This document shows, piece after piece, positions 1 to 64,000 of a stretch of 64,000 bases of DNA. The translations under genes and the position numbers were made by a program. How positions within the stretch are numbered: position 1 is the stretch's first letter; each line of letters opens with the position of its first letter. Below the pieces are notes generated by a model. That model saw nothing but the letters and a program-made list of their open reading frames with translations, was not told the DNA's origin and did no database searches. This DNA is from Emiliania huxleyi CCMP1516. Lineage: Eukaryota. Location of the stretch: positions 67,972-131,971 of the forward strand of contig NW_005201183.1 in assembly GCF_000372725.1 (NCBI RefSeq), read 5' to 3'.

Positions 1-1373
1 CCTTCTCCTTGGCCCACCGCAGCGCGGTTGTACCCTTCTCAGAGCGCAGCGTCATGTCTGCGCCCGCCCGCAGCAGGCGGAGCACCACGGCGGGATGGCC
101 GTTGGCAGCGGCGAACATCAGCGCGGTGCCGCCCTCGATGTTCTGCAGGTTGATCGCCGCACCGCCGGATCAGAGTGTCGACAATCCGCTCGTAGCCATA
201 TTGGGCGGCCTCCGTCAGCGCAGTGTTGCCACTTTCGTTTCCCTGATCGACCTCCGCGCCGTGCCGCAATGCCAGCTCGACCAGCTTCTCGTAGCCGTTC
301 ACAGCGGCGAGACCCAGCGCATAGCTGCGGCCGGCGCTGGTCAGCAATGAGACATCCGCGCCGCGCCGCAGAAGCGCCTCGGCCAGCCCTGCGTGGCCAT
401 CGACCATTGCGAGCATCAGCAGCGTCATGCCGCTCGCACGAGAGCCGTCAACAAAGGTGCACTCGAACGTCGCGTCCACCCGCCCGCCGCCGTCGAGCCA
501 CGCCAGCACCGCCGCCTCTTCGCCTCGCTCAGCCGCGTCCACGACCTCCTTTGGCACTGCCTCGCTGCCCGGCTCGGCCTTTGCGCCCTCGCCGCCCGAA
601 GCAGAGGCCGCGGCACTGGCGCCCGCCGCCGCCTCGCGTGTGGGTGCGCCGCCCGCCCCTGCGCCACCCGCCTCGGCCGATGGCGCCTTGCTGCGCGCCG
701 CCGCCACCTCGCCGAGATACGTCCTGAAAGCCTCGACGCACTCGGCGTGGCCCTTCTCCTTGGCAATCTGCAGCGCTGTCTCACCGTCCATGTCGCGCAG
801 CTTCATGTCTGCGCCCGCCCGCAGCAAGCGGAGCACCATGGCGGGATGGCCGTAGAGGGCGGCCAGCATCAGCGCGGTGCCGCCGTTGTTGGCCTGCATG
901 TTGATCTCTGCGCCGTGCCGCAGCAGCATCTCGGCCACCTGCTCGTGGCCGTTGGCGGCGGCCATCATCAGCGCGGTGATGCCTGCGCTGTCCTGCAGGT
1001 GGATCCCTGCGCCGTGCCGCAGCAGCATCTCGGCCACCTGCTCGTGCCCGTGGGCGGCGGCGGCCATCAGCGCCGTATCGCCTTCGCTGTCTCGCGCGTC
1101 CGCCTCCGCGCCGCGCTTCAGCAGTAGTTCGATAATCTCTCTGTGACCGTGTTCGGCGGCGATTAGCAGGAGCGTACAGCCACTCACACCGCGATGCACG
1201 CACGTCGCGTCAGCCCGCCCAGCCCCGCTGAGCCACAGCTGCACCTCGTCGACCTTGCCCTTCTCCGCCGCCGCCTCGATCCTTTTCGGCAGCGTGAGCG
1301 CCGCAGCAGTAGCCGCCGTTGAAGCGTGCCCGCGCCGGGACGCGGCCGAGCCAGCCTTCGTCGGGCCGGGCAT
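1..1373 (-). CDS. Ankyrin-repeat protein; frameshift near 165; runs off the window edge
   Basis: Repeated G.TAL..AA..GH..V...LL..GA motifs. Relative to the paralog at 54023 (ATC CGG CAC GGT), 2 nt are missing near 165, and ankyrin repeats continue in another frame to base 1. Start taken at the ATG of MPGPTK. Confidence 0.85.
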
Positions 1374-1527
1374 ACAGAGGGGCGGGGTGTGCAGGGCGCA
1401 CTTCTGTCCTCCCGCGCTGGCTTCGAAAAAGGGCACTTTTTCGGTGCTGGTAGCCCCCCCAAAACAGGCGCGCGCAGCGCGCCCAGGGGCGCCGCAGGCG
1501 CCCCAAGCGGCGCGGAGCGCCGCCGCA

Positions 1528-2135
1528 GGCGGCGGACAGCAGGTGCGCGAAATTAAACGCCATTTTTGGTTCCGCGGTTTTGCCACTAACATTGAAATCC
1601 GGTACAAAACGACTTAGCCGAAACAGCTGACAGACAGACAGAGAGCACACACGTTCGAGACGGGGGTGCGCCGACCGCCGTCGCGGACCCAGTAGAGCTA
1701 GATGGTCCCACATGATGCGCCCTTAGCCTCTGAGCTCGTCCTAGACATTTTAGGGAAGCGTGGGCAGACCAGAACGCGGCCACGGCGACGCTCCGAGGCT
1801 GTCAGCAGCGCTGGCGGCGATCGTGGCGACGGCGCCTCGCCGCTGCAGCGGCACAGAATCGAGGAAGTGGCGTTGGTGGCAGCATCAATGAGATATGAAG
1901 GCGGCCGTAATGCTGGTGGCGCCTTCGAGGGCGGCGGAGAGGGCGGTAGCAGCGACGGCGGTCGAGTCATGTGGCAGGGGTGCGAAGTGCAGCAGGGAGG
2001 CTTGAGTTAGCGACGCGGGGCGGTGGCGTGCCAGCAGGTAAGCGGCGGCGGCGGAGAGCAGGTGCGCGAAATAAACGCCAATCTTGAGATATCCATTTTG
2101 CACCACCTTTGGATTTCTGGTACAAATTGACTTGT
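1528..2135 (+). repeat. Two diverged ~90-nt direct repeats (about 1528-1615 and 2047-2135)
   Basis: ggcggcggaSagcaggtgcgcgaaat(t)aaacgcca ... ggtacaaa..gactt occurs twice. Confidence 0.6.
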
Positions 2136-2705
2136 GGATCTTGAAGGCACGCGCAAGAGCGCACCAGGCAAGTTGACTGAACCTCGGATCTCGCTGCCGC
2201 TAAGCGTGGCGTCGATTATCAAACGAGCGGTGACAGTAGCGGTGGCAGCGGCGGCAGCGTCGACAGGAGCACCTACTGCAGCGTGAAATGTGAGCTGGGG
2301 GGCGGGAGGCAGATGCAATAGGAGCGGGAGAGTGAGATCGTCAGCCAGCACGGCAGACCTTTACGGCGCGGCTGCGGGCGCGTTTGCAGTGACATACGAT
2401 CCATGTGGTAGCAAAGGCACGGCGGGAGTAGCGTATGCAGGCTGTGAGCGAGGGTGGCGCGTCGCGAGTGGCGGTGCAGCTAGTCGGTGGCGCGGGTGCT
2501 GGCGACCGGCAGAGAGATGCAGCCGGCGCGAGAGATGAACCCTGCGGAGAGGCGAGGTGACGGGCGAGCCGCGACGGTGGGAGAGGGCTGAGCATCGGCT
2601 TCACCGGAGGCACAGGAGCCTCGCACGCCCGACCGTGACGAGAGCGCCCTAACGCTGCTTGTTGAAGCAGCGTTAAATCTTTTTTCGTGCTCGAGCTCGT
2701 GGACT

Positions 2706-5700
2706 ATGGTGTCAGCGTCAGAGAGGGCGCGCCGGCTGCGCCCCCCCGGGGCGCCCCCGGCCGCCGCCCGCGCTCTGCAGGTGTCGTCGGGACCCTCGCC
2801 GAGACGTGAGCGAGGCGAAGAACGCGCACGTGACCTTTCCGCGGTGCCGAAGCGGCGGCGCGCAGAGAAGAAGAAGAAGCTCCCCAGCGGGCTCGCGGAG
2901 GCAGAGGCGCAAGGTGGCGGAATCAACGCTACGCCCCAGCCTTCTACACCGATCCAGCTCCTCGACGAGGGCGAGTCAACCGAGCTCGCGCTGGCGCAGC
3001 TTTCGGCAACCCGCTCCGCTCTGCCCCGCCTCCCGCCGCACCCCTCGACCGACGCGGCCGGGCGCCCCCTCGCGGCGACGGCGCCGCGCGACCATCGGCG
3101 CCAAGAGCCCCTGCAGCCGTCGGGCGGCTACCATGCCGCGCGCCCCAGCGCCCCCCCGCCAGCGCCGACGGCGCTTCAGAGCCTCGGGTCAACGGACGTC
3201 GGCTCCCCCCCCTCCATCTTCGACGTCGCTCCCGGCGTCCGAGCGGCAAACGTGCCGCCGCCGCTGGTGGCGCCCCTCGCACCGGGCTACGCCCTCCTCC
3301 CCTCCGCCCCGGCAGGCCCCCAGCCGGCGGGCGGAGAAGGCGGCGCGGGGGGCGAGGTGCCCGGAGGGCCTCTGCCGCGGGGTGCCCCCCCCTCGCTTGC
3401 GCCCCTGCGTCGCCACCGCCAAGCGTCAGAACAGGGACAAGGGCGCGGGTCTGCGCGGCCGACAGTCGCCCAGGAGCCTCTCGGGCTGATGCCGCCGCCG
3501 CCGCCGCCCCCCTTGGGCCACCAGGGAGCATGGCACCACCCCCCCCAAGGCATAGCCGCGTGCGGCGCCCCCCCGAGCTATTACTGCTCGGCCGAGGACC
3601 CGCGCCTGCCTCACGCCTCCTCCGCCGCAAGCGAGCGCGCCGTCACCGCCGAGACGGCTCGCCAGCCGCCGTCCGGGCTCGCGCCTTCCACCGCCCCCGC
3701 CACCTCCCTGCCGCTGGCAGGGGTCCCGCCCGCTCCAGGGGTGGAGGGGTCGACGGGCGGGCCCATTCCGACTGGGCTCTCGGGCGACGCGATGCAGGCG
3801 CGCCTCCCCCCCCCCCACAGTTCGTCCTCCCCCCTCCCCCCTCCCCTCCGCGAGCCTCGCCACGCCCCCATCTCCACCCTTATTCCTCACATCGCCGTCT
3901 GTGTTATGTGGCACTCGCGAACACCCCCCCACCCTCCCTCGCACCCGCTCCTGCCCCCTTCCCCCCACCCTTCTGAAGGCCCCATGTCCCCAGCCCACCT
4001 AGTTATTAGACCCAAGCCCGCCTTTGCGGTGCACCATTTCCCGAAAGGGGCCCCAAAAGTCTCATCTTTTGAGACCACTTCCATTCACACAGAGCAAGTC
4101 ACCCTACCCCCAGGGTATCAGAACCCAGCCACACCCAACCCCCCCCCCTTCCTCCTTCTCGACCCCTCTCAGGGGCTACGCTTCAGGAGCGAGGACCACC
4201 CCATCAACCCCACCTTCGTAGTCGCCGCCGTCTGGCGCTACATACCGGATGCCTCGTCCATCAAGAGCCTCGCCTTCGAGCGAATCGTCCATCAGCCATC
4301 CAGGGAGGGCCTTGGCCTCGACCTCTACGTCCCAGTGGACGGGGCCGTCGGGCACTTCGCGGACGTCGCCCGGCGCCTCTCCACCCTCTCCCACCCAGTT
4401 GAGGGCCAGGAGGGGCGCACCTTCCGAGTCTCGGTGAGCCTCATCAACCCGCGGCAGAACCGCCCGCAGCAGGGCCCTGCCCGCACCCGCTCTCTCGCGA
4501 TCGCGTTCCCTCCAGCCACCGCCTCTACGGTTGGCCTCAAGGGGGCCATATCCCAAGCCTTCCAAGCCAACGGCTTCGAGGACGCCCAGTTCCGGCCCGC
4601 CAAAAGCCCCTCCAACGAGCTCAAGCTCGCTGTGACTTGCGGGACCATCGCCTTCACCAACTACACCGGCTCTCGCGCGGCGAACTTCCACGCGATGACC
4701 CGCGAGGGAGGGATCCTCCTCCGCTTCGCTGGAGGGGGAATCGGCTCTGCCTCCATCCGCACCGCTGAGTACGGCATGGACGCCCTCACTCGGGACGAGC
4801 TAGGCCTCCGGCCCGGGTGCCTGCACCGCACCACCGAGTGCCCCGGCTGCCTCATCAACAGGCCCCGCCAGCAGCGGAGCGTCCAGCAGAGCCAAACCAG
4901 CGCCTGGGCGCTAATGAATCAGCGCCTGGACGCCAACCCTGCCCTCGGCGGACCAGGCCACCCTTCCACCCTTCCGCCCTTAGGGGAGATAGCTCAATCA
5001 CACATCTCCTCCCTCTTACAGGCGCCTAGCGATCCGCGACCTCATACCGGCCTCGGCATCCTGACCGGCTCCTTCCCCCTCCTCCCCCGGGACGCCTTTA
5101 TCCTCAGACCCAGCCACCGCGCCCCCCCCCCCAAGCGAGTGGCCCTCGGAGAGCGAGGCCCTTCTTCCCCAGGCCCTGGCCTCCCGGGGAGGCGGAGGGG
5201 GAACCCCACATGCCCCAGTGACCGCCGTCGCGGCCGGCGACGGCGAAGGCAGGGCAGTAGCCCGAACGGATGCACGATCTCCTCATGTGTTCTGTCATGC
5301 TGGAAGCCACGGTCTCTGTCCTACCCCTCTCCCCCAGTCCTAGTGACTGGCGAGTCCATGTACCTCGAGGTGGGAGGCGAGACGGGGTGCCCCCCCCCGT
5401 CTCCCGTGTATCCCCCTCTTCCGATTAAACAACCCACGGCGTTCTATCTCCCATCGCCTCGCGCATGCCTGCCCCCCAAAAGTATCCACTACAGCGAGTG
5501 CTTCGACTCCACTCTGGGGTTTCCAGGGGAGGGTCCCACTCTTGTCTTCCTTTCCAACAACATCCGAGGAGGACTCACGGGCAACGCCTGGTGGGACGCC
5601 ATCTCCGCCGCACGAGGCGAGAAGGCTGACATCATCGGGTTCCAAGAAATCAACATCCAAAAGGACGACCCCCGCCTTGGCTCCCTCGCCACGTCAGCCC

Positions 5701-6497
5701 TCAACCTGGGATACACCGCATACTTCGCTCCTATACCCAAGGGCGGGACGAGGGGCGGCACTGCCATCCTCGTCAAGACCAGCCTTCAAATCTCCAAAAC
5801 GACTTTCAATCATATGTCGAAAGGCGGAATATCGTGGGTAAACCTCGCCTTCAGCGACGGCCTCAAACTAAAAGTAGCCAATGTCTACGCTCCACACACA
5901 AACAGGAAGGCATTCTTCACCCAGCTCAAAAGGTACGTCACCAAAAATACCGTTCTCATGGGCGATTTTAATTGCGTCCCCAACAAAGATCTTGACCTCC
6001 GCCGCACCTCGCGCGCCAACTACCCCAATGACGGGGCCGACACCCTCGAGGAAATTACCTCGCGCTGCGGATTAATCGACGAGATCCGAATCCAGCTGGG
6101 CGCAGGTTTTGCGTACACCCACATCCAAAAAGTAATCCACCACCCTCCAGCCCACGCAACCCACCGCCCAGTGCGCGAAGGAGGCGCAGGCGTCCTGCAC
6201 TTTCGCGCCCACCTCGAGGCCTTCCGAGCCAAGTGGATTCTCATGTACCTAGAGCCGAGAAAGGCGATGTGGAAGCTCATCTTCGACGAATGGCTCCAGC
6301 TCCCCAGCCGAGGGACGCTCCTCTCCCCTCTCACTAAGAAAGAAAAGAGAGCAATACTATCGAGACTTCCCCAGTCAGCCTCTGCCTTCCGCGACGCCCT
6401 CAAGGCCTTTTGGAGGCTTCGCATCAGCCAACACGAAAAGGTCCTCGGCCATAAGGATCCCGACTCCCTTCGGGCACTTCCCCTTTTTCGTAACTAG
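2706..6497 (+). CDS. LINE polyprotein: Pro-rich/ORF1-like region, APE endonuclease (from about 5538), joined directly to the post-RT region
   Basis: SNNIRG, GFQE, GGTAILV, NVYAP, MGDFNC motifs followed by PVREGGAG...FRAKW. No RID/SDH motifs and no RT motifs. Confidence 0.8.
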   Translation: MVSASERARRLRPPGAPPAAARALQVSSGPSPRRERGEERARDLSAVPKRRRAEKKKKLPSGLAEAEAQGGGINATPQPSTPIQLLDEGESTELALAQLSATRSALPRLPPHPSTDAAGRPLAATAPRDHRRQEPLQPSGGYHAARPSAPPPAPTALQSLGSTDVGSPPSIFDVAPGVRAANVPPPLVAPLAPGYALLPSAPAGPQPAGGEGGAGGEVPGGPLPRGAPPSLAPLRRHRQASEQGQGRGSARPTVAQEPLGLMPPPPPPPLGHQGAWHHPPQGIAACGAPPSYYCSAEDPRLPHASSAASERAVTAETARQPPSGLAPSTAPATSLPLAGVPPAPGVEGSTGGPIPTGLSGDAMQARLPPPHSSSSPLPPPLREPRHAPISTLIPHIAVCVMWHSRTPPHPPSHPLLPPSPHPSEGPMSPAHLVIRPKPAFAVHHFPKGAPKVSSFETTSIHTEQVTLPPGYQNPATPNPPPFLLLDPSQGLRFRSEDHPINPTFVVAAVWRYIPDASSIKSLAFERIVHQPSREGLGLDLYVPVDGAVGHFADVARRLSTLSHPVEGQEGRTFRVSVSLINPRQNRPQQGPARTRSLAIAFPPATASTVGLKGAISQAFQANGFEDAQFRPAKSPSNELKLAVTCGTIAFTNYTGSRAANFHAMTREGGILLRFAGGGIGSASIRTAEYGMDALTRDELGLRPGCLHRTTECPGCLINRPRQQRSVQQSQTSAWALMNQRLDANPALGGPGHPSTLPPLGEIAQSHISSLLQAPSDPRPHTGLGILTGSFPLLPRDAFILRPSHRAPPPKRVALGERGPSSPGPGLPGRRRGNPTCPSDRRRGRRRRRQGSSPNGCTISSCVLSCWKPRSLSYPSPPVLVTGESMYLEVGGETGCPPPSPVYPPLPIKQPTAFYLPSPRACLPPKSIHYSECFDSTLGFPGEGPTLVFLSNNIRGGLTGNAWWDAISAARGEKADIIGFQEINIQKDDPRLGSLATSALNLGYTAYFAPIPKGGTRGGTAILVKTSLQISKTTFNHMSKGGISWVNLAFSDGLKLKVANVYAPHTNRKAFFTQLKRYVTKNTVLMGDFNCVPNKDLDLRRTSRANYPNDGADTLEEITSRCGLIDEIRIQLGAGFAYTHIQKVIHHPPAHATHRPVREGGAGVLHFRAHLEAFRAKWILMYLEPRKAMWKLIFDEWLQLPSRGTLLSPLTKKEKRAILSRLPQSASAFRDALKAFWRLRISQHEKVLGHKDPDSLRALPLFRN

Positions 6498-6878
6498 CTG
6501 AGGGGCTCGCTAAACGCTCGCCGAGCTCCATGCTGTGCAACACCACCTCCTCACTAATCGTCAGGGGCGCGGAGAGCGCAGTGCACTGCGGTGAGGCTGC
6601 GCCGCGGGGGCTCGCCCCCTGCACCGCGCTCAGAGCGGCGTAGGGGAGAGGGCGGTCGGTGGCGGCGGCGGCGAGGCGCGAGGCGGTGGCGGCGGTGGTG
6701 CGGGCGGCGGGATGACAGGGGAGGCGGCGGGATTGACAGGGGAGGCGGCGGCCACGAGCGGAGCGGCGCGAGAAGGGGGGGGGGGCGGCGGCGAGGCGCC
6801 GGTGAGCGAGGCGCCCGCGCCATCAGAGGGACGCGCCGCTGCGAGATGGAGGGCGGCGGTGACGGAGGCGAGGCGCGA

Positions 6879-6929
<51 letters not shown>

Positions 6930-7303
6930 AACGGCGGCACCGAGTCTCGGTGAGCGGCGGCGGGAGGAGGAGCAGCGGCGGCGCTCGCTCGCTGTTGACG
7001 GGAGCGCTTTTGAGCCTGGGAGCCCATGCCACTGCGACCGGCGTGCCCGGGAACGGAGATCGCGCGCGCGCCGCCACTCACGACGCGCGCGCGATCTTCG
7101 CGGAGTCGGGTCCCCAGAGGGAAGCGGTCTTCTCGGCCGACGTCCAGCGGCGCGCAAGGAAGCAGGCGCAGCGGAGGCGGCCTAGCACCGGCTCGGCGCC
7201 GGGCGGTTGCGCTGCCCGCGAGCCGCGTCCTGAGCCTCGGCAGCGCGCTGCGCGGCGCGGCGCTCGCGCTGCTGCGGTGCCGAGAGCGGCATGATGGATC
7301 GCC
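6498..7303. other. About 0.8-kb GC-rich insertion interrupting the LINE ORF
   Basis: Abrupt change to GGC-rich low-complexity DNA between PLFRN* and the resumed LINE frame; possible 6-nt duplication agctga at 6496-6501 and 7304-7309. Confidence 0.6.
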
Positions 7304-8759
7304 AGCTGAAGCTCGAGACTCCTCGGGTCCGCGAGTTCTGGGGGTCACGGGGATAAACGGCGGACGACGCGAGGCCCTTATATCTTTAGATGCTTTCTTC
7401 AAAGTCTTGACCAAAGGCGTCGCCTCCGCAGAGGAGGAATGGCACCCCCTTGGATTCTCCACGCTGGGGAGCCTCTTCAACCAGCTCGACGGTACTCCTC
7501 TCAGCTCCGAGCAGCTCAAAGCCGAACTTGTGGCGCGCGCCCCCGCCCTGAACGCCAAAGAACGGAGGTCGAGAGCCAAACGGCTCCTCAAGTACCAAGC
7601 CAAGATCCCCCTGAACATCAAAGCCTTTTTAGCCAGACCGCGCCCCCCCTTCTCCGCGGACGACCATGTCCTCTTTGAAGACGACCAAGGATACCTGGTC
7701 AACGGCCGGTTCACCAGCCCACACACCCTCTACGAGGAGCGCGTCGACGCCAGCGGGTGGCCGTGGACATACTCAACTCCTCACGACCTCTCTGCATGGA
7801 GCCAATCCGACATCGACCAGATTGAGCGCTGCGCCGTATGGGGTCACCCCAGCGCCTATTACCGTCCCGTGATGGGACGGCTAGCTGACACCTTCCCACT
7901 TGACTGGGGTTGGAGATGGGGTGACTCTGATGAGTGCCACCACCTCTCCGAACTCACTATCAAACGCCTCACCAAAGAATTCACGCACCTTCTCACCAAA
8001 GGCACCAAGAGGGCCTCCGCCCCTCCAAACGCCGAGACCGTCTGGGAACAACGCCTCGCAGGAAAACTCGCCTTTCCCATTCCGTGGAAGGAAATATGGA
8101 AGTCTAAGGGAACTTTCCTCACCACGCCAAAAGACGAGAATACTTGGTGGAAGCTGCTCCACCGAGCTCTACAGACCCGATCGAGGGATAGCACACTCAC
8201 CATCCAGTCGTGCCGCCTGTGCGGAAGCGATAAGGAAACCATGCTACATCTCCTCACTTGCCTGAGGGTCCGAAAAGTACAGGACGCCCTCGCGCCGTTA
8301 CTCCAAGCTGTTGGAGTAAGCGTCACCGACACATACGCCACATGGCTCTTTGGGCTCTGCCCGAGGGGGAAGCTCCTGCGCGAAGCCCCCAGGGCACTGA
8401 TTCGCATCTTTTGGCGAGTAGTCTACCGCCACATGGTCCGTAAAGAGATTGACCGAGTTCAGTTCGTGACGGAACTCGTCGTCAAAGACATTGCTCATAC
8501 CTTCATGACTCGCATTCTCCACACTCAAATGGAGCGCCAAAGGTTCAATCTCAAAAGGGTGGAAGCCCAAAACAAAGACAGGCCCAATGACTACATCACC
8601 CACTTACCAAGATCACTTGCTGAGCGATACTCTGACATCGGAGTCCTCGACTTGCCCACTGGGTACCTCGAGATCCATGACGGAGTGATTGACTTCCTCA
8701 AGGCCCAAGGGGTATGGTCAGACTTCAACTCCCCCGGAAGGGCGGGAGGAACGCAGTAG
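7304..8759 (+). CDS. LINE ORF2 C-terminal part with zf-RVT-type region
   Basis: WKEIWKS...WWKLLHRALQT...CRLCGSDKETMLHLLTC. Confidence 0.85.
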
Positions 8760-9382
8760 ATCCCATTTGAAGTCGGGCGCAGAACCGACACTGAGGGCGG
8801 GCGCAGAACCGTCTCCTTCACCCCAAAAAAAAAAGAAATTGTCGAAAAGGCTCTCCGTCCACCACGCAGGGCGCAGCACCTGCAAAAGAAATCCCTGTAG
8901 GGAAGCAGGGATAGCCGTTGAGGAGAAAGGGCGTAATAGATCATTCCTGATAGCCCCGGTATCCGAAGCCTCTCGAGCTTGCTTGAGAGGTCGGCCTCCA
9001 CCTCGCAAAATAACCCCTCCGTCCACGTGGCAATCTCCCGCGTGCCGAACCGGCGCGAGAGGGAGTATCCGCGGGTCGGGCGGGGGGGCCCCTCCCTCCT
9101 GGATGATGATTCTAGCACTTCCCTCCATAAGATAAGGCCACCTCGAATGTGCATAGAGGTGGTCATTGAGAGGGGAGTCCTAGAGACTGAGGGAGTTGGA
9201 GGTTATTTTGTCTGTCTGTCTGTTGAAGCAGCGTTAGGGCGCTACCAGCACCGAATGGGTACCCTCCCCGGCACTTTGGCGAAAAATGAACTCGAGGCGG
9301 GGTGGACGCGAGACAGAAGACGACGACACGCTCGTCGAGCGACACACAGACACACAGTGTGTGAGTGAGTGACGCGTATTCT

Positions 9383-9469
9383 TGATACGAAACCACGACG
9401 ACACACACCAGTCGACTCGCATCGGTTGCCTCCATGAACGGCGGAGCTATTCTCGCGTCCACACCACAC
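9383..9469 (+). repeat. Dispersed repeat; inverted copy at 19584-19696
   Basis: About 45-nt block gttgcctccatgaacggcggagctattctcgcgtccacaccacac plus tgatacgaaaccacgac are present as reverse complement at the second site. Confidence 0.85.
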
Positions 9470-9579
9470 ACACACACACACACACAGACACACACAGCTC
9501 ACAAGAAACTCGGCGAGCGGAAAAGAAAAACGCGCTGACCAACTCGGCGAAGTAAAACTTGGTCAAATGGGGGAGCGCG

Positions 9580-9735
9580 TCCCATGTAACCAAAATATGG
9601 TGTGGCGGTCGACTGCAGCAGCTGGTATCCCATGTAACCAAAATATGGTGTCGCGGTCGACTGCAGCAGCTGCGATCCCTGCAGGACAACCAGAATATGG
9701 TGTCGACTGCAGCAGCTCCCCGTCCCTGCAGGACA
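9580..9735 (+). repeat. 48-nt minisatellite, about 3 degenerate units
   Basis: cccatgtaaccaaaatatggtgt.gcggtcgactgcagcagct repeated. Confidence 0.85.
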
Positions 9736-9890
9736 ACCCTACGTTGACGACTCGGTCAAGCATCTCGCGGGTGGGCTGGTCCGTGGGTCTCAGCAGCGCT
9801 CAGCGTTCCCGAGTGCGGTCGGCGGTGGGAACCGCTGTGTCTGGCCGCGATCAGCGCTCCGCCGTGCTGGCTCGTCGGCACGCGAGAGCG

Positions 9891-11213
9891 ATGGAGGCAC
9901 GGCTGAACCTTTTGGCGGAGCAGCTCGAGAGGGAGGAGGGCGAGGCGGGAGATGTGAACGTGTATGGGGTCGCGCTGCTGCAGTCCATCGTGCGGCCAAA
10001 GCTGAGGACGAGGGTCGCGTGGCTCGCCGGCGCTCTCCTGCTCGCGCTACTTGAGGTGCTCTCGCTGCAAGCAATCGCGTTCAGCACCGGCTACAAGATG
10101 TGCGTCTACGATGACGAGTGCCCGTTGGGCACCGCCTGCGTGCGCGACTCCTCCAGCAGTCACGCCTTCTTCTGCGCCGACTGCAGAGAAGTTCAACACG
10201 TGAGCACCACCGGCGAGCTGGGCCAGCCAGAGTGGGCTCGGCTCGTCGCGCGGCTGATCGGCACGGGTCGTAAGGGAGCGATGTCAACGTTCACCCCGGC
10301 ACGCACAAACGACCGCTGGCCAGTGGCGGCGAACTCGAGTGAGTACTGCTCGAACTTCCTCGCCTCGGAGTTCGTGTCGGCGTGGAGAGGGGGGCGGTAC
10401 TCCGACTTTGAAAAGTGCCTTCACGTGCAGGAGGCGCTGCGCCGCTACGGCATCCTCGACGCGCTGGTGACGATGGTCGCGCTCTTCCTCGTGTGCCTAT
10501 CCATCTCGGCGGACCGCAAGCAGCAGCTGATGAACCGCCACCTGCGCGAGACGCTGCTGCCGCCACCGTGGCGAAGCTGGCGCGCGTTCGTTTTGCGAGT
10601 GATAGAGGGCTGCCTCGACGCGCAACTCCCAGGGGTGTGCTTTGCGCTCATTCTGCTGATCACCGAGGCCGACAGCATGCAAGCGTCATCGACCCTGCTG
10701 AATGGCGTCGCCGTGGTATTCATCCTCGTCATCGACGATGAGCTGCCAAAGGTCGTGCTCTCAGCCGTCGACAAGGATGCCGTCGACCAGTTCGCCGCCG
10801 CAGCCGGCCATTTCGAGCTCCTCCTCATCATCAAACGGCAGAGCCTGGCGCATGGGAGCGTCAGCTTTGCCGCGCTACTCGGGATGTTTATGGTATGCCT
10901 GCACCTGCCCTGCGACGACTTGGTCATGGCCGCGTTTGGAATCTCGACGCTCCTGCCCTTTGCGACCCGGATCGCGGAGGAGATCTGCGGCGTCCAGCTT
11001 CGCGCCACCCGATCCGCGCTGGCAGTGTCGGAAGACGAGGGGCGCTTCTCGATGGCCCATCCTCTGCGCGGCAGCGGGATCGCTGGAGCCGTCTGCTGGG
11101 CTCTGCTGAAGGGGCTGTTCGATGGCCTGCTCGCGAGCCTGTGCGTGGTGGGGGCTGCTCGAATCGCCTCGGAGACGTACCTGGTGCTCTTGAACCCCAG
11201 TGATCGGATTTAG
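9891..11213 (+). CDS. Intronless multi-pass membrane protein with Cys-rich loop, function unknown
   Basis: About 440-aa frame from MEARLNLL with several hydrophobic helices, a CVYDDECPLGTAC loop and an LLNGVAVVFILVIDD segment. Confidence 0.75.
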   Translation: MEARLNLLAEQLEREEGEAGDVNVYGVALLQSIVRPKLRTRVAWLAGALLLALLEVLSLQAIAFSTGYKMCVYDDECPLGTACVRDSSSSHAFFCADCREVQHVSTTGELGQPEWARLVARLIGTGRKGAMSTFTPARTNDRWPVAANSSEYCSNFLASEFVSAWRGGRYSDFEKCLHVQEALRRYGILDALVTMVALFLVCLSISADRKQQLMNRHLRETLLPPPWRSWRAFVLRVIEGCLDAQLPGVCFALILLITEADSMQASSTLLNGVAVVFILVIDDELPKVVLSAVDKDAVDQFAAAAGHFELLLIIKRQSLAHGSVSFAALLGMFMVCLHLPCDDLVMAAFGISTLLPFATRIAEEICGVQLRATRSALAVSEDEGRFSMAHPLRGSGIAGAVCWALLKGLFDGLLASLCVVGAARIASETYLVLLNPSDRI

Positions 11214-11873
11214 AATGAGTATAGACCGCGGCCGCGTCGGTTTTTTGCTTTATAGAAGACTCTTGTGTGTGTGTGTGTGTATCTCTGTACCGAGATTGCT
11301 CGCAGGTACAGACAGGAAGTACAGGTAGCCTTACTAGCGGGGTATACCTTACACGTCTCTCCCCAGGTGACCAGAGCCCCCCCCCCCCCCCGCCCCTTCT
11401 CTCTCTCGCTAGTACACATGGAAATTGGAATCGAGCTGGCAGCTCCCGTTTCGTTTACGTTTTGCTGCGAGAAGATGCGATATTTGTGCGGCGCTGCGGG
11501 AGAGAGAAACGGGCTGCGAGAGAAGCAAGCCAAGCGTGAATATAACTCCGCGGACCCCCGCGCGAGGCCCCGAGCCCCCGACGCGACTCGACGTGTCAGC
11601 AGGTGGGGGCAGAGAGAGAGGCCAGAGCAACCACCCCGAGCACCCGCGCGCACCGAGTACAAGCGCGGGGCCAGAAGCCCCACCGGAGGGGAGCGGGAGG
11701 TAGAAACAGAAAGGCCGCACACGGAGAACACTGACACGACGCGGGGGGGGAGCCTGCTCTCCTCTGCGGTAGAGGCGGAGAAACGCGCACAGAGGCCAAG
11801 ACAGAGCGGGGAGGGAGAGGCGGGCCACCTCAAACTCGTGCGCGTCCTCCAATCGCGACATCCGCTGAGGCGG

Positions 11874-14800
11874 TCATCTCTCCGGCCCCCTCGTCGGCGG
11901 TCGAATCTCCAGCAGCGAGCGCAGGTTGCCAGGCAGCAACTCCTTCCCCGCCTCGAGTAGACGTGTCCGGGCGGAGGCTGGGCTCTCGTCGGGCGCAAAC
12001 ACCTCCGCCACAAAGGACATGAAACGCTGCTGGTACTCCCCGGCGGGTGCGGCCGAGATGCCCTGCGGCTTGTCGCCCTTGACGTACGTCTTGAGGCACC
12101 GCTCGCCAACCTTTTCGCACGTCCACGCCTGCAGCACGTCGATGACTCCGAGGAGCATCACCCCCCCTCCGTGCTGCAGCACCGTCTCCTCGGCGCCCTT
12201 GGGCTGGCCGCTGATGGCGGCGGCGGGCGGCGGCGAGTCAAAGACGCCGAGGAGCAGAGAGTAGTCCATCAGGTTCAAGTCACGTAGGAACGCGGTGTCC
12301 GCCTCGAGCCGCGCGATCAGCTTGGCGCACTGCGCCGCGGGAAGCTTGATCGGGATCTTCTCGCAGCCGTCGAGGCTGGCGCGGACGCGGCGGAGGCCGT
12401 CGCGACGCAGGTCGTTGTCCTTGAGGACCTGCGAGCGACGGGGCGGAGTGCTGGGTCGAGGGAGGCGCGCGGGTCGAGGCCCTCAGGGAGGGTTGTGTGG
12501 GGGGGGGGGGGGGGGGGGAACCCAATTGGCCGGGGCTTTTCCCAAAGGGGGGGGGGGGGGGGGGGGGGGTCCCGACCCCCCCAGCAGCAGAGCGCTGCTG
12601 CTGGGGGGGGGTCCCGACCCCCCCAGCAGCAGAGCGCTGCTGCTGGGGGGGGGGGTCGGCCATGGGCTTAGGTGTGCAGGGGGGGTACCGAGCAGTGTGC
12701 GGCCGCTCTACGTCTGGGGGGGCGACCCCCCCATCTTTGTTTACCGATGCGTCCTAGAATGCAAAAACGCATTCTAGGACGCACTTTTCATCTCAAAGAT
12801 ACCATGTGTCTCGGGTACACAGGGCATTCTAGGATGCGACGGCTGTCCTGGAGATAGCCGCGCCGTGTCTTTNNNNNNNNNNNNNNNNNNNNNNNNNNNN
12901 NNNNNNNNNNNNNNNNNNNNNNNNNNNNNNNNNNNNNNNNNNNNNNNNNNNNNNNNNNNNNNNNNNNNNNNNGGGGGGGTGGACCGACTGGCCGGGCTTG
13001 CCCGTGCGGTTGACCCACGAGCCCTTGAGGTCGTACCGCACTGCGGGAGAGACGTCGCCGTGCAGGTGGAAGGCGGAGCGGAGCACCACAAAGTGGATGG
13101 TGCGCCCGTAGAGGTACATCGAGAACTGGCCGAGGAAGCGGTTGATGTAGGAGGCGGGCTGGTCGTGAAAGTGGCGCGCAAAGGAGGGCGCGAGCTTGCG
13201 CAAGGCCGCCGCCTCCTCCGAAGAGAGCGTCTTGACGACGAGCTGCCCGTCCTGGGAGGGGAAGAGGAACGCGCCCGAGGCGCCTCCCTTGAGGCCGCCG
13301 CCGGCGTGCTCGATCGACTCGATCGACAGCTGCAGCCTCTCGAAGTCGACTCCGGCGCCGTCCCGCATCGCGCCAAACTCGCGCGGCGCCGTGGCGACGA
13401 AGCGGACGCGCGGGCGCGGGCCGAGCACGCGCGTCATCAGCCCCCCCAGCCGCGAGTTCGTCGTCTTGAACGAGGAGAGCGAGGCAAACTGCGCGCCGTC
13501 GCGCGGGGCGAAGGTGCGGCTCACCTGTGGGCGAGCAACCTGTCAGCCAAGCAGGCCAGGAAACGCAGATGCAGTGGGCAGTGAAGACGGCCGGGGGGCG
13601 CGAGAGAAGTCGAGAAGGCAAGAGGGCGAGAGGTCGAGCAGGCAAGAGGGAGAGAGGGCGAGAAGGCAAGAGGGAGAGAGGGCGAGAAGGCAAGAGGGAG
13701 AGAGGGCGAGAAGGCAAGAGGGCGAGAGGGCGAGAACGGCGCTCACCGTCTGCCTGGCGCTGTGGAGGTGCGGCACCGCCGAGGGGAGGTAGAGCACGAG
13801 CAGCGCCCCCACCAGCAGCGCGTCCAGCGCGTGGGCGTCCCACCTGGCATGCGACACGCGCCCCCGCTGAGGGGAGGGGCTCTCTCTCCTGCGCCGTCAA
13901 GGAGGGGCCGCCTCACCCGCCCAGCGTGCAGTGCGGCTCCTCCCCTCCCCCCGCAGCCGCGCTGAAGGCGGCGACGAGGCCGAGGGCGGCCGCCTGGCTG
14001 CCGAGGCGTATCGCAGCCTCGGGCGTGTCGAGGAGGCGCCGCCAGATGGCGCCGCGGGACCCGGCGGCGTGCGACGAGGTGATGGCGAGCGCGAAGGAGA
14101 GCAGGTGCAGGATCGGGAGCAGGGCGGTGATCCAAGTGCACGGGTCGTGCCACTGGGCGGCGACCGCGTCGGCGTGCTCGACCTGCTCCTGCTGCTCGCG
14201 GAACGAGTCGAGAGACGCCTCCTGCGCGACGGTCATCGCGAAGTCCCACAGCTGCTCCGCGCGCTCGATCTCCTCCCTGTGCCGCTCGTACTCGTCGGCG
14301 CTGATCCGCTCGGCGAGCGCCGCGCCCTTGGCGGTGATGGCCACGACCTTGCCGTCCGTGGTGATGTCAGACCAGCGGCCGTAGTACGCCTAATCTCGGG
14401 TAATCTCGGGTAATCTCGGGTAATCTCGGGTAATGTCGGCCCAGCGGCCGTAGTACGCCTCGCTCATGATTGCGTACGCCCACTCGCCGAACTCGGCCGT
14501 CTCCTCCGCGTCCAGCTTGACCAGCCGGCGGCGGCTGTGCCGCCCGACGGTCAGCCGCACCTTCTCGTCCTCGGAGGCGTACGAGTACGTGGAGTCGTCG
14601 CCGCCAAAGAGCCAGCTGGTCGCAGCAGAGAGCGGGTCGTCCGCCACGGCGGGCTTGTGCGGCCGGAGGCGCGCGGTGTAGCACGCTGCGGACGGGCACG
14701 TTAGCATGGCCCGCGGCAGCGGCGGCCACCCCGCACCAATCCCTCGCGGCCCGCTCAGCTGGCGGGCGAGCAACAGCCAGCAGATCGACACCACCTGGAC

Positions 14801-17800
14801 GACCGTCAGGACCTCGCGGAAACGCGACGAGCCGCCGCCGCCGCCGCCCGCCCCCCCCTCCGGGCCCGCCTCTGCCGCGGCCGACGCGCGCACTCCCGCC
14901 GGCACCGGCGCCGGGCCGCCTCCTCCGCGCGCCGTCGCCTCGCCCTCCTCGGTGTCGCGCTTGGCGTACCTAATCTCGGGCAATCTCGGGTAATCTCGGG
15001 TCATCTCGGGTCATCTCGCCCTCCTCCGTGTCGCGCTTGGCGTACCTGGCTCCGCACCCCTCCTCCGCGAGCAGCTCCAGCGGCGGCTCCTCCGACGCGG
15101 GCTCCAGCATCACCACGAGCGGGGCGCCTACCCGCAGACCCGCATCCGCGTGAGCCGACGCCTGCGCGCTCCTCGAGCCTCCTCGAGGCGGCGGCGAGGC
15201 GGCGGCCGTCGCGAGGCAGCGCTTCGTCCGCCGCGCCGCACGTCGCTGCGACGCCCTTTCGTATGCAATGCAGCACCTCGTCGCGGAGCGCCTCGTTGCC
15301 CGTGGGGTCCGTGTCGTCGACCTAATCTCGGGTAATCTCGGGTAATCTCGGGTAATCTCGCCTCGTTGCCCGTGGGGTCCGTGTCGTCGACCTCGAACCC
15401 GCCCGCCTCGCCCTCCCCCTCCTCCTCGCCCTCCCCCTCCCCCTCCTCCTCCCACCCCCGCCCGGCCAGCGCCGTGTCGGGCTCGCCGCCGCGCTTGACC
15501 GCTCCAGCGCCTGCGTCGGCCCCACCGCCGGCCGCCACGCCGCCGTAGCCGAGCAGCAGCCGCCAAGGCACGGGCGCGAAGAGGCCGGCGCGCTGCTGCG
15601 ACGCGAGGAAGGCCATCGTCCACAGTCCCTGCATCGAGAGCATCACCTATCGAGGTCTCGGGTGGTCAGCACCCTGTTGAATCGCCCACAGTCCCTGCAT
15701 CGAGAGCATCACCTATCGAGGTCTCGGGTGGTCAGCACCCCCCTGCTGACCTTAAGGGCGGAGGCCGGAAGGCCGTCGTCCACAGGCCCTGCACCGAGAG
15801 CGTCACACCTGCATGAGGCCGATCCAGTTGGCATCGTCCCCCGCGTGCTCCGGGTCGCTCCACCGCCACGTGGCGAGCGGCTTGCACGCGCGCACAAGCC
15901 ACTTGCAGTCGGCGACGTTGAGCGAGCCTTGGGCGGTCACGGGAGGGGGGGGGCCAGGGGGTGGCGTCGGCCCGGCTGCTGCGGGCAGCGCTGCCGGCGG
16001 GAGAGTGGGCGCGTGGGCGCGTGGGCGTGTGGGCGTGTGGCGTGTGTGGCGGGCGTGTGGCGGGTGTGGCGGGCGTGTGGGCGTGTGGCAGGTGTGGGGT
16101 GTGGCGGGTGTGGCGGGTGTGGGTGTGGAGAGGGTGGGCGTGTGGCAGGTGTGGGGTGTGGCGGGTGTGGCGGGCGTGTGGCGGGCGTGTGGCGGGTGTG
16201 GCGGGTGTGTGGCGGGTGTGGCGGGCGTGGTTCACCCAGCTGGAACATGAGGTAGTAGAGGGGGATCCAGTAGAGCCCGTAGTGGTGGAAGATCGAGTCG
16301 ACGTTCCGCGCGATGGCCTGCTCGCGCGCGCGCATCGCGCGTGTCGACGCGCCGTTCATCGTCCACCCGAGGACGACCACCAGCAGCAGCGAGGTCAGCA
16401 GGCTGAGGAACGCCCAAAAGTAGGCCGCCAAGACCCACGTGCCGCTCGCCAGCGCCGAGTCGTCCTCGTCCGACCAGTCGCCTGAGTAAGAGCTCCTTCA
16501 CCGCTAACCATGAATCCTTACTTCGGAGCCCTCCTCGTCCGACCAGTCGCCGGAGCGCGGCCAGCACTCGATCGGCAGCGTGTGGATCGGCCGCGGCACC
16601 GTGGCCGTCGCAAAGCAAAACTTTGACGCGGCGGTCGCGTTCGCGCCGCCGCTGCCGCCGCCGCTTCTGACGCCGCCGCTGCCGCAGCCCTCCGCGCCGA
16701 AGAGCCCGGCGGTCCACACCCGCTCCTCGCGAGTCGCGTGCACCTTGGGTTCGGGTACCGTGGGGTAGGGGAGGGTGGGTTCGGGTACTGTGGGGATGGG
16801 GGAGGGCGAGTCGCGTGCACCTTGGCGGCGGCGAGGGCGGCGCAGACGAAGCGCGACGTGTCAGACTGGTTGAGAGAACACGACGTCTCCATCAGCCTAC
16901 GCGCACGGCCGGCCCACTCTAGCGGCCTGCTCGACGAGCCGGCGCGGTGTGCCTCGCCCCTCGCGCCCGCGCACGGACAGGTTGGCGGGCGGGAGCTCCG
17001 CCTTCCACGTGTGCAGGGTTAGGGTCAGGGTTAGGGTTAGGGCTAGGGTTAGGGTTAGGGTCAGGGCTAGGGCTAGGGCTAGGGCTAGGGCTAGGGCTAG
17101 TGTTAGTGTTAGTGTTACGGTTAGTGTTAGTGTTAGGGTTAGTGTTAGTGTTAGGGTTAGGGTTAGTGTTGGGGCTAGGATTAGGGTTAGGGTTAGGGTT
17201 AGGGTTAGAGTTGCCTTCCACGTGTGCAGGCAAAAGCCGGCCTCGATGGCAAGCAGCTCGTCCCGAGCCTACAGACCCTCCTCCGGGCAAGGGTCACGCA
17301 AAGGCTCTGACGGAGGCCAGCTCTCGCCGGCGGCTGAAGTCGGCGCACCGGGTGGTGCCGCAGCCAAGGGACGGACGAGTCGAGCGGCTGCGACGCCATC
17401 CGCGTCCTGTCGAGCTCGTCTGCCGCGCCGGCAGGGTCGAGGAGGAGGCGGAAGCCATAGGAGAGGGCCGCGCTGAGGCCTGGAGAGGGAGGCGGCGAGA
17501 GACACTGCGGGAGGGGGAGGGGGGGGGGCGTTGGGGTGTCGCGAGACAGACGACAGCTTGTAGCGGCACCGTACGCGCAGACGCGGGAGCCGAAGGCGAG
17601 CCTGTTCACGGCTGCAGGTGTGAAGAGACGCCGTTCACAGCGTGAGACCGCAGACGCGGGAGCCGAAGGCGAGCCAGAGCGAGAAGGCGGCAGCTCCTCC
17701 CCAGACGAGAAGGTGGTAGAGGCGGCGGGCGCGCGCGTTGTCAGTGAAGGGGTCGCGCCTTGGGTTTGGGTGCCGTGGAGTAGGCAAGGGTGGGTTCGGG

Positions 17801-18753
17801 TACTGTGGGGGTAGGGGAGGGGTTGTCGGTGAAGGGGTCGCGCCTTGCGCAGGGGCGGGAGGGGCGGGGCGGGGTGGGAGAGGCGGGCAGGGCAGGGGAA
17901 GGAGGAGGGGAAGGAGGAGGGGAAGGAGCAGGGGCGGGGGGAGGGGCGGGGCGAGGTGCACATCAGCAGGAACACATCGACCGCCATCACCAGAGCCTGC
18001 GGGCAGAGGGGGCCAGGTGAGACCAGCCTCCACGGTACAGCCGTGCCCGCGCGTGGCGAGGAGGAGACCCATCCCTCGTGCGCCAGGAAGCCAAAGTGCA
18101 CCAGCAGCGGGTTGAGCGACGCCGCCACTGAGCCGCAAAAGTCGCGCCCGATGAGCGACGCCTACAGAGCAGCAGGAGGCGACGGCTGGGCGGAGCTGCC
18201 GTCGTCACCGGTGCGGTCTCCCTTCGGTCCCGGCGCAGCGGCACCGGCACCGCCAGCTCAGCCAGCGCCGTGCCAGCCACCGCGGCGGCGGCGACGCCCG
18301 TCGCTAGCGACCGCCTGCGGATCGGGCGGCGCGGGCGACGTGAGAGAGACAGCAGCGCTGCTCGGCCCTCTCCTCCCGCACCTCGGCTGCTCATCTGGCG
18401 GTGACTCTCGCTCCCACGCCCCTCCCGGGCCGCGAGATGTACACCCCCACAACTCTGCGCGCGCACCAGGCCAGCAGCTGGTTGGGGTAGCGGCGCCACT
18501 TGCGGACGTAGTAGCACCACAGGTTGAGCGCCACCGCGCCGAGGGAGGATGTGGCGCCCATCAGCCTCGAGATGGTGCTGGGCCTGCTGGTCAGCTGCAA
18601 GCCACCGACAACGAAGGCGGCAAAGCCCAAAGCAATTAGCGCCGCCTGGAGAACGCATACTCTGTGATCAACAACGGGTGTGAGAGACAGGTCGCGACGC
18701 GGGCACGTCGGCCTGCACGGCAGCGTCTCGTCGCACGCCGGCAATCCCGGCAT
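11874..18753 (-). CDS. GPCR-PIP kinase fusion (7TM + PIP5K domain), multi-exon, spans an N gap
   Basis: Predicted spliced 7TM motifs RYPNQLLAWRS, LAHEGWALVMAVD...RDPF, YHLLVW, ECW, GLYW, MQGLW; LR-x9-GV at 15250-15288; PIPK motifs GASGAFLF, VVKT, YDLKGS, LKDNDL, MDYSLLLG, GVIDVLQ. Start codon uncertain. Confidence 0.85.
12748..12783. repeat. Perfect 15-bp inverted repeat with 6-nt loop (intronic)
   Basis: tgcgtcctagaatgc-aaaaac-gcattctaggacgca; a further arm-like copy near 12824-12837. Confidence 0.85.
12873..12971. other. Assembly gap (others at 46091-46190 and 47786-48077)
   Basis: N runs. Confidence 1.
13525..13746 (-). other. GT-AG intron with 24-nt tandem repeats; starts with a diverged copy of the next exon
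   Basis: gtgagcgccgttctcgccc versus exon gtgagccgcaccttcgccc; removal gives RQT|VSRTF in frame. Confidence 0.7.
14390..15391 (-). other. Three introns (14390-14458, 14970-15045, 15322-15391), each an exon duplicate plus (cccgagatta)n
   Basis: Each begins with an 18-33-nt copy of the downstream exon and ends ...gagattAG; removal restores the frame. Confidence 0.85.
16744..16820 (-). mobile_element. Intron-forming cassette family B, copy 1
   Basis: 15-nt exon duplicate plus ccccacagtacccgaacccaccctcccctaccccacggtacccgaacccAAG. Confidence 0.75.
17002..17214 (-). repeat. Intron made of degenerate telomeric (CCCTAA)n flanked by an 18-nt direct repeat
   Basis: gccttccacgtgtgcagg at 17000-17017 and 17213-17230; GC donor, AAG acceptor. 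Confidence 0.85.
17602..17674 (-). mobile_element. Intron-forming cassette family A, copy 1
   Basis: 26-nt exon duplicate plus tgtgaacggcgtctcttcacacctgcagccgtgaaCAG. Confidence 0.8.
17759..17843 (-). mobile_element. Family B copy 2, inserted at an existing acceptor
   Basis: gttgtcRgtgaaggggtcgcgccttg duplicated at 17737-17762 and 17822-17847 around the B core. Confidence 0.75.
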
Positions 18754-18891
18754 CGCGCGCCCTGCCGCGGGGAAGAAAGCGAGCGGGCACGCCGCCTGAC
18801 TCCCAGGTCTTCATGGCTGGATCCGCGCCTTCGGCCTCAGAGGAGGGTTCGGGCACTAGACGCGCAGGGGTGGACTGGACGCCCCGAGGAC

Positions 18892-19000
<109 letters not shown>

Positions 19001-20001
19001 TCCACGCCGGAACCAGGTGTCAAATCTGCCGATGCGTGATCTGTGTGTGGGCTGCTCTATGAGTCGTCCAGGCATGGTCCGACGGGTAGGGAGTCTGTGC
19101 CCGGGCGGTGTCCGGTGTGGAGTCTCTCTCTGATCCCGCCTGTGATGTTGGGTGCGAGGTCGTGGAAGCTTCGATCCCAAGGGGGGGAGCTGATCTCACT
19201 GGTAACCAACTCTCAGGGGCAGCACTCGAGTAGGTGGGCGAACTTCAAGCGCGCTCATCTCGAACGACCAGGCGTCGCTACGCGCGGTCTTCCGCGGGGG
19301 GAGCTTCGTCGACGGGTGTTGGACTGCGGCGCAGCCAGTGCCGCGGCGATGCCTCCGGCTGGTGCGGCGAGTGGGTTGCTACTCGCTGCAATGGCGGCGA
19401 AAAACTCGTGACACGCCAAGAGCTTATGCTCTGTCGAGACGTGAGGCGCATGCGCCCAAGAGGGGAGGGCGCATGCGTAACGACGCTGCTAGAGATGCCT
19501 TTCGGGGCCCAGAGATGAAACTTCTGATGCCATGCGTGACCTAGTAGTGTCCCCAGCTATGGGCGTGTCCACGTTGGAGCCAGGTGTGGTGTGGACGCGA
19601 GAATAGCTCCGCCGTTCATGGAGGCAACTCCGATGCCGCGATGCGAGTCGTTCCGGTGGTGTGTGTCGTCGTGGTCATTGTCGTGGTTTCGTATCAGTGA
19701 GAGTTTCGCACCACCGGAGCCGCCTAAGCGACTCCGTTAAGTAAGATAAGATTAAGAACAGCAATGCACTCCGCCCATGCCGAGAAAAGAATTCTTAAGA
19801 TACAAGCCTCTCTCACAGCACACTGGCACGACAAGGGCGCAGACTGGCGCGGACTGGCACACACACAGGCTCACAGCCGAGAAAAGAAAGAAAACTGCAG
19901 TTGACTTCATTGCCTCTCTCTTGCGCCTCGCCGCGGGTCCTCGCCGCGGGTGAACGCGCCTCCGCCAACCGCTCCCGCGAGTGCAAACGCGCGTTGCTGT
20001 G

Positions 20002-22107
20002 ATGAGCCATCCCAGTCTCGCCATGGCCGGCGTCGCCCTGCTGGCCGCGGCCGTGGCTGCCGAGCGCGTCTGCGTTGACCCAGGCGGCGCGAGCTGCTCC
20101 GAGGCGTCCGACGCCGCCCTCTCTGACGCCCTCTCTGCGAACGAGGTGGACCACAACCGCGAGTCTGCCGAGGCGTGCCGGCACTTCTTCTGCGGCGATG
20201 CGGCGGCGGAGGTGGCTCTGCCCCAGATGAGCCGCCACCCGCTCGGCCACGGCCCGCTGGTCGACATCGTCGAGGGCGCCGGCGAGGAGGAGCACTCCAT
20301 CTACGTGACGGAGGCGCCGCTCTTCTCGGCGGCCGAGTGCGACGAGGTGGTGGCGTTGGCCGAGGCGGAGGGAGGCGGCCTTCCGAGCACAAAGTCGGGC
20401 AAGTACCGCATCGGCAAGGCCTGGGTGAGGGAGATGCCGGGTGTGCTGAGCTGGTTCAACGGCGCGCTCGAGACGAAGCTGTACCCGGCGCTGGCGCAGC
20501 TCTTCCCGGCGCACGTCTCTTCGACGGCGCAGCTGCGGGCGCACTCGGTCGCCATCCTCAAGTACAACGAGTCGCACCCCGCGACCGACGTCCACATCGA
20601 CGACGCGCTGCTCGCCTTTACGGTGGCGCTCTCGCCCTCCTCCTCGTTCGAGGGGGGAGGGACGTACTTCGAGAGCCTGCGGGCGGTGCTGCCGATGGGG
20701 CAGGGCATGGTCAGGTGTGAACAGCGTCTCTTCACACGTCCAGCTGTGAACAGGTGCTGCCGATGGAGCAGGGCATGGTCACTTTCCGGCCCGGCGCCGT
20801 GCGGCATGCGGGCCACGCTGTCTCCTCCGGCCTCCGGTACGTCCTCGGCGGCTTCATCGCGCTCGCAGACAGAGTCGAGCACGTGAGGCGGCTCAACGAG
20901 CGTGGCAACCGGCTGCTGCTCGCCCCGTCGCCGACTGCCCCCGAGCTCGAGCAGGCGGACCGGCTGTTTGCGCAGGGGCTGCGCCTCAACCCGCACTGCT
21001 CCCTCTGCCACGCCAACCGCGCCGACGCGCTGCTGCGCCTCGACCGGCCTGCAGAGGCGGAGGAGGAGCTCAAGGCGCAGACGGCGCTGCTGCCGCTCGA
21101 CTCGGACGCCCACTTCTCGCTCGGCGTCGCTCTCCGCGCGCAGGTCCATATCTCCCCGTATCTCCCCATATCTCCCCGTATCTCCCCGTATCTCCCCGTA
21201 TCTCCCCACCTTTCCCCACCTCTCCCCACCTCTCCCCACCTCTCCCCACCTCTCCCCACCTCTCCCCACCTCTCCCCACCTCTCGCTCGGCGCCGCCCCT
21301 CCGCAGGGCCGCACGGCCGAGGCGGTGCAGGCGTACCAGGCCGCGTTGCGCCTCGTGCCGCGCGACTTCGACGCGTGGGTGAACCTCGCCGCCGCACTCG
21401 CTGACCTGGAGCGGTTCGGCGAGGAGGCGGACGCCTACGAGCACGCGGCGGAGCTGCGGCCGTCCGAGGCGCTGCCGTGGCTCAACTTGGGCGAGGCGCG
21501 CCTCTCGACCGGCGACGAGGCCGCGGCGGAGCTCGCCTTCCGACGCGCCTCTGCGGCTGCACCGACCGACGCGCGGCCGTTCCTCTCCCTCGGCCGGCTG
21601 AGCGCTCGCCAGTCGAGACCTGCCGAGGCGATCGACCTCTTCTACCAGGGCGCGCTCGCAAACTCGGAGTACTTTGACGAGGCGAAGCAGGGCATCGCCA
21701 CCGCGCGCACGCAGCAAGGCCGCCTCTCCGAGGCCCTCGCAGACTTCGAGTCGGCGCAGCGGATGGCGCCGAACAGCGAGAAGGTGCGCGCGGCGGTGGA
21801 GGACGTGAGGCGGCAGGCGGCGGCACTCGCGCGCGTCGAGGCCGGCCTCGAGGACCGAGCAGCGGAGGTGTGCGGCACGCCTTGCCGCGACGTGGTCGAC
21901 ACGTCCGGCTACGCGGTGTGCGCCGTCTCGTGGGCGGACGGCTGCGGCGACGCGCCGCCGCCCGACGGCTTCTCCGCCGCCTCACGCGTGGCGGACCTGT
22001 GCGAGCGCACTTGCGCCTTCTACCTGCTGCGAAGCGGCGCCGTCGTGGACGAGGCGTCCGGAGAGGCGACGGAGACGGCGGCAGGAGAGGCGGCGGCCGC
22101 GCCGTGA
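20002..22107 (+). CDS. Secreted 2OG-Fe(II) oxygenase + TPR repeats + Cys-rich C-terminal domain; introns 20686-20753 and 21144-21306
   Basis: Signal-like MAGVALLAAAVAA; HxD (DVHID), FEGGGTYF, RHAG, GLRY; TPRs such as DSDAHFSLGVALRAQ|GRTAEAVQAYQAAL. Confidence 0.85.
20686..20753 (+). mobile_element. Family A copy 2
   Basis: gtgctgccgatggRgcagggcatggtca duplicated around ggtgtgaacagcgtctcttcacacgtccagctgtgaaCAG. Confidence 0.8.
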
Positions 22108-22352
22108 TGTGCCGGCATACTGTATGAGCGGAGGGCTAGGCCCCATTGGCACTACAGTACTGCCGGTCGGCAGCGCGGCGGCGCGTGATGCGGTGGGAGA
22201 AGGAAAGCATTTTTTGTCCAGATAAATACCACAACATGCAAGATAGTCTCACAGGGCGGTCTCTCACTCTCTCTGCAGGCAGCGCCGGCGCTCGTAGTAC
22301 ATAGACGGCTGGGCCGGCCACTCTAGGACAGCGAGGATGTAAAGCGTGCCGA

Positions 22353-22565
22353 TCAACATATCGTGCACGAGCCCTTGGACCCTCGCTTGCCACCGATCCA
22401 CGCATTCTGAGACGGTGGATAGTCGGGTCTGAGCGGCTCCGCCGTCTGCTCCGTGAATGCGATGATGTCTTTTGCGGCGGCGCTGCTCGAAATCATCTCG
22501 TCCTTGCAAAAGGCGTACTCCTGCCGCAGCTGCTGCACGTCGTCGCCCGACATGACGAGCGCCAT
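22353..22565 (-). CDS. Heterotrimeric G-protein gamma subunit (GGL domain, CaaX)
   Basis: About 70 aa: VQQLRQE...ISSSAAAKDIIAF...EPL...NAW...CTIC*. Alternative start at 22553. Confidence 0.8.
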   Translation of the reverse strand: MALVMSGDDVQQLRQEYAFCKDEMISSSAAAKDIIAFTEQTAEPLRPDYPPSQNAWIGGKRGSKGSCTIC

Positions 22566-23553
22566 CGGAAGCGGGCAGAGGCCGTCAGGCGTCTCTCCGG
22601 CCACTGGCGTCTCAGCGCGCTCGCAAAGAGGCCGACCAACCAACAGACTCACAGAGAATCACAGTCTGCTCATGCAGGTGGGGACCCTGTCCTCCTCCCC
22701 CATCCCTCTCACAGTGGTTTGGGCTCGGCAGCTTTCTCAGCCCTCAGCCGAAGCTGGGGCCGGTGGTCCCTTGGGAAGAAAGCGCTCCCCAATGAATTCG
22801 ACGCGGTCGAGGGGAGAGAGAGAGGCGGATGCGGCGGTGGCGGCGGCTGCGAGAGAGGGAGGTGGACTGCAGCGGCCCGGGGGCCGACTAATGGCTGCCC
22901 GTAGAGAATGGGGGAGAGGGGACACCGTGGTTTTTGGCTAGTTTGTAGTAAAGAAGATCGATCGGTCACACCGCCATCGCCGTCGGGGAGAGGGGGGACG
23001 ACACTGGTCACTGCTTCGGCAGCGTGCACCTCGATCCTGAACCGTGTTTGTTATGACCCCCCCCAATGAACACGCCAGAGAGAGAGGGCGAGACGATCGA
23101 GGGGTCCCGTACCATGCGGAATCGACCCTATCCAGTGCTCAAGTGCTCAAGTAAAGAAGAGTTGCACTTGGGCTTCCCCTGAATGGGTTGGTGTGGACCA
23201 GTGTGGACAGCTTCACAGCTCCACTTCCTGCGCAATTCCAAACCCGTACAACTATGCCTGGGACATTATACATTCGTGGAGCTGTTCACACTTCGCGCTG
23301 TGAAAAGAGCTTGGCCGCCCGCGCCGTGTTGCTGCTGGCGGCCCGCTCGCTACGAGCCCTCCCCTCTGTCTCGCAGTCACATGTACATGTGCATGTACGG
23401 TGTCGGATGCACAGGTGTGGTGCTGCTTCCACAAGCCGGCCTTCGCAGGAAGTGTCTCGGATCAATGGCCGCGCTCTCGACGGCTCCACTCCGGACGCCT
23501 AGGCAGCTACCGAGAGCTTCCTTCCAGCAGCGCAAGGCGCGAGGCGCAGTGCC

Positions 23554-23680
23554 TCACAGCTTGCACTGGCCGCACACGTAGGAATCTAGTGCGGCGGCCT
23601 GCTTAATGGTCATGCCGACGCAAGCCGGGTGGAACCAGTCGGCGCACCCGTCGCACGCGATCATGACGGAGCAGTCCAGC
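23554..23680 (-). pseudogene. Isolated PHD-finger fragment
   Basis: MIACDGCADWFHPACVG...YVCGQC*; the N-terminal Cys pair is not clearly intact and no long upstream ORF is present. Confidence 0.7.
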
Positions 23681-24530
23681 CAGCTGTGTCCAGCCAGCTG
23701 TGCACTGTGCGACACAGAAATCTTTTTATTTGAAGAGTCACAGTGGAAACCCTGCAAGAAAAAATTGATTTTATGGGCACGGGTTTGTGCGTCGTCATCA
23801 TCTGTCTCGCGTCCACCCATACCGCGTTGGTGTCCAGTCCGAGCCTGGCTGTTCTTCACCTTCCTACCTAACGCTAACCACATGGTTCGACTGTTTTCTT
23901 CTCTTCCTTCTTTCGGGACTGGCGTGAGAGCCGTGATTTCTTGTTGGTTTTCAAAAATCTCTCTCTCTGGCGTGCACTGAGAAAGAAATCATGCCGCGTC
24001 ACAAGGCGCAACAAACAAAAACTTTGGATTGCTTAAATTCTCTCAGGCCGCCGACAGAGAGCGGACAGGGACGGGGCCCCGACCTTATTGAGCGGTTCGT
24101 CCGCGTCGCGCACTCGTCCCAACCGGGGGCCGCAGTCTTGCTTGTACCGTTCCTGACCTGTACGCCTCGGTACAGACCCTCGCTGTCGCTCCGTGTACAG
24201 CTCACACACAGCTCACGACAAGAACCCGAACCGCAACCGAACCGCCAGGGTGTACACGTCGAGTGGGATCGGGTTGCGGGCTAGACCTAGAGAGCCCTAG
24301 GCCTAGCCCTGGGGGGTGCGCGTTCGCCAGGAAACGCGAAGCACTTGGAGCACACACTTGGAGTGCAGTCAGAGGGCCCAACTTCAGAATCATCGTGCTT
24401 TTTGGGGTTTAGGGACGTCTCCCAGAGTGACCATAGTTATGCCGAACGACCACCAGCTTGGGACCACCGCACGCCGCTCCGCTTCCTTTCATTCCCCTCC
24501 CTCCACTGAGAGTCACCGTGCCGCCATCAA

Positions 24531-25541
24531 TCACCGGCGTGGCCTGCACCCCTCCATCCCCGGCCGGCACACGCCGCACGCCGACGGGCCGTAGCGCCAT
24601 CCGAGGCCGCGCGCGGCCGCCCAGAGGCCGTCCGGCCCAGGACCCGTGATCGCCTTGTACCCCGTGACCGACGCTTGGCGCGTGGGGGCGCCAGGCTGCG
24701 GCGTGTCGGCTCGCAGGCCGAACCCCGCGCTCTCGCACACGACGGCGAAGCATGTGGAGGAGCGGTTGGCAGGGTCGCGCGCCGTTCGCGCCAGGCAGCA
24801 CGCCAGCGGCTTCCCCGCCAGCGCCAGCCTCTCAAAGGGCGCCTTGACCGCCTGCGCGAGCGCGGCCATCACGCCGAACAGGTCTGGCATGACCTGCCCA
24901 CGCGCCGCGGCCGCGTCGTACGACGCCATCGTGCGCAGCACCGCGAGCATGGCGTCGCGCCCGCCCGCTTGCAGGTAGTCGCACAGATGGAGGACCCTGT
25001 GCGCGGCGGGCGCGGGGCGGATGCCGTGCAGCTGCTCGAGCGCCCCTCGCTGCAGCAGCACCGTGTCGGGACGCAGGCGGACGACCGCGCTGAACGGGCG
25101 CCCGTCGCGCGCCTCGCGAGCGAGAAGCATGCGCCGGCACGCCGCTTGCTGGAAGCTCTGCACGAGGAAGGAGCGCGCGCCGCTGCACTCCGTGGGCGAT
25201 CTGGACCCGCACCGCGACAGCCGTGGCAGCGCCGAGCCGTTGAACTGTAGGAGCCCGTTGCGGCTGCAGTTGCCCCGGTCGCACGCAGAGAGGAGGCGCT
25301 CAGCTGTGCAAGTGGCATTGGGAGCCACCCGCACCGCGCTCGCGTAGACGAGCATGCTTGTCTCCGCCACCAGCAGCTTGCGCCGCAAGAATGCGCGCGC
25401 TGAGAGGAAGTCGCTGTCGCGCGGACCGCAGAAGAAGGCGTCGGCCGCACCGCTCCGCGGCCGCACGATCTGGACCAGATGGCTTGCCACCAGCCTCCAC
25501 GCTCGCAGCTGCCCCGTGATGCACACTGCGACCCCCGCCAT
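24531..25541 (-). CDS. Intronless putative glycosyltransferase-like protein
   Basis: N-terminal VAVCITGQLR and FSAVVRLRPD motifs, which I recognise from a widespread putative GT family; family not confirmed. Confidence 0.65.
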   Translation of the reverse strand: MAGVAVCITGQLRAWRLVASHLVQIVRPRSGAADAFFCGPRDSDFLSARAFLRRKLLVAETSMLVYASAVRVAPNATCTAERLLSACDRGNCSRNGLLQFNGSALPRLSRCGSRSPTECSGARSFLVQSFQQAACRRMLLAREARDGRPFSAVVRLRPDTVLLQRGALEQLHGIRPAPAAHRVLHLCDYLQAGGRDAMLAVLRTMASYDAAAARGQVMPDLFGVMAALAQAVKAPFERLALAGKPLACCLARTARDPANRSSTCFAVVCESAGFGLRADTPQPGAPTRQASVTGYKAITGPGPDGLWAAARGLGWRYGPSACGVCRPGMEGCRPRR

Positions 25542-27090
25542 CGTGCGGCGCCGCTGTGCCCGTTCGACGAGGCGAGTCCACGCTCCCCAGCGTCCAGGGC
25601 AGCGTGACCACCGGAGCAGCAGCCAGCCTCAAGGGACGCGGGGACCGGCTAGTTCCCGAGGTCGCGCGGGGCTGACCCGTACTAGGTCCCGGGGGACGAG
25701 CTGCAGCCAGAGAGCAGAGCCGCAGAGCACACGTCAACGGCCGGTCGCGGACGACAGGTTCTCTCGGCTCCAAGAGACGCCGTGCACAGCAAAAAACAAC
25801 CCCCCCCAGGATTGTCCTTTATGCATATCCTTTGGCCGCGTTGGGTAGCGAGAGGATTGGTGTGACGCGATCCACGCAGGCGTGTTTTCTGGCGGCCGAC
25901 CGTCAGTGCACGGAGTTGCCCCTTCTCCGACTGCCCCGGCTAGTTCACGAGTTTCGCGGGAGTGACCCCATGCGTCAAACCCGAGACCTAGCGCGGGTGG
26001 GTTGGAGGTGGCTCGCTGCAGGGAAGGGCTGTGTAAGAAGCCGATCCCCGTAGTCCGCCCCGCTCCTCCCCATCGGGCCGCATGAGCGGCCACGCCTCGC
26101 AGATTCGTTTTCGCGCCTGGGTCAGGCGCGCGGGGCATCCCCCGGGTCGCTCGACCAGCGATCCGAAGAGTGGCCACTATGCGAAGGAAAGAGCGGGGCC
26201 CTCGACGCCTCAGTCCGGCCCTCCGAGGGGGGAATGGAATTGCGGGGTCCCCACGGGCGCCTCTCTTCGGCCCTCTCCCGAGGGGGGGAGGGGAGCAAGG
26301 GGGTGGGGGGATCGGGGCGGTGGGGAGGGGTCTCGGGTTTCGTGTGGCTATACTTGCCTTTCGGGGAGGGGCCTCAGGACGGCGAGCGCAGTGGCGCCCG
26401 CTCGACGTCTTCCCCTCCTCCCCATCGAGGCGTCTTCCCCTCCACCCTCGAGAGTACCTATACGCTAGACGAGCGAAGGGCGGTGGCCAGTGCGCGGGCG
26501 AGGGGAGGGGGCGGGGGGGCGGCGGGCGGGCGGGCGGGGAGGAGGGGAGGGGAGGGGAGGCTTAGCCATGCAGCTGCTGTCGAGCCGAGGCGGCGGCAGC
26601 CGCCGCAGCTGCACCGCCTCCCGTCGCGCCGCGGTCGCCGCTCCCTCAGCGCCGTCTCCGCGTCGTCACCCGCCGTAGCTTCTCCTCCTCCGCCGCCGCC
26701 CGGTCCCGAGAGTGCGGTGGTGGTGTGTATAGTGCAAGGGAGGTGTGTGTGCGTGTCTGCCGCAGATCTCTGCCGTTGTCTGCGCCGCGATCCGCCGCCG
26801 CGCCGCCGCGCCGCCGCCGCCTGCGCTCGCCGCCGCCTCGTAGACGGCTCCTCTCGCGCTCGGAGAGCCGCGCAGCGGGCCGCGAGGTTGTGGTCAGAGA
26901 GCAGCAGGGTTGAGATCACAAAATCGGCCAATTTTGAGGTTGCTCGAGAGAGCCTGGAAATGGTCCCGCGCCGTAGCCCCGGTGCCGGCGCATCACGTCT
27001 CAGCCGCGAGGGGCCGGTTCTGCCGCGCAGTCGAGCAGCAGGAGCTCGGGGGCAACTTTGTCGACAAACATCGGTACGCGGGGCCAACCC

Positions 27091-27260
27091 TCGGAGACCC
27101 GTGTTTACTTTACGGCCCTTTCCCTGCGAACGCGCACCCCCCAGGGCTAGGGCTCTCTTGCCCGCAACCCGATATCGATCATCCGGCCCGCTGGGTGCGC
27201 TTCTCAGCTCCCCGGCCCTGGATGTGAGGTTGATGACTGCACTCCAAGTGCTCCAAGTGC
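27091..27260 (-). repeat. About 170-nt repeat unit; opposite-orientation copies at 31322-31530 (period 169) and a partial copy at 24267-24372
   Basis: Shared cctcacatccagggccg..gagctgagaagcgcaccc, gggttgcgggc, gggtgcgcgttcgc, gcacttggagtgcagtca. Confidence 0.85.
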
Positions 27261-28002
27261 GCCAAGGGGGGGGGGGGGGGGGTGGAGCCTCGGTGCTCAA
27301 TACCCTAGACTAGTCTAGATTAGGGTGCCCACAGGACCCAAAAAAAGAAAGGGAAAAAATGGGCCACCCCCGATCGCAGCACTTCGTGTTGGAGAGTCGA
27401 GATATTGAGATTGTGACTAGGAGGGAGGGACGCTGGGGATTCTCAAAGGTATACCCTTGGAATGGCCGGATCCAGCCTTGAACGTACGAGATCGCGCGCG
27501 TTTCGCGCACAGCACCGCCTGTTCTCCGCGGCTGAATGACGACGCGTGCCGTGTGCCAGCAGAGTTGGGCGCGCGCGGCGCGACGGCACCCGCGAGGGAA
27601 GGCGCGGGTGAGGCGTGGGCTTGGCAGGCGGAGCTGGGCCGGCTGATGGTGGGGGCGCGCGCTCCGGCGACGGAGGGCGGTGGGGAGGAGGAGGAGGACT
27701 TGCCCTTTTCATTTACGGCGAGATGATTTGGCACTTGTGGACGCAGCAGCGCGTGAGTGAGATGGTAAAGTACTGAGAAGAACTGTACGTGTGTGTGTTG
27801 CATTGCAACAGCGTTTGAAAAGCCGAGTCATAGCATACATAAACGCGGGCGGTGGCGCCTTCTTTTAGGCGCCCTTGACACCACAAAAAGAAAAATAAAA
27901 TCGCGTTCCCCTGTCGGCCTTTGCATCCCACCTAGCCAAGTCCAATTCGCAGCCACAACTGTGAACGGTGACTCGAGGACTGCGAGCCCGTCTCGCTCAA
28001 GG

Positions 28003-30925
28003 ATGGCACCGCCAGCACCGGCACCGGCCATCAAGAACGACCCGGTGCCAGCCACCAAGGTCGCCACGGCCCTCAAGCCGGCGGCGGTCGAGACGCTGCG
28101 GTCGATCAAGAAGTTTCCGGAGGAGGAGCCCGCCCCGGCGGCGAGCGCCTGGCATGGCAAGGCGCCCCGCGGCTCCACGCCGTCGGCCACAAACTCGGTG
28201 CTCTCGCCGCCTGTGCGGCTTCCGCCAACTGCTCACCGCTCACAGCCAGTATCGCGCCCCTGTTCAGGGCGCGACGGTCAAGCCCAAGACGGTCAACCCC
28301 AAGGCCCCCAAGAAGGGCAACCCCAAGACGACCACGACTGCCACGCGGAAGAGCTCCGTCTCCGCCTCCGGCTGGCTCTCGTGGCCCAAGCTCTGCTGGC
28401 ACAACGTGCTCTGCACCGTCTTCACCTGCCTCATCGCGGGCGCGAGCGGCGGCGCCTTCGCCTATTCCTCGCGCGGCTCTGACGGGCTCCTCTCTTCGAT
28501 CGTTGTGCCCGACGCGACGGCCCTCCCGACCGCTCCTGTGAAGGCCAGACTAGGGCTGCAGGGCTGCAAGCTCGTGAGGCAGACGAGCAAGGCGCAGTGT
28601 GAGCACGGGCGAAGCTTTGGGTGTGACCATGCGCGCGGAAGCATGTGGGTTGCAAACTGCAGAGGCGTGTTTCGTTGTGCAGGGCACAGGGTGCGCTGCG
28701 GACATCCGCCTGGTCTCCCAGCGTACAACTGCTCCTGCGCCCCACCAGACCACCCGTTGACTCAATACCTGGCAACGCAGTGGGTATTTCATTCAATGCC
28801 AGCCAGCGCATTAACGCAGCTGGTCGACTTTGTGAGCGTGCTCGCGGGGTTCCAGGCTTGCCCAAGCCTCGAAGCGACGCGCTCGCTCAGGACCGCGCTG
28901 GCGGACGGGTTCACTGCGGAGGAGGCCATGTTGTGGCGCAACCCACACAAAGGTCTGTGGCGCTCGGTACAGGTCAATGCTCCGTGCATCGAGACGGCGG
29001 GGTGGTGGGTGAGCAGTCCGAGCGCCAGCTGGTTCGCGCACCCCATGTGGGCCCACTGTTGCAACAAGGACCCGAGCACATCGCGGTGTCCGAGCGCGTT
29101 GATTGAGGCACCGACGGCCTGCAACAGACGCAAAGCTCTACTGGGAAGATGCGAGTCAGATGCAACGCTCCTGTGCGATTCGTATCTCCCCGTGGCAGCG
29201 GCGGGTAGGCTCGTTTACTCGTTTGGCATCGCTAACCAGTGGACTTTTGAAGACTGGGCCGCATCGAGGGGCTTCGAGGTGCACGCCTTCGACCCGACGA
29301 CCCGGACGCGGGCTGCTCACGAGGCGCATAAGACCAAGAATGTGCACTTCCACTTCATGGGGCTGGGCGCGCTCCGCGGAAAAGCGGGCTCCCTTGTAAC
29401 GGCAGGCTATGGAGCGCTCGGTGGTGAGGTGCTGCCATTCGACGCAATTCGCGAGAGGCTCGGTCACACCACGCGGCTCATCCAGCTTCTCAAGATCGAC
29501 TGCGAAGGATGCGAATGGGAGGCGTTCGTCGACGCCGCAACTCGCATGCCCTCAGTACTTGAAAAGGTCTGCACCATAATCCTGGAGATACACGTGTCGC
29601 GAACGCTGCAGATGAACACCACGGCTGACCTGAGGCGCATGGCGGCCTTTTGGGATCTCTACGTCGTCAAGATGGGCTTCCGCTTCTGGTACCTGCACGC
29701 CAATCCAGGCGCAGCGTGGGACCGCACTGTCCATCCGATTCTCGCCCAGCTTGGTCTAGACCCGAGTATCTGCTGCTACGTGATCGGTCTGCATCGCGAG
29801 ACGGCTGAGTGTGCCGCGCAGGAAGCCGTCATTCCCAGCGCTCCTGCGGAATTTAACGGAACAGCGAGCCAAGGCAGCAGCGCTGAGAGGATGCACGCCG
29901 AGCGCGGGCGGGGTGTTTTTGTGATCTTGGCGCAGAACGGTAACCACTCTTCATACGGTCGTGACTCGGTGGCGCTCCTGAGGCGGACATTGCGCTACTT
30001 TTACCATTACTACAACAAGCGAGAGCGGGACGACGTGCGCATTTGTCACTCGGGCGACTTCGATGCCCAGACACAAGAGGCCGTTGCCGCGGGCCGGAGA
30101 GAAATCCGCTTCCTGCACCTCAAGGGCGACAACTGGAAGGTCTACCCGGAGTGGTTGGCCCTGTCGAACCGCTCCGCTTGGAGATCGACAGAGTCGGATG
30201 GATACCGAATGATGATCCGGTGGTACGCCGTGCGGATCTGGCCGACGCTTCACGATATGGGGTACAAGTGGGTGTGCCGGCTCGACGACGACTCGCTCCT
30301 GCTGAGTGAGATCCCTTTCAACCTCTTCTCCTTCATGCGCTCGCGCGGCTTCGACTACGCGTACCGAAATGTGGCCATGGAGCGCGGCGGCTGGGACGGC
30401 AACGGAAATTATGGCGACAAGTGGTGGGAATGGGTCAATCTGTACGTGAGCAAAATGAAGCTGCAGCCAAAGTGGCTCTTCGAGGCGAACGCATGCCGCG
30501 AACGCAGCTTCTTGCACGAGAACTGCGGCAAGGATTTCTTCGGTTTCTATAACAACTTCTTTGTGGCCAACATCGAGCGCTTCCTGGAGCCAGATATACA
30601 GAACTTGCTCCACGAACTCGATGAGTCAGGCCTTATGTTCATGAGTCGGTGGAATGACCTGATTATCCAGTCCCTGGCGGTACAGCTGTTCGTGCCCAAG
30701 AGCCGCGTGCACCGCTTCACCAGCTTTGGGTACGCCCACAACTCTGGACACGCCGACACGCTGCGCTACGGCATCGTGCAGCTTGCAGCGGGCCTGCCCA
30801 ACCCAGAGCGCGCGATGGAGAAGGTCCTTGCTTCGGTGCTGCATTGGCCGGTTTGGCTTCAAAACAATTCGCGCTTTGTGGATGGCATGTACACGCTGAG
30901 CCGGCCAGCCTCAAGCCTCTTCTGA
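28003..30925 (+). CDS. Type II membrane protein: Cys-rich module + METTL24/Methyltransf_22-like methyltransferase + GT15 (KTR-like mannosyltransferase)
   Basis: VYSFGIANQWTFE, VHAFDPT, LKIDCEGCEW; GYRMMIRWY, RLDDDS, FYNNF, RWND. One 5' intron ending at 28267 links the ATG at 28003 to the long frame. Confidence 0.8.
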
Positions 30926-31569
30926 CGATGTGCAAAGCCAAACGGATCTCATGAGTCATCCGAGCTCCGTTTTTGAGCATTCTCGTTTTCTTATCGGGGG
31001 GGGGGGGGGGGGGCGGGTTTTTGGGGTGGGGTGGGAATTTCCGGGGGGGGAATGGGTGGCCCCCCAAATGGGAAGGGGGTGACTCCCCCTGGGGGGGGGG
31101 CGACCGCTTTTGAGGAAACCCTCCCCCCCCCCTCCCCTGTCCGGGGAATCGTGTCGGGCCACCCCCTTTTTTTGGAAAATTTTTATTTTTTGAGCTAAAC
31201 CTCCTTGTTAATTTAGGAACAAGGGAAGGCCCCCCCAACTTGACGCCAAAACCAAAATTGTAGGAACCGGACCGGATCCCGAACCCGCCACCGCACTTGG
31301 GGACCTTGGGGGGCGGTTTTTAACCTCACATCCAGGGCCGAGGAGCTGAGAAGCGCACCCAGCGGGCCGGATGATCGGTGTCGGGTTGCGGGCAAGAGAG
31401 CCCTAGCCCCGGGGGTGCGCGTTCGCAGGGAAAGGGCCTTAAAGTAAACACGGGTCCCCGAGTTTTTGGAGCACTTGGAGTGCAGTCAGCAGCCTCACAT
31501 CCAGGGCCGGGGAGCTGAGAAGCGCACCCCGCTGCACCGTTTATTTTCCCGAATACACAACAAACGAAT

Positions 31570-31770
31570 ATGTCGACTCGCAGGTCGCGCCGGCCGTCGC
31601 CCGAGGCGGCAGCCGGCGCGGCTCGTCGAGAGGCCGCCTCCGCGAAGCGACGCTGCGAGGCGCTCGAAGCCAGCCTAGCTTCAAAGCAAAAGGCGCTTGC
31701 ACGTGCAAAGGCTGCCGCAGTTGCCGCCGCCGCCGCCGCCGCCTCAACCACCGCCGCCGCTGCTGCATCT

Positions 31771-31808
<38 letters not shown>

Positions 31809-33974
31809 ACCACCGCCACGAGCTCCACCGCCGCCGCCGCTGCCGCCGCCGACGGCCTCGCATGGCTACGACATATGCGACCGTCAGAACCAGCGGTGCC
31901 AGGTAGAGGCGCGCGCTCGCCTCGAAGCCGCCGCCGCGTCGGTCCTCCGGCACTCGGCGGCAGAGGCGGCGGCGCGGGCGCGCTTCGAGACGGCAGCTGC
32001 GGCTGCAGCGGCGGGCGGTGCAGCGCTCGAGGCGGGCGCGGCACGCCGCTCTCCGCGGGGGAGCAGCCGGCGGCGCGCCGACGACACCGTCTTTGCCTCG
32101 GCCTCCGCCTCCTTCGCCCCGTGCGGGGCTTCGGGAATGCGCATCCCCGACCCGGCCCCGGACCTCCATCCCTTCGAGGCGGCGCGGCAGGACCTTGCCC
32201 CCTCGGCCGCCGCCTGCGCCGCGTGGGTGGCGGAGGCGCGGCGCGGCCGCATCGAGGCGGAGGCGGAGCGGCAGGAGGCGGAGGCGGCGGCGGCGGCGGC
32301 GAGGCTGGAGGCGGCCGAGGGGAGGCGGCGGGCGGAGGCGGCGGCCGAGGCGGTGGCGGAGGCGGCGGAGCAGGTGGCGGAGGCGCGTGCGGCGGCGGCA
32401 GAGGCGACGGCGAGGGCGGACGCCGCCGAGTCGCGCAGAGACGAGGGGTGTGAACGGCGTCTCTTCACACCCACTGCTGTGAACAGGCGGACGCCGCCGA
32501 GTCGCGCTCGCTTCGTGCCGAGGCGGCGCTGCAGTCCCTGGCGCTGCAGCCGGCCGCGCCGCAGTCGACCGCGCCGGAGCGTTCGGGCGGCGGCTCTCTC
32601 CTGCCCGCCGCGCTCGAGCGACGCGATGGGCCGGCCGACACTGGCGGGGGCGGGAGCGAGGGAGGCGGCGGCGGCGGCGGCGGCGGTGAGTCTGGAGCCC
32701 CCGGAGCGGGCCCCGGCGGCGCGGCGGCGGCAGCCTGCGGCGCAGTCGACGAGGCGGCGCTGCTCCGGCGGGCGGGCGCGGCGGAGGAGGCGGCAGAGGA
32801 GGCGTCGGCCGCCGCCGCCGCGGCTTCCGCGGAGGCGCGTTTGCCTCGCGCCGCTTGCCGGCGGCCCTTCCCGCCCTGCCCCGCATCCCCGCCCCTCCCG
32901 CCCTGCTCCCGCATCCCCGCCCTTCCCGCCCTGCTCCCGCATCCCCGCCCTTCCCACCCTGCTCCCGCCCTGCAGGTGCTCGCGCTGCGGAGGAGGCTCG
33001 AGGCGGCCAGCCTCGAGGCGGTGGAGGAAGCAGCACGCGCCGACCGAGCGACCGAGGCGCCTCATATCTCCCCATATCTCCCCATATCTCCCCATGTCTC
33101 CCGCCTAGCGCCGACCGAGCGACCGAGGCGCCTCTCGCCGGCTGCTGTCGCTCGTGGGCCGTGGGCCTCAGAAGCGAGCTCTTGCTTTAACTGCTAGGCG
33201 CTTGCTAACGCTAACCCTAACCCTAACCCTAACCCTAACCCTAACCCTAACCCTAACCCTAACCCTAACCCTAACCCTAACCCTAACCCTAACCCTAACC
33301 CTAACCCTAACCCTAACCCTAACCCTAACCCTAACCCTAACCCTAACCCTAAGCCTAACCCTAGGTCATCAGAAGCGAGCTCTCGCTGACACGTTTAGGC
33401 GCTTCGCCGGCTGCTCGCCACGGCGGGCTTGGCCGGCCGGTGGGGCGGGGAGGCGGGGGCGGGAGGCGGCGCGGAGCAGGACGGTCGCGGGCCCGCGTGG
33501 GTAGATGCCGCCGAGGCGGCCCTCCAGTGCTGGGCGGAGGGCGGGCGGGAGGCGGCGGCGGCGGCGGCCGGGTCGGGCCCTGCAGAAGGGGCGGCGGCAA
33601 AGCTTCCTCGCGCACCGGAGGAGGCGCCGCGCGCGGCGGAGGCGGCGGAGGCGCGGCTCCCAGCGCGAGGGACAGCCGGCACGCGCGAGGAGGCGGCAGC
33701 CCGGCGCGAGCTCGAGCGTCGCCGCGGTGCGGGCATCCGCCGCACTCCGCCCCTTCCCTTCCGACGTAGCACCCCTGCATCGCCAGGCGCGAACCGCGAC
33801 GCCGTCGAGCGGCGCGCAGCCACGGAAGCCGACCCGTCCGGCGGCGGGAGGCGCCGAGGAGCAGCCATGGCGGCGGACCATAACGATAGAGTCATGCGCG
33901 CAGTCAGCGCGTATGCTGTGCGGAGCCACCTGGCGCTGCCGACCGCCCCTGCGGCGGCGCTCTGCCGGAGATGA
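31570..33974 (+). CDS. Ala/Glu-rich coiled-coil protein of unknown function, multi-exon
   Basis: Frames join after removing introns 32416-32486, about 32836-32976 and 33057-33398. Confidence 0.55.
32416..32486 (+). mobile_element. Family A copy 3
   Basis: gcggacgccgccgagtcgcgc duplicated around ggtgtgaacggcgtctcttcacacccactgctgtgaaCAG. Confidence 0.8.
33205..33364 (+). repeat. Interstitial telomeric (CCCTAA)n inside an intron
   Basis: Nearly pure array flanked by the duplicate tcagaagcgagctctYgct. Confidence 0.95.
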
Positions 33975-35450
33975 GATTCGATTGTAAAAAGTAACAAGTG
34001 GTTCGGCGCGGCGCGCGTCTCAGACTCACACTCTCACCTCGCATGGGCCCGTGGATCGGTGCTGCCGCCGCCCCCGGCCGAAAGCATCTGCTCGAGGTCC
34101 GACCCGGGCGGCGGTGTCGGCAACTTCTCCTTGCTCGCCGCTTCCCTGAGTGCCTCAGCCTGCTGCTTTGTAACCTCGACGAACCGGCCGTCCCGGCTTC
34201 GCGCGGGCGCGCTGTCCGTCGAGATAGCAGCGACTGCGGCCGGCGAGCTGCTGTCAATTTGTGCAGCGAGTGCCGGAGGATGGAATGTCGAGGCGGCGAC
34301 GCAGAGGGCACACACGACGCCTCGACCGACGAGCATCCGAGAGGCGAGCGACGAGAAGAGCTCTAGCGCGAGCGTCGGCTGGGAGGCGAAAAGATTCCCG
34401 CTCTCGCGCACGACTGAACCCTCCCATACGTGTTTGTGCCTCCTCCTTTGCTGTCCCATCTCCTCATCTCTTTCCCGCCTGGGCGGGGCAGCGGGCGGGC
34501 GCGCGGTGCGGTGCGGCGTGTGCGTGTGTGCGACTGCGACAGGGGACCGCTCGAAAGGGACCATTGGGCTTGTATTATTAACAACGAAGGCGCTCTCACC
34601 CATATATGTACACGCGAAAAAGAATTTTGTGCACCGCAAAACACAATTTTCCGCCCCTACTTGTTCATCATTCACCACTATTGAGTATCGTCCGCATGAT
34701 GCGCTGCCTCGGTTGGCGAGGTGACCTCGGGCTACTACTTCGTCAGCGACGCCCTCCGCTCGCCGATGACGGTGACGCGGTCAGTGCGACCCGGGCACGC
34801 CGGAGTACGGCGGCGAGGAGAACCCGGACGCCGCCACGTACAACAGGTAGGCGGGGGTGGGTAGGCAGGTTCCCCACACACAATGAGTGGTGGGTGGGGC
34901 TGGGTGGAGGGGGGGGGGGGGGCAACCACCTCGCCGGACACGGGCAGGACCGCCCCACGCCACGTACGACAGGTGACGGGCACTCACTCCAGAGCACTCC
35001 AGCCAGTCGCCCGCGGGGCTCGCTCCGCCGCTGCGCGGGGACTGGGCCTGAGCGTGAACGGGAGCCCCACCTCAAATTTTCTCTTCTCCCCACACCCCCG
35101 TTGAACCTGCGGGTGCTTTTTGGGCCTTGGCCAACTCCACAAGACCAAGTGCTCCAACAAGTTAACGTACGACACTGCTCGGCGACTGCCGGCACACTGT
35201 GAGACCATGGGTGTGAGGTAAAACCACGCTACCAGCGCTTGGTCACATCGGCCCTGACGCCTGAGGTCAGATCCATCTACTCTGTTGATGACAAGACTTG
35301 TCTACCGGCTGGAGCCGAGCAGGAGGGCCCGGCGCACAACCCCTTGTTCACAACTCACCCTCCACACCCCGTACCCGGGTACGAGAAGGCGGGGCCGTAT
35401 TTTTCTCTCTTTCACGTTCAGCCCTTAAAATAAAAAGGAGCCTGCTTGAC

Positions 35451-35507
<57 letters not shown>

Positions 35508-35553
35508 CCCCCCCCCCCCCTCTCTGAGCCGGCCCGTCCTCGTCCTCGCGCCA

Positions 35554-38500
35554 TCACGCCATCCCCATGACGAGACCAATGCCCTGCAGCAAGTCCACCG
35601 CGCGTCGCTGCGTGGCCCCGTCGCCCGCTGCGAGCTCCCGCAGCCGCGGTCGGATCGCGTCGAAATGGTCGTAGCACTCGTGGCACCGGCGCGCGCGCGC
35701 CTCGCCGCTCAGATCAACGCCGACGCCGCCAGTCGCCGCCGACCTTGCCGCGGCCACCACCGACCCAAAGCTTGAGAGGACCAGCGAGAGCGCGTCGAGC
35801 GACGCCTCGGCGTGCCTACGTGTTGCGGGAGTGCGTCAGCAGGGGGGGCCGGCGCCGGGGTGGCGCGCGCGCGAGAGGCGCGTCACTCTTCGTGGGAGGA
35901 GGCGAGGGAGCGTCTAGGAGGTGTCTAGGAGGCGTCTAGGAGGCGTCTAGGAGGTGTCTAGGAGGTGTCTAGAAGGTGTCTAGGAAGTGTCTAGGAGGTG
36001 TCCAGGAAGTGTCTAGGGAAGCGTCACTCTTCGTGGGAGGAGGCGAGGGAGTGTCTAGGAGGTGTCTAGGAGGTGTCTAGGGAGGCGTCTAGGAGGTGTC
36101 TAGGAGGTGTCTAGAAGGTGTCTAGGAAGTGTCTAGGAGGTGTCCAGGAAGTGTCTAGGAAGCGTCACTCTTCGTGGGAGGAGGCGAGGAGCTGAGTGAG
36201 CGTGGGCAGCAGCAGCAGCGCCCCCTCCAGGTCTAGCGGGACGCGGCGCAACGTGCCCGTGCGCAACACGTCCACCGTGACGGACGCATCCCCCAGCCGC
36301 GCGAGGTGCTGCAGCATCGCCTGGCGGCAAGGGCCGCAGGAAGGGTCAGAGAAGGAGCCCAATCCCCCCCCCCCCCCGCCCAACCGAGGAGGCTGCAGCG
36401 TCGCCTTGAAGTCGCCCGCCGCGTGGTAGCAGCCGAGAGCCCTCAGCGCCGTCAGCCGCGCCGAGAGGCAAGAGACCTGCAGCGGCGACGGGGCGAGCAG
36501 CGCCGACAGCAGCGCCTCCTCGTCTCGGGGCACAGGGCCGCCCCCTGCCCGCGGCAGGAATGCGGACGGGTCGAGCCCGCGCGCCTCGGACGGGTCGAGC
36601 CCGCGCGCCTCCTCGAGCCCGCGCGCCTCCTCGAGCCCGCGCGCCTCGCCGACCCGCGCCCCGCCGCAGCCGCCCGCCGCCCCGCCCTCGCCACAGCCAG
36701 CCGCCGCGGGCGCGGGCGCCGGTGCGGCCGACGCCGCCTTGCGCGCGCGCGTCGCGGGGTATCGCGGCGGAGGGAGCTGCGCATTCCCCAGGAGGTTCTC
36801 GCTCGACGCGGCAGTCGCCTGTTCACAGCAGTACGTGTGGAGAGACGCTGCTCACACCACAGGAGCTTCCCGCTCGACGCGGCAGCGGAAGCGGGAGTGC
36901 GTCAGTAGGGGGGCCGGCGCCGGGGTGGCGCGCGCGCGAGAGGCGCGTCACTCTTCGTGGGAGGAGGCGAGGGAGTGTCTAGGAGGTGTCTAGGAGGTGT
37001 CTAGGAGGCGTCTAGGAAGTGTCTAGGAAGCCGCCGGCGCGAGGCCGCCGCAGAGAGAGTCTCCCATCGACGTGCCGACCGACTTGTGCCGTCCTCCGGC
37101 GGTGGCGAGCGGCTCCGACTGCTCCGCGCACGCGGCCCTGCAGCCGCCTCCCCCGCGGCCAGCCTCGCGAGCGCCGCCCCCCTCCGCCAGAGAGGCGGCG
37201 GGGACGTCGGCGGCGGCGAAGTCCGCCGGCCTCAAGCAAGCCGCTGTGGCGGCGGCGGCGGCGCCAGAGACAGCTGCAGCGCCGTGGCAGGCGGACCTTC
37301 CGCGCCGGACGGCGGCGATCTGGGCGCGGCAGCCGGCGATCTGCATACGCGCGCAGGCGGACACCGACAGCTCGTCGCCCTCGTCAAGGCCAGCAGTGTC
37401 GGGGCCGGCAGGGGCGGATGCGGCAGGGGCGGATGCGGCAGGGGCGGGAGCGGCGGCGGGAGGGGCGGCGGGAGCGGGGGCCGCCTTGCGAGCGGCGGGG
37501 ACAGGGCGGGAGGAGGCGGAGGCGGGGCGGGAGGAGGCGGAGGCGGGGCGGGAGGAGGCGGAGGCGAGGTGGTTGGCTCCGCCCTCGTGCCTCGCGCCCT
37601 CGCGCCTCGTCCCGCCCTCGAGTCGAGCCGCGCCGGCGGGCGGAGGGTGGCCGAGCCCGCGCAGCTCGTCGAGGCGGACTCCCCACACGGTGACCACGCA
37701 CTCGTGGAGGGCCGCAGCCAGCACCTCCCCCTCTCCTCCCTCCCGCTCCCCTCCTCCGCCCCCGCCGCCCCCGACGATGCAAAAGTCGGACAGCCGCGAC
37801 CAGCGTGTCTCGGAGTGGAGATGGCAGCGGGCGGGCTCCCACCCCCACCCGCGCAGCGACTCCTCGCCCGCCGAGAGCAGCGCGCTCCCGTCTGGCGTGA
37901 AGGCGACCCGCCGCGACCCTCCGCCGGGCTCGGGCAGCGCCGCCCCGACCGGCGAAAACGTCTCCAGGTCCCAGAGGCGGACGGTGCGGTCGGCGGCGGC
38001 GGTCGCCATAAGGAACTCGGTCGGGTGGATCGCGAGAGCGGACACGGCGCCCGCGTGCGTGCAGAGCTCCGTCAGCAGCTTGCCCGCGGTCAGGTCCCAC
38101 AGCCTGACCTCGCCTCCGTCGCAGCCAGAGACCACCCACCGGCCGTCGGGAGAGAAGAGGAGGTTGCGCACGGCGCCGGCGTGGCCCCGGTACGTCTGGA
38201 TGCACGCGCGCTGGCGCATGTCCCACACCTTGAGGTACGTGTCTGCCGAGCCCGACGCGAAGAACTCTCCGTACGGATGCCACTCGACCGTGATGGCGCT
38301 CGAGCGGTGGCCGGTGAGCGTGCGCGCCACGCGGCCGTGCTCGAGGTCCCACATCTTCAGAGTGCCGCCGGCCGAGCCGGCGACGACGGTCCGCTCCGAA
38401 CAGTCGAAGGAGACCGACTCGACGCTGCTGGTGTGGCCCGCGAGGGACAGGATCGCGTTGGGGCGGCCGACCGACCAGAGGTTCACCTTCTTGTCGTCGC

Positions 38501-38609
38501 CACCCGTCACCATCACGCCGCCGGACTTGCGGCCGATGTGCACGCACCGAACGGGGCCGCCATGCGCCACCTGCTCCTGCAGCTTGCGCGGCTGCCCGCT
38601 CGCTGCCAT
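35554..38609 (-). CDS. KATNB1: Katanin p80 WD40 subunit B1
   Basis: N-terminal WD40s ([53 protein letters not shown]) and C-terminal con80-like region ([38 protein letters not shown]). Confidence 0.92.
35910..36160. repeat. Intronic 11-nt repeats (gtctaggaggt)n with interspersed copies of the exon end
   Basis: gcgtcactcttcgtgggaggaggcgagg appears four times (about 35880, 36021, 36162, 36945). Confidence 0.85.
36819..37034 (-). mobile_element. Intron containing family A copy 4 plus a nested templated insertion
   Basis: ggtgtgagcagcgtctctccacacgtactgctgtgaaCAG preceded by a diverged exon copy; 36891-37010 copies 35825-35945. Confidence 0.7.
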
Positions 38610-38817
38610 GGGCGGCAACTGGAGACTGGCGAGACGTTACAAAAAGAAATTTCCGCAAGAATACATATAACCGGGCAGCTTTTGAATTATTTCTCAAGGT
38701 GGGGATTCTTACCCTTTGTTGAAAATAAAATGAACTCGGGGGCACGGGACGCGGCACAAACGGGGCACAAACGCCAGGCTACAAAGACGGGGAGGCACGT
38801 AGTGACGCAGGGGAGTC

Positions 38818-38874
<57 letters not shown>

Positions 38875-39084
38875 TTGAGAGATGAGTGAGTGAGTCAAGA
38901 ATTTAGACAAAAGAACTCTCTCTGTCACAGCAGACAGGCTCGACACAGGTGCGGACTGTAGAACGTCGGGAGAATAGAGGAAAAGCCATAATGACCAGAA
39001 CGGCGCCGAGAGCACGGAGCGGGCAAAATCATTCCTCGCGTGGTGCGCGTCCCCGACCGCTCTTTTGAAGCAGAAACGACAGTT

Positions 39085-40644
39085 ATGGACTGCAGTCCAG
39101 GATCTGACGAGCAAAATCGTCGGCTTACTGACCGGCTAATCTCCGAACGTGTGTCACGTGCGCGCGCAGGGTCATCAGTGTCAGTATCGTCAGAGCTTTT
39201 GAGTCAGGAACCGGAACAGCGTGCACCTACTAGTGAACCAGCTATTACACCCCTTGTGGTTGCTGCCTCCTCGATCACACACGGCCCTACACACATGGGC
39301 GTGCAAAGCGATTTGGATGTGACTGTGGAGCCAGACACAATTCCAGAGCGATTGCTGTTGGGCATGTCGTTGCGCGGGCTCCTCCGCTTGTGCGAATTAG
39401 TTGACTTCAAGCAGTACGTGAAGGTTGGCGTAGCGCCATGCGACCAACCGAGGATATGGCCGATCCTAAAGGACATGACTTATCAGCGAAACGTGTGCCC
39501 CAATGCTCCAGACAGGGCGTTTTGGGCTGACACAGTACCCGTCAGCTGCGGGTACGACCTGATTGCTGCCATAAAGGTATGGCAGGCAAAGATCGGCAGA
39601 CACTGCCAGAAGAAGTCAGTATGCGATTTTCTCTACCACCTCGATCCAGAATCAGAGGAGGGAAAGCAGCTTGATGCAGCGTTTTGGCATCACGAAATTG
39701 GACCCGCTGATATTTTCTACTCGCATGCTCAAATGCTTCCGCTAGACGTGACACTCGGCACCATGGACCCTTCCGCGCCTGAGGCTGCCTACCGCTGGGA
39801 CTCTATCTTCAATAAGAGTCAAGAACAGCATTACGTTCATGGGCCTTGCCACCCGAAGCGAGGCACCAAATATCCTGGTTACAGGTACTGGGTGGATTAC
39901 GTTTGCCTTCGCCAGTGCGGCCCTCCCATTTGTGAGAGCGACTGGCATCTCCCAATGATCCGCGCAATAATCAAGAAGATTGGCCACACCATCGCTGAAT
40001 TTGACGCGCTTGGAGAATATCTGAAGCGCACGAATTGCATCTTCGAGCTGTCCCAATCTGTCGCCCAGGGTAGCAAACTGCGTGGGCACATGTCAGGCGT
40101 CTATCACAAAAACCCGCTGATGAACCTCCTTCCTCATCAGATTCAGGACAGGTGCATGTCAGAGAACTTGATAAGAAGCGCAAATGCCGAGGATGCTACG
40201 CCTTCAGGCTTGCCAGAACGTGAATGGAGCGCAGAACAAAGACGCATGCAAAATCAAATCATGTCCTTCATTGCGACTCAAGGCGGCTTTGAGCTGGTGA
40301 ACCAAGAACTCAACCTTCAGCTCTCAAAGGCTATTCGAGTACGTCAACGCTATCAGTTGTGCTTTGGTTGGGCCATCCTTTTGGCGATCTGCAGCTGGGC
40401 GTGGGCGCTTCGAGACATTACACGCCCCCTGTGGGACTCGGGAGCTAGACGTGCCATGTTTGGTCCGAAATGGGATACCATTGGCACAATACTATCCTAT
40501 TTTGTCGTCAACTATTTCAAGCCGAGGCCTTCTTTCTACGAGCCTTTCTGGACACCGTTGAGTAGCATCTGGCTGTTGACTTATGCGGTGTGGCTCTTTC
40601 TCGCCTTGGCTTACGATCCGTGTGGTTTTTCTCGCTGCCTGTAG
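39085..40644 (+). CDS. Intronless HET/TIR-like domain protein with C-terminal TM helices
   Basis: ADIFYSH, YWVDYVCLRQ, IIKKIGHT, YLKRTNCIFE resemble the SH..W.D...Q..R.WC..E pattern of HET-like domains; visibly lower GC than neighbouring genes. Confidence 0.6.
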   Translation: MDCSPGSDEQNRRLTDRLISERVSRARAGSSVSVSSELLSQEPEQRAPTSEPAITPLVVAASSITHGPTHMGVQSDLDVTVEPDTIPERLLLGMSLRGLLRLCELVDFKQYVKVGVAPCDQPRIWPILKDMTYQRNVCPNAPDRAFWADTVPVSCGYDLIAAIKVWQAKIGRHCQKKSVCDFLYHLDPESEEGKQLDAAFWHHEIGPADIFYSHAQMLPLDVTLGTMDPSAPEAAYRWDSIFNKSQEQHYVHGPCHPKRGTKYPGYRYWVDYVCLRQCGPPICESDWHLPMIRAIIKKIGHTIAEFDALGEYLKRTNCIFELSQSVAQGSKLRGHMSGVYHKNPLMNLLPHQIQDRCMSENLIRSANAEDATPSGLPEREWSAEQRRMQNQIMSFIATQGGFELVNQELNLQLSKAIRVRQRYQLCFGWAILLAICSWAWALRDITRPLWDSGARRAMFGPKWDTIGTILSYFVVNYFKPRPSFYEPFWTPLSSIWLLTYAVWLFLALAYDPCGFSRCL

Positions 40645-41290
40645 TACCCTCAAAAGTCGCGGTTGAGCTATTACCACTGCCCCCCTTTAATGCTAAAACA
40701 ATCTCCATTGCAAGGCGTGCGATACACCAATCCACACACACAAAAGTGAGGCGGAGTAACAAGGGAGTGTGCAACCCGCTCGCACTCGACGATCCACACA
40801 CCCGGACATGGCAGGGGAGCAGGATGCGGGGCGAGTGGAGCTCGCGTCGGGAGGGAGGGGCAGGTGGCTCACACTCATGTGCACTGGGCCTTGCACTTCG
40901 AATGCCGTGGGGCACACACGATCGAGAGAGACTCCCCACTCCCGCCTCTCGTTTGCGTCACACGTCACCACGCGGAACGCATCTCCATCGCCGGTGAAGG
41001 GGGTGAACCGCGCCACCCTCGATCGCCCGTGCAAAGCTCACTTCAGAGCTCTCTCACACACCGCCCTTTAGGGGCCAAGAGAACACACACACCCTCCCTC
41101 TCTCCTTTCTCCCATTAAGTATGCTAAAAGTACACATCCGACTGCGCTGAGTCGGAGGTAGGGTCCCCAAGGGCTCGAAAGCGCGCCTCCCTCTCTCGCT
41201 TTTCTCCCAGACTTTAGAATTTCACAACAAAAGGCGGACGCACGATTTCACACACACTACCCCGCCTGGGGGTGCCCAAGACGCGCACGA

Positions 41291-41532
41291 TTCACAGATA
41301 GGTTGATAAGAAACAGGAGATGCTCACATCGCAGACAGTGAGGGTGTGAGAGGCGGACCTAAGGAAGGTCCTCTACATCTCTTTACCACCCCTGGCCGAG
41401 CTCCCGCTCGACTTCACAGATAGGTTGATAAGAAACAAGAAGCTCACATCGCACAGACAGTGAGGGTGTGAGAGGCGGACCTAAGGAAGGTTCTACATCT
41501 CTTTACGACCCCTGACCGAGCTCCCGCTCGAC
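41291..41532. repeat. Tandem duplication, 122 + 120 nt
   Basis: ttcacagataggttgataagaaaca...gagctcccgctcgac occurs twice. Confidence 0.9.
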
Positions 41533-41733
41533 AGAGTTTGGTACGATTTCTAGCAATGCTCTCCGTCCTCGACATTTGATGCCTGCCTTCACAGGAGTTG
41601 TCGGCACGTCGGCGGCGGCGGCGGCTGATGCTTGGCGAGCACGGCTGGGAACGGTGTACGATTCAGGACCCCTCAGAACGGGGTCTGTTTTGATAGTTCA
41701 CACGAACAAGCGCAGACCTAAGAATGGGACGGC

Positions 41734-43116
41734 ATGACGCCTTTCGTTCGTATGAAGGCCCCGGCGCACGCTCGTCTTCGGATTTTGTTGCTACATCACA
41801 CCAACGCATTAACCATCGTGGCCTTGGGCTTCTTCTCGTTCTGGTACGTTCGGTTGCGCAGAGGCATACAGGATACACCATGCAACGCGTTGCTCGCACA
41901 AAAGATCCTCCGCACAGCGCCGCGAGAGATCTCCGATGGAAGGATAACAAAACTGAACTTGATGCGCAACGCTATTGACGATGCTCTGCTGCTCGAGCTA
42001 GTAGCTGAGATGCCGAGCTCTCTTCTCGCTGGTCTGCAGGTCCTCGAGCTGAGCCACAACCGCATTGGAGACACAGGCCTTGCCGCGCTGCTTCATGAGC
42101 TCACAAGCACAAAAGCGCCATTGCTCCAGAAATTATGGCTCGACAGCAACGTGATTACACACGACGGCGCGGAACACATTCGGTCCTGGCTTGCATCAAA
42201 TTTCAATATCGCCACGCTTGGACTGAGTGACAACCACTTGTGCGACGCTGGGGCAGTTGCTATCTGTGCGGCGCTCCAGAGCAACAGCTCCCTTACGGAG
42301 CTTCGGCTGAAGGGCAATAGCATTAGTGATGCGGCAGCCGATGGACTTATGTCGGTGCTGCGCAACTCACAGAATACCTCGCTCCGCCGGTTATTCCTCG
42401 AACGCAACGCGTTTAGCGAGGTCGTTCAGGCGCAGCTTCGCGATGCTGTCCCAGTGCAATTGAGACTCGATATGCAGCAGCAATTCCCCATTGGCCCGGC
42501 TTTGTTAATATACGTTTGCAGCCCGGAGACGAACAAGTTGCCGCAAGCGCAGAATGAGGTGGCCCAGCTCATGAAGCTAGTGCGCAACACGCACAGCTCC
42601 CTAGCAGGCACCGCGAGAACGTTGCAGTTGCAGCTCAACAACACGCCGCCGCGTTGGTTCCTTTTCTGTGGCCACGCGGACGAAGACTGGGAGGGTCAAT
42701 TCACCCTAGGTTTTACCACGTCAGAGGGTCGTGTCTCCAGAGTTCCGCCGAGGGAGATCGTGACTATCCTCTCAAGCTGCCAGCGTCTGGAGTTGGTCTT
42801 CATCAATGGTTGTTCATCGCACGGGCTTGGCTTGGAGCTTCGGAAGGCAGGCGTGCCCGTGGTCGTTTGCTGGCAAACAGCGGTACTGGATCTAGCGGCG
42901 AGGGTCTTTTGCGTGAGCTTCTTCCAAAACCTTACCCAAAGCTCGACATCATCGGCCTTTGAAGCGCGCTGCCGTTGCGCGTTTCAGCATGCCAGGGTGG
43001 CCGTAGAGGAAGCGCTGGATCGACGTCTTGTTCTTCGTGACCCCGCCAGTGATAGTGAGGCTCCCGAAAAGCGAACACCACCTTATGCAGCGGGGATTCC
43101 AGTGCTGCTTGTCTAG
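41734..43116 (+). CDS. TM + RNI-like LRRs + CHAT (caspase-like) domain
   Basis: LxxLxLxxNxIxDxG repeats, then FLFCGHA (His), LVFINGCSS (Cys) and VVCWQTAVLD.AA..F. The 5' end may be incomplete. Confidence 0.8.
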   Translation: MTPFVRMKAPAHARLRILLLHHTNALTIVALGFFSFWYVRLRRGIQDTPCNALLAQKILRTAPREISDGRITKLNLMRNAIDDALLLELVAEMPSSLLAGLQVLELSHNRIGDTGLAALLHELTSTKAPLLQKLWLDSNVITHDGAEHIRSWLASNFNIATLGLSDNHLCDAGAVAICAALQSNSSLTELRLKGNSISDAAADGLMSVLRNSQNTSLRRLFLERNAFSEVVQAQLRDAVPVQLRLDMQQQFPIGPALLIYVCSPETNKLPQAQNEVAQLMKLVRNTHSSLAGTARTLQLQLNNTPPRWFLFCGHADEDWEGQFTLGFTTSEGRVSRVPPREIVTILSSCQRLELVFINGCSSHGLGLELRKAGVPVVVCWQTAVLDLAARVFCVSFFQNLTQSSTSSAFEARCRCAFQHARVAVEEALDRRLVLRDPASDSEAPEKRTPPYAAGIPVLLV

Positions 43117-43462
43117 CTAGGGGAGAAAAAGCGGAGATCCTAGCTCGCTGGGAGACGTGCGCAACCTAAAGTTGGGAATAGGGGAGAAGTGTCAGTGTGA
43201 GGGGAGGGCGTACGCCGGCGTTTTTGCCTTTGAAAACTGAACAGTTTTTTTGAGGAGTACGACGAAGGCGACGACGCTTTCGACGCGCTCTTCGACGGGG
43301 GCTCGGGGTACGGGTGGGATTCCTCTTCGGGGGGCGGCGCCTTCTTCTAGGCGCCCTTGACCCAACATAGAGGGCCAATATATAAATAAATTTCTTTATT
43401 TATTCCAACATAGATTGCCAGCTTTTGTTTGGGTTAGTTATTTCTTTTCCTCTTTCCTCGCG

Positions 43463-44848
43463 ATGTCCACCCCACAACGCCGCTCCACCCGCCTCGCCGC
43501 CGCCTCCGCCGCCGCCGCACGCTGCCCCCTCACCGACCTGCCCCTTGAGCTTCTCGCGCGCGTCATCTCTCGCTGCGACCCCGCCGACATCGCTCGCGTC
43601 GCGGCCGTCTCGCTGCTCTTCCACGCCTCGCTGGCGCTGGAGGGGATCCGCTTGTGGGCGCAAGAGCGCGGCCTCGAGCTGCCGGCGCAGCCAGAGGACG
43701 AGTGCGTCGTGCGGTGGCTGTGCTTTATGGCGTTGCTGTGCGAGGCCAACCCGCCGGCGAGGGTGGCGGCAGGCTATCGGAGCAGCCTCTTCATCGACGG
43801 CGAGGGGCGGCTCTCGTCGTGCGGCTCGGCGCCGTTTTACGCTCCAGAGCTACTCGGGCACGGCGAGGGCGTGATGCGGCTCAACACGCCGACACGCCTC
43901 CCTTCCCCGCTGGGCGGCGAGCGCGCCGTGAGCGTGGCGGCTGGACACGCGTGGAGTCTCGCCCTTGCCGCCGACGGAGCTGTCTGGAGCTGGGGCTGGG
44001 GAGGCTCTGGCCAGCTGGGCCACGGCGACGATCAGGCCCAGTGGCAGCCGAAGAAGATCGAAGCCTTGACGGGCCAGCGCGTCATCGCCGTGTCGGCTGG
44101 GTCCCTCCATAGCCTCGCCCTCGCCGCCGACGGCGCCGTCTGGAGCTGGGGAGCTGGTCTCTGCGGCAAGCTTGGCCACGGCGACGGGCAGAACCAGCTG
44201 CTGCCCAAGACGATCGAGGTGTTGGCGGGGCAGCGCGTCGTCGCTGTGTCGGTTGGTTACCAGCACAGCCTCGCCATCACCGCCGACGGAGCCGTCTGGA
44301 GCTGGGGCGATGGAGGCCGTGGCAAGCTGGGCCACGGCGACGGGCAGACCGAGCTGCTGCCCAAGAGAATCGTGGCGTTGGTAGGGCGGCGCGTCGTCGC
44401 TGTGTCGGCTGGAGGCAGCCACTGCATCGCCATCACCGCCGATGGCGCCGTCTGGAGCTGGGGCGTTGGAGGCTTTGGCGAGCTGGGCCACGGAGACCTG
44501 CAGGACCAGCTCCTGCCGAAGAAGATCGAGGCCTTCGCCGGGCGGCGCGTCGTCGCTGTGTCGGCTGGAGGCGCGCACAGCTTCGCCCTCACCACTGACG
44601 GGGCCCTCTGGAGCTGGGGCCATGGATACCGAGGCCAGCTGGGCCACGGCGACGAGCAGACCCAGCTGCTGCCGAAGAAGGTCGAGGCCTTTGCTGACCA
44701 GCGCGTCGTCGCCGTGTCGGCTGGACGCGAGCACAGCCTCGCCATCACCGCCGACGGCGCCGTCTTTACCTGGGGCAAGGGCGAAAGCGGCTGCCTAGGC
44801 CACGGAGAGGACCTGTCGAACCAGCTGCTGCCCAAGAAGATCAATTGA
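43463..44848 (+). CDS. F-box-like + RCC1-repeat protein, intronless
   Basis: LTDLPLELLARVIS...IARVAAVS; 52-aa repeats VSAG..HSLA.TADGAVWSWG.G..G.LGHGD. Confidence 0.9.
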   Translation: MSTPQRRSTRLAAASAAAARCPLTDLPLELLARVISRCDPADIARVAAVSLLFHASLALEGIRLWAQERGLELPAQPEDECVVRWLCFMALLCEANPPARVAAGYRSSLFIDGEGRLSSCGSAPFYAPELLGHGEGVMRLNTPTRLPSPLGGERAVSVAAGHAWSLALAADGAVWSWGWGGSGQLGHGDDQAQWQPKKIEALTGQRVIAVSAGSLHSLALAADGAVWSWGAGLCGKLGHGDGQNQLLPKTIEVLAGQRVVAVSVGYQHSLAITADGAVWSWGDGGRGKLGHGDGQTELLPKRIVALVGRRVVAVSAGGSHCIAITADGAVWSWGVGGFGELGHGDLQDQLLPKKIEAFAGRRVVAVSAGGAHSFALTTDGALWSWGHGYRGQLGHGDEQTQLLPKKVEAFADQRVVAVSAGREHSLAITADGAVFTWGKGESGCLGHGEDLSNQLLPKKIN

Positions 44849-45500
44849 TCTGGAACTGGATTGATGAGATGGGTGGGTCGCGCAGTGCCCGTTGGCGGGG
44901 CAAGCGGCGAGGGCGGAGGGGGTCGCCGGGGGGTTGGGATGGATGGGGATGGTCTTTTCGGCGAGCACTACGGTGCTCGCGGATTCGACTGTCCCCCCGA
45001 TCGTGCCCACCCTAGTGCCCACCTTTATGAGGACGACGGCGCCTTCTAAAGGTCCGTCGCCGGCTGTGCTCTTCAGGGTAGGCTCCCTCCGGTGAGGCCG
45101 ATTTTCTTAAACGGTCTTAAAAGAGGGACCCCCCGTGCCTGCAATCTCTTAAATGGCAATTTGAGCCCCCAAACCTCCTCATTTCTTAAAAGGTCTTAGG
45201 GTACCTCCCCCCGTGTTTGTTTGGGTTCTTTAGACTTTACTGAGTTGGTTGGTGAGAAGAATTTTACTACCTGCGTTCTCACAGACCACAGATAGCCCCC
45301 CCCCAAGCCCCCCACCCCCGCCTCTCTGGCTCTGTCTCACCACGCCACCCCTCACACACCTCTATCTACCATGACACGCCTCTCTGCGACACCCCTCTCT
45401 GCGGATTGCGCGCCTGCATTTGTCGGGCAGGAGCGGTGCGGAGAACCCGAGCCGAGAACCGAGAACCCTTTTCCGGCGTCCTCCTCAGCTCCACCTCTCC

Positions 45501-48500
45501 TCACCGTGAGAGCGCGACGTGCTGCACCGCCGCCTCCGCCGCGGGCCTGCCCACCGAGTCGGTCTCTCCGCCAGGCCCGTGAAAGGCGCAGATCGGCTGC
45601 TGCTGCTGCGAGTCAAACGGCCAAAACGTGAACCACTGCGCGCCCTCGCCGTCGGCGGCCGCCCCGGCGCCGTACGCGCCCCCCGGGAACTGCTCGCTCA
45701 TCGGCACGCCCTCCTCGACCGCGAGCGACATCCACACCTGCGGACGAGCAGAGAGGGGGGGGCGCGCACCACGTCTCGGAAGAGGGTGATGCGACAGGGT
45801 ACAGGAAGGAGCCGTGGCAAACCGCAACGCACCGTCCCGTCGGCGTCACGGCGGTAGTGCACCCCGCCGCCGCCGCCCTCGCCGCCGCCCTCGCCGCCGC
45901 GGAGGAGCGCCGTCATCCTGCGGCGCGCGGCCGCCCACGAGGCGCTCGCCTCGCCGCCCGCACTCCGCCGCACCTCGGTGACCAGCCTGCAGCCGCCGTC
46001 CGCCGCGTCGCCGCGCCCACAGACAAGGGCGAGTCGCGCGCGGCCGCCGGCCCCGTGGATGAGCGACGCGAGCACCTGCCGCGAGGGGGANNNNNNNNNN
46101 NNNNNNNNNNNNNNNNNNNNNNNNNNNNNNNNNNNNNNNNNNNNNNNNNNNNNNNNNNNNNNNNNNNNNNNNNNNNNNNNNNNNNNNNNNGGAGGGGGAA
46201 AAGGTTTGATTTTTTATTCAACAGGTTTGAAAAGAAATTTTAAAGGTGGGGGGGGGGGGGCGGACGACCAGCGCAAAGTCGGACCCGTCGCCTGCGCCGA
46301 CGACTCGCAATTCTGCGGCGGCGCTCGCGGACGCGGCGCCGTTGGCGTCGTCAGGCTCGTCCTCGCCCCGTGATGAGGCGAGGCCGACGGCAATCAGCTC
46401 GCTCGCCCGAAGCCCCGCCCAAGCGCCCGCCCACATGTCGGATCGCCAGCCGGCGAGGGAGGCCTCCTCGCCCGCCCCGCCGCCCGCCAAGCGCACCTCC
46501 CCACGCCCCACCTCCGCCCGCCCGCCGCCGTCTTGCGCGGCAGCCTCGGGCGCGAGCGAGGAGCGGAAGGCGCTGACCGCCGCGTCGAGCGCAGCGCGCG
46601 CCTTCTTGGAGAGCGCGTCCTCCTCCACCTGACGAGATATAGCCGAGGTGCGGCCGAGGTGCGGCCGAGGTGCCGCCGAGGTGCAGCCGAGGTGCCGCCG
46701 AGGTGCAGCCGAGGTGCCGCCGAGGTGCGGCCGAGGTGCAGCCGAGGTGCGGCCGAGGTGCGGCCGAGGTGCAGCCGAGGGGCAGCCGAGGTGCGGCCGA
46801 GGTGCGGCCAAGGTGCGGCCGAGGGGCAGCCGAGAGGCAGCCGAGAGGCAGCCGAGGTGCGGCCGAGGTGCAGCCGAGGTGCAGCCGAGGTGCAGCCGAG
46901 GTGCAGCCGAGGTGCAGCCGAGAGGCAGCCGAGAGGCAGCCGAGGTGCGGCCGAGGTGCAGCCGAGGTGCAGCCGAGGTGCAGCCGAGGTGCAGCCGAGG
47001 TGCAGCCGAGAGGCAGCCGAGAGGCAGCCGAGAGGCAGCCGAGGTGCGGCCGAGGTGCGGCCGAGGTGCAGCCGAGCGTCCCGCTCGACCTGGGCCATCC
47101 GAAGCACGTCCAGCGTCAGCTCGACGCCGCTCATCTCGCGCGCCTGGCACGCCGGGTGGACATGGCACATGTCAGAGGTCCGCACACGTCTCTTGCCTAG
47201 CGCCGCCCATATCTCCCCGTATCTCCCCGTATCTCCCCAGATCTCCCGCCTAGCGCCGCCCCTCTCACGCGCGCCTGCTCCTCGAAGCCGCCGTACACGT
47301 CGCCCACCAAGCGAGGCCCGTCCCCTTCCCATGTGGCTGGCGCTCCCGCCTCGCCTCCCTCCTCGCCCCCCTCCTCCTCGCCCTCTCCCTCCGGCGGCGG
47401 CAGAGCCCCCCCCTCCTCCTCTTCCGGCGGAACCATCAGCTTCTGCAGCCGGCTCAGCGCGAGCTCCCTGCGCCACTGCCGCCGCACCGCCGCGCGCGCC
47501 GCGGCCGTCGCCTCGCGGAGGAGCTTCATCATTAATCAAGTCAGTAAGTAATTAATAATTAATCAATTCGCCGTCGCCTCGCGGAGGAGCGCGTCGCGCA
47601 GCAGCCCCTCGCGCGGAGCCCCTCCGCCTCCGCCCGGCTCGCCGGCGGCCCTTTCGCTCAGGTTGTGGAGTCCGGATCGCAGCGCGGCGAGCGCAGAGGC
47701 GTCCGACGCGTTTGGGGGCAGGAGGAGGCGGCCCAGCGCGCGCGAGACCGCCGCGTCGAGCCACATGACTCATCGGCTGGCATACNNNNNNNNNNNNNNN
47801 NNNNNNNNNNNNNNNNNNNNNNNNNNNNNNNNNNNNNNNNNNNNNNNNNNNNNNNNNNNNNNNNNNNNNNNNNNNNNNNNNNNNNNNNNNNNNNNNNNNN
47901 NNNNNNNNNNNNNNNNNNNNNNNNNNNNNNNNNNNNNNNNNNNNNNNNNNNNNNNNNNNNNNNNNNNNNNNNNNNNNNNNNNNNNNNNNNNNNNNNNNNN
48001 NNNNNNNNNNNNNNNNNNNNNNNNNNNNNNNNNNNNNNNNNNNNNNNNNNNNNNNNNNNNNNNNNNNNNNNNNNNNNGTCGAGCAGCTTGCGCAACGCCT
48101 CCATCTTCGCTTCGAGGGAGGCTCGCGTCGCGCGCCACGCGCCCACGCCGCGCATCCACGCCGCGCGCACCTCGCTCGGCAGCTCGGGAGGGTACGAGAG
48201 CTGGCGCAGCAGCAGCGAGAGCACCTGAGGGAGCCACGTCCACGACGTGTCCGCGCCGCGCGCACGAGAGCCAGCGGCGGCGGCGAGCGGGCGGCGGGCG
48301 GCAAAGGCGAGCGGGCGGCAACGGGCGGGCGGGCGGCGGCGGCGGGCGGCGGCATGCGCGGCGGCGGGCGCGGCGGCGGGCACGGCGGCGGGCGGGGGGG
48401 CGGGCGGGGCGGGCGGGGCGGCGCCTCGTCGTCCTCCTGCGCCGAGTTGGTGTCGAGCGTGGGGAGGACTTCCGCGACGAGGGCGGAGACCTCGCGGTCG

Positions 48501-49738
48501 AGCTGCTCGACGTAGAGCGCCTTGGGTTCGGGTACCGTGGGGTAGGGGAGGGTGGGTTCGGGTACTGTGGGGGTGGGGGAGGGCGAGCTGCTGCTCGTAG
48601 AGCGCCTGCCTCCGCTCCGCCGCCTCCTCGCCCCCCTCCGCGAGCGCGGCGTATGCCGCCGCCGCCCTGCCGTGAGGGAGCAGCCTCCAGCGCGCGGCGA
48701 GCCACTCGAACGCCCGCTCCCCGCCCTCCGGCTCCGCGGCGGCGTCGAGGCGGAGGGCGGTGAAGTTGGCGACCAGCTGCGCCGTGAGCGGCTCGGTCAA
48801 ATCCGCCAGCGAGCTCAGCACGCCGCACTGCGCCTGCAGCCGCGCGGCGGCGCCGCTGCCGCCGCCGCCCTCGCCGAGCAGCAGCGCCACCCCCACTGCA
48901 ATGAGCGCCGCCTGGGCGACCCGCCCGGAGCGGGTCCCACCGCCACCCTCGGCCTCGTCCGGCGCGACGCCGGCCGCATTCGCGCCGCCGCCGCCGCCGC
49001 CGGCGGCGGCGGCGGCGCCGGAAGCGTGCTCCGTGGTCGTGTCTCCCTCGCCGGCGACCTGCCGGCGCAGCGACGGAGTCGGCGGCGGCGGAGGAGGCAG
49101 CACTGCGTTGTGCGGAAGGCCGACGAGGGCGTGGTAGATGGCGGCGGCGCCGATGCCGAGGAGCGGCGATAGGGCGGCCGTCACCCCGTCCAGGATCGCC
49201 ACCGCCGCGAGGAGAGCCCACGGCAGCCTGCGAGTCTGCAGCCGCACACTGACCAGCGTGACGGTCGACTCTGGCGACGACTGCGCCCAGAGCTGGAGCA
49301 GGGCGAAGAGCGTGGCGGGCGCGAGGGAGGAGGCGTAGCGGCGCTGCACGGGCGGCACGGTCGCGGCGGCCAGCGCGGCGGCGCCGCCAGTGCACAGCAG
49401 CAAAACAACCAGCAGCCGGCGCGAGCCGAGAGCGGGCTCGAGCCGCTCGCACGCGGCGAGCCAGAGCCAGAGGTGGCAGCCGAGGCCCGCGAGCGAGCGG
49501 TAGAGGAGCAGCGAGGCGAGCAGCCGTGCGGGCGACGCTGCCAAGGCTGATGGCTCCAGCGTCGCAGCGCTCGCGGGAGGAAGGGCGCCGAGCGCGGCCG
49601 CCGCAGCCGCAAAAGAGTAGCATAGCAGACCAACTGCGGTGACGGGAGGAAGAGAGGCGCGGCGGGCCGAGTCGACGATGAGGAGCCGAGCGAGCTGCAG
49701 GAGCAGCGCCGCGCCGGCTGCTTCTCGGAGCGCAAGCA
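45501..49738 (-). CDS. Derlin (Der1)-like N-terminus with a long downstream multi-exon region (one or two genes, across two gaps)
   Basis: PPVT, RLE, QLWAQSSPE.TV...V...RRLPW...LLGI....IY match the Der1 pattern; downstream exons are unassigned. Confidence 0.55.
46629..47089 (-). repeat. Intron of about 40 x 11-nt repeats (gccgaggtgcR on the + strand)
   Basis: GT...AG; starts gtcgagcgggacgctc versus next exon gtggaggaggacgcgctc. Confidence 0.85.
48521..48605 (-). mobile_element. Family B copy 3
   Basis: 22-nt exon duplicate (3 mismatches) plus a B core nearly identical to that at 16744-16805. Confidence 0.8.
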
Positions 49739-50319
49739 TTCTGCGTGACCTTTGCCTTTCTGGTCGCGCTGATGAGCGCGCTCGCCGACTTGCGCGTGGA
49801 CCTCGGGCACGACCTCGGCGTGGGGAGGGTTGATAGGGGATCAAGAAATCTTCACTAAAGCGGTGTGGTCGCATGGCGCCGTCGACCCCGCCAAAGTGAC
49901 TTTTGAGGCGGTGGTCGCATGGCGCCGACATTGTCTTGAACTACAAGTCCGCCGACAAAATGATTTGTCTGATTCAGAGGACGAGTTGGAGGTGCTCCGG
50001 CAACCTGGCCTGCTTCAGAAGCTCGTCACCGTTGTCACTCAACGTGCGTCATGCGTGATCGAGCTTGAGGGAGGAGCTCCGCTAACGATTCGGCCGGCCA
50101 CCCAACGCCGCCGCCCACTGTACATACCCGCCACCCACAAAGCGCCTGCTCTACTATCCCGTACCACCCGCTCCACTTTCCACTGATCATGCCCGTGATA
50201 GCACCAGCACTGCCGCCGTCCTGGTCTTGAACGTGGGACTCGGTAGTTGTGACCCCCCTGTGCCCTGAGTGAAACAAATCTATTCCCACACATCATTTGG
50301 GGCCCTGTGCGACGGAGGC

Positions 50320-50415
<96 letters not shown>

Positions 50416-50486
50416 ACCGTCCACCCGCCGAAGAACGAGTCATGCCGTACCCCAGGTCCTTCATAGCCGCCGCGAGGTTATTGAGG

Positions 50487-51180
50487 TTATTGTAGGAGAA
50501 TTCTCAGCGCCCTCGCAGCCAGCTCCTTCTGCCCGTCCGTGCCACCGCGAGCCAGCGCCACCAGCGGCGCGATGCCGCCCGCCGTCGCGATCACCACCTG
50601 GTTGTCGGCGTTGCAAGCGAGGTTCCCCAGCGCGCGCGCAGCCTGCTCCTTCTGCCCGTCCGTGCCACCGCGAGCCAGCGCCACCAGCGGCGCGATGCCG
50701 CCCGCCGTCGCGATCACCACCTGGTTGTCGGCGTTGCAAGCGAGGTTCGCCAGCGCCCCCGCGGCCTGTTCCTTCTGCCCGTCCGTGCCGCCGCGAGCCA
50801 GTGCCACCAGCGGCGCGATGCCGCCCGCCCTCGCGATCGCCACCCTGTTGTCGGCGATGCTCCAAGCGAGGTAACACAGCGCCCCCGCGGCCCACCTCTT
50901 CTGCTTCTCGGTGCCGTCGCGAGCCAGCGCCACCAGCGCCGGGATGCCGCCCGCCCTCGCGATCGCCACCTGGTTGTCGGCGTTGTAGGCGAGGTTCTGC
51001 AGCGCCCTCGCGGCCTCCTCCTTTTGCCCGTCCGGGCCGGCGCGAGCCAGCGCCACCAGCGGCGCGATGCCGCCCGCCCTCGCGATCGCCACCTGGTTGT
51101 CGGCGTTGAGAGCGAGGTTCCCCAGCGCCGCCGCGGCCTCTTCCTTCTGCCCGTCCGTGCCGCCGCGAGCCAGCACGCGC
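50487..51180 (-). CDS. Armadillo repeats (41 aa, about 5.5 near-identical units)
   Basis: ADNQVAIARAGGIAPLVALARGGTDGQKE.AA.AL.NLA repeated with a 123-nt period. Confidence 0.9.
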
Positions 51181-52060
51181 CCGGTCGAAGCGGCCGGCGC
51201 GATGAGTCGTGGGTGCGCCCAGCCGAAGCCGCCATTCCGCTGCGAGAGGTGCATCGCCTCCTCGCACCGCCGCTCCGTCGGGCCGGCGGGGTTGGCGTCG
51301 TGCTGCACGTCGCGGATCTCGGAGGGGCTGGTGGCGGTGAGCGTGCGGAAGAGCTGCGCTTGCGTCTCGCCCGCGTACTCGAGCGGCTCACGTGTGACCG
51401 AGGGCTCGCAGCCACGGGCGACGTGGTTGAGCGCGGTCGACGCCTTGAGGGTGAAGCGTCCGAGGAGCTCGGCCGTCTGCCGCCCGAGCGCCGGCGTGAG
51501 CTTCTCGAGCACCCGCAGCTTGATCTCGTGCGCCCGCACCTTGTCCATGGCGATGTCGGTGCGCGCTGCCGCTTCGAAGCCCACGCCGACGCCGTTGACT
51601 CGGAGCGCGTCGCGCAACACCGTCGGCCGCTTGCGCTTTCCCTCGTGCATCTGCGACGGGAAGAGCTTGATGAAGCGTGCCACGTCAAGCTCCGTGTCCT
51701 GCCACTTCCGCGACTGCAGGATCTTGAACTTGCGCGCGTTCGCGGAGAGGTTGAGTTCTCGCTCCGAGAGCTTGACGTAGGCGGTGCACCACTGCGCCGC
51801 CCGTTCGATGTCGGCGACCTCGCGGACGACGGTCGGCGCGTGGGCGTCGTCGGCGATGCACTTCGGTACAACCTCCGGGTACCTCTCCTTGAGCGGCTTA
51901 AGGACGAGGAAGCAGACGGCGATGCAGAAGCTCAGCATGGAGAAGAGGCCGCCTTGCGTGAAGCCGAGGCGGACGGCGAAGCGGTCCAGTCTGCCGTCGA
52001 CGACTGTCAGCACCTCGCCGTGGTGGGTCCGCAAGAAGGCAAGGTCGTCAAGCGCCGCCT
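51181..52060 (-). mobile_element. Non-LTR reverse transcriptase fragment, in frame with the ARM repeats
   Basis: GFTQGGLFSMLSF, IADD (51846-51857), NLSANARK, LNHVARGCEP, HLSQRNGGFG...IAPAA. Confidence 0.75.
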
Positions 52061-52144
52061 CCGCCGCTTTTTTTCGAGATGCGTGTGTCTCGCGGGGGCA
52101 GCGGCAAGGAGGAACCGATGCGCCGCACGCACACGTGTACGTGT

Positions 52145-53542
52145 ATGTCCGCCGTCGCTCTCCTTCTCGTGGCAGCCGCGGCCACGACGGCGGCACCCGC
52201 AAAAGCTCCAGTCGGCGACGGCGGCGGCGGCACGAACACCAGCGCCCGCCGATTTCCAAAGTTCGGACTACGTGCGTCCGCCGCCGCGCCAGCAGACGCT
52301 TGCGCGCCAGCTGGTGCCCCCAGATGCGTCGACGGCGCGAGTGACAAACTTCAACTCTGCCTGCAACGTGCGAATCGCTCCATTTGGGAGGGCGTTCTCT
52401 CAAACCAGCGCGGCAATCCCACAGAGCGACCGGAATGGGACGGAATCGACTGGACACCGGTGGGCAAGGCTGGGCGCTTCAAAACGAGGCACGATGTGAC
52501 AGAGAGATTCCCCGTGGGCATGCGTTCGTACGCAGAAGTCATCCGCTGGCAGATGGCACCTTACGCGAATATAACCAGTCAAATGGTCGACGCTGCCTGG
52601 AGCGTTGCCAAACAGAAGACGTCAGCGAGGGTGACGATCCGGGCCGGAGGCATGCGCGTTCTGAATTCTGGCAGTGACATCGGAAGAAGAGCGCAGGTGC
52701 TTGAGATTCTTCGGGAGGTGCACCGGGACTCGCCGCTGCCCGATGCTGACCTCATCATCTTGTTCTCAGATTTAGCTCCGGAACAAGAGTGGGCTCCTGT
52801 GCAATCTGGGTCGGAGCTTCGCCGCGCTCCAATCTTCATGGCTTCTCGCAGATCGGAGGACTCGCGCATCCTGTTGCTGCCAGACCACACTTTCCCAGAA
52901 TTCTGGGACCTTATCGAACGCAATGAGCACTTCTTGCTGAGTGCTGAGAAGGACTTCTCGCAGCGGATACCCAAAATGCATTTCGTGGGCACCAGAAATA
53001 CATATCGAAACTCCGCCTGGTGCTTAGGCGCTGCGACCGCCAATGGCTCCATGATGACCGGGCTTCTTACCGAAGCCATCGGATTCAGAGGGGGAGTTGA
53101 AAAATGCGATCTCCCCACGTGGCCAGAGCGGCAAGGCCGCAGCGACGCATGTCACTACCAGTACCTGCTTTCTCCGGGGGGTGGTACCTGGCCTTCCTAC
53201 TCCAACCGATTCAAGAACCTCTTCGCCTGTGGCTCAGTTCCTGTGGTCACAAACACGGACTGGTACGAGTTCTTCTACCCACTGCTTCGCCCACACCACG
53301 ATTTTGTCCCTGCCGAGAATGCACTTGGCTCTCTTTCCCGATATGTTTTCCCTACCGCCGAGTGCTTGCGCCAGTCGCCGCTTATCGCCAAAAACATAGC
53401 AGCGAACGCACGACAATTTGTCAAGCAGCATCTTTCGAAACGCGCCGTCAAGCAGTATGTGCGCGATCTTCTCGTTGCATACTCGAAGCGCATGTCAATT
53501 CCACGACGCGGCCCAAATAGAGTTACAAAGGGGGTTCAGTAG
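52145..53542 (+). CDS. Secreted GT90 (CAP10/POGLUT-like) glycosyltransferase
   Basis: Signal peptide; LPDADL..FSD, ILLLPDHTF, CHYQYLL...SYSNRFKNLFACGS, WYEFFY..L.P..DFVP, IAANARQF. Confidence 0.85.
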   Translation: MSAVALLLVAAAATTAAPAKAPVGDGGGGTNTSARRFPKFGLRASAAAPADACAPAGAPRCVDGASDKLQLCLQRANRSIWEGVLSNQRGNPTERPEWDGIDWTPVGKAGRFKTRHDVTERFPVGMRSYAEVIRWQMAPYANITSQMVDAAWSVAKQKTSARVTIRAGGMRVLNSGSDIGRRAQVLEILREVHRDSPLPDADLIILFSDLAPEQEWAPVQSGSELRRAPIFMASRRSEDSRILLLPDHTFPEFWDLIERNEHFLLSAEKDFSQRIPKMHFVGTRNTYRNSAWCLGAATANGSMMTGLLTEAIGFRGGVEKCDLPTWPERQGRSDACHYQYLLSPGGGTWPSYSNRFKNLFACGSVPVVTNTDWYEFFYPLLRPHHDFVPAENALGSLSRYVFPTAECLRQSPLIAKNIAANARQFVKQHLSKRAVKQYVRDLLVAYSKRMSIPRRGPNRVTKGVQ

Positions 53543-54022
53543 GGGGAGAGGGGGTACGTACAAATCAAAAGATGGTCGTTCCCACTGGCGTTAAAGCGGA
53601 GGGCCGCCACGACTGTTGTTGGCTCTGCCCACTGCCGCCGCGCTGGCTTGGATGCTGCCCCAAAGGCGGCTGGACTCGCTTGCTTGCCCTATCTATGTGC
53701 AATGTGTGGGCAACGCGGCAACGCGCGCACGCTTGCCAGCCGTTTCACGCGTTTGTCGTTGAGTCTTTGATAAGGTGTTCTCGTTTTCTTGTAAGGGGTA
53801 AGTGACAGAGTGTGGACCAAATCGGGACGGCGCCCCTCATCAGCCACCCCAAAGCGAGGCGACGCGTCTCGTCATCCGCCCCAAAATCCGGTCCTGCCAG
53901 TTTCCCAGCGCTAAAAAGAAAATCCGGCGGCTACGTCCGCGGAGCCTCCTCCGTCGACGCGCGGCGGCGGCGACGTCCCTGCAAGCATTCGGAAGGCCGC
54001 CAAGGATGGCCAATCGGGAGCG

Positions 54023-55940
54023 GTGCTGGCGTGGCTCGACGACGGCGGGCGGGTCGACGAGACGTTCGAGTACACCTTTGATGGCGGCTCGTGCTCGAGC
54101 GGCATGACGCTGCTGATGGTCGCAATGTCCAATGGCCACGCGGAGCTGGCCGAGGCGCTTCTGCGGCGCGGTGCGGATGTCTCATTGCTGACTAGCGCCG
54201 GCAGCTACTATGCGCTGGGTCTCGCCGCCGTGAACGGCCACAAGAAGCTGGTCGAGCTGGCATTGCGGCACGGCGCGGAGGTCAATCTGCAAAACAAGCT
54301 TGGCGTCACTGCGCTGATGGAGGCCGCCTACCAAGGCTACGAGCGGATTGTCGACACTCTGATCCGGCACGGTGCGGCGATCAACCTGCAGAGCAGTCTC
54401 GGCGGCACCGCGCTGATGGGGGCCGCTATCCACAACCATCCCGCCGTCGTGCTTCGCGTGCTGCGGGCGGGCGCTGACATGACGCTGCGCTCAAGCGGCG
54501 GCAGGACGGCGCTGCAGATTGCCAAGGAGAAGGGCCACACCGAGTGCTACGAGGCCGTCAGGACGTATCTCGGGGAGGTGACGGCAGCTCGGATCAAGGC
54601 GCTGTCGGCCGAGGCGGGCGGCGCAGGGGCGGGCGGCGCACCCGCAGGCGAGGCGGCGGCGGGCGCCAGTGCTGCGGCCTCTGCTTCGAGCGGCGAGGGC
54701 GCGGGGGCCACGCCGGGCAGCGAGGCAGTGCCAAAGGAGGTCGTGCTAGCGGCTGAGCGAGGCGACGAGACGCCGGTGCTGGCGTGGCTCGACGGCGGCG
54801 GGCGGGTCGACGTTCGAGTACACCTTTAATGACGGCTCGTGTGCGAGCGGCATGACGCTGCTGATGGTCGCAATGGCCAAAGGCCACGAGGAGCTAGCCG
54901 AGGCGCTTCTGCGGCGCGGTGCAGATATCTCGTTGCAGAAGAGCGATGGTGGCACCGCGCTGGTTCTCGCCGCCGGGAACGGCCGCGAGAAGCTGGTCGA
55001 GCTGGCGTTGCGGCACGGCGCGGAGATCGACCAGAAGTACAGCAACGGCAACACTGCGCTGATGCAGGCCGCCGCGAAAGGCCGCGAGCGGGTTGTCGAC
55101 ACGCTGGTCCGGCACGGCGCGCAGATCAACCTGCAGGCCAACGACGGCTTCACAGCACTGATTCTCGCCGCCGCCTTCGGCTACCCCGCCGTCGTGCGTC
55201 AGCTGCTGCGGGCGGGCGCTGACATGACGCTGTGCACTGAGAAGGGTACAACCGCGCTGCAGTACGCCAAGCAACAGGGCCTCGCCGAGTGCGTGCGCGC
55301 CCTCGAGGAGCATGCGGCGGCCAAGGCGGCGGCCGAGAAGGCGGCGAATGAGGCGGCGTGGGCTGCGGGGGCGGCGGAGAGGGCGGCGCAGAGGGCGGCG
55401 GAGGAGAAGGAGGCGGCGCGGCACGCCGAGGAGCTACTGGCGGAGGTCGAGGCGGAGAAACGCGCCAAGGGCAAGAAGGGCAAGAAGAAGAAGAAGGGCG
55501 GCGGGGCGGGCGCGGCTGGGCTGTCGCAGGAGTCCGAGTCGCCGTCGGAGGCAGCCGAGGCCGCAAAGAAGGCCGAGGAGGAGAAAATGATGAGGCTTCT
55601 CGAGAAGTGTCACGAGGAGAGGATCCGGCTCGGCATCACGGCGGAGAGCCAGGCAGCGGCGTCGGCAGCGGTGGCCGAGGCGGTGCGCTTGGACGCGGAG
55701 GCGGACGAGGCGGAGGAGGAGGCAGAGGCGGACAAGGCGGAGGAGGTGGTGGCCGTGGCGGCGCTAGCGGCTGCCGAGGCGGCGCTGGCGGCGGCCGAGG
55801 CGGCGCTGGATGAGGCGAGGGCCGCTGCAGACGCGAGGCGTGCTGCTGCAGAGGCGAGGGGTGCCGCTGCGGTCGCGTCGATGGCAAGGGCGGTTGCAGC
55901 CAGGATGGCGGCGGATGCGGCCCAGGAGCGCTCTACATAG
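54023..55940 (+). pseudogene. Ankyrin-repeat paralog, apparently 5'-truncated, frameshift near 54810
   Basis: gtcgacgttcgag versus gtcgacgagacgttcgag (5-nt loss); shares its linker and repeats with 1-1373; C-terminal coiled coil with a KKGKKKKK tract. Confidence 0.8.
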
Positions 55941-56614
55941 AGAGCGCTGCTGAGAGGCCACGGTCGCTGTGACTCCAAATTTCTTGTGCGCACGAGCGCT
56001 GCCTCAGCGCGGCGCGCGCGGGCGTAAGATCGAATCTCTCGAGAGAGATGTTCTCGACGAGACACTCCGGAGAGGTTTTCATGTGATACAGTAGAGTTGT
56101 GTACGGCTACGGGTACGCGCACGCAATACCCTTACCTTAAGGTATGCGTTATCGTGGCCGCGCGTTGCCGTGGTTGGGTAGCGCGCGAGAGCGGGAGGAT
56201 TCACATAGAAATTTGGGGGGAGGTGCTGCGACCTATATGTCGTGGCGGAGTCAATTTACTATCGACGCGGGGGAGCGGCCCCCCGGAGCGCGGCCGGGCG
56301 CGGGGTGACGCATGAGGCGACGGTTGTGATCTGTGTGGTGTGGTCTATGTCTATGTGGACCCCCAGGTCCCGCAGCGGAGAGCGGACGCACTTGAGCGGA
56401 GACACTCGCAGTAAAACACGGCGATTTTTGCAAAGAAGACACGTGATTTCCAAATGCAAATCGCACTGCACATCGCACTAGGATCTTGCGTGGCGACGGC
56501 GGCATCGTACCGAGGGCGCCGCCCCCTCACATATCGGTCGCGGCGCATTGCGCTAGGTGGGGCCAGCCTGCCGGGGCTACGGCCAACTTACCCCAGGTCC
56601 CAGAGCGACGCCCG

Positions 56615-59054
56615 TCAGCCGAGGTCGCAGCGCCCCTTGTGGCGCGGCGCGTTACCCGCCACCGAGAAGCACGAGAGCGACGTTGTCTTCGCCGCGACGC
56701 CGCGCACGCCGGCGAGGCCCATCCGCTGGAGCGCCGCGGCGTCGAGCGGCGGCGGCGTGGCGAGGCCGAGCACGCCGGCGGCGAAGGCGTTCGTGTGGCG
56801 CACGGCGTCCTCCTTGCTCCAGCGCAGCCGGCGCAAGCAGCCGGGCTCCGAGCAGACCCCCAGCAGCGAGGCGTACGCCTCCTGGGCGAGGCTCGCGGGG
56901 AGCGCGCCGCGCGCCGCGCGCAGCCGCGGCTCGAGGAGCGCGGCGGCGGCGGGCGGCAGCGGCGGGGCTCGCGTCAGCGGCAGCCCGCCCAAGCAAGTCA
57001 GGAAGGACGCCTCGCTCTCGGCCAGCAGCAGATGGCCGACTCCCGCAGCGCCGGCGCGTCCGGTGCGGCCCAAGCGGTGGATGTACGTCGCTCGGTCGGG
57101 CGGGGCGCCGAGCTGGACGACGGCAGTCACGTCGGGGTAGTCGAGCCTACGTGGTGTGAATAGTCGAGCCTGCGTGGTGTGAATAGTCGAGCCTACGTGG
57201 TGGTGCATACGCCGGCATGAGGGCGGGGAGACGGCATTGTGCAGCGTATTCAGAGCACCGCGTGAAGACAACGGGGAGGAAGACAGTGAATACAGCGGAA
57301 CACGGTCGAATACGGCCGAATACGTGTCCTCTCGGGCGCTAGTTGGAATACATGAACACGTTGCCCGCTTCTAGGTAGTCGAGCCCTCGCGCAGACACGT
57401 CCGAGGAGAAGAGGAGCCTGCGAGGTGAATACGCCATCACCGCGAGCTCGGCCGAGATCAGCACACCCTCCTCTCCCCCTTCTCTCCTCTCTCCTCTCAG
57501 CCTCAGGGCGGGGAGACGGTGCTGTGCAGTGAATCCAGAGCACCGGGTGACTACGAGGGAGGCGAAGACGACTGAACACGGCTGAACACAGTCGAATACA
57601 GCTGTCCGTGTCCTCTCGAGTGTGGGTTGGGGTACAAGAAGACGGAGTCTGCTTCACTGCACTCCAAGCGCTCCAAGTGCTTCTAGGAAGAGCCGCCCGC
57701 CCTCGCTCGCGCGGAAGGCGGCGTCCACCTGCTCACGCGCACACCCCGGTGTGAAGAGACGCTGCTCTCCCCCCCCCCCCTCCCGCCGCGAGGAAAGGCG
57801 GTCCGCCGACGCGCGCTCCGCGTGAGGCAGCCGCGCGTGCAGCTCGAGCGGCGCGGAGCCGCCGAGCCCCATCCGGCGGCAGAGCGCGGCGAGGAAGGAG
57901 ACGAGGCGCGCGGCGCCGGCGTAGACAATCACCTTTGCGGCCGGGTCCGAGCGCAGCGCCAGCAGGGTCCGCACCAGCTCCGCCGCGAGGGCCGCCGGCG
58001 GGGAGACCGTCACGGCCTGCTCGACCGCCGCGTTGGTCGGCGCTTCCGCTCCGATGGCGTCGGCGACGAGCAAGTCGTCGTCCTCCGCCGCCGTCGGCGG
58101 CGCGCACCCGCGACGCGCGGCGGCGGCGAGCGAGCGCACGTCTCCGCGCAGGGTGGCTGAGAAGAGGAGTGTCTGCCACGGAGGCGCCGCCGGGTGGGCA
58201 GCCCTCCGGAGCGAGGCAACGACCGCCTCGACCGGCCGGCGGAAGCCGAGGGCGAGGAGCTGGTCCGCCTCGTCGAGGACGAGGCAGGCGACGCGGCCGA
58301 AGGCGGACGCCGCGCCGTGCCCGCCCGACAGCAGGTCGTTGAGCCGGCCAGGCGTGCCGACGAGTATGCCGGGGCAGAGTGAGCCGCGCAAGGCGGCGAC
58401 GTCGCCGTGCACGCTCGTCCCGCCCACGGCGCAGCGGCACGACACGCGGGGCATGTGGGAGAGCAGCGCCTCGCACACGGCGCCGGTCTGGGTGGCTAGC
58501 TCGCGCGTGGGGGAGACCAGGACAGCCCGCACACCAGGCTGGTCTGGATCCGCCGCGACCCGCTGGATCGCGGGCAGCAAAAAGGCGAGGGTCTTACCAG
58601 ACCCGGTCCTCGCGCGCGCGATGACGTCGCGGCCGGCGAGGGCGGCCGGAATGGTGGCCTGCTGCACCGGAGTCAGCTGCTCAAACGGAAACGACTCGGA
58701 AAGGGCGAGCCGCAGTGTCGCCAGCAGGGGCAGGGACGAAAAGCTGGCGGAGGCAGCGGCAGGCGAGGCGGAGGCAGCGGCAGACGAGGCGGCAGCGCCA
58801 GACGAGGCGGCAGCGCCAGTCGAGGCGGCAGCGCCAGTCGAGGCGGCAGCGCCAGTCGAGGCGGCAGCGCCAGTCGAGGCGGCAGCGCCAGCCGCGAGTT
58901 CCCGGCAGCCCGCATCAGCCTTGCAGCGCTTGCCGTCAGTGGAAGACTCGGCGTTGCGGCGTTTGCCCTTAGTGGCCGCAGTGCGGTGTTTGCCAGCGAT
59001 GGGCGCGTCGGCCTTACGCCGGACCTTCGCGACGGGACCGCTTGCCGCTGGCAT
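56615..59054 (-). CDS. DEAD-box RNA helicase, multi-exon
   Basis: LTPVQQ, TGSGKT, PTRELA, TPGRL, DEAD, FSAT, SDVSARG|LDYPDV, YIHRLGRTGRAG. Confidence 0.93.
57729..57806 (-). mobile_element. Family A copy 5 (diverged)
   Basis: gagcagcgtctcttcacaccggggtgtgcgcgtgagCAG after a diverged exon copy. Confidence 0.65.
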
Positions 59055-59073
59055 TGGACACAGTCCACGTGCA

Positions 59074-62015
59074 CTCTGCCAGGGGCCCCTCCACTCGCCT
59101 GCACCTGCTCGAACCCTGAGCACTGTGCGGCGTTGCACGCTCGAGGTCGTGCATGATGTAGTAATCATTGTCTTGAGTAATGCGCTTCTCTCGACCGAGA
59201 GCGCTAGCCTCTACCCCTTCGGTCCGTCGAATCTCGGCGCGGCAGATGCGACGCCGAGACTGACGAAACCTCCCTGTGGTGGGCTGCTGAGCCTCCCCCA
59301 CACACGAGAACACCACTGGGACACCCATGACACACTAGAACAGGTATGCCACGAGGCGGGATGAGACTAGACGTCTCGGACGAGACTCGTCACTCGACGG
59401 AAACCTAAATCGTGAACATCGGGTTGCTGCGCGGCGGGTCAACCCCATTATGCGCAGTCATCCAGATGTCAACTGCACCTCAGACAGTCGCCGGCGTGGG
59501 CGGGAGGGGCGACTGTATCTGAAGGCGCGGTAGCGGTAGACGGGCAAGCCACAGCTGGCAAGATGCCGATCGCCATTGACCTTGCTCGAGCCGCGGCGAG
59601 CCCTGAAAGTGGAGCGTGTCAGGATCGATTGCTCGGCTGTGAACTGACCTCGCTGTGAATGTGACCGCCGTCACAGACACTATTGTCCATGAATGGTAGA
59701 CTGAGAGTAGAGTAGAATCGGGTCGAGCGACCGGCCCAGTCGACCGTCCCCTCCCCTCAGCAGAGCGGGCGAGAATCCTAAAGGATTCACGCCTCCTCTG
59801 CCAGGGGCCCCTCCACTCGCCTGCACCTGCTCGAACCCTGAGCACTGTGCGGCGTTGCACGCTCGAGGTCGTGCATGATGTAGTAATCATTGTCTTGAGT
59901 AATGCGCTTCTCTCGACCGAGAGCGCTAGCCTCTACCCCTTCGGTCCGTCGAATCTCGGCGCGGCAGATGCGACGCCGAGACTGACGAAACCTCCCTGTG
60001 GTGGGCTGCTGAGCCTCCCCACGCTCGACCTTTGAGGTAGTATGATGGAAGGTCGATGCCCGGAACGGCCTAAGCTCAGCTGAACCCCACGCATAGACCT
60101 CCTCGAATCACCTCCAAGGTAAGGGATGGCAACTGGCGGTTGAGTCGCTGACGTCGCACGACCATGCGCCCGAGAGACCGATCGTGATTATCGACCGATC
60201 TCGCAACTATCCCAGCGAGTAGTCCGGTGCTCCGGTAAAACCCCCCCGCCCCCGCCGTAGCGATGACGATGAGGAAATAGCACCCGACGCGAGTCGGGCC
60301 TACACTCGCTTGGGTGGCAAGCACGCCACAGTTGCACTCATCAACAGTGTCAAACACCGTTGCCACTGTCGACTTAAACGATAGCAGCTGCCGACCTGAT
60401 TGCTGCTTCGTCGTGACCCAAATTTTAACTGAGCGAGTTGATGATCCTGCCCATACGGTCTGCTGCTTCGACGTCGAAGAGCATTACTCCGACCGTGTCG
60501 TCAATCGACCATTGTTGCCCCATCGACGACATCGGCCGAAATCATGCGTCGCGCAAGGCAATTGAAAGATCGACCACGAGTGGATCGATCAACCTGCCCA
60601 TCTGGCGTGCGCCCAGAGCTGGTCTGGTAGCAGCCAGTGGATCTCTCTGAATCTGAATCCGAGCGTGAGACTAGTCAAGCATCTACTCAAAGTCCCTACA
60701 CAGAAAGAGGCGAGTGAGGGACGCTCTCGGCGGATCTCTGGACAGCCTCGGCCGATCTCGGCCCACCTCGGCCAATCTCGGCCAATCTCGGCCAATCTCG
60801 GCCAATCTCGGCCAACCTCGGCCGACCTCGGCCGATCTCGGCCAACCTCGGCCTATCTCGGCCAGCCTTGGCCATCCTCGTCCACCCTTGGCCCACGCGC
60901 CAACCACCTCGGCCCACGCGCCCAACAACCATGGCCCACGCGCCAATCTCCCATCAGTGGTCGATGGCGGGCCCATCGAGTGCCCTCCCGCCATCGCCTC
61001 CGGCAACGCCCCAGTCGAGTCCGGTGTCATCAGTGACAGGTCCATTCGACCGAACCGAACCCGCCCGACATCCTCGGCGGCCGTCTCTCAGGCCCTACGC
61101 CACGCGGGCCGAAGGGTCAGAGATTGACCGTGGAGCGCGCCGCACTCGCCTGTTGCCCCACACGAACACCACGATCCCCATTTAGGACGGGTAGTCGTGC
61201 GGGGCGCTCCCAGTCACACCGACTTACTCGGGAGCGTGTTGACGGCGCCACATACCTCCATAACTACTCGGAGGGCGGCATGTCGTGGCCCGTCCCCCGC
61301 CCTTGAGGGTTGTCGAGACGGGGCCGACCGCGTCTGCCGTAATGAACGGCGGCGAGTGAGGTCGACCCTCGCCCATACCTCCATCCACGGCCATGCGACA
61401 CGCGGAAGAAAGCTGAACGGGAGCCTAGGGTCGGTCGGCAGCAGCCCGCCACCTGCAGGCTACGACAACAGACATTCAACGCACACCAGTTACTTTGACT
61501 GTGCGCTGACTCACGGGTCCCCGCGCCCGTAGAGGAAGCGAGGCAGTCGAAAGACGAGCTCGGTGCCGTCAACGACGACACTCGGCTCGGCTGCACCCAC
61601 CGCCACCACGGCAATCGCACCGACAAAAACGATAAACGTAGAGAACCGCAGGAAAGCATGGCACCGCACGCGCCAGCAAGGCACGAATGACGTCTGAGCG
61701 AAGCCAAGCCTCTCTGCGACTGTATCATGCGACTGTATCTGAAGGCGCGGTAGCGGTAGACGGGCAAGCCACAGCTGGCAAGATGCCGATCGCCATTGAC
61801 CTTGCTCGAGCCGCGGCGAGCCCTGAAAGTGGAGCGTGTCAGGATCGATTGCTCGGCTGTGAACTGACCTCGCTGTGAATGTGACCGCCGTCACAGACAC
61901 TATTGTCCATGAATGGTAGACTGAGAGTAGAGTAGAATCGGGTCGAGCGACCGGCCCAGTCGACCGTCCCCTCCCCTCAGCAGAGCGGGCGAGAATCCTA
62001 AAGGATTCACGCCTC
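59074..62015 (-). mobile_element. Non-coding split-direct-repeat element (A...BA-x-B on the minus strand)
   Basis: B at 59074-59298 and 59796-60020; A at 59509-59795 and 61729-62015; copies look identical by eye; no long ORF and no clear TSD. Confidence 0.8.
60745..60872. repeat. 10-nt tandem repeats (gccaatctcg)n
   Basis: Direct observation. Confidence 0.9.
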
Positions 62016-62476
62016 GGGTTCCGGCTCCTTGCCAGATAGGGGGTCTGCTAACGGCTACCTACCTATCCCCAGGCCGCGCAGCGTAGCGAACAAAGATGAA
62101 AATAGGGGGTACCTACGTGTTGCAGGGCCCTGGGGCGTTGTACCTTGAGCATACAAGGAAAATCGCAAACCCCGTCAGCACACTACAGCAGTCCTCCTCC
62201 GGGAATGTACGTATAAGAGCTACATACACTGAAAATCTCTGGAAAGGAGGCGTTCCCCCACAACTCTCCACCACAGCTCTCCGCAAGTGTTCTGTGATCC
62301 AAAATAAAACCGCGCGGGACCACCACGCACCAGCCGGGCGAAACGCTGACGGTTCCGTTCCGGCCATGGAGACGCATATGGAGAGTTGCTCAAGTGAAGG
62401 TGTGAAGCCGGAGCCAGACTCCGAGAGAGACGTCTCTCGACGAGTCCACTACCTCGGATCGCGAGCCGTGCGCATG

Positions 62477-63442
62477 TCAGTCGTTGTTTTCCCAGTACTC
62501 GGCCTCGCAGCGCTTGCAGTAGAACTCGGCCTCAGGCGTCTCGTCGTCCTGTCGGCCGCAGCTGTCACAAAACTTGCCTCCGCAGCCGAAGCAAGTCCCC
62601 GGGATGTTTTCGCAGACATCGCAGCGCCACATCCCGCGGCACTGATCTCCGTTGTCACAGGAGTATTTCTTGGGCAGGTCGGTAGCGCACGCCTCGCAGG
62701 CGGTGAACGAGCACGCCGTACAGAAGTAGAAGCCGGCGCAGCTTGTGCAGTGGGTCTTGAGGCAGACCGAGCATTCCTCGACGGCTGCGCCGCTGTCTGA
62801 CGCGGAGTCCTCGTCGCTGCCGTCGCACATGCAGCACGCCTGCTGTCCCATCGCCTTCAGAGACAGCATTGTGCCCCTGATGCGCCGTTCCGTCGCCTCG
62901 TCGGACACGAGCGGCACCCACGGGTGGCCCACGCTGTCTGGCTCCATGACTGTGGGTAGGAAAACATGAATGCCGTGGCCGCCTGCGGTGTCGCCTTCCT
63001 CGAGGCTCGTCAGCAGCGTCACGAGCGCCTCGCCGTCCCAGTATGTGCGCTCATTTGGGTAGTGCGCGCAAGGCCCGTGTGTCTGGCGCAGATCGAGGGT
63101 GATGAGCGCACCCGAGCACAGAGGGAGAAGGCCGCGGCCGCTGATGTCGCTGAAGTGGAGGCGGAGCAGCGTCGTGCACTCTTTGGCGTGCACGCGTGTG
63201 AGTAGGGCCGCCAGCTGGCAGTCTGTGATCACCTTGGAGGCGGCCTTGGGGAAGACGATGTGAGACCAGAGGCGTCGCTCGTTGTTGATCAGCGCCTCAA
63301 ACTGCTTGCACGCCGAGCTCGCGTGGATGAGGTCTTCGAGCTTGAGGAATGAAAACGTGTGCGTCAGGTGGTCGTCGATCAAGGAGACGAGAGTCGTGTC
63401 CACGGCCTGCTGGGCGACGGCTGTCGTGGACGCCGTCGCCAT
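62477..63442 (-). CDS. F-box-like protein with a Cys-rich CxxC C-terminus
   Basis: LVSLIDDHLTHTFSFL...ASSACKQF...LW; many CxxC pairs. Confidence 0.75.
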   Translation of the reverse strand: MATASTTAVAQQAVDTTLVSLIDDHLTHTFSFLKLEDLIHASSACKQFEALINNERRLWSHIVFPKAASKVITDCQLAALLTRVHAKECTTLLRLHFSDISGRGLLPLCSGALITLDLRQTHGPCAHYPNERTYWDGEALVTLLTSLEEGDTAGGHGIHVFLPTVMEPDSVGHPWVPLVSDEATERRIRGTMLSLKAMGQQACCMCDGSDEDSASDSGAAVEECSVCLKTHCTSCAGFYFCTACSFTACEACATDLPKKYSCDNGDQCRGMWRCDVCENIPGTCFGCGGKFCDSCGRQDDETPEAEFYCKRCEAEYWENND

Positions 63443-64000
63443 TTTGGCGAACGAGAGAGAAGCTGGCGATCCTCCAAAGCGTCCCTCCAGGCAAGCTGGC
63501 GTGAAACTCCGCCGTTTTTTCACGCAACACAAACAACTTTATTTTTCTCTTAGATCTATGCGACCTCCGGCGCCGCCGCTTCATCTGACGCGCGCGCGCT
63601 CGCGCGGCCCGCGCGCGCGGTCTCTCGGGAACCGTACCCAATACTACTCAAAAGTACAATATACTCCCACAAAGCACCACTAGCGATTTCGCGCGGAGGG
63701 TCCAGACGCGCAGGCCATCCCTTTCCACATCGAGCGCCGCGTGCCGTGCGCCGACCCGTTTGTGAGCCGCTCGCTGACGTACACCGAGGGCAAGGCGGAG
63801 ATGGGGCACCTAAACTAACTACAAACTACGGGAGGCGTCCCTGATCGCATACGGGCCACAGAGGAGAGACGGAACGGTCAGCTGGGCAGGCGGACAGCGC
63901 AAGCTACGCGGGCTCGTGCAACAAGGGCTCGAACGGTTCACCATCCGAGAAGCCATCACGAGCGCGGGGCACGACGTCGGCAACCTCATCGTCCACATGC

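Follow-up and report, generated by a model that had tools for sequence, protein, structure and literature searches.

At one locus in the 64,000-nt stretch of Emiliania huxleyi DNA analysed here (the window), a LINE lies inside what would otherwise be a perfect hairpin, which raises the question of whether its family aims at such structures or entered this one by ordinary insertion. Our reading, to which we assign a probability of roughly 0.8, is that an RT-less copy of an L1-group LINE sits in the hairpin of a multi-copy repeat and arrived there by ordinary TPRT without a strict target sequence.

The hairpin and its host repeat

Script comparison of the two ends of the LINE revealed an exact direct repeat of 16 nt flanking it (Table 1), and this duplication was the sole exact repeat of at least 8 nt between positions 2600-2720 and 9150-9300. 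When the element and one TSD copy were deleted in silico, a perfect 18-bp stem with a 4-nt loop was rebuilt, as the preliminary description had stated. The chance expectation is about 2e-5 for the 16-mer and about 5e-5 for an 18-bp stem in 64 kb, and no second occurrence of the hairpin arm was found in the 64-kb window with up to three mismatches allowed. Because the tail of the element overlaps the right duplication by 3 nt, sharing its first three letters, the TSD length is given as 13-16 bp. The TSD begins at the hairpin loop, which places the first nick at the edge of that loop; just 0.06% of the window falls in loops whose perfect stems are 15 bp or longer. Taken with the clean tail and the existence of high-identity relatives, the exact 16-bp duplication fits a real insertion.

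Empty counterparts of the site were recovered in three of four runs, where a contig joined position 2657 to position 9226 with seven other letters between; these empty host copies carried the same 15-bp arms as the window around seven different loop letters. Depth at the empty joint was 7-11 times that of the contig at 9540 in three of four runs, contig depth being a rough guide only and not a copy number, and the joint contigs extended 36-41 letters on their shorter side. These contigs exceeded the reference depth and ran for 36 letters or more even on their shorter side; the hairpin is therefore a component of a multi-copy repeat whose arms are 15 bp long and whose loop varies. This result bears out the earlier suggestion that the palindrome might lie within another repeat. 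The exact 18-bp/4-nt form was absent among the 15 of 18 joints listed, and the empty palindrome occurred in none of the 42 loci fetched.

As to the nature of the host repeat, the hairpin was rejected as a canonical Helitron1 3′ end, no CTRR being present within 32 nt on either strand. A structured RNA gene (snRNA, tRNA or 5S) as the target was likewise looked for in positions 1-14000, and no Rfam match overlapped the flanks in a scan that yielded 15 hits with E no greater than 1 and whose sensitivity was lowered since the element splits the site. In viral contigs, neither the hairpin arm nor the LINE 3′ end had a match, and the LINE protein had no relative.

Table 1. Coordinates of the host repeat, the LINE copy and its nested insert (positions of the window).
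Feature	Position	Strand	Remarks
Host repeat, minimum left extent	2622..2657	.	joint contigs
Host hairpin, left arm	2643..2660	.	2643-2657 is the 15-bp arm common to empty host copies
TSD, left copy	2660..2675	+	16 bp; 13 bp if the tail takes the 3-nt overlap
L1-group LINE copy, non-autonomous	2676..9220	+	6545 bp; RT deleted, Helitron-like insert
Long reading frame	2706..6493	+	Pro-rich N-terminus, unassigned middle, cut-short APE, post-RT region; stop within insert
APE endonuclease, Pfam Exo_endo_phos	about 5607-6026	+	truncated in the window copy
In-frame deletion junction	6146..6150	+	690 codons missing (P0003 residues 416-1105)
Non-autonomous Helitron-like element	6494..7390	-	897 bp; TC start, CTAG end, A|T site, no TSD
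Frame downstream of the insert (C-terminal)	7391..8759	+	zinc knuckle zf-RVT, about 8079-8258
3′ UTR	8760..9209	+	last ~115 nt foldable as a long stem-loop
GTCT/TCTG tail	9210..9223	+	three units; last 3 nt common with the target
TSD, right copy	9221..9236	+	exact repeat search
Host hairpin, right arm	9226..9243	.	rebuilt empty site
Host repeat, minimum right extent	9237..9261	.	joint contigs

Structure and affinities of the LINE

Comparison with P0003, a database protein from an intact relative that carries both an APE (Exo_endo_phos) and an RT (RVT_1, E 5.6e-31), showed 94% and 100% identity on the two sides of the in-frame deletion. The missing stretch takes with it the last catalytic motifs of the APE, SRID and SDH, along with the entire RT, and a Pfam search found no RT in either frame of the window copy. 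Contigs from other copies end or begin at position 6148. Loss of the RT through splicing was considered and rejected, because the contig break at 6148 leaves AG on the retained side. With the RT lost, the APE truncated and an 897-bp insert present, the window copy cannot move itself. These defects had been missed in the preliminary description.

An intact copy would measure about 7.7 kb and, as judged from P0126, hold one long frame; the N-terminal region and pol share one frame in both the window and P0126. L1-group elements typically have a separate ORF1 bearing RRM or zinc knuckles, although this is not strict; here the N-terminal 960 residues gave no Pfam hit. The zinc knuckle near the C terminus scored 27.3 bits (E 6e-6), slightly below the curated cut-off of 27.5, and the hairpin loop of the endonuclease has 20 residues, which is unusually long. 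Folding of the 3′ stem-loop was not significant against shuffles (z -1.23), and a comparison of five sequences did not show it to be conserved: 1 of 37 pairs had a two-sided change, and four were disrupted in one or more of the sequences. The earlier statement that the element ends in (TCTG)n and not in poly-A stands as far as the composition goes; the tail itself is short, with just three TCTG units at 9211-9222 and 2-3 units in other copies.

The insert within the LINE has a TC start, a CTRR end, an A|T site, no TSD and many copies, its depth being 24-111 times that of the reference contig. These are the marks described for non-autonomous Helitron1 elements (PMC3627910, PMC10288648), and the insert carries them at the level of sequence. 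It differs from Helitron1 in its weak 3′ hairpin, the sub-terminal 3′ folds reaching -5.5 to -8.2 kcal/mol, and its 897 bp are too short for a Rep-helicase gene. Contigs in all four runs skip it (joint of 6492 to 7390), other LINE copies are without it, and its excision restores the P0003 frame. Since the depth of the insert-free joint equals that of the adjoining LINE body in runs X1 and X6, the Helitron-like element probably entered the LINE later.

Among solved structures, the RT of the family best matched human L1 ORF2p (E 1.5e-46), R2 giving 2e-13. A search with the RT gave 611 proteins with E no higher than 1e-20; the 120 listed were nearly all unnamed and included a protein of 49% identity labelled Chrysotila/Pleurochrysis. 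The sequence has a G+C content of 66%, and relatives occur in marine samples; together with the labelled protein, this points to a haptophyte host. In a quick RT tree of 47 rows (5 of 52 were skipped) with a midpoint root and unverified Tx1 references, the window family formed its own group (support 100) on a long branch, which joined L1-like rows (SH-aLRT 99) and lay outside the group of animal sequences that includes zebrafish BAC82613, a protein that we take to be Tx1-type. The bacterial genome collection contributed 25 loci, all of them distant LINE contamination of 22-41% identity, which served solely as rows in the tree.

An APE before the RT, an L1-type RT (in P0003), a C-terminal zinc knuckle and a TSD of variable length are all L1-group features. 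By these predicted traits we class the family as a single-frame L1-group LINE on its own branch outside the sampled animal group. The earlier designation as an APE element, made with an allusion to Tx1, is retained in its first part, the element being an APE-type L1-group LINE by its Exo_endo_phos domain and L1 ORF2p match. With L1-clade LINEs such as human L1 and those of green algae, the family shares the order of APE, RT and C-terminal zinc knuckle as well as the variable TSD, but it differs in its single frame, TCTG tail, long branch of its own and 20-residue endonuclease loop. The tail is not unusual for an algal L1, because 8 of 15 green-algal L1 families end in simple repeats other than poly(A) (PMC3747384, Table 3). 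Members of the Tx1 group (Tx1L, Keno, Kibi, Koshi, crocodilian Tx1-Mar) likewise have an L1-group protein, and the window copy lies within a repeat just as Tx1L does within Tx1D (PMC4494074, where the Tx1 group is described as one of animals); the window family, in contrast, has no shared target across nine junctions and is not nested among the sampled animal sequences. No description of the family was seen among the papers that the literature searches listed.

Target specificity of the family

Other copies were collected from metagenomes with 19 nt of the LINE 3′ end as the query. The scan returned 17 loci, eight of which were rejected as chance matches, the bases that followed being unrelated to the element; nine were the element, and two of these shared one site, leaving eight distinct 3′ junctions. 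None of the eight ran on into the palindrome, and all diverged after 2-3 tail units; at L011, for instance, identity was 100% over 186 nt before the flank diverged. With the window copy counted, one of nine junctions lies at the hairpin. The eight flanks matched the window target at 4-8 of 15 nt, which is the level of random sequence (mean 6.3, 95th percentile 8). Two other copies are flanked on both sides, and their rebuilt sites gave best perfect stems of 6 and 4 bp; across the three copies so flanked, the window copy included, the TSDs varied in sequence and in length (13-16 bp in the window, 12 and 8 bp). Depth at 8948, in the 3′ region, was 15-30 times that of the contig at 9540 in all four runs, compared with 1-3.4 times for the body.

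A published criterion calls a family target-specific when more than 20% of its flanks fall at one target type (PMC4494074). By that criterion the family would not be target-specific on this sample, in which 0 of 8 corresponds to a 95% upper bound of 31%, above the 20% mark. The eight junctions come from environmental contigs and from short, derivative or contig-cut copies, with no second full-length flanked copy among them, and four of the eight contigs have adapter-like ends and may share one study. The preliminary description had proposed sequence- or cruciform-specific targeting, to be checked by collecting copies through the 3′ end and comparing their flanks, unrelated flanks being named as the outcome that would speak against it. 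All eight distinct junctions have unrelated flanks, and the proposal is not borne out.

Ordinary untargeted insertion is therefore likely, since the eight other family sites are unrelated to the hairpin. The steps would be a cut in the bottom strand by the family's APE at the edge of the loop, priming of synthesis through base pairing between the TCTG tail and 1-3 nt of the target, and a second nick 13-16 nt away that produced the duplication; overlaps between tail and target are also found at L001 and L015.

Several other explanations were weighed against this one. The endonuclease might cut many sites with a soft preference for extruded hairpin loops, so that hairpin repeats become hot spots. 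The start of the duplication at the loop, the rarity of such loops in the window and a loop-edge nick as a cruciform model predicts would all suit this idea, as would the 20-residue endonuclease loop, given that L1-type endonucleases are described as reading DNA structure, with the hairpin loop of the protein as a determinant of selectivity in L1 and Tx1L (PMC1950540). We nevertheless consider it unlikely, because none of the eight flanks resembles the arm, the two other sites that could be rebuilt form the short stems given above, and one striking case would be expected in a large scan. A narrower version, in which the long-looped endonuclease of autonomous copies prefers to nick extruded loops by DNA structure and not by sequence, with short and derivative copies scattering, seems to us quite improbable.

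Strict Tx1-like specificity for the palindrome within the host repeat, possibly limited to full-length copies, has a precedent in the Tx1 of Xenopus and the crocodilian Tx1 families, which target non-autonomous DNA transposons (PMC4494074), and the host here is indeed multi-copy. It is very improbable, however, given that none of the eight other junctions lies in that palindrome, that LINE 3′ ends appear commoner than the hairpin, that the four copies of a single long derivative each have a flank of their own, and that the family falls outside the sampled animal group. Finally, the perfect 18-bp/4-nt form could be a local product of template switching or repair at or before insertion, or an assembly artefact: the empty joint in three of four runs has 15-bp arms and a different loop, and neither junction of the window copy is bridged by any of the contigs listed. 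We give this hardly any credence, for the duplication, tail and relatives agree with a genuine insertion, assemblies built from short words break at palindromes, and the joints listed were 15 of 18; moreover, it would change the length of the stem and not the verdict on targeting. The locus is a real feature with a likely ordinary cause, namely a defective copy of a new L1-group family in the hairpin of a repeat.

Derivative and exonic copies

Four metagenomic loci (L005, L008, L016 and L017) share a second deletion, which joins about position 4134 of the window to about 8519, and have four different 3′ flanks; an internally deleted derivative has therefore likely been amplified. A smaller deletion carried by three of these four loci was also present in run X4. 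In its internal deletion the derivative resembles the bipartite LINEs RIME, NARTc and HAL1. It differs in that the parent is an L1-group element and in that its 5′ end lies outside the loci seen; the clades named for ORF-less bipartite LINEs in PMC5786205 are RTE, Ingi, Vingi and R2 only.

Two short complete copies (L001 and L015) lie in coding sequence, and each is predicted to be removable as an exact GC-AG intron; at L015, the match to the PEP carboxylase profile continues on both sides of the insert. In Emiliania huxleyi, GC-AG is reported to be the main type of splice junction (PMC4028052), and non-LTR introners have been recorded at about 5% (PMC12130899; review, PMC11282704).

The locus holds nested mobile elements, with a repeat, a LINE and a Helitron-like insert, and it documents a TCTG-tailed L1-group family in an alga. 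If the endonuclease did read hairpins, this would be of interest for engineered insertion, but the data argue against it. The short exonic copies, which may be removable as exact GC-AG introns, are the better lead.

Repeats and genes around the window LINE

Contig depth was very high at window 2300-2543 and 9376-9600, indicating that the locus is flanked by further repeats. Near window 2480, CTAG is followed by T; judging from this motif, another Helitron-like element, besides the one nested in the LINE, may terminate there. The end of the LINE 3′ UTR (window 9091-9202) could form a long stem-loop, although its folding was not significant compared with that of shuffled sequences; it is bracketed by motifs that we take to be box C-like and box D-like, and had no match in Rfam. 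Within the 3′ UTR, a stretch of 34 nt (window 8903-8936) also occurs in another repeat, and in several of the sequencing runs compared, loose ends occurred on both of its sides. Many 10-11-nt tandem arrays were also found in the window; such arrays are intron features of coccolithophores.

Other features of the window
Feature	Window position	Remark
Ankyrin-repeat gene	39-1592	
Inverted relative of this gene	54008-55294	74-88% identical, ~53 kb away
Perfect 15-bp hairpin	12561-12653	microRNA matches all below threshold
Perfect 15-bp hairpin	12748-12783	
Interstitial TTAGGG-type array	17015-17212	
Interstitial TTAGGG-type array	33205-33363	

LINE sequences at other loci

Four metagenome loci (L005, L008, L016, and L017) carried a second internally deleted form of the family, in which window ~4134 is joined to ~8519 and the junction lies at a short shared motif. 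The 3′ flanks differed in all four, and the derivative is likely an amplified non-autonomous L1-group element, known here without its 5′ end. Among contigs assigned to bacterial genome bins, 25 (L018-L042) encoded eukaryote-type LINE reverse transcriptases and are likely contamination.

Short LINE copies as candidate introns

Both short complete copies, in metagenome loci L001 (1178-1255) and L015 (416-590), lie in coding sequence. The L015 copy interrupts a PEP carboxylase identified by Pfam; the L001 coding sequence had no Pfam match and presumably contains metallophosphoesterase-like motifs. Both target-site duplications (TSDs) contain CAG|GC, and therefore the insert plus one TSD is predicted to be removable as an exact GC-AG intron of 66 nt (L001) or 167 nt (L015). 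By chance, a CAG|GC-type site on either strand is expected in 18% of random 12-mers and 10% of random 8-mers. Such sites in TSDs would be selected through the survival of copies in exons.

Follow-up and report, generated by a model that had tools for sequence, protein, structure and literature searches.

Many introns of about 70 nt in Emiliania huxleyi combine a copy of the adjoining exon with a filler often common to other introns

INTRODUCTION

How spliceosomal introns originate is a question of long standing, and most of the proven mass gains are transposon-like. The closest described systems are compared here to the extent that excerpts of the cited papers describe them. Introners co-opt a splice site from a 3–8-nt target duplication, and the elements are alike at both ends (10.1101/2022.06.06.494994; PMC12130899; PMC11282704). 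The Emiliania huxleyi introns described below resemble them in drawing a splice site from duplicated target, in exact removal, in many GC and some GA donors, in multi-copy families and in a marine algal host, but their duplications are variable and 10–44 nt long, their 5′ ends are ragged and many of their fillers are unrelated. As described in the same excerpts, the published introner screen demanded that similarity come within 10 intronic bases of each end and discarded low-complexity families (10.1101/2022.06.06.494994; PMC12130899; PMC11282704), so that it would miss exon-copy introns by design.

Among 90 new introns in Daphnia, 33 repeats of 4–12 bp were reported, their source mostly unknown in the portion available (PMC4202315). 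There too, exon-terminal bases are copied at the opposite intron end and introns are present or absent among populations (among samples in E. huxleyi); the E. huxleyi repeats, in contrast, are 15–40 nt long, and the introns use common fillers that can be traced to other introns and vary little in total length. Introns can also be gained when an AG|GT site is duplicated in tandem in the genome (PMC3265369, PMC4974935). As in that excerpted mechanism, the duplicate holds both splice sites in about 38/65 E. huxleyi cases with fillers other than the filler A family; unlike it, foreign filler, not duplicated exon, makes up over half of the intron. LINE-driven tailless retropseudogenes have variable 8–35-nt duplications, no poly(A) and priming on short complementarity (PMC5322556), while linear group II intron retrohoming combines partial reverse splicing with end joining, so that the RNA 3′ end is placed precisely at the downstream exon and the 5′ junction is prone to error (PMC3280974). 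Both resemble exon-copy introns in those traits, but their products, as excerpted, are neither spliceosomal nor exon-confined. A literature search, with the E. huxleyi genome paper and its supplements outside its reach, found no printed description of introns built from an exon copy and a filler. The genome paper reportedly may describe 10–11-nt intron repeats, which could bear on novelty.

RESULTS

Exon duplicates in introns of the window

We analysed a 64,000-nt stretch of the CCMP1516 assembly of the bloom-forming alga E. huxleyi (hereafter the window), in which an initial annotation had proposed that most introns begin or end with a copy of the adjacent exon. Many E. huxleyi introns of about 70 nt do consist of a 15–40-nt copy of the adjoining exon plus a filler often common to other introns. 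The analysis confirms this arrangement, which occurs far outside the window as well. In the window and in metagenome loci the order along the gene is X-T-F-T-Y, where T is the duplicated exon piece, F the filler, and X and Y the flanking exon. All 17 introns of the initial annotation run from GY to AG on the gene strand (11 GC and 6 GT donors; 53–238 nt). Duplicates were scored by gapped alignment of the intron end against the flanking exon, with 272 mismatched pairs as controls. In the order of the initial annotation, which places the introns ending with an exon 1 copy last, the 17 scored 23, 30, 35, 26, 20, 17, 27, 26, 22, 12, 21, 15, 12, 8, 18, 17 and 14; the controls reached at most 14, and 10 or more in 4 of 272. 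Thirteen of the 17 scored above every control, bearing out the proposed duplicates; three were borderline (36321, 57147 and 47197), and the duplicate of 57729–57806 was indistinguishable from chance when set against the 272 mismatched pairs.

Several fillers recur. Filler C, a 10-mer array, follows a copy of about 30 nt of the exon 2 start in 14390–14458 (− strand, 69 nt, GC-AG), a 33-nt duplicate in 14970–15045 (−, 76 nt, GT-AG) and a perfect 35-nt duplicate in 15322–15391 (−, 70 nt, GT-AG), the last two supported by RNA length sums. Filler A accompanies perfect duplicates of 27 nt in 17602–17674 (−, 73 nt, GC-AG) and 22 nt in the predicted intron 32416–32486 (+, 71 nt, GC-AG), and a 29-nt duplicate in predicted 20686–20753 (+, 68 nt, GT-AG); a degenerate filler A lies in predicted 57729–57806 (−, 78 nt, GC-AG). 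Filler B, with a 30-nt period, is joined to a 15–20-nt duplicate in 16744–16820 (−, 77 nt, GT-AG) and to a diverged 24-nt duplicate in predicted 48521–48605 (−, 85 nt, GC-AG). A candidate 85-nt unit of duplicate and filler B, absent from the initial annotation, lies at 17759–17843 (−) and may belong to a longer intron as its 3′ portion.

Elsewhere, a perfect 20-nt duplicate precedes a unique filler in 16482–16550 (−, 69 nt, GC-AG), and a perfect 21-nt duplicate an AT-rich filler in the candidate 47512–47577 (−, 66 nt). The latter had been placed at 47524–47592; its duplicate is real (21/21 nt), but exact removal falls at 47512–47577 (66-nt offset) and the earlier cut loses one extra codon. In intron 15647–15808 (−, 162 nt) the copy belonging to its 38-nt duplicate starts 2 nt into the intron, which also contains a 66-nt tandem unit. 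Copies of exon 1 end three introns: 18 nt in 17002–17214 (−, 213 nt, GC-AG), a telomere-type hexamer array whose duplicate contains both splice sites; a diverged copy in predicted 21144–21306 (+, 163 nt, GT-AG), which holds 10-mer arrays; and 14 nt of the exon 1 end, a borderline match, in the candidate 47197–47249 (−, 53 nt, GC-AG), with a 10-mer filler. Both splice sites also lie within the 27-nt duplicate of predicted 33057–33127 (+, 71 nt, GC-AG; 10-mer filler), absent from the initial annotation. The remaining borderline duplicates measure 15 nt in predicted 36321–36404 (−, 84 nt, GC-AG) and 12 nt in predicted 57147–57384 (−, 238 nt, GC-AG), which lies in a DEAD-box gene and has 23-nt tandem copies at its acceptor.

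Splicing in silico at the predicted junctions restores SARG|LDYPD and GDFK|AMLQ, as had been claimed, and LRAV|LPMEQG and ALRAQ|GRTAE. Intron phases, at 23:15:17, gave no useful signal. Between 16821 and 17347, enumeration of possible splicing gave 79 models and left the intron set there ambiguous; when the WD40 frame was looked up exactly, there was no match.

Exact removal from RNA and an intron-free allele

RNA contigs from three studies (X11, X13 and X14) skip exactly the 69 nt at 14390–14458, and X11 also skips the 69 nt at 16482–16550; DNA run X3, which has many SNP alleles in common with X11, retains both. A seven-intron model (13525–13746, 13844–13916, 14390–14458, 14970–15045, 15128–15206, 15322–15391 and 15647–15808) gives one open frame of 651 codons and spliced lengths of 855, 1366 and 1833, equal to those of the RNA contig to the base; this check stops at 15643, before the seventh intron, where the RNA is compatible rather than exact. 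A motif-filtered search over 13519–13913 returned no intron pair, and the pair was afterwards confirmed by the length match. An alternative 79-nt intron at 15087–15165 also fits the length, but 15128–15206 is favoured by an X14 piece that begins at 15205. In X13, the anchors of the 213-nt telomeric block (17002–17214) stand 179 RNA letters apart, too few to hold it. Four of the seven introns in the RNA-checked stretch have a clear duplicate, and exon 2 begins with GY in all seven. The tested units are dropped from transcripts and the duplications are retained in independent DNA runs; of the contrary outcomes that the initial annotation had named, none of those examined was found.

It had also suggested looking in other strains and sister species for an allele that lacks the intron and carries the repeat once, and DNA run X10 has one: 14390–14458 is missing, a single copy stands in its place, and X10 contigs retain the neighbouring introns. 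Such an empty allele was seen at one site, in one of five DNA runs. Runs X3 and X6 retain 14390–14458, and X3, X2, X4 and X10 retain 16482–16550; at the 14390 site, contigs of X2 and X4 are broken in a manner that fits either an empty allele or the 30-nt identical copy, and they were not counted. The X10 allele may be a loss, because its haplotype is near that of the window and direct repeats favour precise deletion. When all the metagenome loci were compared with one another, shared loci turned up but a further intron polymorphism did not, and the gap between loci L024 and L032, viewed in part, showed no intron difference.

Filler A in wild metagenomes

We traced filler A into at least 122 wild-metagenome loci (228,537 nt), picked by a pattern requiring an intact AG end. 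Across these loci, 84 of 111 copies had an anchored duplicate (controls, 0/330), the duplicates were 10–40 nt long and the introns totalled 59–79 nt. The claim that most introns are so built agrees with this fraction and with the four of seven checked by RNA, both of which describe selective samples rather than the genome. Among the matches listed, the foreign filler makes up 38–57 nt, its fixed AG end abuts the second T, and its 5′ end is ragged and microhomologous. Because the first 10–40 nt of these introns are locus-specific exon copies, similarity between copies does not reach both intron ends. Viewed by eye for terminal inverted repeats, filler A has an internal hairpin and a variable left end. 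Viral contigs held no filler A.

At least 127 copies occur in at least 102 sequences, with GY next in 113 of the 127 listed. Among the listed non-tandem copies, GY follows the AG in 83/90, against an exon background of 19%, and GY or GA in 86/90. Of 70 free alignments, 52 have the duplicate starting on the acceptor G or one base further on; the later starts, by inspection, mostly have diverged first bases. At the 5′ side, 14 of 22 flush junctions share at least 2 nt, against about 22% expected (p ~3e-5, under a crude null), extra letters occur in 35/57 cases, and at least 2 nt are common to the exon 1 end in 17/57 clean cases. The T copies are young (24/57 identical, 18/57 with one difference). 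Among the matches listed, T length falls as filler length rises (rho −0.73), partly as a boundary artefact.

The hallmarks of target-primed reverse transcription (a variable long duplication, a fixed 3′ end and a truncated, microhomologous 5′ end) were seen in filler A. Dispersal in non-coding DNA in both orientations, typical of that process, was not seen: 86/90 listed copies are followed by GY or GA, and copies are scarce outside genes. The window also holds a LINE-like element with an exact 16-nt flanking repeat; this local copy gave no reverse transcriptase domain match.

Donors and other fillers

Donors derive from exon sequence, with the consensus G|GY and nothing beyond. GC accounts for 44/83 filler A donors and 33/37 other 5′-end cases, in keeping with the earlier explanation of GC donors by duplicates and close to the 56–65% published for E. 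huxleyi (PMC4028052). Non-A duplicates measure 14–44 nt (median about 25 nt with filler A taken in). Fillers span 3% to 82% GC and include telomeric and AT-rich types and both orientations; filler C is sense in four cases and antisense in four. Most non-A fillers match no other (101/3849 pairs similar). Many fillers are copies of other introns, sometimes with the donor site's own exon copy. Locus L059 contains a complete intron, the T of which matches the exon of L011; a 130-nt block was copied between two katanin introns, with both block ends inside the donor intron; and an L017 filler extends past the acceptor into the neighbour's exon. Fillers had been called interchangeable; they are common to several genes, but not arbitrary.

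The idea that the duplicate supplies one splice site and the filler the other holds for part of the cases; by a count of rows, AG and GY both lie within the duplicate in about 38/65 non-A cases. Enrichment for copying from neighbours was not significant for filler A, where identity gave p 0.26 and upstream extension, over 13 pairs, gave p 0.38, or for other fillers (3/67 against 101/3849 similar, p 0.15–0.26); the sole enriched neighbour measure was the bases shared after AG between neighbouring introns (p 0.005).

Confinement to genes and to spliceable lengths

Duplicate-filler-duplicate structures were 60–79 nt long in 161/233 cases (shuffles, 0–1) and shorter than 60 nt in 17/233. Filler words formed 21 clusters in the 20.6 kb of six genes, whose limits were drawn partly from the introns themselves, and five weak clusters in the remaining 43.4 kb; the long intronless ORFs of the window held none. 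The splice register was found on the anchor strand in 65/86 and on the other strand in 24. G|GY makes up 181 of 3330 exon triplets, so a few percent of random exon insertions would be spliceable from the start of T.

DISCUSSION

We put at roughly one half the probability that these introns come from a gene-targeted insertion in which a portion of an intron already present, usually the 3′ end, is copied into an exon at a staggered cut. The insertion is likely RNA-templated, with long target duplications, and intron making by copying existing intron pieces is likely still active. Two nicks 15–40 nt apart would be made at a G|GY site; a reverse transcriptase, arranged as in target-primed reverse transcription, or else a repair polymerase would prime on intron RNA, as excised intron or pre-mRNA, and fill-in would duplicate T. 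The first T would become the donor, whether GC or GT depending on the exon sequence, and the filler, or an AG at the edge of T, would give the acceptor, removal restoring the reading frame. Persistence would be restricted to products long enough to splice, every new intron could serve as template for the next, and recombination between T copies would yield tandem twins and precise losses. Fillers other than intron 3′ ends also exist and count against this reading: filler C on both strands, the telomeric and AT-rich types, the katanin block and L017. A bolder version, which we consider possible but doubtful, has the spliceosome, or an enzyme borrowed from a LINE, catch the 3′ ends of spliced-out intron RNAs at donor-like G|GY sites in transcribed exons, where reverse transcription would leave a 15–40-nt target duplication; this transposon-free, self-propagating cycle would have built most introns and the GC-donor majority of E. 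huxleyi, the leading coccolithophore of the oceans, and would still be running.

The main rival is remodelling of old intron sites with no new ones: an acceptor-spanning segment is duplicated in tandem, the first intron is lost precisely, and fillers spread by ectopic conversion. Tandem twins (21/111 filler A copies among the matches listed) and units that occupy the ends of longer introns, as at 17759, at 57147 and in katanin, speak for it, as does the absence of filler words from long intronless ORFs; confinement to genes and to the sense strand would need no targeting, and the X10 allele could be a loss. Old exon junctions, however, usually show GY at the exon 2 start less often than the 7/7 RNA-checked introns and 83/90 listed filler A sites do, and A stands at exon position −2 in just 18/57. 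An AG|GY in mid-T or at the 3′ end of T (28/65) is not made by an acceptor-spanning duplication, and E. huxleyi is richer in introns than Diacronema (PMC8379373). We hold remodelling to be unlikely, though a serious contender.

Less probable still is untargeted repair of staggered double-strand breaks that inserts any DNA, with selection alone retaining spliceable products, the break model of the initial annotation and one proposed for Daphnia. Staggered-break fill-in yields small tandem duplications in the excerpted account (PMC8355091), as this model expects, and fillers of 3%–82% GC, telomeric arrays, both orientations, junction microhomology, extra letters and copies from nearby DNA all suit it. 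A process that makes long, variable duplications plus filler at scale stands, but its untargeted form mispredicts the near confinement to intron-bearing genes and to spliceable lengths: fillers hardly occur outside genes, a poor match for random breaks followed by selection, and with G|GY so rare (181/3330), neutral non-exon copies should prevail. Just 4/90 listed filler A copies lack a donor-like dinucleotide, and just 17/233 structures fall below 60 nt.

We regard it as very unlikely that these are several families of ordinary introners, small DNA transposons whose target duplications would then be unusually long. In favour of this, filler A is a dispersed multi-copy family carrying its acceptor (at least 127 copies in at least 102 sequences), and introners are known to co-opt a donor from the duplication, but the 5′ end is not fixed, the duplication varies from 10 to 40 nt, and most non-A fillers match no other (101/3849 pairs). 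An artefact of the reference assembly, a draft with gaps and duplications (PMC4028052) and 492 N in the window, can practically be dismissed, given the same units in independent DNA runs, more than 100 others in wild metagenomes and exact removal from RNA.

Gene-targeted copying of intron pieces and its alternatives can be weighed further in this species. Each young intron records its target site, its junctions and often its template, and with at least one polymorphic site in a cultured, resequenced species, break-repair, retroposition and spliceosome models are comparable with existing data. Gene models and short-read assemblies, we caution, can mis-cut or collapse such junctions. Exon-copy introns are a class overlooked by introner screens, and they offer a cause for the unexplained 56–65% GC donors of E. 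huxleyi.

Exon duplicates and splicing in the window

The initial annotation described 17 introns in six genes of this GC-rich eukaryotic DNA as a copy of adjacent exon (the duplicate) plus a filler. All 17 read GY..AG, with 11 GC and six GT donors. In gapped alignments compared with 272 mismatched controls, the duplicate scored above every control in 13 of the 17, was borderline in three and stood at chance level in 57729–57806. The register of one listed intron was corrected to 47512–47577, and two additional duplicates were found, at 17759–17843 and 33057–33127. In one gene, a seven-intron model gave one open frame and matched RNA lengths of 855, 1366 and 1833, a length check that ends before the seventh intron; the duplicate was clear in four of the seven introns, and in all seven the intron and its exon 2 shared their initial GY. 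The other five genes were checked by reading frame. The DEAD-box helicase frame matched an Emiliania huxleyi CCMP1516 protein in 255 of 299 columns; the mismatches fall in a single 41-residue gap and at the very start of the alignment. The minus-strand gene at 12829–18640 is intron-dense: it packs at least 12 introns into ~5.4 kb, and a PIP5K domain lies at its end.

Splicing was borne out at two sites: RNA contigs from three studies skipped 14390–14458, and those of one study skipped 16482–16550. Both introns were retained in DNA run X3. Since the exact repeat at each site (~20 nt) is shorter than a 31-letter assembly word, graph collapse during assembly is unlikely to account for these skips. 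An intron-free allele with a single repeat copy had also been predicted, and it was seen at one site in one of five DNA runs, X10, whose DNA status follows an automatic guess of run type. A 1223-nt X10 contig skips exactly 14372–14440. It then enters filler belonging to the next intron, and 16482–16550 is retained in further contigs of this run, which marks the allele as a genomic empty one. That intron was retained in runs X3 and X6 and was ambiguous in X2 and X4. The empty allele could be ancestral or could reflect precise loss between the repeats.

Anatomy of duplicate and filler

The overall arrangement is X-T-F-T-Y, where T is the duplicate and F the filler. The filler that we term A has a fixed 3′ end at AG, adjoining the second duplicate; 52 of 70 free alignments begin at this G or one base later. 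Its 5′ end is ragged: among 57 clean cases 22 were flush and 35 carried extra letters, with 2–4 letters in common at 14 of the 22 flush junctions. Beyond G|GY the target shows no consensus (G at −1 in 51/57, A at −2 in 18/57). Of 86 other structures near a filler-A anchor, a few of them degenerate A copies, 65 had a GY-AG register on the anchor strand and 24 had one on the opposite strand. Among those 65, the register lay at the 5′ end of the duplicate in 37 cases, in its middle in 17 and at its 3′ end in 11. The proposal that the duplicate supplies one splice site and the filler the other thus describes part of the cases, both sites lying inside the duplicate in about 38 of 65 by our own count. 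Ungapped duplicate pairs (n = 57) were identical in 24 cases and differed once in 18.

Among the fillers are 10–11-nt arrays and a 30-nt unit as well as telomere-type hexamers, AT-rich tracts and unique sequence; their GC content ranges from 3% to 82%. Telomere-type hexamer arrays lie inside genes at 33197–33365 and 17002–17214, each flanked by a 15–18-nt direct repeat. Elsewhere in the window a single 10-mer array was seen beyond these genes, at 60726–60893, and its unit is different.

Scale beyond the window

Searching metagenome contigs for the filler-A motif yielded at least 124 stretches, reduced to 122 loci, with at least 142 matches; removing 14 at contig edges and 17 repeats of a site left 111. 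An anchored duplicate (score ≥10) was present in 84 of these 111 copies, versus 0 of 330 permuted pairs. Tandem twins made up 21 of the 111, and the duplicate passed in 68 of the 90 non-twin copies, with duplicates of 10–40 nt, fillers of 38–57 nt and totals of 59–79 nt. An unbiased scan across the loci and the window found 252 structures, or 233 after removal of filler-to-filler repeats, a catalogue that still has some redundant loci; 161 spanned 60–79 nt and 17 were under 60 nt. Block-shuffled loci contained 0–1 exact 14-mers in the 55–90 range, versus 163 catalogued under a slightly looser rule. Exon-copy introns are real, widespread and spliced.

Sources of the fillers

Several fillers are copies of other introns. 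Metagenome locus L059 carries a whole intron whose duplicate matches an exon of L011. Two WD40-gene introns 1 kb apart (35823–35990 and 36889–37030) have in common a 130-nt block that takes in the downstream site's exon copy; this gene is putatively katanin-like, the domain search giving only WD40 families. Adjacent DEAD-box introns (57147–57384 and 57420–57687) share a diverged filler of ~150 nt, and a filler at L017 reproduces the acceptor region of its neighbour. Judging by these sequence copies, then, introns appear to act as templates for fillers. The WD40-gene and L017 copies end elsewhere than at the donor's AG, and a general preference for copying from neighbouring introns was not significant. 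One whole intron, made of exon copy plus filler A, also recurs both as tandem arrays and within an intron of a different gene (L011:120–860, L059:1180–1450, L068:950–1281), one array being inverted and <500 nt from its apparent birthplace. Intergenic 23200–23310 holds partial filler-A-like words (by eye), a possible source or relic.

Mechanism and alternatives

The process looks tied to transcribed, spliced genes, since GY or GA follows 86 of 90 filler-A copies, short structures are rare, and filler words cluster in genes: the six genes (20.6 kb) hold 21 clusters and the remaining 43.4 kb of the window five weak ones, with gene limits set by us and metagenome loci favouring genic DNA. Filler words were absent from the long ORFs at 27965–30925, 43361–44848, 50487–52478 and 53915–55940, unlike neighbouring genes; among them the domain search points to glycosyl/methyltransferase, and inspection by eye to repeats of ankyrin-, RCC1- and armadillo-like type.

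These introns work like break- or retro-insertions with splice-site co-option. We favour gene-targeted templated insertion as their source, at a probability of about 0.5. A fixed 3′ end beside the second duplicate and a truncated, microhomologous 5′ end match the geometry of target-primed reverse transcription. The same product would arise if partial reverse splicing were completed by end joining (PMC3280974). In the parts of the sources available, tailless retrocopies show 8–35-nt duplications and priming on 2–18 nt of complementarity (PMC5322556), and post-splicing spliceosome activity is proposed as an intron-transposition route (PMC10996645). By analogy, LINE, reverse-splicing and spliceosome enzymes are candidate agents.

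A LINE-like element at 2660–9236 is flanked by an exact direct repeat of 16 nt (copies at 2660 and 9221) and has a TCTG-type tail. Its ORFs carry an endonuclease domain (2592–6494) and a zf-RVT domain (7014–8756), with no reverse transcriptase match in those two. The element seems to have lost internal sequence and to carry foreign sequence around 6500–7320. A dispersed ~200-nt repeat has intergenic copies at 24240–24370, 27060–27260 and 31324–31530, one bounded by a 37-nt direct repeat. Near-identical intergenic blocks (59075–59250/59800–60020 and 59515–59790/61735–62010, by eye) are perhaps terminal repeats of a mobile element.

Remodelling of old intron sites is a distinctly less likely source. 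Random repair of breaks with selection for spliceable products is more doubtful still: as G|GY makes up only 181 of 3330 exon triplets, it predicts many neutral copies outside exons, whereas GY or GA almost always follows filler A and fillers are few outside genes. The same clustering in genes beside donor-like GY/GA makes the staggered-break part of the initial proposal, taken as untargeted, a poor fit. Ordinary introners are very improbable: in the portions available, they co-opt splice sites from 3–8-nt duplications (10.1101/2022.06.06.494994, PMC12130899, PMC11282704), against 10–40 nt here in filler A.

Judged by the defining features of introners, Daphnia-type repeats and pure tandem duplications, exon-copy introns belonged to none. 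Daphnia neointrons carry shorter repeats, of 4–12 bp (PMC4202315, in part). Long repeats at introns have some precedent: the available part of PMC11782384, a survey of 213 introns, reports repeats of 4–30 bp (mean 11.4) near the borders. As far as the available text goes, one introner screen (10.1101/2022.06.06.494994) required similarity at both intron ends and dropped low-complexity families, and the main text of neither screen names Emiliania. Among the papers listed by literature searches on huxleyi, Gephyrocapsa and haptophyte introns, none described this architecture.

GC donors

In the available part of a transcriptome study, E. huxleyi has 56–65% GC donors, one verified GA donor and wide intron retention (PMC4028052); there, GC donors are attributed to base composition and exon duplicates go unmentioned. 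The dinucleotide after the filler-A acceptor is GA in 8 of at least 127 copies (L016, L023, L063, L078, L097 and others), which suggests GA donors. After filler A we counted 44 GC, 39 GT and 3 GA, and GC in 33 of 37 other, non-A 5′-end cases. GC donors are common since the exon sequence itself sets the donor, and an exon-copy origin, as first suggested, would account for many of them.

What the first reader, a model, noticed from the sequence alone, without database searches (positions are those of the whole stretch)
17602..57806. Cassette family A: ~40-nt hairpin element ending in CAG, in introns of five different genes
Seen: consensus GGTGTGAACRGCGTCTCTTCACAC-N6-GCTGTGAACAG at about 17602-17640(-), 20714-20753(+), 32447-32486(+), 36819-36858(-) and 57729-57768(-). 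It is always in sense orientation, always forms the 3' splice site and always follows a 21-30-nt exon duplicate. It has an internal inverted repeat GTGTGAA/TTCACAC. At 20686, only removal of duplicate plus cassette keeps the oxygenase in frame. Inference: an introner-like mobile unit with long, variable TSDs, more like retrotransposition or repair-templated insertion than cut-and-paste. Five copies in 64 kb suggests high genomic abundance.
Basis: partly seen in the sequence, partly recalled or inferred. Interest (0 to 1): 0.88.

Follow-up and report, generated by a model that had tools for sequence, protein, structure and literature searches.

The report
Introns built from copied exon starts
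In the bloom-forming alga Emiliania huxleyi, a 40-base sequence ends introns in five genes of this window, each time behind a 21-36-base copy of the next exon's start, and unrelated fillers show the same footprint, which likely means that many of its introns arise when DNA repair copies the end of an existing intron into a staggered break.

Summary
The cassette is real: 5 copies, none in shuffles, all sense and at acceptors in five genes. RNA contigs drop duplicate plus cassette at two copies. Well over 100 other contigs per DNA run carry it with sharp ends, followed by GC or GT. The host is Emiliania/Gephyrocapsa huxleyi. Corrections: the hairpin is weak; two other donors also keep the oxygenase in frame; two duplicates are degraded; no empty allele was seen. 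The long duplicate is not peculiar to the cassette: 10-mer arrays, a 30-mer, telomeric repeats and unique fillers have it too, and duplicate and filler lengths offset each other to give 66-85-nt introns. One cassette intron holds 139 nt copied from the neighbouring intron. Best reading (0.5): target-primed copying from existing intron ends at a staggered break, enzyme unknown; main rival a Replitron-like HUH element. The cassette probably equals a catalogued 37-nt E. huxleyi introner family whose true donor and long duplication were missed. New variant of a known kind.

The parts
20686..20713 (+). 28-nt duplicate of the next exon's start; supplies the GT donor of a 68-nt intron in the Fe2OG dioxygenase-TPR gene
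   Evidence: (RNA contig X9 skips 68 nt GT..AG)
20714..20753 (+). cassette A copy; acceptor
32416..32446 (+). 21-nt perfect duplicate (GC donor, inferred) plus 10 extra bases
32447..32486 (+). cassette A copy; 71-nt intron inferred; an RNA contig piece begins at 32486
17642..17674 (-). 26-nt perfect duplicate (GC donor) plus 7 extra bases
17602..17641 (-). cassette A copy; 73-nt intron removed in two transcript contigs (X6, X9)
36819..36858 (-). cassette A copy; acceptor of a 213-nt intron (GC donor at 37031, inferred from frame) in a katanin p80-like gene (WD40 + con80)
36860..36885 (-). remnant exon duplicate (24/26 identical)
36891..37028 (-). 139-nt, 96%-identical copy of the 3' part of the downstream intron (35825-35963), carrying a 28-nt piece of the exon end at 36162-36189
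57729..57772 (-). degenerate cassette A copy; acceptor in a DEAD-box helicase gene
57773..57806 (-). degraded duplicate; GC donor at 57806 (78-nt intron) restores the homolog register H..FR
14390..14458 (-). duplicate + 10-mer array filler (family B), 69 nt; removal matches 4 database proteins
14970..15045 (-). duplicate + family B filler, 76 nt (splicing inferred)
15322..15391 (-). duplicate + family B filler, 70 nt (splicing inferred)
15647..15806 (-). two tandem duplicate + filler units (family E)
16482..16550 (-). 19-nt duplicate + unique filler (D), 69 nt
16744..16820 (-). 15-nt duplicate + two 30-mers (family C), 77 nt
17759..17843 (-). 22-nt duplicate + family C filler; transcript contigs begin at the acceptor 17758
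48521..48605 (-). third family C intron with degraded duplicate
17000..17230 (-). telomere-like array between two 18-nt copies that hold AG|GC
33168..33387 (+). telomeric (CCCTAA)n array between two 19-nt copies
21144..21306 (+). mirror class: filler gives the donor, a degraded copy of the upstream exon end gives the acceptor; spliced in X9 and X11

Best explanation
Cassette A is the spliced 3' end of short introns whose 5' part is a copy of the next exon's start, and it likely spreads by target-primed copying: a staggered break about 15-35 bases wide would open at a G|GY site in an exon, the free 3' end of the antisense strand would pair with the AG|GY junction of an existing intron, copy about 40-60 bases back into it, and rejoin. 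Fill-in of the stagger makes the duplicate. The duplicate's GC or GT becomes the donor, the copied piece brings the acceptor and probably the branch point, and splicing restores the protein exactly. Shown: anatomy, splicing at two copies, abundance, the AG|GY junction genome-wide, the same footprint on unrelated fillers, one intron-to-intron copy. Inferred: the break, the priming, selection for a total length above about 62-66 nt. Unknown: the nuclease, the polymerase, and whether the template is DNA or pre-mRNA.
For: (a) Unrelated fillers, including telomeric repeats and unique sequence, share the long duplicate: 43 non-tandem repeat pairs against 0-6 in 10 shuffles, 23 of 43 cut to GY..AG (some are protein repeats). 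(b) 139 nt of one katanin intron, with a piece of its own exon, sits inside the cassette intron 1 kb upstream: templated copying between introns has happened here. (c) The three family B copies lie within 1 kb in one gene, as local templating predicts. (d) Contigs from other loci leave the cassette after AG|GC (66 in X2, 61 in X4) or AG|G with T as consensus next base (69, 82); no row for AG followed by another base is among the 24 of 194 rows shown; in the window only 12% of CAG are followed by GY. All 10 cassette-spacer-cassette junctions printed read AG|GY (9, 1). This points to a target rule rather than selection alone. (e) Fillers B and C overlap their targets by 2-5 nt at the AG end, as primer-template pairing would leave. 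(f) Duplicate and filler lengths anticorrelate (r=-0.86, permutation p=0.001, n=10 hand-picked single-unit introns; long arrays left out); tandem units are 62-77 nt. (g) The N6 spacer differs in all copies, also in those with perfect duplicates: many templates, not one master.
Against: Cassette A has sharp ends at both sides (5' edge within 17638-17642), terminal direct repeats and a fixed length, which look like the cis signals of a dedicated element; its overlap with the target is only G|GY. The katanin copy has no long duplication of its own and may be a different repair event. No empty allele was found, so insertion is inferred, not observed. 4 of 8 transcript-supported introns tested show no exon duplicate (two had ends set 1-2 nt off). 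No same-strain DNA/RNA pair was laid. The strict sense and gene bias (5 of 5) is not explained by repair alone.
Confidence: 0.5

Rival explanations
1. Cassette A is a minimal non-autonomous HUH (rolling-circle) transposon of the Replitron-1 or CRe/Helitron2 kind; read antisense it inserts after RC(C), has terminal direct repeats, a right-end palindrome, a fuzzy right end and a variable duplication.
For: Matches the four insertion features listed for Replitron-1 (PMC10288648 section 9); CRe-1/2/3 have 7-19-bp and sometimes longer duplications with extra terminal bases (PMC3627910); extra bases CTCAC and CGAGG recur at other loci; Replitron-like proteins occur in two other haptophytes.
Against: Replitron-N1 duplications shown are 2-8 bp, the element is about 910 bp with 52-bp alignable ends; no Emiliania entry in the Replitron tables; no HUH domain among 43 window ORFs; does not explain telomeric and unique fillers with the same footprint; hairpin weak, no compensatory change in 6 copies.
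Confidence: 0.25
2. A SINE-like or 3'-tail RNA is inserted by a LINE's endonuclease and reverse transcriptase (TPRT), with the AG end copied first.
For: Long variable duplications are typical of non-LTR elements (Dualen, R9; PMC9977147); precise AG end and fuzzy other end; a LINE-like endonuclease/zf-RVT element lies at 2592-8756.
Against: No poly(A) or common tail; fixed 5' edge rather than graded truncation; that LINE-like element's ends carry no cassette motif; no Rfam match; several unrelated fillers would each need a master RNA.
Confidence: 0.15
3. Tandem duplication of about 70 exon bases came first, and the 3' half of the first copy was later replaced by a shared acceptor module through gene conversion or selection; the cassette is a splicing aid, not an inserted unit.
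For: Explains constant total length and sense-only orientation without a targeting rule.
Against: Perfect duplicates abut complete cassettes (17674, 32416), leaving no time for two steps; no intermediate seen in the window; no homology to guide conversion at the 5' edge.
Confidence: 0.07
4. A DDE cut-and-paste MITE or an LTR derivative (the label given to the probable matching family in the 2025 catalogue).
For: Internal inverted repeat; fam4 classed LTR with a 4-bp TSD.
Against: Duplications of 21-36 nt and variable; no terminal inverted repeats; the 4-bp 'TSD' positions fit the internal ACAG direct repeat.
Confidence: 0.03

Closest known systems
E. huxleyi CCMP1516 introner families of Gozashti et al. 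2022 (PMC9860276, Supp. Tables 5-6) and 2025 (PMC12130899, dataset rows fam4/fam3)
   Same: Same species; three families average 37 nt; family 4 has GC 54.05%, 113 of 138 copies in genes; 2025 fam4 has splice sites 113-150 and a repeat at 117-120/147-150. Cassette A from its second GT is 37 nt, 54-59% GC, with ACAG-like words at positions 5-8 and at the end.
   Different: Catalogued with TSD 'N', '?' or 4 bp and class LTR/unknown; transcripts show that the intron starts about 30 nt further upstream in the duplicate. Identity with these families is probable, not proven: their sequences are on GitHub and were not seen.
Introners that carry the 3' site and take the 5' site from the TSD (Symbiodinium, Polarella classes 4-6, 8, 10; Aureococcus)
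   Same: Donor from the duplicate's first GY, acceptor from the element, no change to the protein.
   Different: TSDs there are fixed, 3-9 nt, often with TIRs; here 21-36 nt, variable, no TIRs, and the duplicate is 30-45% of the intron.
Replitron-1/-N1 and CRe-1,2,3 Helitron2 of Chlamydomonas reinhardtii
   Same: Oriented insertion at a dinucleotide, terminal direct repeats, fuzzy end, variable TSD.
   Different: Shorter TSDs, much longer elements, under-represented in coding sequence and introns, not reported to make introns in the passages read; no transposase found here.
Intron gain by staggered double-strand-break repair in Daphnia pulex (PMC4202315); telomeric repeats inserted at breaks (PMC2246262)
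   Same: Direct repeat of the adjacent exon end at the far end of a new intron; telomeric filler with occasional duplication.
   Different: Daphnia repeats are 4-12 bp; here they are 15-36 nt and the fillers fall into repeated families.

Membership tests
Introner (intron-generating repeat) | Sequence-similar copies in unrelated genes | tested here: met
   5 genes in window, L001, >100 contigs with unrelated flanks per DNA run
Introner (intron-generating repeat) | Removed by splicing, protein restored | tested here: met
   no same-strain DNA/RNA pair
Introner (intron-generating repeat) | Similarity over the whole intron | tested here: not met
   only the 3' 40 nt are shared; the 5' 28-38 nt are locus-specific
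Introner (intron-generating repeat) | Presence/absence between strains or species | tested here: inconclusive
   present in X1, X3 (20686) and X2 (17674); X4 poorly covered; no relative's genomic DNA
DDE MITE-type introner | Terminal inverted repeats | tested here: not met
   ends are direct repeats; the inverted arm is internal
DDE MITE-type introner | Fixed 2-10-nt TSD | tested here: not met
   21-36 nt, variable
Replitron (non-autonomous) | Short direct terminal repeats | tested here: met
   11-nt repeat at both ends
Replitron (non-autonomous) | Oriented insertion at a dinucleotide, fuzzy end, variable TSD (Replitron-1 only) | tested here: met
   G|GY rule, 0-10 extra bases; TSD longer than the 2-8 bp shown
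Replitron (non-autonomous) | Fuzzy end traceable to the parent copy's flank | tested here: inconclusive
   CTCAC and CGAGG recur at other loci; parents not identifiable without the genome
Replitron (non-autonomous) | Autonomous partner encoding Y1 Rep with the same ends | not testable with these tools
   no genome held; none among 43 window ORFs; no Emiliania row in published tables
SINE / non-LTR retroposon | 3' poly(A) or simple tail; small-RNA-derived head | tested here: not met
   none in 6 copies; no Rfam match
SINE / non-LTR retroposon | Partner LINE sharing the 3' end | tested here: inconclusive
   the one LINE-like element in the window does not; rest of genome not searchable
Gozashti E. 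huxleyi 37-nt family | Sequence identity with the published family | not testable with these tools
   only length, GC and coordinates are in the supplements seen

The most novel reading that the evidence does not exclude
Emiliania huxleyi gains introns at large scale without any transposase: intron 3' ends act as self-seeding repair templates, every new AG|GY junction becomes a donor for the next break, and this one process accounts for the cassette families, the 10-11-mer and telomeric arrays in its introns, and its majority of GC donors, which are simply recruited from GC-rich exons.
Probability: 0.35. Interest if true: 0.86.

Novelty: new variant of a known kind. Interest (0 to 1): 0.64.

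Why it matters
Known introners take a splice site from a 3-9-nt duplication. Here the duplicate is 21-36 nt, makes up a third or more of the intron and is shared by unrelated fillers, which points to a route of intron gain set by the host's break repair rather than by one transposon. It offers a testable origin for the 56-65% GC donors reported for this species (PMC4028052): exons here hold GGC four times as often as GGT (242:58) and 8 of 13 donor-in-duplicate introns in the window start with GC. It also shows a concrete annotation error: the reference models EMIHUDRAFT_467430/467432 keep the duplicate and add 8 false residues, and catalogues built on those models would miss the duplication.

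Tried and rejected
No whole genome is held, so no genome-wide census, copy phylogeny or search for a parent element or Rep gene. Collection scans: 1 locus in metagenome contigs with the strict 38-nt pattern (its duplicate is not significant, p=0.26); 0 in viral contigs; 0 in prokaryote genomes. Summed contig depth at the cassette is 134,292 against 36-52 on flanks in X2 and 15,117 per 471-nt bin against 81 in X1, but the tool states that this is no copy number; used only as 'hundreds to thousands'. Stable-hairpin reading rejected. A partial look-alike at 23284-23321 (score 14 against 53-58) lies in low-depth sequence and was set aside as chance. An early idea that 36819 was an insertion at an older acceptor was dropped. 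Katanin homolog search found nothing; the DEAD-box hit P0044 skips the junction and does not test it; database proteins of the PIP5K-domain gene start downstream of the 17602 copy. Tandem junctions in RNA contigs could be intron circles, unspliced RNA or DNA; they also stand in DNA-type runs, so circles are not claimed. A search for a Replitron-like Rep in E. huxleyi proteins was not run because no query sequence was available from the tools; that question stays open. Read et al. 2013 is not held; its report of 10-11-bp intron repeats is recalled. Files 13-14 of PMC12130899 were not searched, and bioRxiv supplements are closed; they may hold the family sequences. Searches found no description of long exon duplicates in E. 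huxleyi introns; subscription journals are not covered.
Full report
Observation. The 24-nt core matches five places at up to 3 mismatches, with none in 100 shuffles. Each copy ends in CAG and is followed by GC or GT. Upstream of each lies a copy of the bases that follow the AG: 28 nt with one mismatch at 20686, 21 nt perfect at 32416, 26 nt perfect at 17674, 26 nt with two mismatches at 36885, and a degraded gapped copy at 57806. Zero to ten extra bases separate duplicate and cassette. The cassette carries an 11-nt direct repeat at its ends, an internal inverted arm and a freely varying 5-6-nt spacer. It does not fold better than shuffles as RNA and does so in 2 of 6 copies as antisense DNA.

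Host and genes. The first exon at 20002 hits a cluster that includes E. huxleyi EMIHUDRAFT_467430 and 467432. The five host genes are a Fe2OG dioxygenase-TPR protein, an unnamed coiled-coil-like gene, a multi-exon gene upstream of and probably continuous with a PIP5K-domain frame, a katanin p80-like gene and a DEAD-box helicase (the katanin name is my reading of WD40 + con80).

Splicing. RNA run X9 skips exactly 68 nt, GT..AG, at 20686-20753, while contigs of X1 and X3 span the intron without a gap. Seven cluster proteins that are not gene models of the reference (P0001, P0024, P0025, P0028, P0029, P0032, P0033; three from MMETSP) read the duplicated peptide once; the two reference models read it twice because they use the donor at 20710. 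Frame alone does not decide: 3 of 15 donors keep it. At 17602, contigs of X6 and X9 hold one copy of the duplicate and no cassette, and also skip two ordinary introns. At 57729 a GC donor at 57806 gives the register of the homologs; at 36819 a GC donor at 37031 joins the WD40 frame to the con80 frame. No DNA and RNA of one strain were laid, so an intron-less allele in the RNA strains is not formally excluded. In X1 the single mismatch of the 20686 duplicate reads as the exon base, so the duplicate was once perfect.

Abundance and junctions. In X2, 135 contigs leave the cassette at its 3' edge and 162 at its 5' edge in the rows shown; in X4, 143 and 126 (24 of 194 rows shown; contigs are not loci). 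The 3' exits are after AG|GC or after AG|G with T as the consensus next base in all four runs. The 5' exits fall within five bases. All ten printed cassette-spacer-cassette junctions read AG|GY, and the nine have unit lengths of 62-77 nt. No empty allele appeared in X1, X2 or X3.

The footprint is general. The same layout occurs with a 10-mer array (three copies within 1 kb in one gene; one splice matches four database proteins), a 30-mer pair (three copies), unique fillers and telomeric repeats, and in mirror form, where the filler gives the donor and a copy of the upstream exon end gives the acceptor (21144-21306, spliced in X9 and X11). Among ten single-unit introns picked by hand, duplicate and filler lengths offset each other (r=-0.86, p=0.001) and totals are 66-85 nt; introns with long arrays were left out of that count. 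I infer a minimum spliceable length that favours long duplicates with short fillers. Not every intron shows it: 4 of 8 transcript-supported introns tested do, and three of those four had been picked for their duplicates.

A copy caught in place. The cassette intron of the katanin-like gene holds 139 nt that are 96% identical to the 3' part of the next-but-one intron, 1 kb downstream, including 28 nt that come from the exon end beside that intron. The exon piece fixes the direction. This shows templated copying between introns in this genome, though not that cassette A itself moved this way.

Mechanism. I favour target-primed copying at a staggered break (0.5): the antisense 3' end at a G|GY site pairs with an existing AG|GY junction, copies back into that intron and rejoins; fill-in makes the duplicate. 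It explains the shared footprint, the G|GY rule, the 2-5-nt overlaps of fillers B and C with their targets, local clustering and the many spacer variants. It explains the sharp 5' edge and the sense-only orientation less well; length selection and a pre-mRNA template are possible but untested. The main rival (0.25) is a tiny HUH-type element: read antisense, the cassette shows the four insertion features listed for Replitron-1, but those duplications are 2-8 bp, no Emiliania Rep is tabulated and it would not cover telomeric or unique fillers. LINE-driven insertion (0.15), duplication followed by conversion (0.07) and cut-and-paste or LTR origin (0.03) fit worse.

What is known. Gozashti et al. 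2022 list 653 introner copies in five families for E. huxleyi CCMP1516, three averaging 37 nt; family 4 has 54.05% GC, 138 copies and no TSD called. The 2025 catalogue has a 37-38-position family with a 4-bp 'TSD' at positions that fit the cassette's internal ACAG repeat. The cassette is therefore probably catalogued, from gene models that favour GT and mispredict many junctions (PMC4028052). Published introner TSDs in the passages read are 3-9 nt and Daphnia repair repeats 4-12 nt. I found no account of the long duplicates in searches. Papers seen: PMC9860276 and PMC12130899, passages and supplement rows; PMC4028052, PMC4202315, PMC13518057, PMC9977147, PMC3627910, PMC2246262 and bioRxiv 2024.05.26.595999, passages; bioRxiv 2022.12.15.520654, parts 1-4 of 5; PMC10288648, passages, section 9 part 1 and supplement passages; bioRxiv 2020.10.14.339549, parts 1-2 of 4; PMC10996645, search listing only; Read et al. 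2013, recalled. Earlier scan notes describe similar single introns in other marine eukaryotes; they are unchecked leads.

Verdict. Real, spliced, abundant; a new variant of intron-generating insertion whose distinguishing mark is a long duplication shared by unrelated fillers. Mobility today, the enzyme and the template are open. Interest 0.64.

Noticed in passing
window 2592-8756 +: LINE-like element (Exo_endo_phos and zf-RVT domains), interrupted near 6550-7050 by GC-rich sequence; a 14-nt match links 2660 and 9221; no RT core seen in the frames read.
   Followed up: partly
window 24268-27250: About 3-kb element with nested inverted arms (up to 36 nt, 92%), high contig depth; its right end recurs at 31292-31532.
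   Followed up: no
window 31324-31529: 37-nt direct repeat around a 132-nt piece of that element.
   Followed up: no
window 47504-47590: 21-nt perfect duplicate around a 45-nt very AT-rich filler, 66-nt unit, in a 66% GC genome.
   Followed up: no
window 49865-49927: 17-nt perfect duplicate around a 29-nt filler that gives no GY..AG intron at exact removal.
   Followed up: no
window 35816-36189 -: Katanin-like intron in which a 28-nt duplicate spans the existing donor and the duplicate + 11-mer unit is repeated in tandem.
   Followed up: partly
runs X1, X3 (table 5c): One cassette-spacer-cassette contig at depth 547 and 699 against 81 and 9 for the gene: a duplicate+cassette unit possibly amplified into a minisatellite, or a graph cycle since its spacer is 36 nt.
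   Followed up: no
window 17000-17230 and 33168-33387: Telomeric arrays inside genes, C-rich strand sense in both; CTAAC words could serve as branch points (inference). Interstitial TTAGGG tracts are reported as pervasive in Calcidiscus leptoporus (PMC13518057).
   Followed up: partly
window 59074-62015: Perfect direct repeats of 225 and 287 nt (59074/59796, 59509/61729), possibly LTR-like or an assembly duplicate.
   Followed up: no
P0026, P0027: Two near-identical reference gene models on one 366-kb contig, both with an 8-residue false duplication at the cassette intron.
   Followed up: partly

Follow-up and report, generated by a model that had tools for sequence, protein, structure and literature searches.

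Where new introns come from is a long-standing open question, and three short cassettes in the genome of the alga Emiliania huxleyi CCMP1516 raise it in a concrete form: what are these sequences, where do their splice sites come from and by which route were they inserted? They lie in a stretch of 64,000 nt (contig NW_005201183.1, positions 67,972 to 131,971), here called the window. A first-pass annotation had described them as copies of a fixed element of about 60 nt, family B, that ends in its own AAG. The window has a GC content of about 55-75% and is rich in intronic repeats of 10-11 nt, which are a trait of the E. huxleyi genome.

Three copies of a 30-nt unit dimer with long flanking duplications

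The three copies are located at 16744-16806, 17759-17821 and 48521-48583, all on the minus strand. Searching the window for 12-mers gave five exact matches, all within these sites, while 0.11 are expected by chance, which confirms the three copies where they had been placed. One additional match with a single mismatch, at 57623, is unrelated to family B. All three are built as dimers of a 30-nt unit, as had been proposed, and the repeat listing names copies 1 and 3. These two are identical at 62 of 63 positions, without any difference in the final 52 nt, in line with the near identity claimed for them. Copy 2 matches copies 1 and 3 at 56/63 and 57/63 positions and has five mismatches in the last 52 nt, so that the cassette string quoted in the first-pass annotation is exact for copies 1 and 3 and not for copy 2. 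The flanking duplications, described at first as 15-26 nt long, measure 20, 26 and 24 nt. The features are as follows.

12982..13524, minus strand: exon with a PIP5K domain (PF01504, E 5.4e-24)
16729..16748, minus strand: copy 1 duplication, downstream copy, 20 nt, perfect, containing the AG|GT acceptor
16744..16820, minus strand: copy 1 intron, 77 nt, GT..AG, made of duplicated exon piece, dimer of the 30-nt unit and AG
16806..16825, minus strand: copy 1 duplication, upstream copy, 20 nt, perfect, containing the AG|GT donor
17737..17762, minus strand: copy 2 duplication, downstream copy, with the acceptor AG 17760-17759 inside
17759..17843, minus strand: cassette of copy 2, 85 nt, GC..AG, inserted after an acceptor that was there before
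17759..17961, minus strand: putative composite intron holding copy 2, 203 nt, GT..AG, from sequence and the depth of RNA run X12
17822..17847, minus strand: copy 2 duplication, upstream copy, 26 nt, one mismatch
17844..17845, minus strand: older acceptor AG, apparently bypassed in the X12 RNA contig
48499..48522, minus strand: copy 3 duplication, downstream copy, 24 nt
48521..48605, minus strand: copy 3 predicted intron, 85 nt, GC..AG, exact removal of which keeps the frame
48584..48607, minus strand: copy 3 duplication, upstream copy, 24 nt, three adjacent mismatches
48606..49739, minus strand: exon upstream of copy 3, resembling rhomboid weakly (PF01694, E 0.0066, below the cut-off)

At all three sites the terminal AG stands in both copies of the duplication. 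It can therefore not be assigned to the element and belongs to the duplication. Copy 2 had been thought to have landed at an existing acceptor and doubled it, and the 26-nt duplication with AGs at 17844-17845 and 17759-17760 supports this. Copies 1 and 2 lie in a multi-exon gene that, judged by the sequence, likely has the PIP5K-domain exon at its end. The gene around copy 1 is also present in marine metagenome runs, and protein P0005 begins after copy 1 and is hence silent on it. A search for a longer protein of the gene around copy 3 found none. The window further holds a broken LINE-like element (2592-8759) that contains no B unit, and a search of the window against Rfam found no match.

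Family B in RNA and DNA runs

An RNA contig of 4118 nt from run X11 lacks exactly 77 nt at copy 1, from GT 16820 to AG 16744. Thus, the cassette is absent from mRNA at this site, as the first-pass annotation had expected, and splicing is the likely cause. The same contig omits an unrelated 69-nt cassette at 16482-16550. RNA run X13 has only unspliced pieces at copy 1, with a depth of 2-3. The DNA-type runs X1 and X3 contain the copy 1 cassette with contigs that cover both joints, and run X8 contains copy 2 and covers its downstream joint. The joined (empty) form was not seen at copy 1 in X1 and X3, nor at copy 2 in X8, run X2 giving no coverage. The organism label of the RNA runs differs from that of the DNA runs, and the RNA strain may carry an empty allele.

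Which of the two acceptors at copy 2 is used, 17844 or 17759, had been posed as a question for RNA. An X12 RNA contig follows the downstream exon of copy 2 and departs from the window at 17757. Its depth of 53.8 in the bin 17963-18018 equals 86 x 35/56, that is, a 35-nt upstream exon. This is in keeping with splicing to the downstream AG (17760-17759), which is read from the depth and not from a joint, as rows in the repeats 17847-17960 were skipped. The AG at 17844-17845 appears to be bypassed in this contig; an mRNA that used it would be longer by 85 nt and out of frame. At copy 3 the frame is open also without splicing, and open frames alone are uninformative there. Run X15 matches repeat units only (four records). 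Contig depth summed over the B unit is about 1000-fold that of the flank, a figure that is not a copy number.

A variable array with host-derived splice sites

In one scan, 102 marine-metagenome stretches carried the 30-nt unit. The array set comprises 110 arrays including the three window copies; 86 have both flanks and 82 are unique after four duplicates were dropped. Family B is a tandem array of 1 to 5.4 copies of the 30-nt unit with a mode of two, and the 60-nt cassette is one state of this variable array. Further copies with flanking duplications exist: in metagenomes and window together, 39 of the 82 unique arrays have a significant duplication (score at least 9), compared to 0.8% of mismatched flank pairs. 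The other 43 have no significant one, and some of these have a duplication of 1-8 nt. Lengths range from 9 to 30 nt among 35 scored sites and from about 1 to 30 nt when the shorter ones are included. Some of the metagenome loci seem to be chimeric assemblies joined at the array; five pairs have one flank in common.

For the removal of the insert, 37 arrays were used; of the 39 duplicated ones, two were set aside since the array forms part of the duplication. If the C-rich strand is read as sense, 26/37 allow exact GY-AG removal, compared to 7/37 in antisense (p=1.7e-5); the metagenome arrays alone give 23/34 and 7/34. Chance predicts about 18%, so the antisense value is at chance level. In 21 of the 26 clean cases the AG is host-derived, with the splice point 0-19 nt inside the duplication, while in five the AG lies at the 3' joint alone, directly after the unit end in four of them. 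The fixed element of about 60 nt with an AAG end of its own is thus not supported, given arrays of 1-5.4 units and mostly host-derived AGs. The clean introns measure 61-140 nt, the shortest being 61 nt, and 17/26 have a GC donor. Other arrays make plausible introns with 1-8-nt duplications. The orientation called from the flanks at 73 loci is sense for the C-rich strand in 40 cases, antisense in seven and uncalled in 26, so that the sense orientation noted at first mostly holds.

According to a codon model, 16 of the 21 sites called with confidence (among the 26) stay in frame when the insert is removed exactly (p=7e-5), where the row of copy 3 is partly circular because the model was trained in part on the exon upstream of that copy. 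The frame is not kept at L019, L077, L093, L102 and copy 2, the left flank of which is intron. Host genes in the metagenomes include AcnX, FMO-like, sulfatase, EF-hand and ABC1 genes. In the AcnX gene the protein profile spans the cassette of locus L017, with positions 26-103 before it and 107-186 after it. This is the sole locus with matches on both sides among the 15 of 19 available locus pairs examined; 11 more locus pieces in Pfam gave matches on one side at most.

Phase, AG, microhomology, frame and orientation counts use an earlier set of 76 arrays (35 duplicated, L049/L092 excluded), which merges or swaps L046/L048, L015/L074, L011/L100 and others. The array starts are phased, 42 of 53 falling in nine of the 30 phases, and so are the ends (41/53 in seven of 30). 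The numbers of units per array gather around integers. An AGG lies within 20 nt downstream in 61/76 arrays compared to 25/70 random flanks. Microhomology at the joints shows a small excess, with 1.16 versus 0.43 nt in one comparison (31/35 joints placed, p=0.012) and 0.71 versus 0.39 nt in a second one (24/35, p=0.047). We found no inverted repeats at the array ends, and the folds of copies 1-3 have no end-to-end pairing; folding does not go beyond that of shuffles in copies 1 and 2, and copy 3 has a z of -1.88. Duplication ends, read by eye, share no target dinucleotide. Neither a poly(A) or simple-repeat tail nor graded 5' truncation was found at the arrays, and both ends are phased. A search of viral contigs found no family B pattern.

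Different fillers at one site and a probably carried flank

At the site of copy 3, other contigs hold another filler. P0002 (JGI) and P0003 (ENA) are proteins read from unspliced contigs and are identical to the window protein over 378/378 aa up to copy 3. They repeat the duplicated exon piece of copy 3 and read through a 10-mer array where the window has B. P0003 resumes in the downstream exon, which implies a 119-nt intron at this site, and diverges from the window shortly afterwards. Either a parallel insertion or a replacement of the filler would account for this one site, which is seen as protein only. Hence, B need not have created each intron that it fills.

The same layout is used by unrelated fillers in the window (27 matches compared to 0-2 in shuffles). 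These are 10-mer arrays, a telomere-type array, an AT-rich insert and a four-copy family taken as family A:

17000-17230: telomere-type cassette
17576, 20685, 32415 and 36789: cassettes of presumed family A

Several unrelated fillers in one architecture argue for a route that is independent of sequence. A route common to families A and B had been suggested; the layout is indeed shared in the window, with the identity of A being presumed. Chimeras of A and B were considered and dropped, as the sides of the X8 joints measure just 23-24 nt and A occurs within 25 nt of B at 0/73 loci.

One insert may point to its donor. At L035, in an ABC1 kinase gene, the insert contains 18 identical nt of the exon piece that is duplicated at L030. 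The order is array-flank-array, with the 18 nt directly after a unit and followed by sequence like the start of the L030 intron. By its sequence, this insert was likely copied from an intron such as that of L030. No second clear case of host sequence carried along was seen in about 100 arrays. One dimer variant is found in all three window copies and in 2/103 metagenome arrays, and a second array is present at 7/99 loci. Together this suggests copying from neighbours, and a strain-wide expansion would look alike. Composite inserts occur at L004 and L024.

Comparison with known intron-forming systems

Intron-forming repeats are already known in E. huxleyi. Introners are listed with 653 copies in five families (PMC9860276, PMC12130899); the target-site duplication is given as '?' in four of these and 'N' in one, and lengths as 37 and 70. 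A later listing has three E. huxleyi families of unknown superfamily. The B motif was not found in the 14 supplement files of the 2025 Introner paper (PMC12130899), and B could be matched to none of the listed families. Introners and B are both multi-copy inserts that form introns with splice sites from the duplication (PMC9860276, PMC12130899). However, Introner duplications are given as 3-9 bp, whereas those of B span 1-30 nt with the splice point floating inside, and B arrays differ in how many tandem units they hold and have no inverted repeats. Measured as an introner, B shows many similar copies at unrelated genic positions, and it lacks end-to-end similarity and similar length (61-140 nt, 1-5.4 units, host-derived ends). 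It also does not have the terminal inverted repeats and fixed short target-site duplication of MITE/TIR elements, the insertion 3' of RG of Replitrons or the tail of retrocopies.

Break-repair introns of Daphnia pulex likewise carry the neighbouring exon as a direct repeat at their far end, with repeated strikes in young introns and different introns at one site (PMC4202315, PMC3443670). Their repeats measure 4-12 bp, in contrast to up to 30 nt in B, and the filler of B comes from high-copy families with copying from gene to gene. Tandem genomic duplication of AGGT also yields donor and acceptor from a duplicated AG|GY with exact removal; in B, however, a foreign repeat array between the copies supplies the length (PMC3443670). 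In its working B resembles an Introner whose duplication supplies both splice sites, and also the Daphnia introns. In the haptophyte literature searched, with the genome paper and the Introner sequence files outside the search, a long floating duplication, tandem filler, carried flanks and exchange of filler at one site are undescribed.

How the arrays may have been inserted

The array, the duplication, the internal AG|GY, the sense bias and the RNA skip at copy 1 are observed. We consider it an even bet that they result from templated copying, independent of sequence, from intron arrays into staggered breaks, with splicing as a filter. A staggered break or nick pair would give the duplication of 1-30 nt. 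A repair polymerase would then prime on the array of another, often nearby, intron with little microhomology and copy one to five units, occasionally running into the flank of the donor. Insertions into exons would persist mainly if the C-rich strand is sense, if an AG|GY is doubled or arises at the joint, and if the intron reaches about 60 nt. Splicing would remove the insert exactly, the duplication holding both splice sites. Existing introns would be struck likewise, so that acceptors are doubled, introns become composite and fillers are replaced, and a family-specific transposase would not be required. Such copying explains the variable duplications, both orientations, unrelated fillers, the carried flank and the composite introns. 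Phased ends and whole-number units, however, speak for a defined template and not for repair that copies at random, and the scarcity of arrays away from splice sites seen in the AGG bias (61/76) is hard to reach by random breaks and selection. Also against it are the slight microhomology and the 43/82 arrays that lack a significant duplication, and no insertion event was observed.

Alternatively, the reverse transcriptase of a retroelement, acting in trans, may have copied intron RNA after its excision, as a linear molecule or a circle, into a staggered nick and re-used the template to give tandem units. Variable duplications, phased ends and whole-number units agree with this. The piece carried at L035 lies wholly within the predicted intron of L030 and spans its 3'-to-5' joint, intron circles are described from yeast and human (PMC10996645), Penelope-like elements produce head-to-tail insertions (PMC8557442), and the window has its broken LINE-like element. 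But there is no poly(A) tail or graded 5' truncation, the carried piece is a single clear case, and the same order arises if the template is switched from one DNA duplication to the other; we regard this route as unlikely. Less probable still is a tiny non-autonomous rolling-circle element, nicked once per unit by a HUH transposase of the Replitron type. Replitron-1 of Chlamydomonas shares with B the direct terminal repeats, the variable duplication and the carried parental flank (in B the one case of L035 from L030), but it targets RG, measures 0.9-3.6 kb compared to 30-160 nt for B, which has no target motif, and is not reported there as intron-forming (PMC10288648). Phased ends and whole-number units would agree, and Replitron proteins are reported from two haptophytes. 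Against this stand the missing target dinucleotide, the folding values given above and the many unrelated fillers, each of which would need recognisable ends.

Who founds the intron is a separate question. B could be a secondary invader that fills introns without founding them: a single event would have made the duplication together with the intron, and conversion from other introns would later have overwritten the interior. P0002 and P0003 share the duplication of copy 3 and carry a 10-mer array, copy 2 sits at an older acceptor, the inserts at L004 and L024 are composite, and X1, X3 and X8 lack the empty site. However, the other filler is read at one site from translated protein, Daphnia often gains introns in parallel at one site (43/90; PMC4202315), and B looks like the founder where array bases form donor or acceptor (5/26 AGs; L045). 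On balance we find a purely secondary role somewhat doubtful. That the copies result from faulty assembly or are repeats by chance has next to no probability: some metagenome loci seem chimeric at the array, but X1 and X3 span both joints of copy 1, X8 covers the downstream joint of copy 2, and the exact RNA skip and the statistics of duplication and removal speak against it.

Implications for intron gain

Family B is real and likely spliced. About 72% of Introner families are unclassifiable (PMC12130899). Each B insertion leaves a long readable footprint of splice sites, duplication, donor variant and sometimes donor flank, so that the competing mechanisms can be put to a direct test in an alga kept in culture. 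Many strains of E. huxleyi have been sequenced. GC donors make up 56-65% in E. huxleyi (PMC4028052), and gains of the B type could help to explain this excess, because a donor that comes out of a GC-rich exon would often read AG|GC. The site of copy 3 with its alternative filler likely gives a view of how introns originate and are refilled. More tentatively, and at somewhat less than even chances, the alga may run a transposase-free intron factory across its genome, in which a single host process duplicates 10-30 nt of exonic sequence around AG|GY, pastes in repeats from neighbouring introns and overwrites interiors; strains would then differ in the filler at one site, while the splice sites stay fixed.

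Composition and joints of the B arrays

The G-rich strand of the B unit (48523-48552), the 30-nt repeat arrayed in tandem within duplication-framed introns, carries five G-runs per unit and scores 1.83 on a G4Hunter-style scale. Its alignment to the telomere repeat exceeds that of shuffled sequences (64 vs 40; 0.2%), but this is weak evidence of likeness because shuffling breaks the G-runs.

In two pairs of metagenomic loci, L018 with L067 and L058 with L069, unrelated genes have in common 10-14 non-array bases directly adjoining the B array, and these are either ends of sub-families or further carried flanks. At L045, L054 and L020 the duplication is small or absent, and the GT donor appears to be made by the unit's own bases. 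P0003, an ENA protein with a 10-mer filler at the site of B copy 3, matches 48480-48522; once roughly 40 nt of the downstream exon have been read, it diverges from the window into a simple repeat, which reflects either an additional insert or a chimeric contig.

Other duplication-framed cassettes and their surroundings

The features of the window considered here are the following.

2592-8759, broken LINE-like element
9580-9738, tandem duplication of 48 nt
11874-18880, minus strand, gene read as a membrane receptor-PIP5K fusion
14360-14460, 14952-15047 and 15289-15393, duplication-framed 10-mer cassettes, with a splice-compatible site on the minus strand
15607-15806, tandem duplication of 66 nt
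16463-16555, third cassette, single-copy
17000-17230 and 33168-33387, degenerate telomere-type arrays
17576-17675, 20685-20781, 32415-32507 and 36789-36885, four-copy cassette
31324-31529, 33037-33134, 36017-36189, 47195-47261 and 47504-47590, further cassettes with framing duplications
41291-41532, tandem duplication of 120 nt

Matches in the LINE-like element are to endonuclease/exonuclease/phosphatase, at E 3.3e-7, and to zf-RVT, at E 6e-6; the two frames scanned gave no match to a reverse transcriptase family. The product of 11874-18880 reads like PIP5K fused to a membrane receptor, the PIP5K part alone having a Pfam match and the receptor label being our own reading. All three tandem duplications consist of non-repeat sequence.

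The four-copy cassette, which we take to be family A, measures 68-73 nt at every copy when duplication and insert are counted together, and its 17576 copy is missing from the RNA contig of run X12, which follows the exon near B copy 2. At the single-copy cassette RNA skips 69 nt, and the donor is not preceded by AG. Both telomere-type arrays are framed by duplications of 18-19 nt, with AG|GC inside the duplication at 17000-17230 and without a clean splice site at 33168-33387.

The three 10-mer cassettes are almost identical and lie within a 1-kb span of one gene, each between duplications of 20-35 nt. Among the five further cassettes the fillers are 10-mer, AT-rich, 11-mer and unique sequence, and many of them yield removable units of 53-77 nt.
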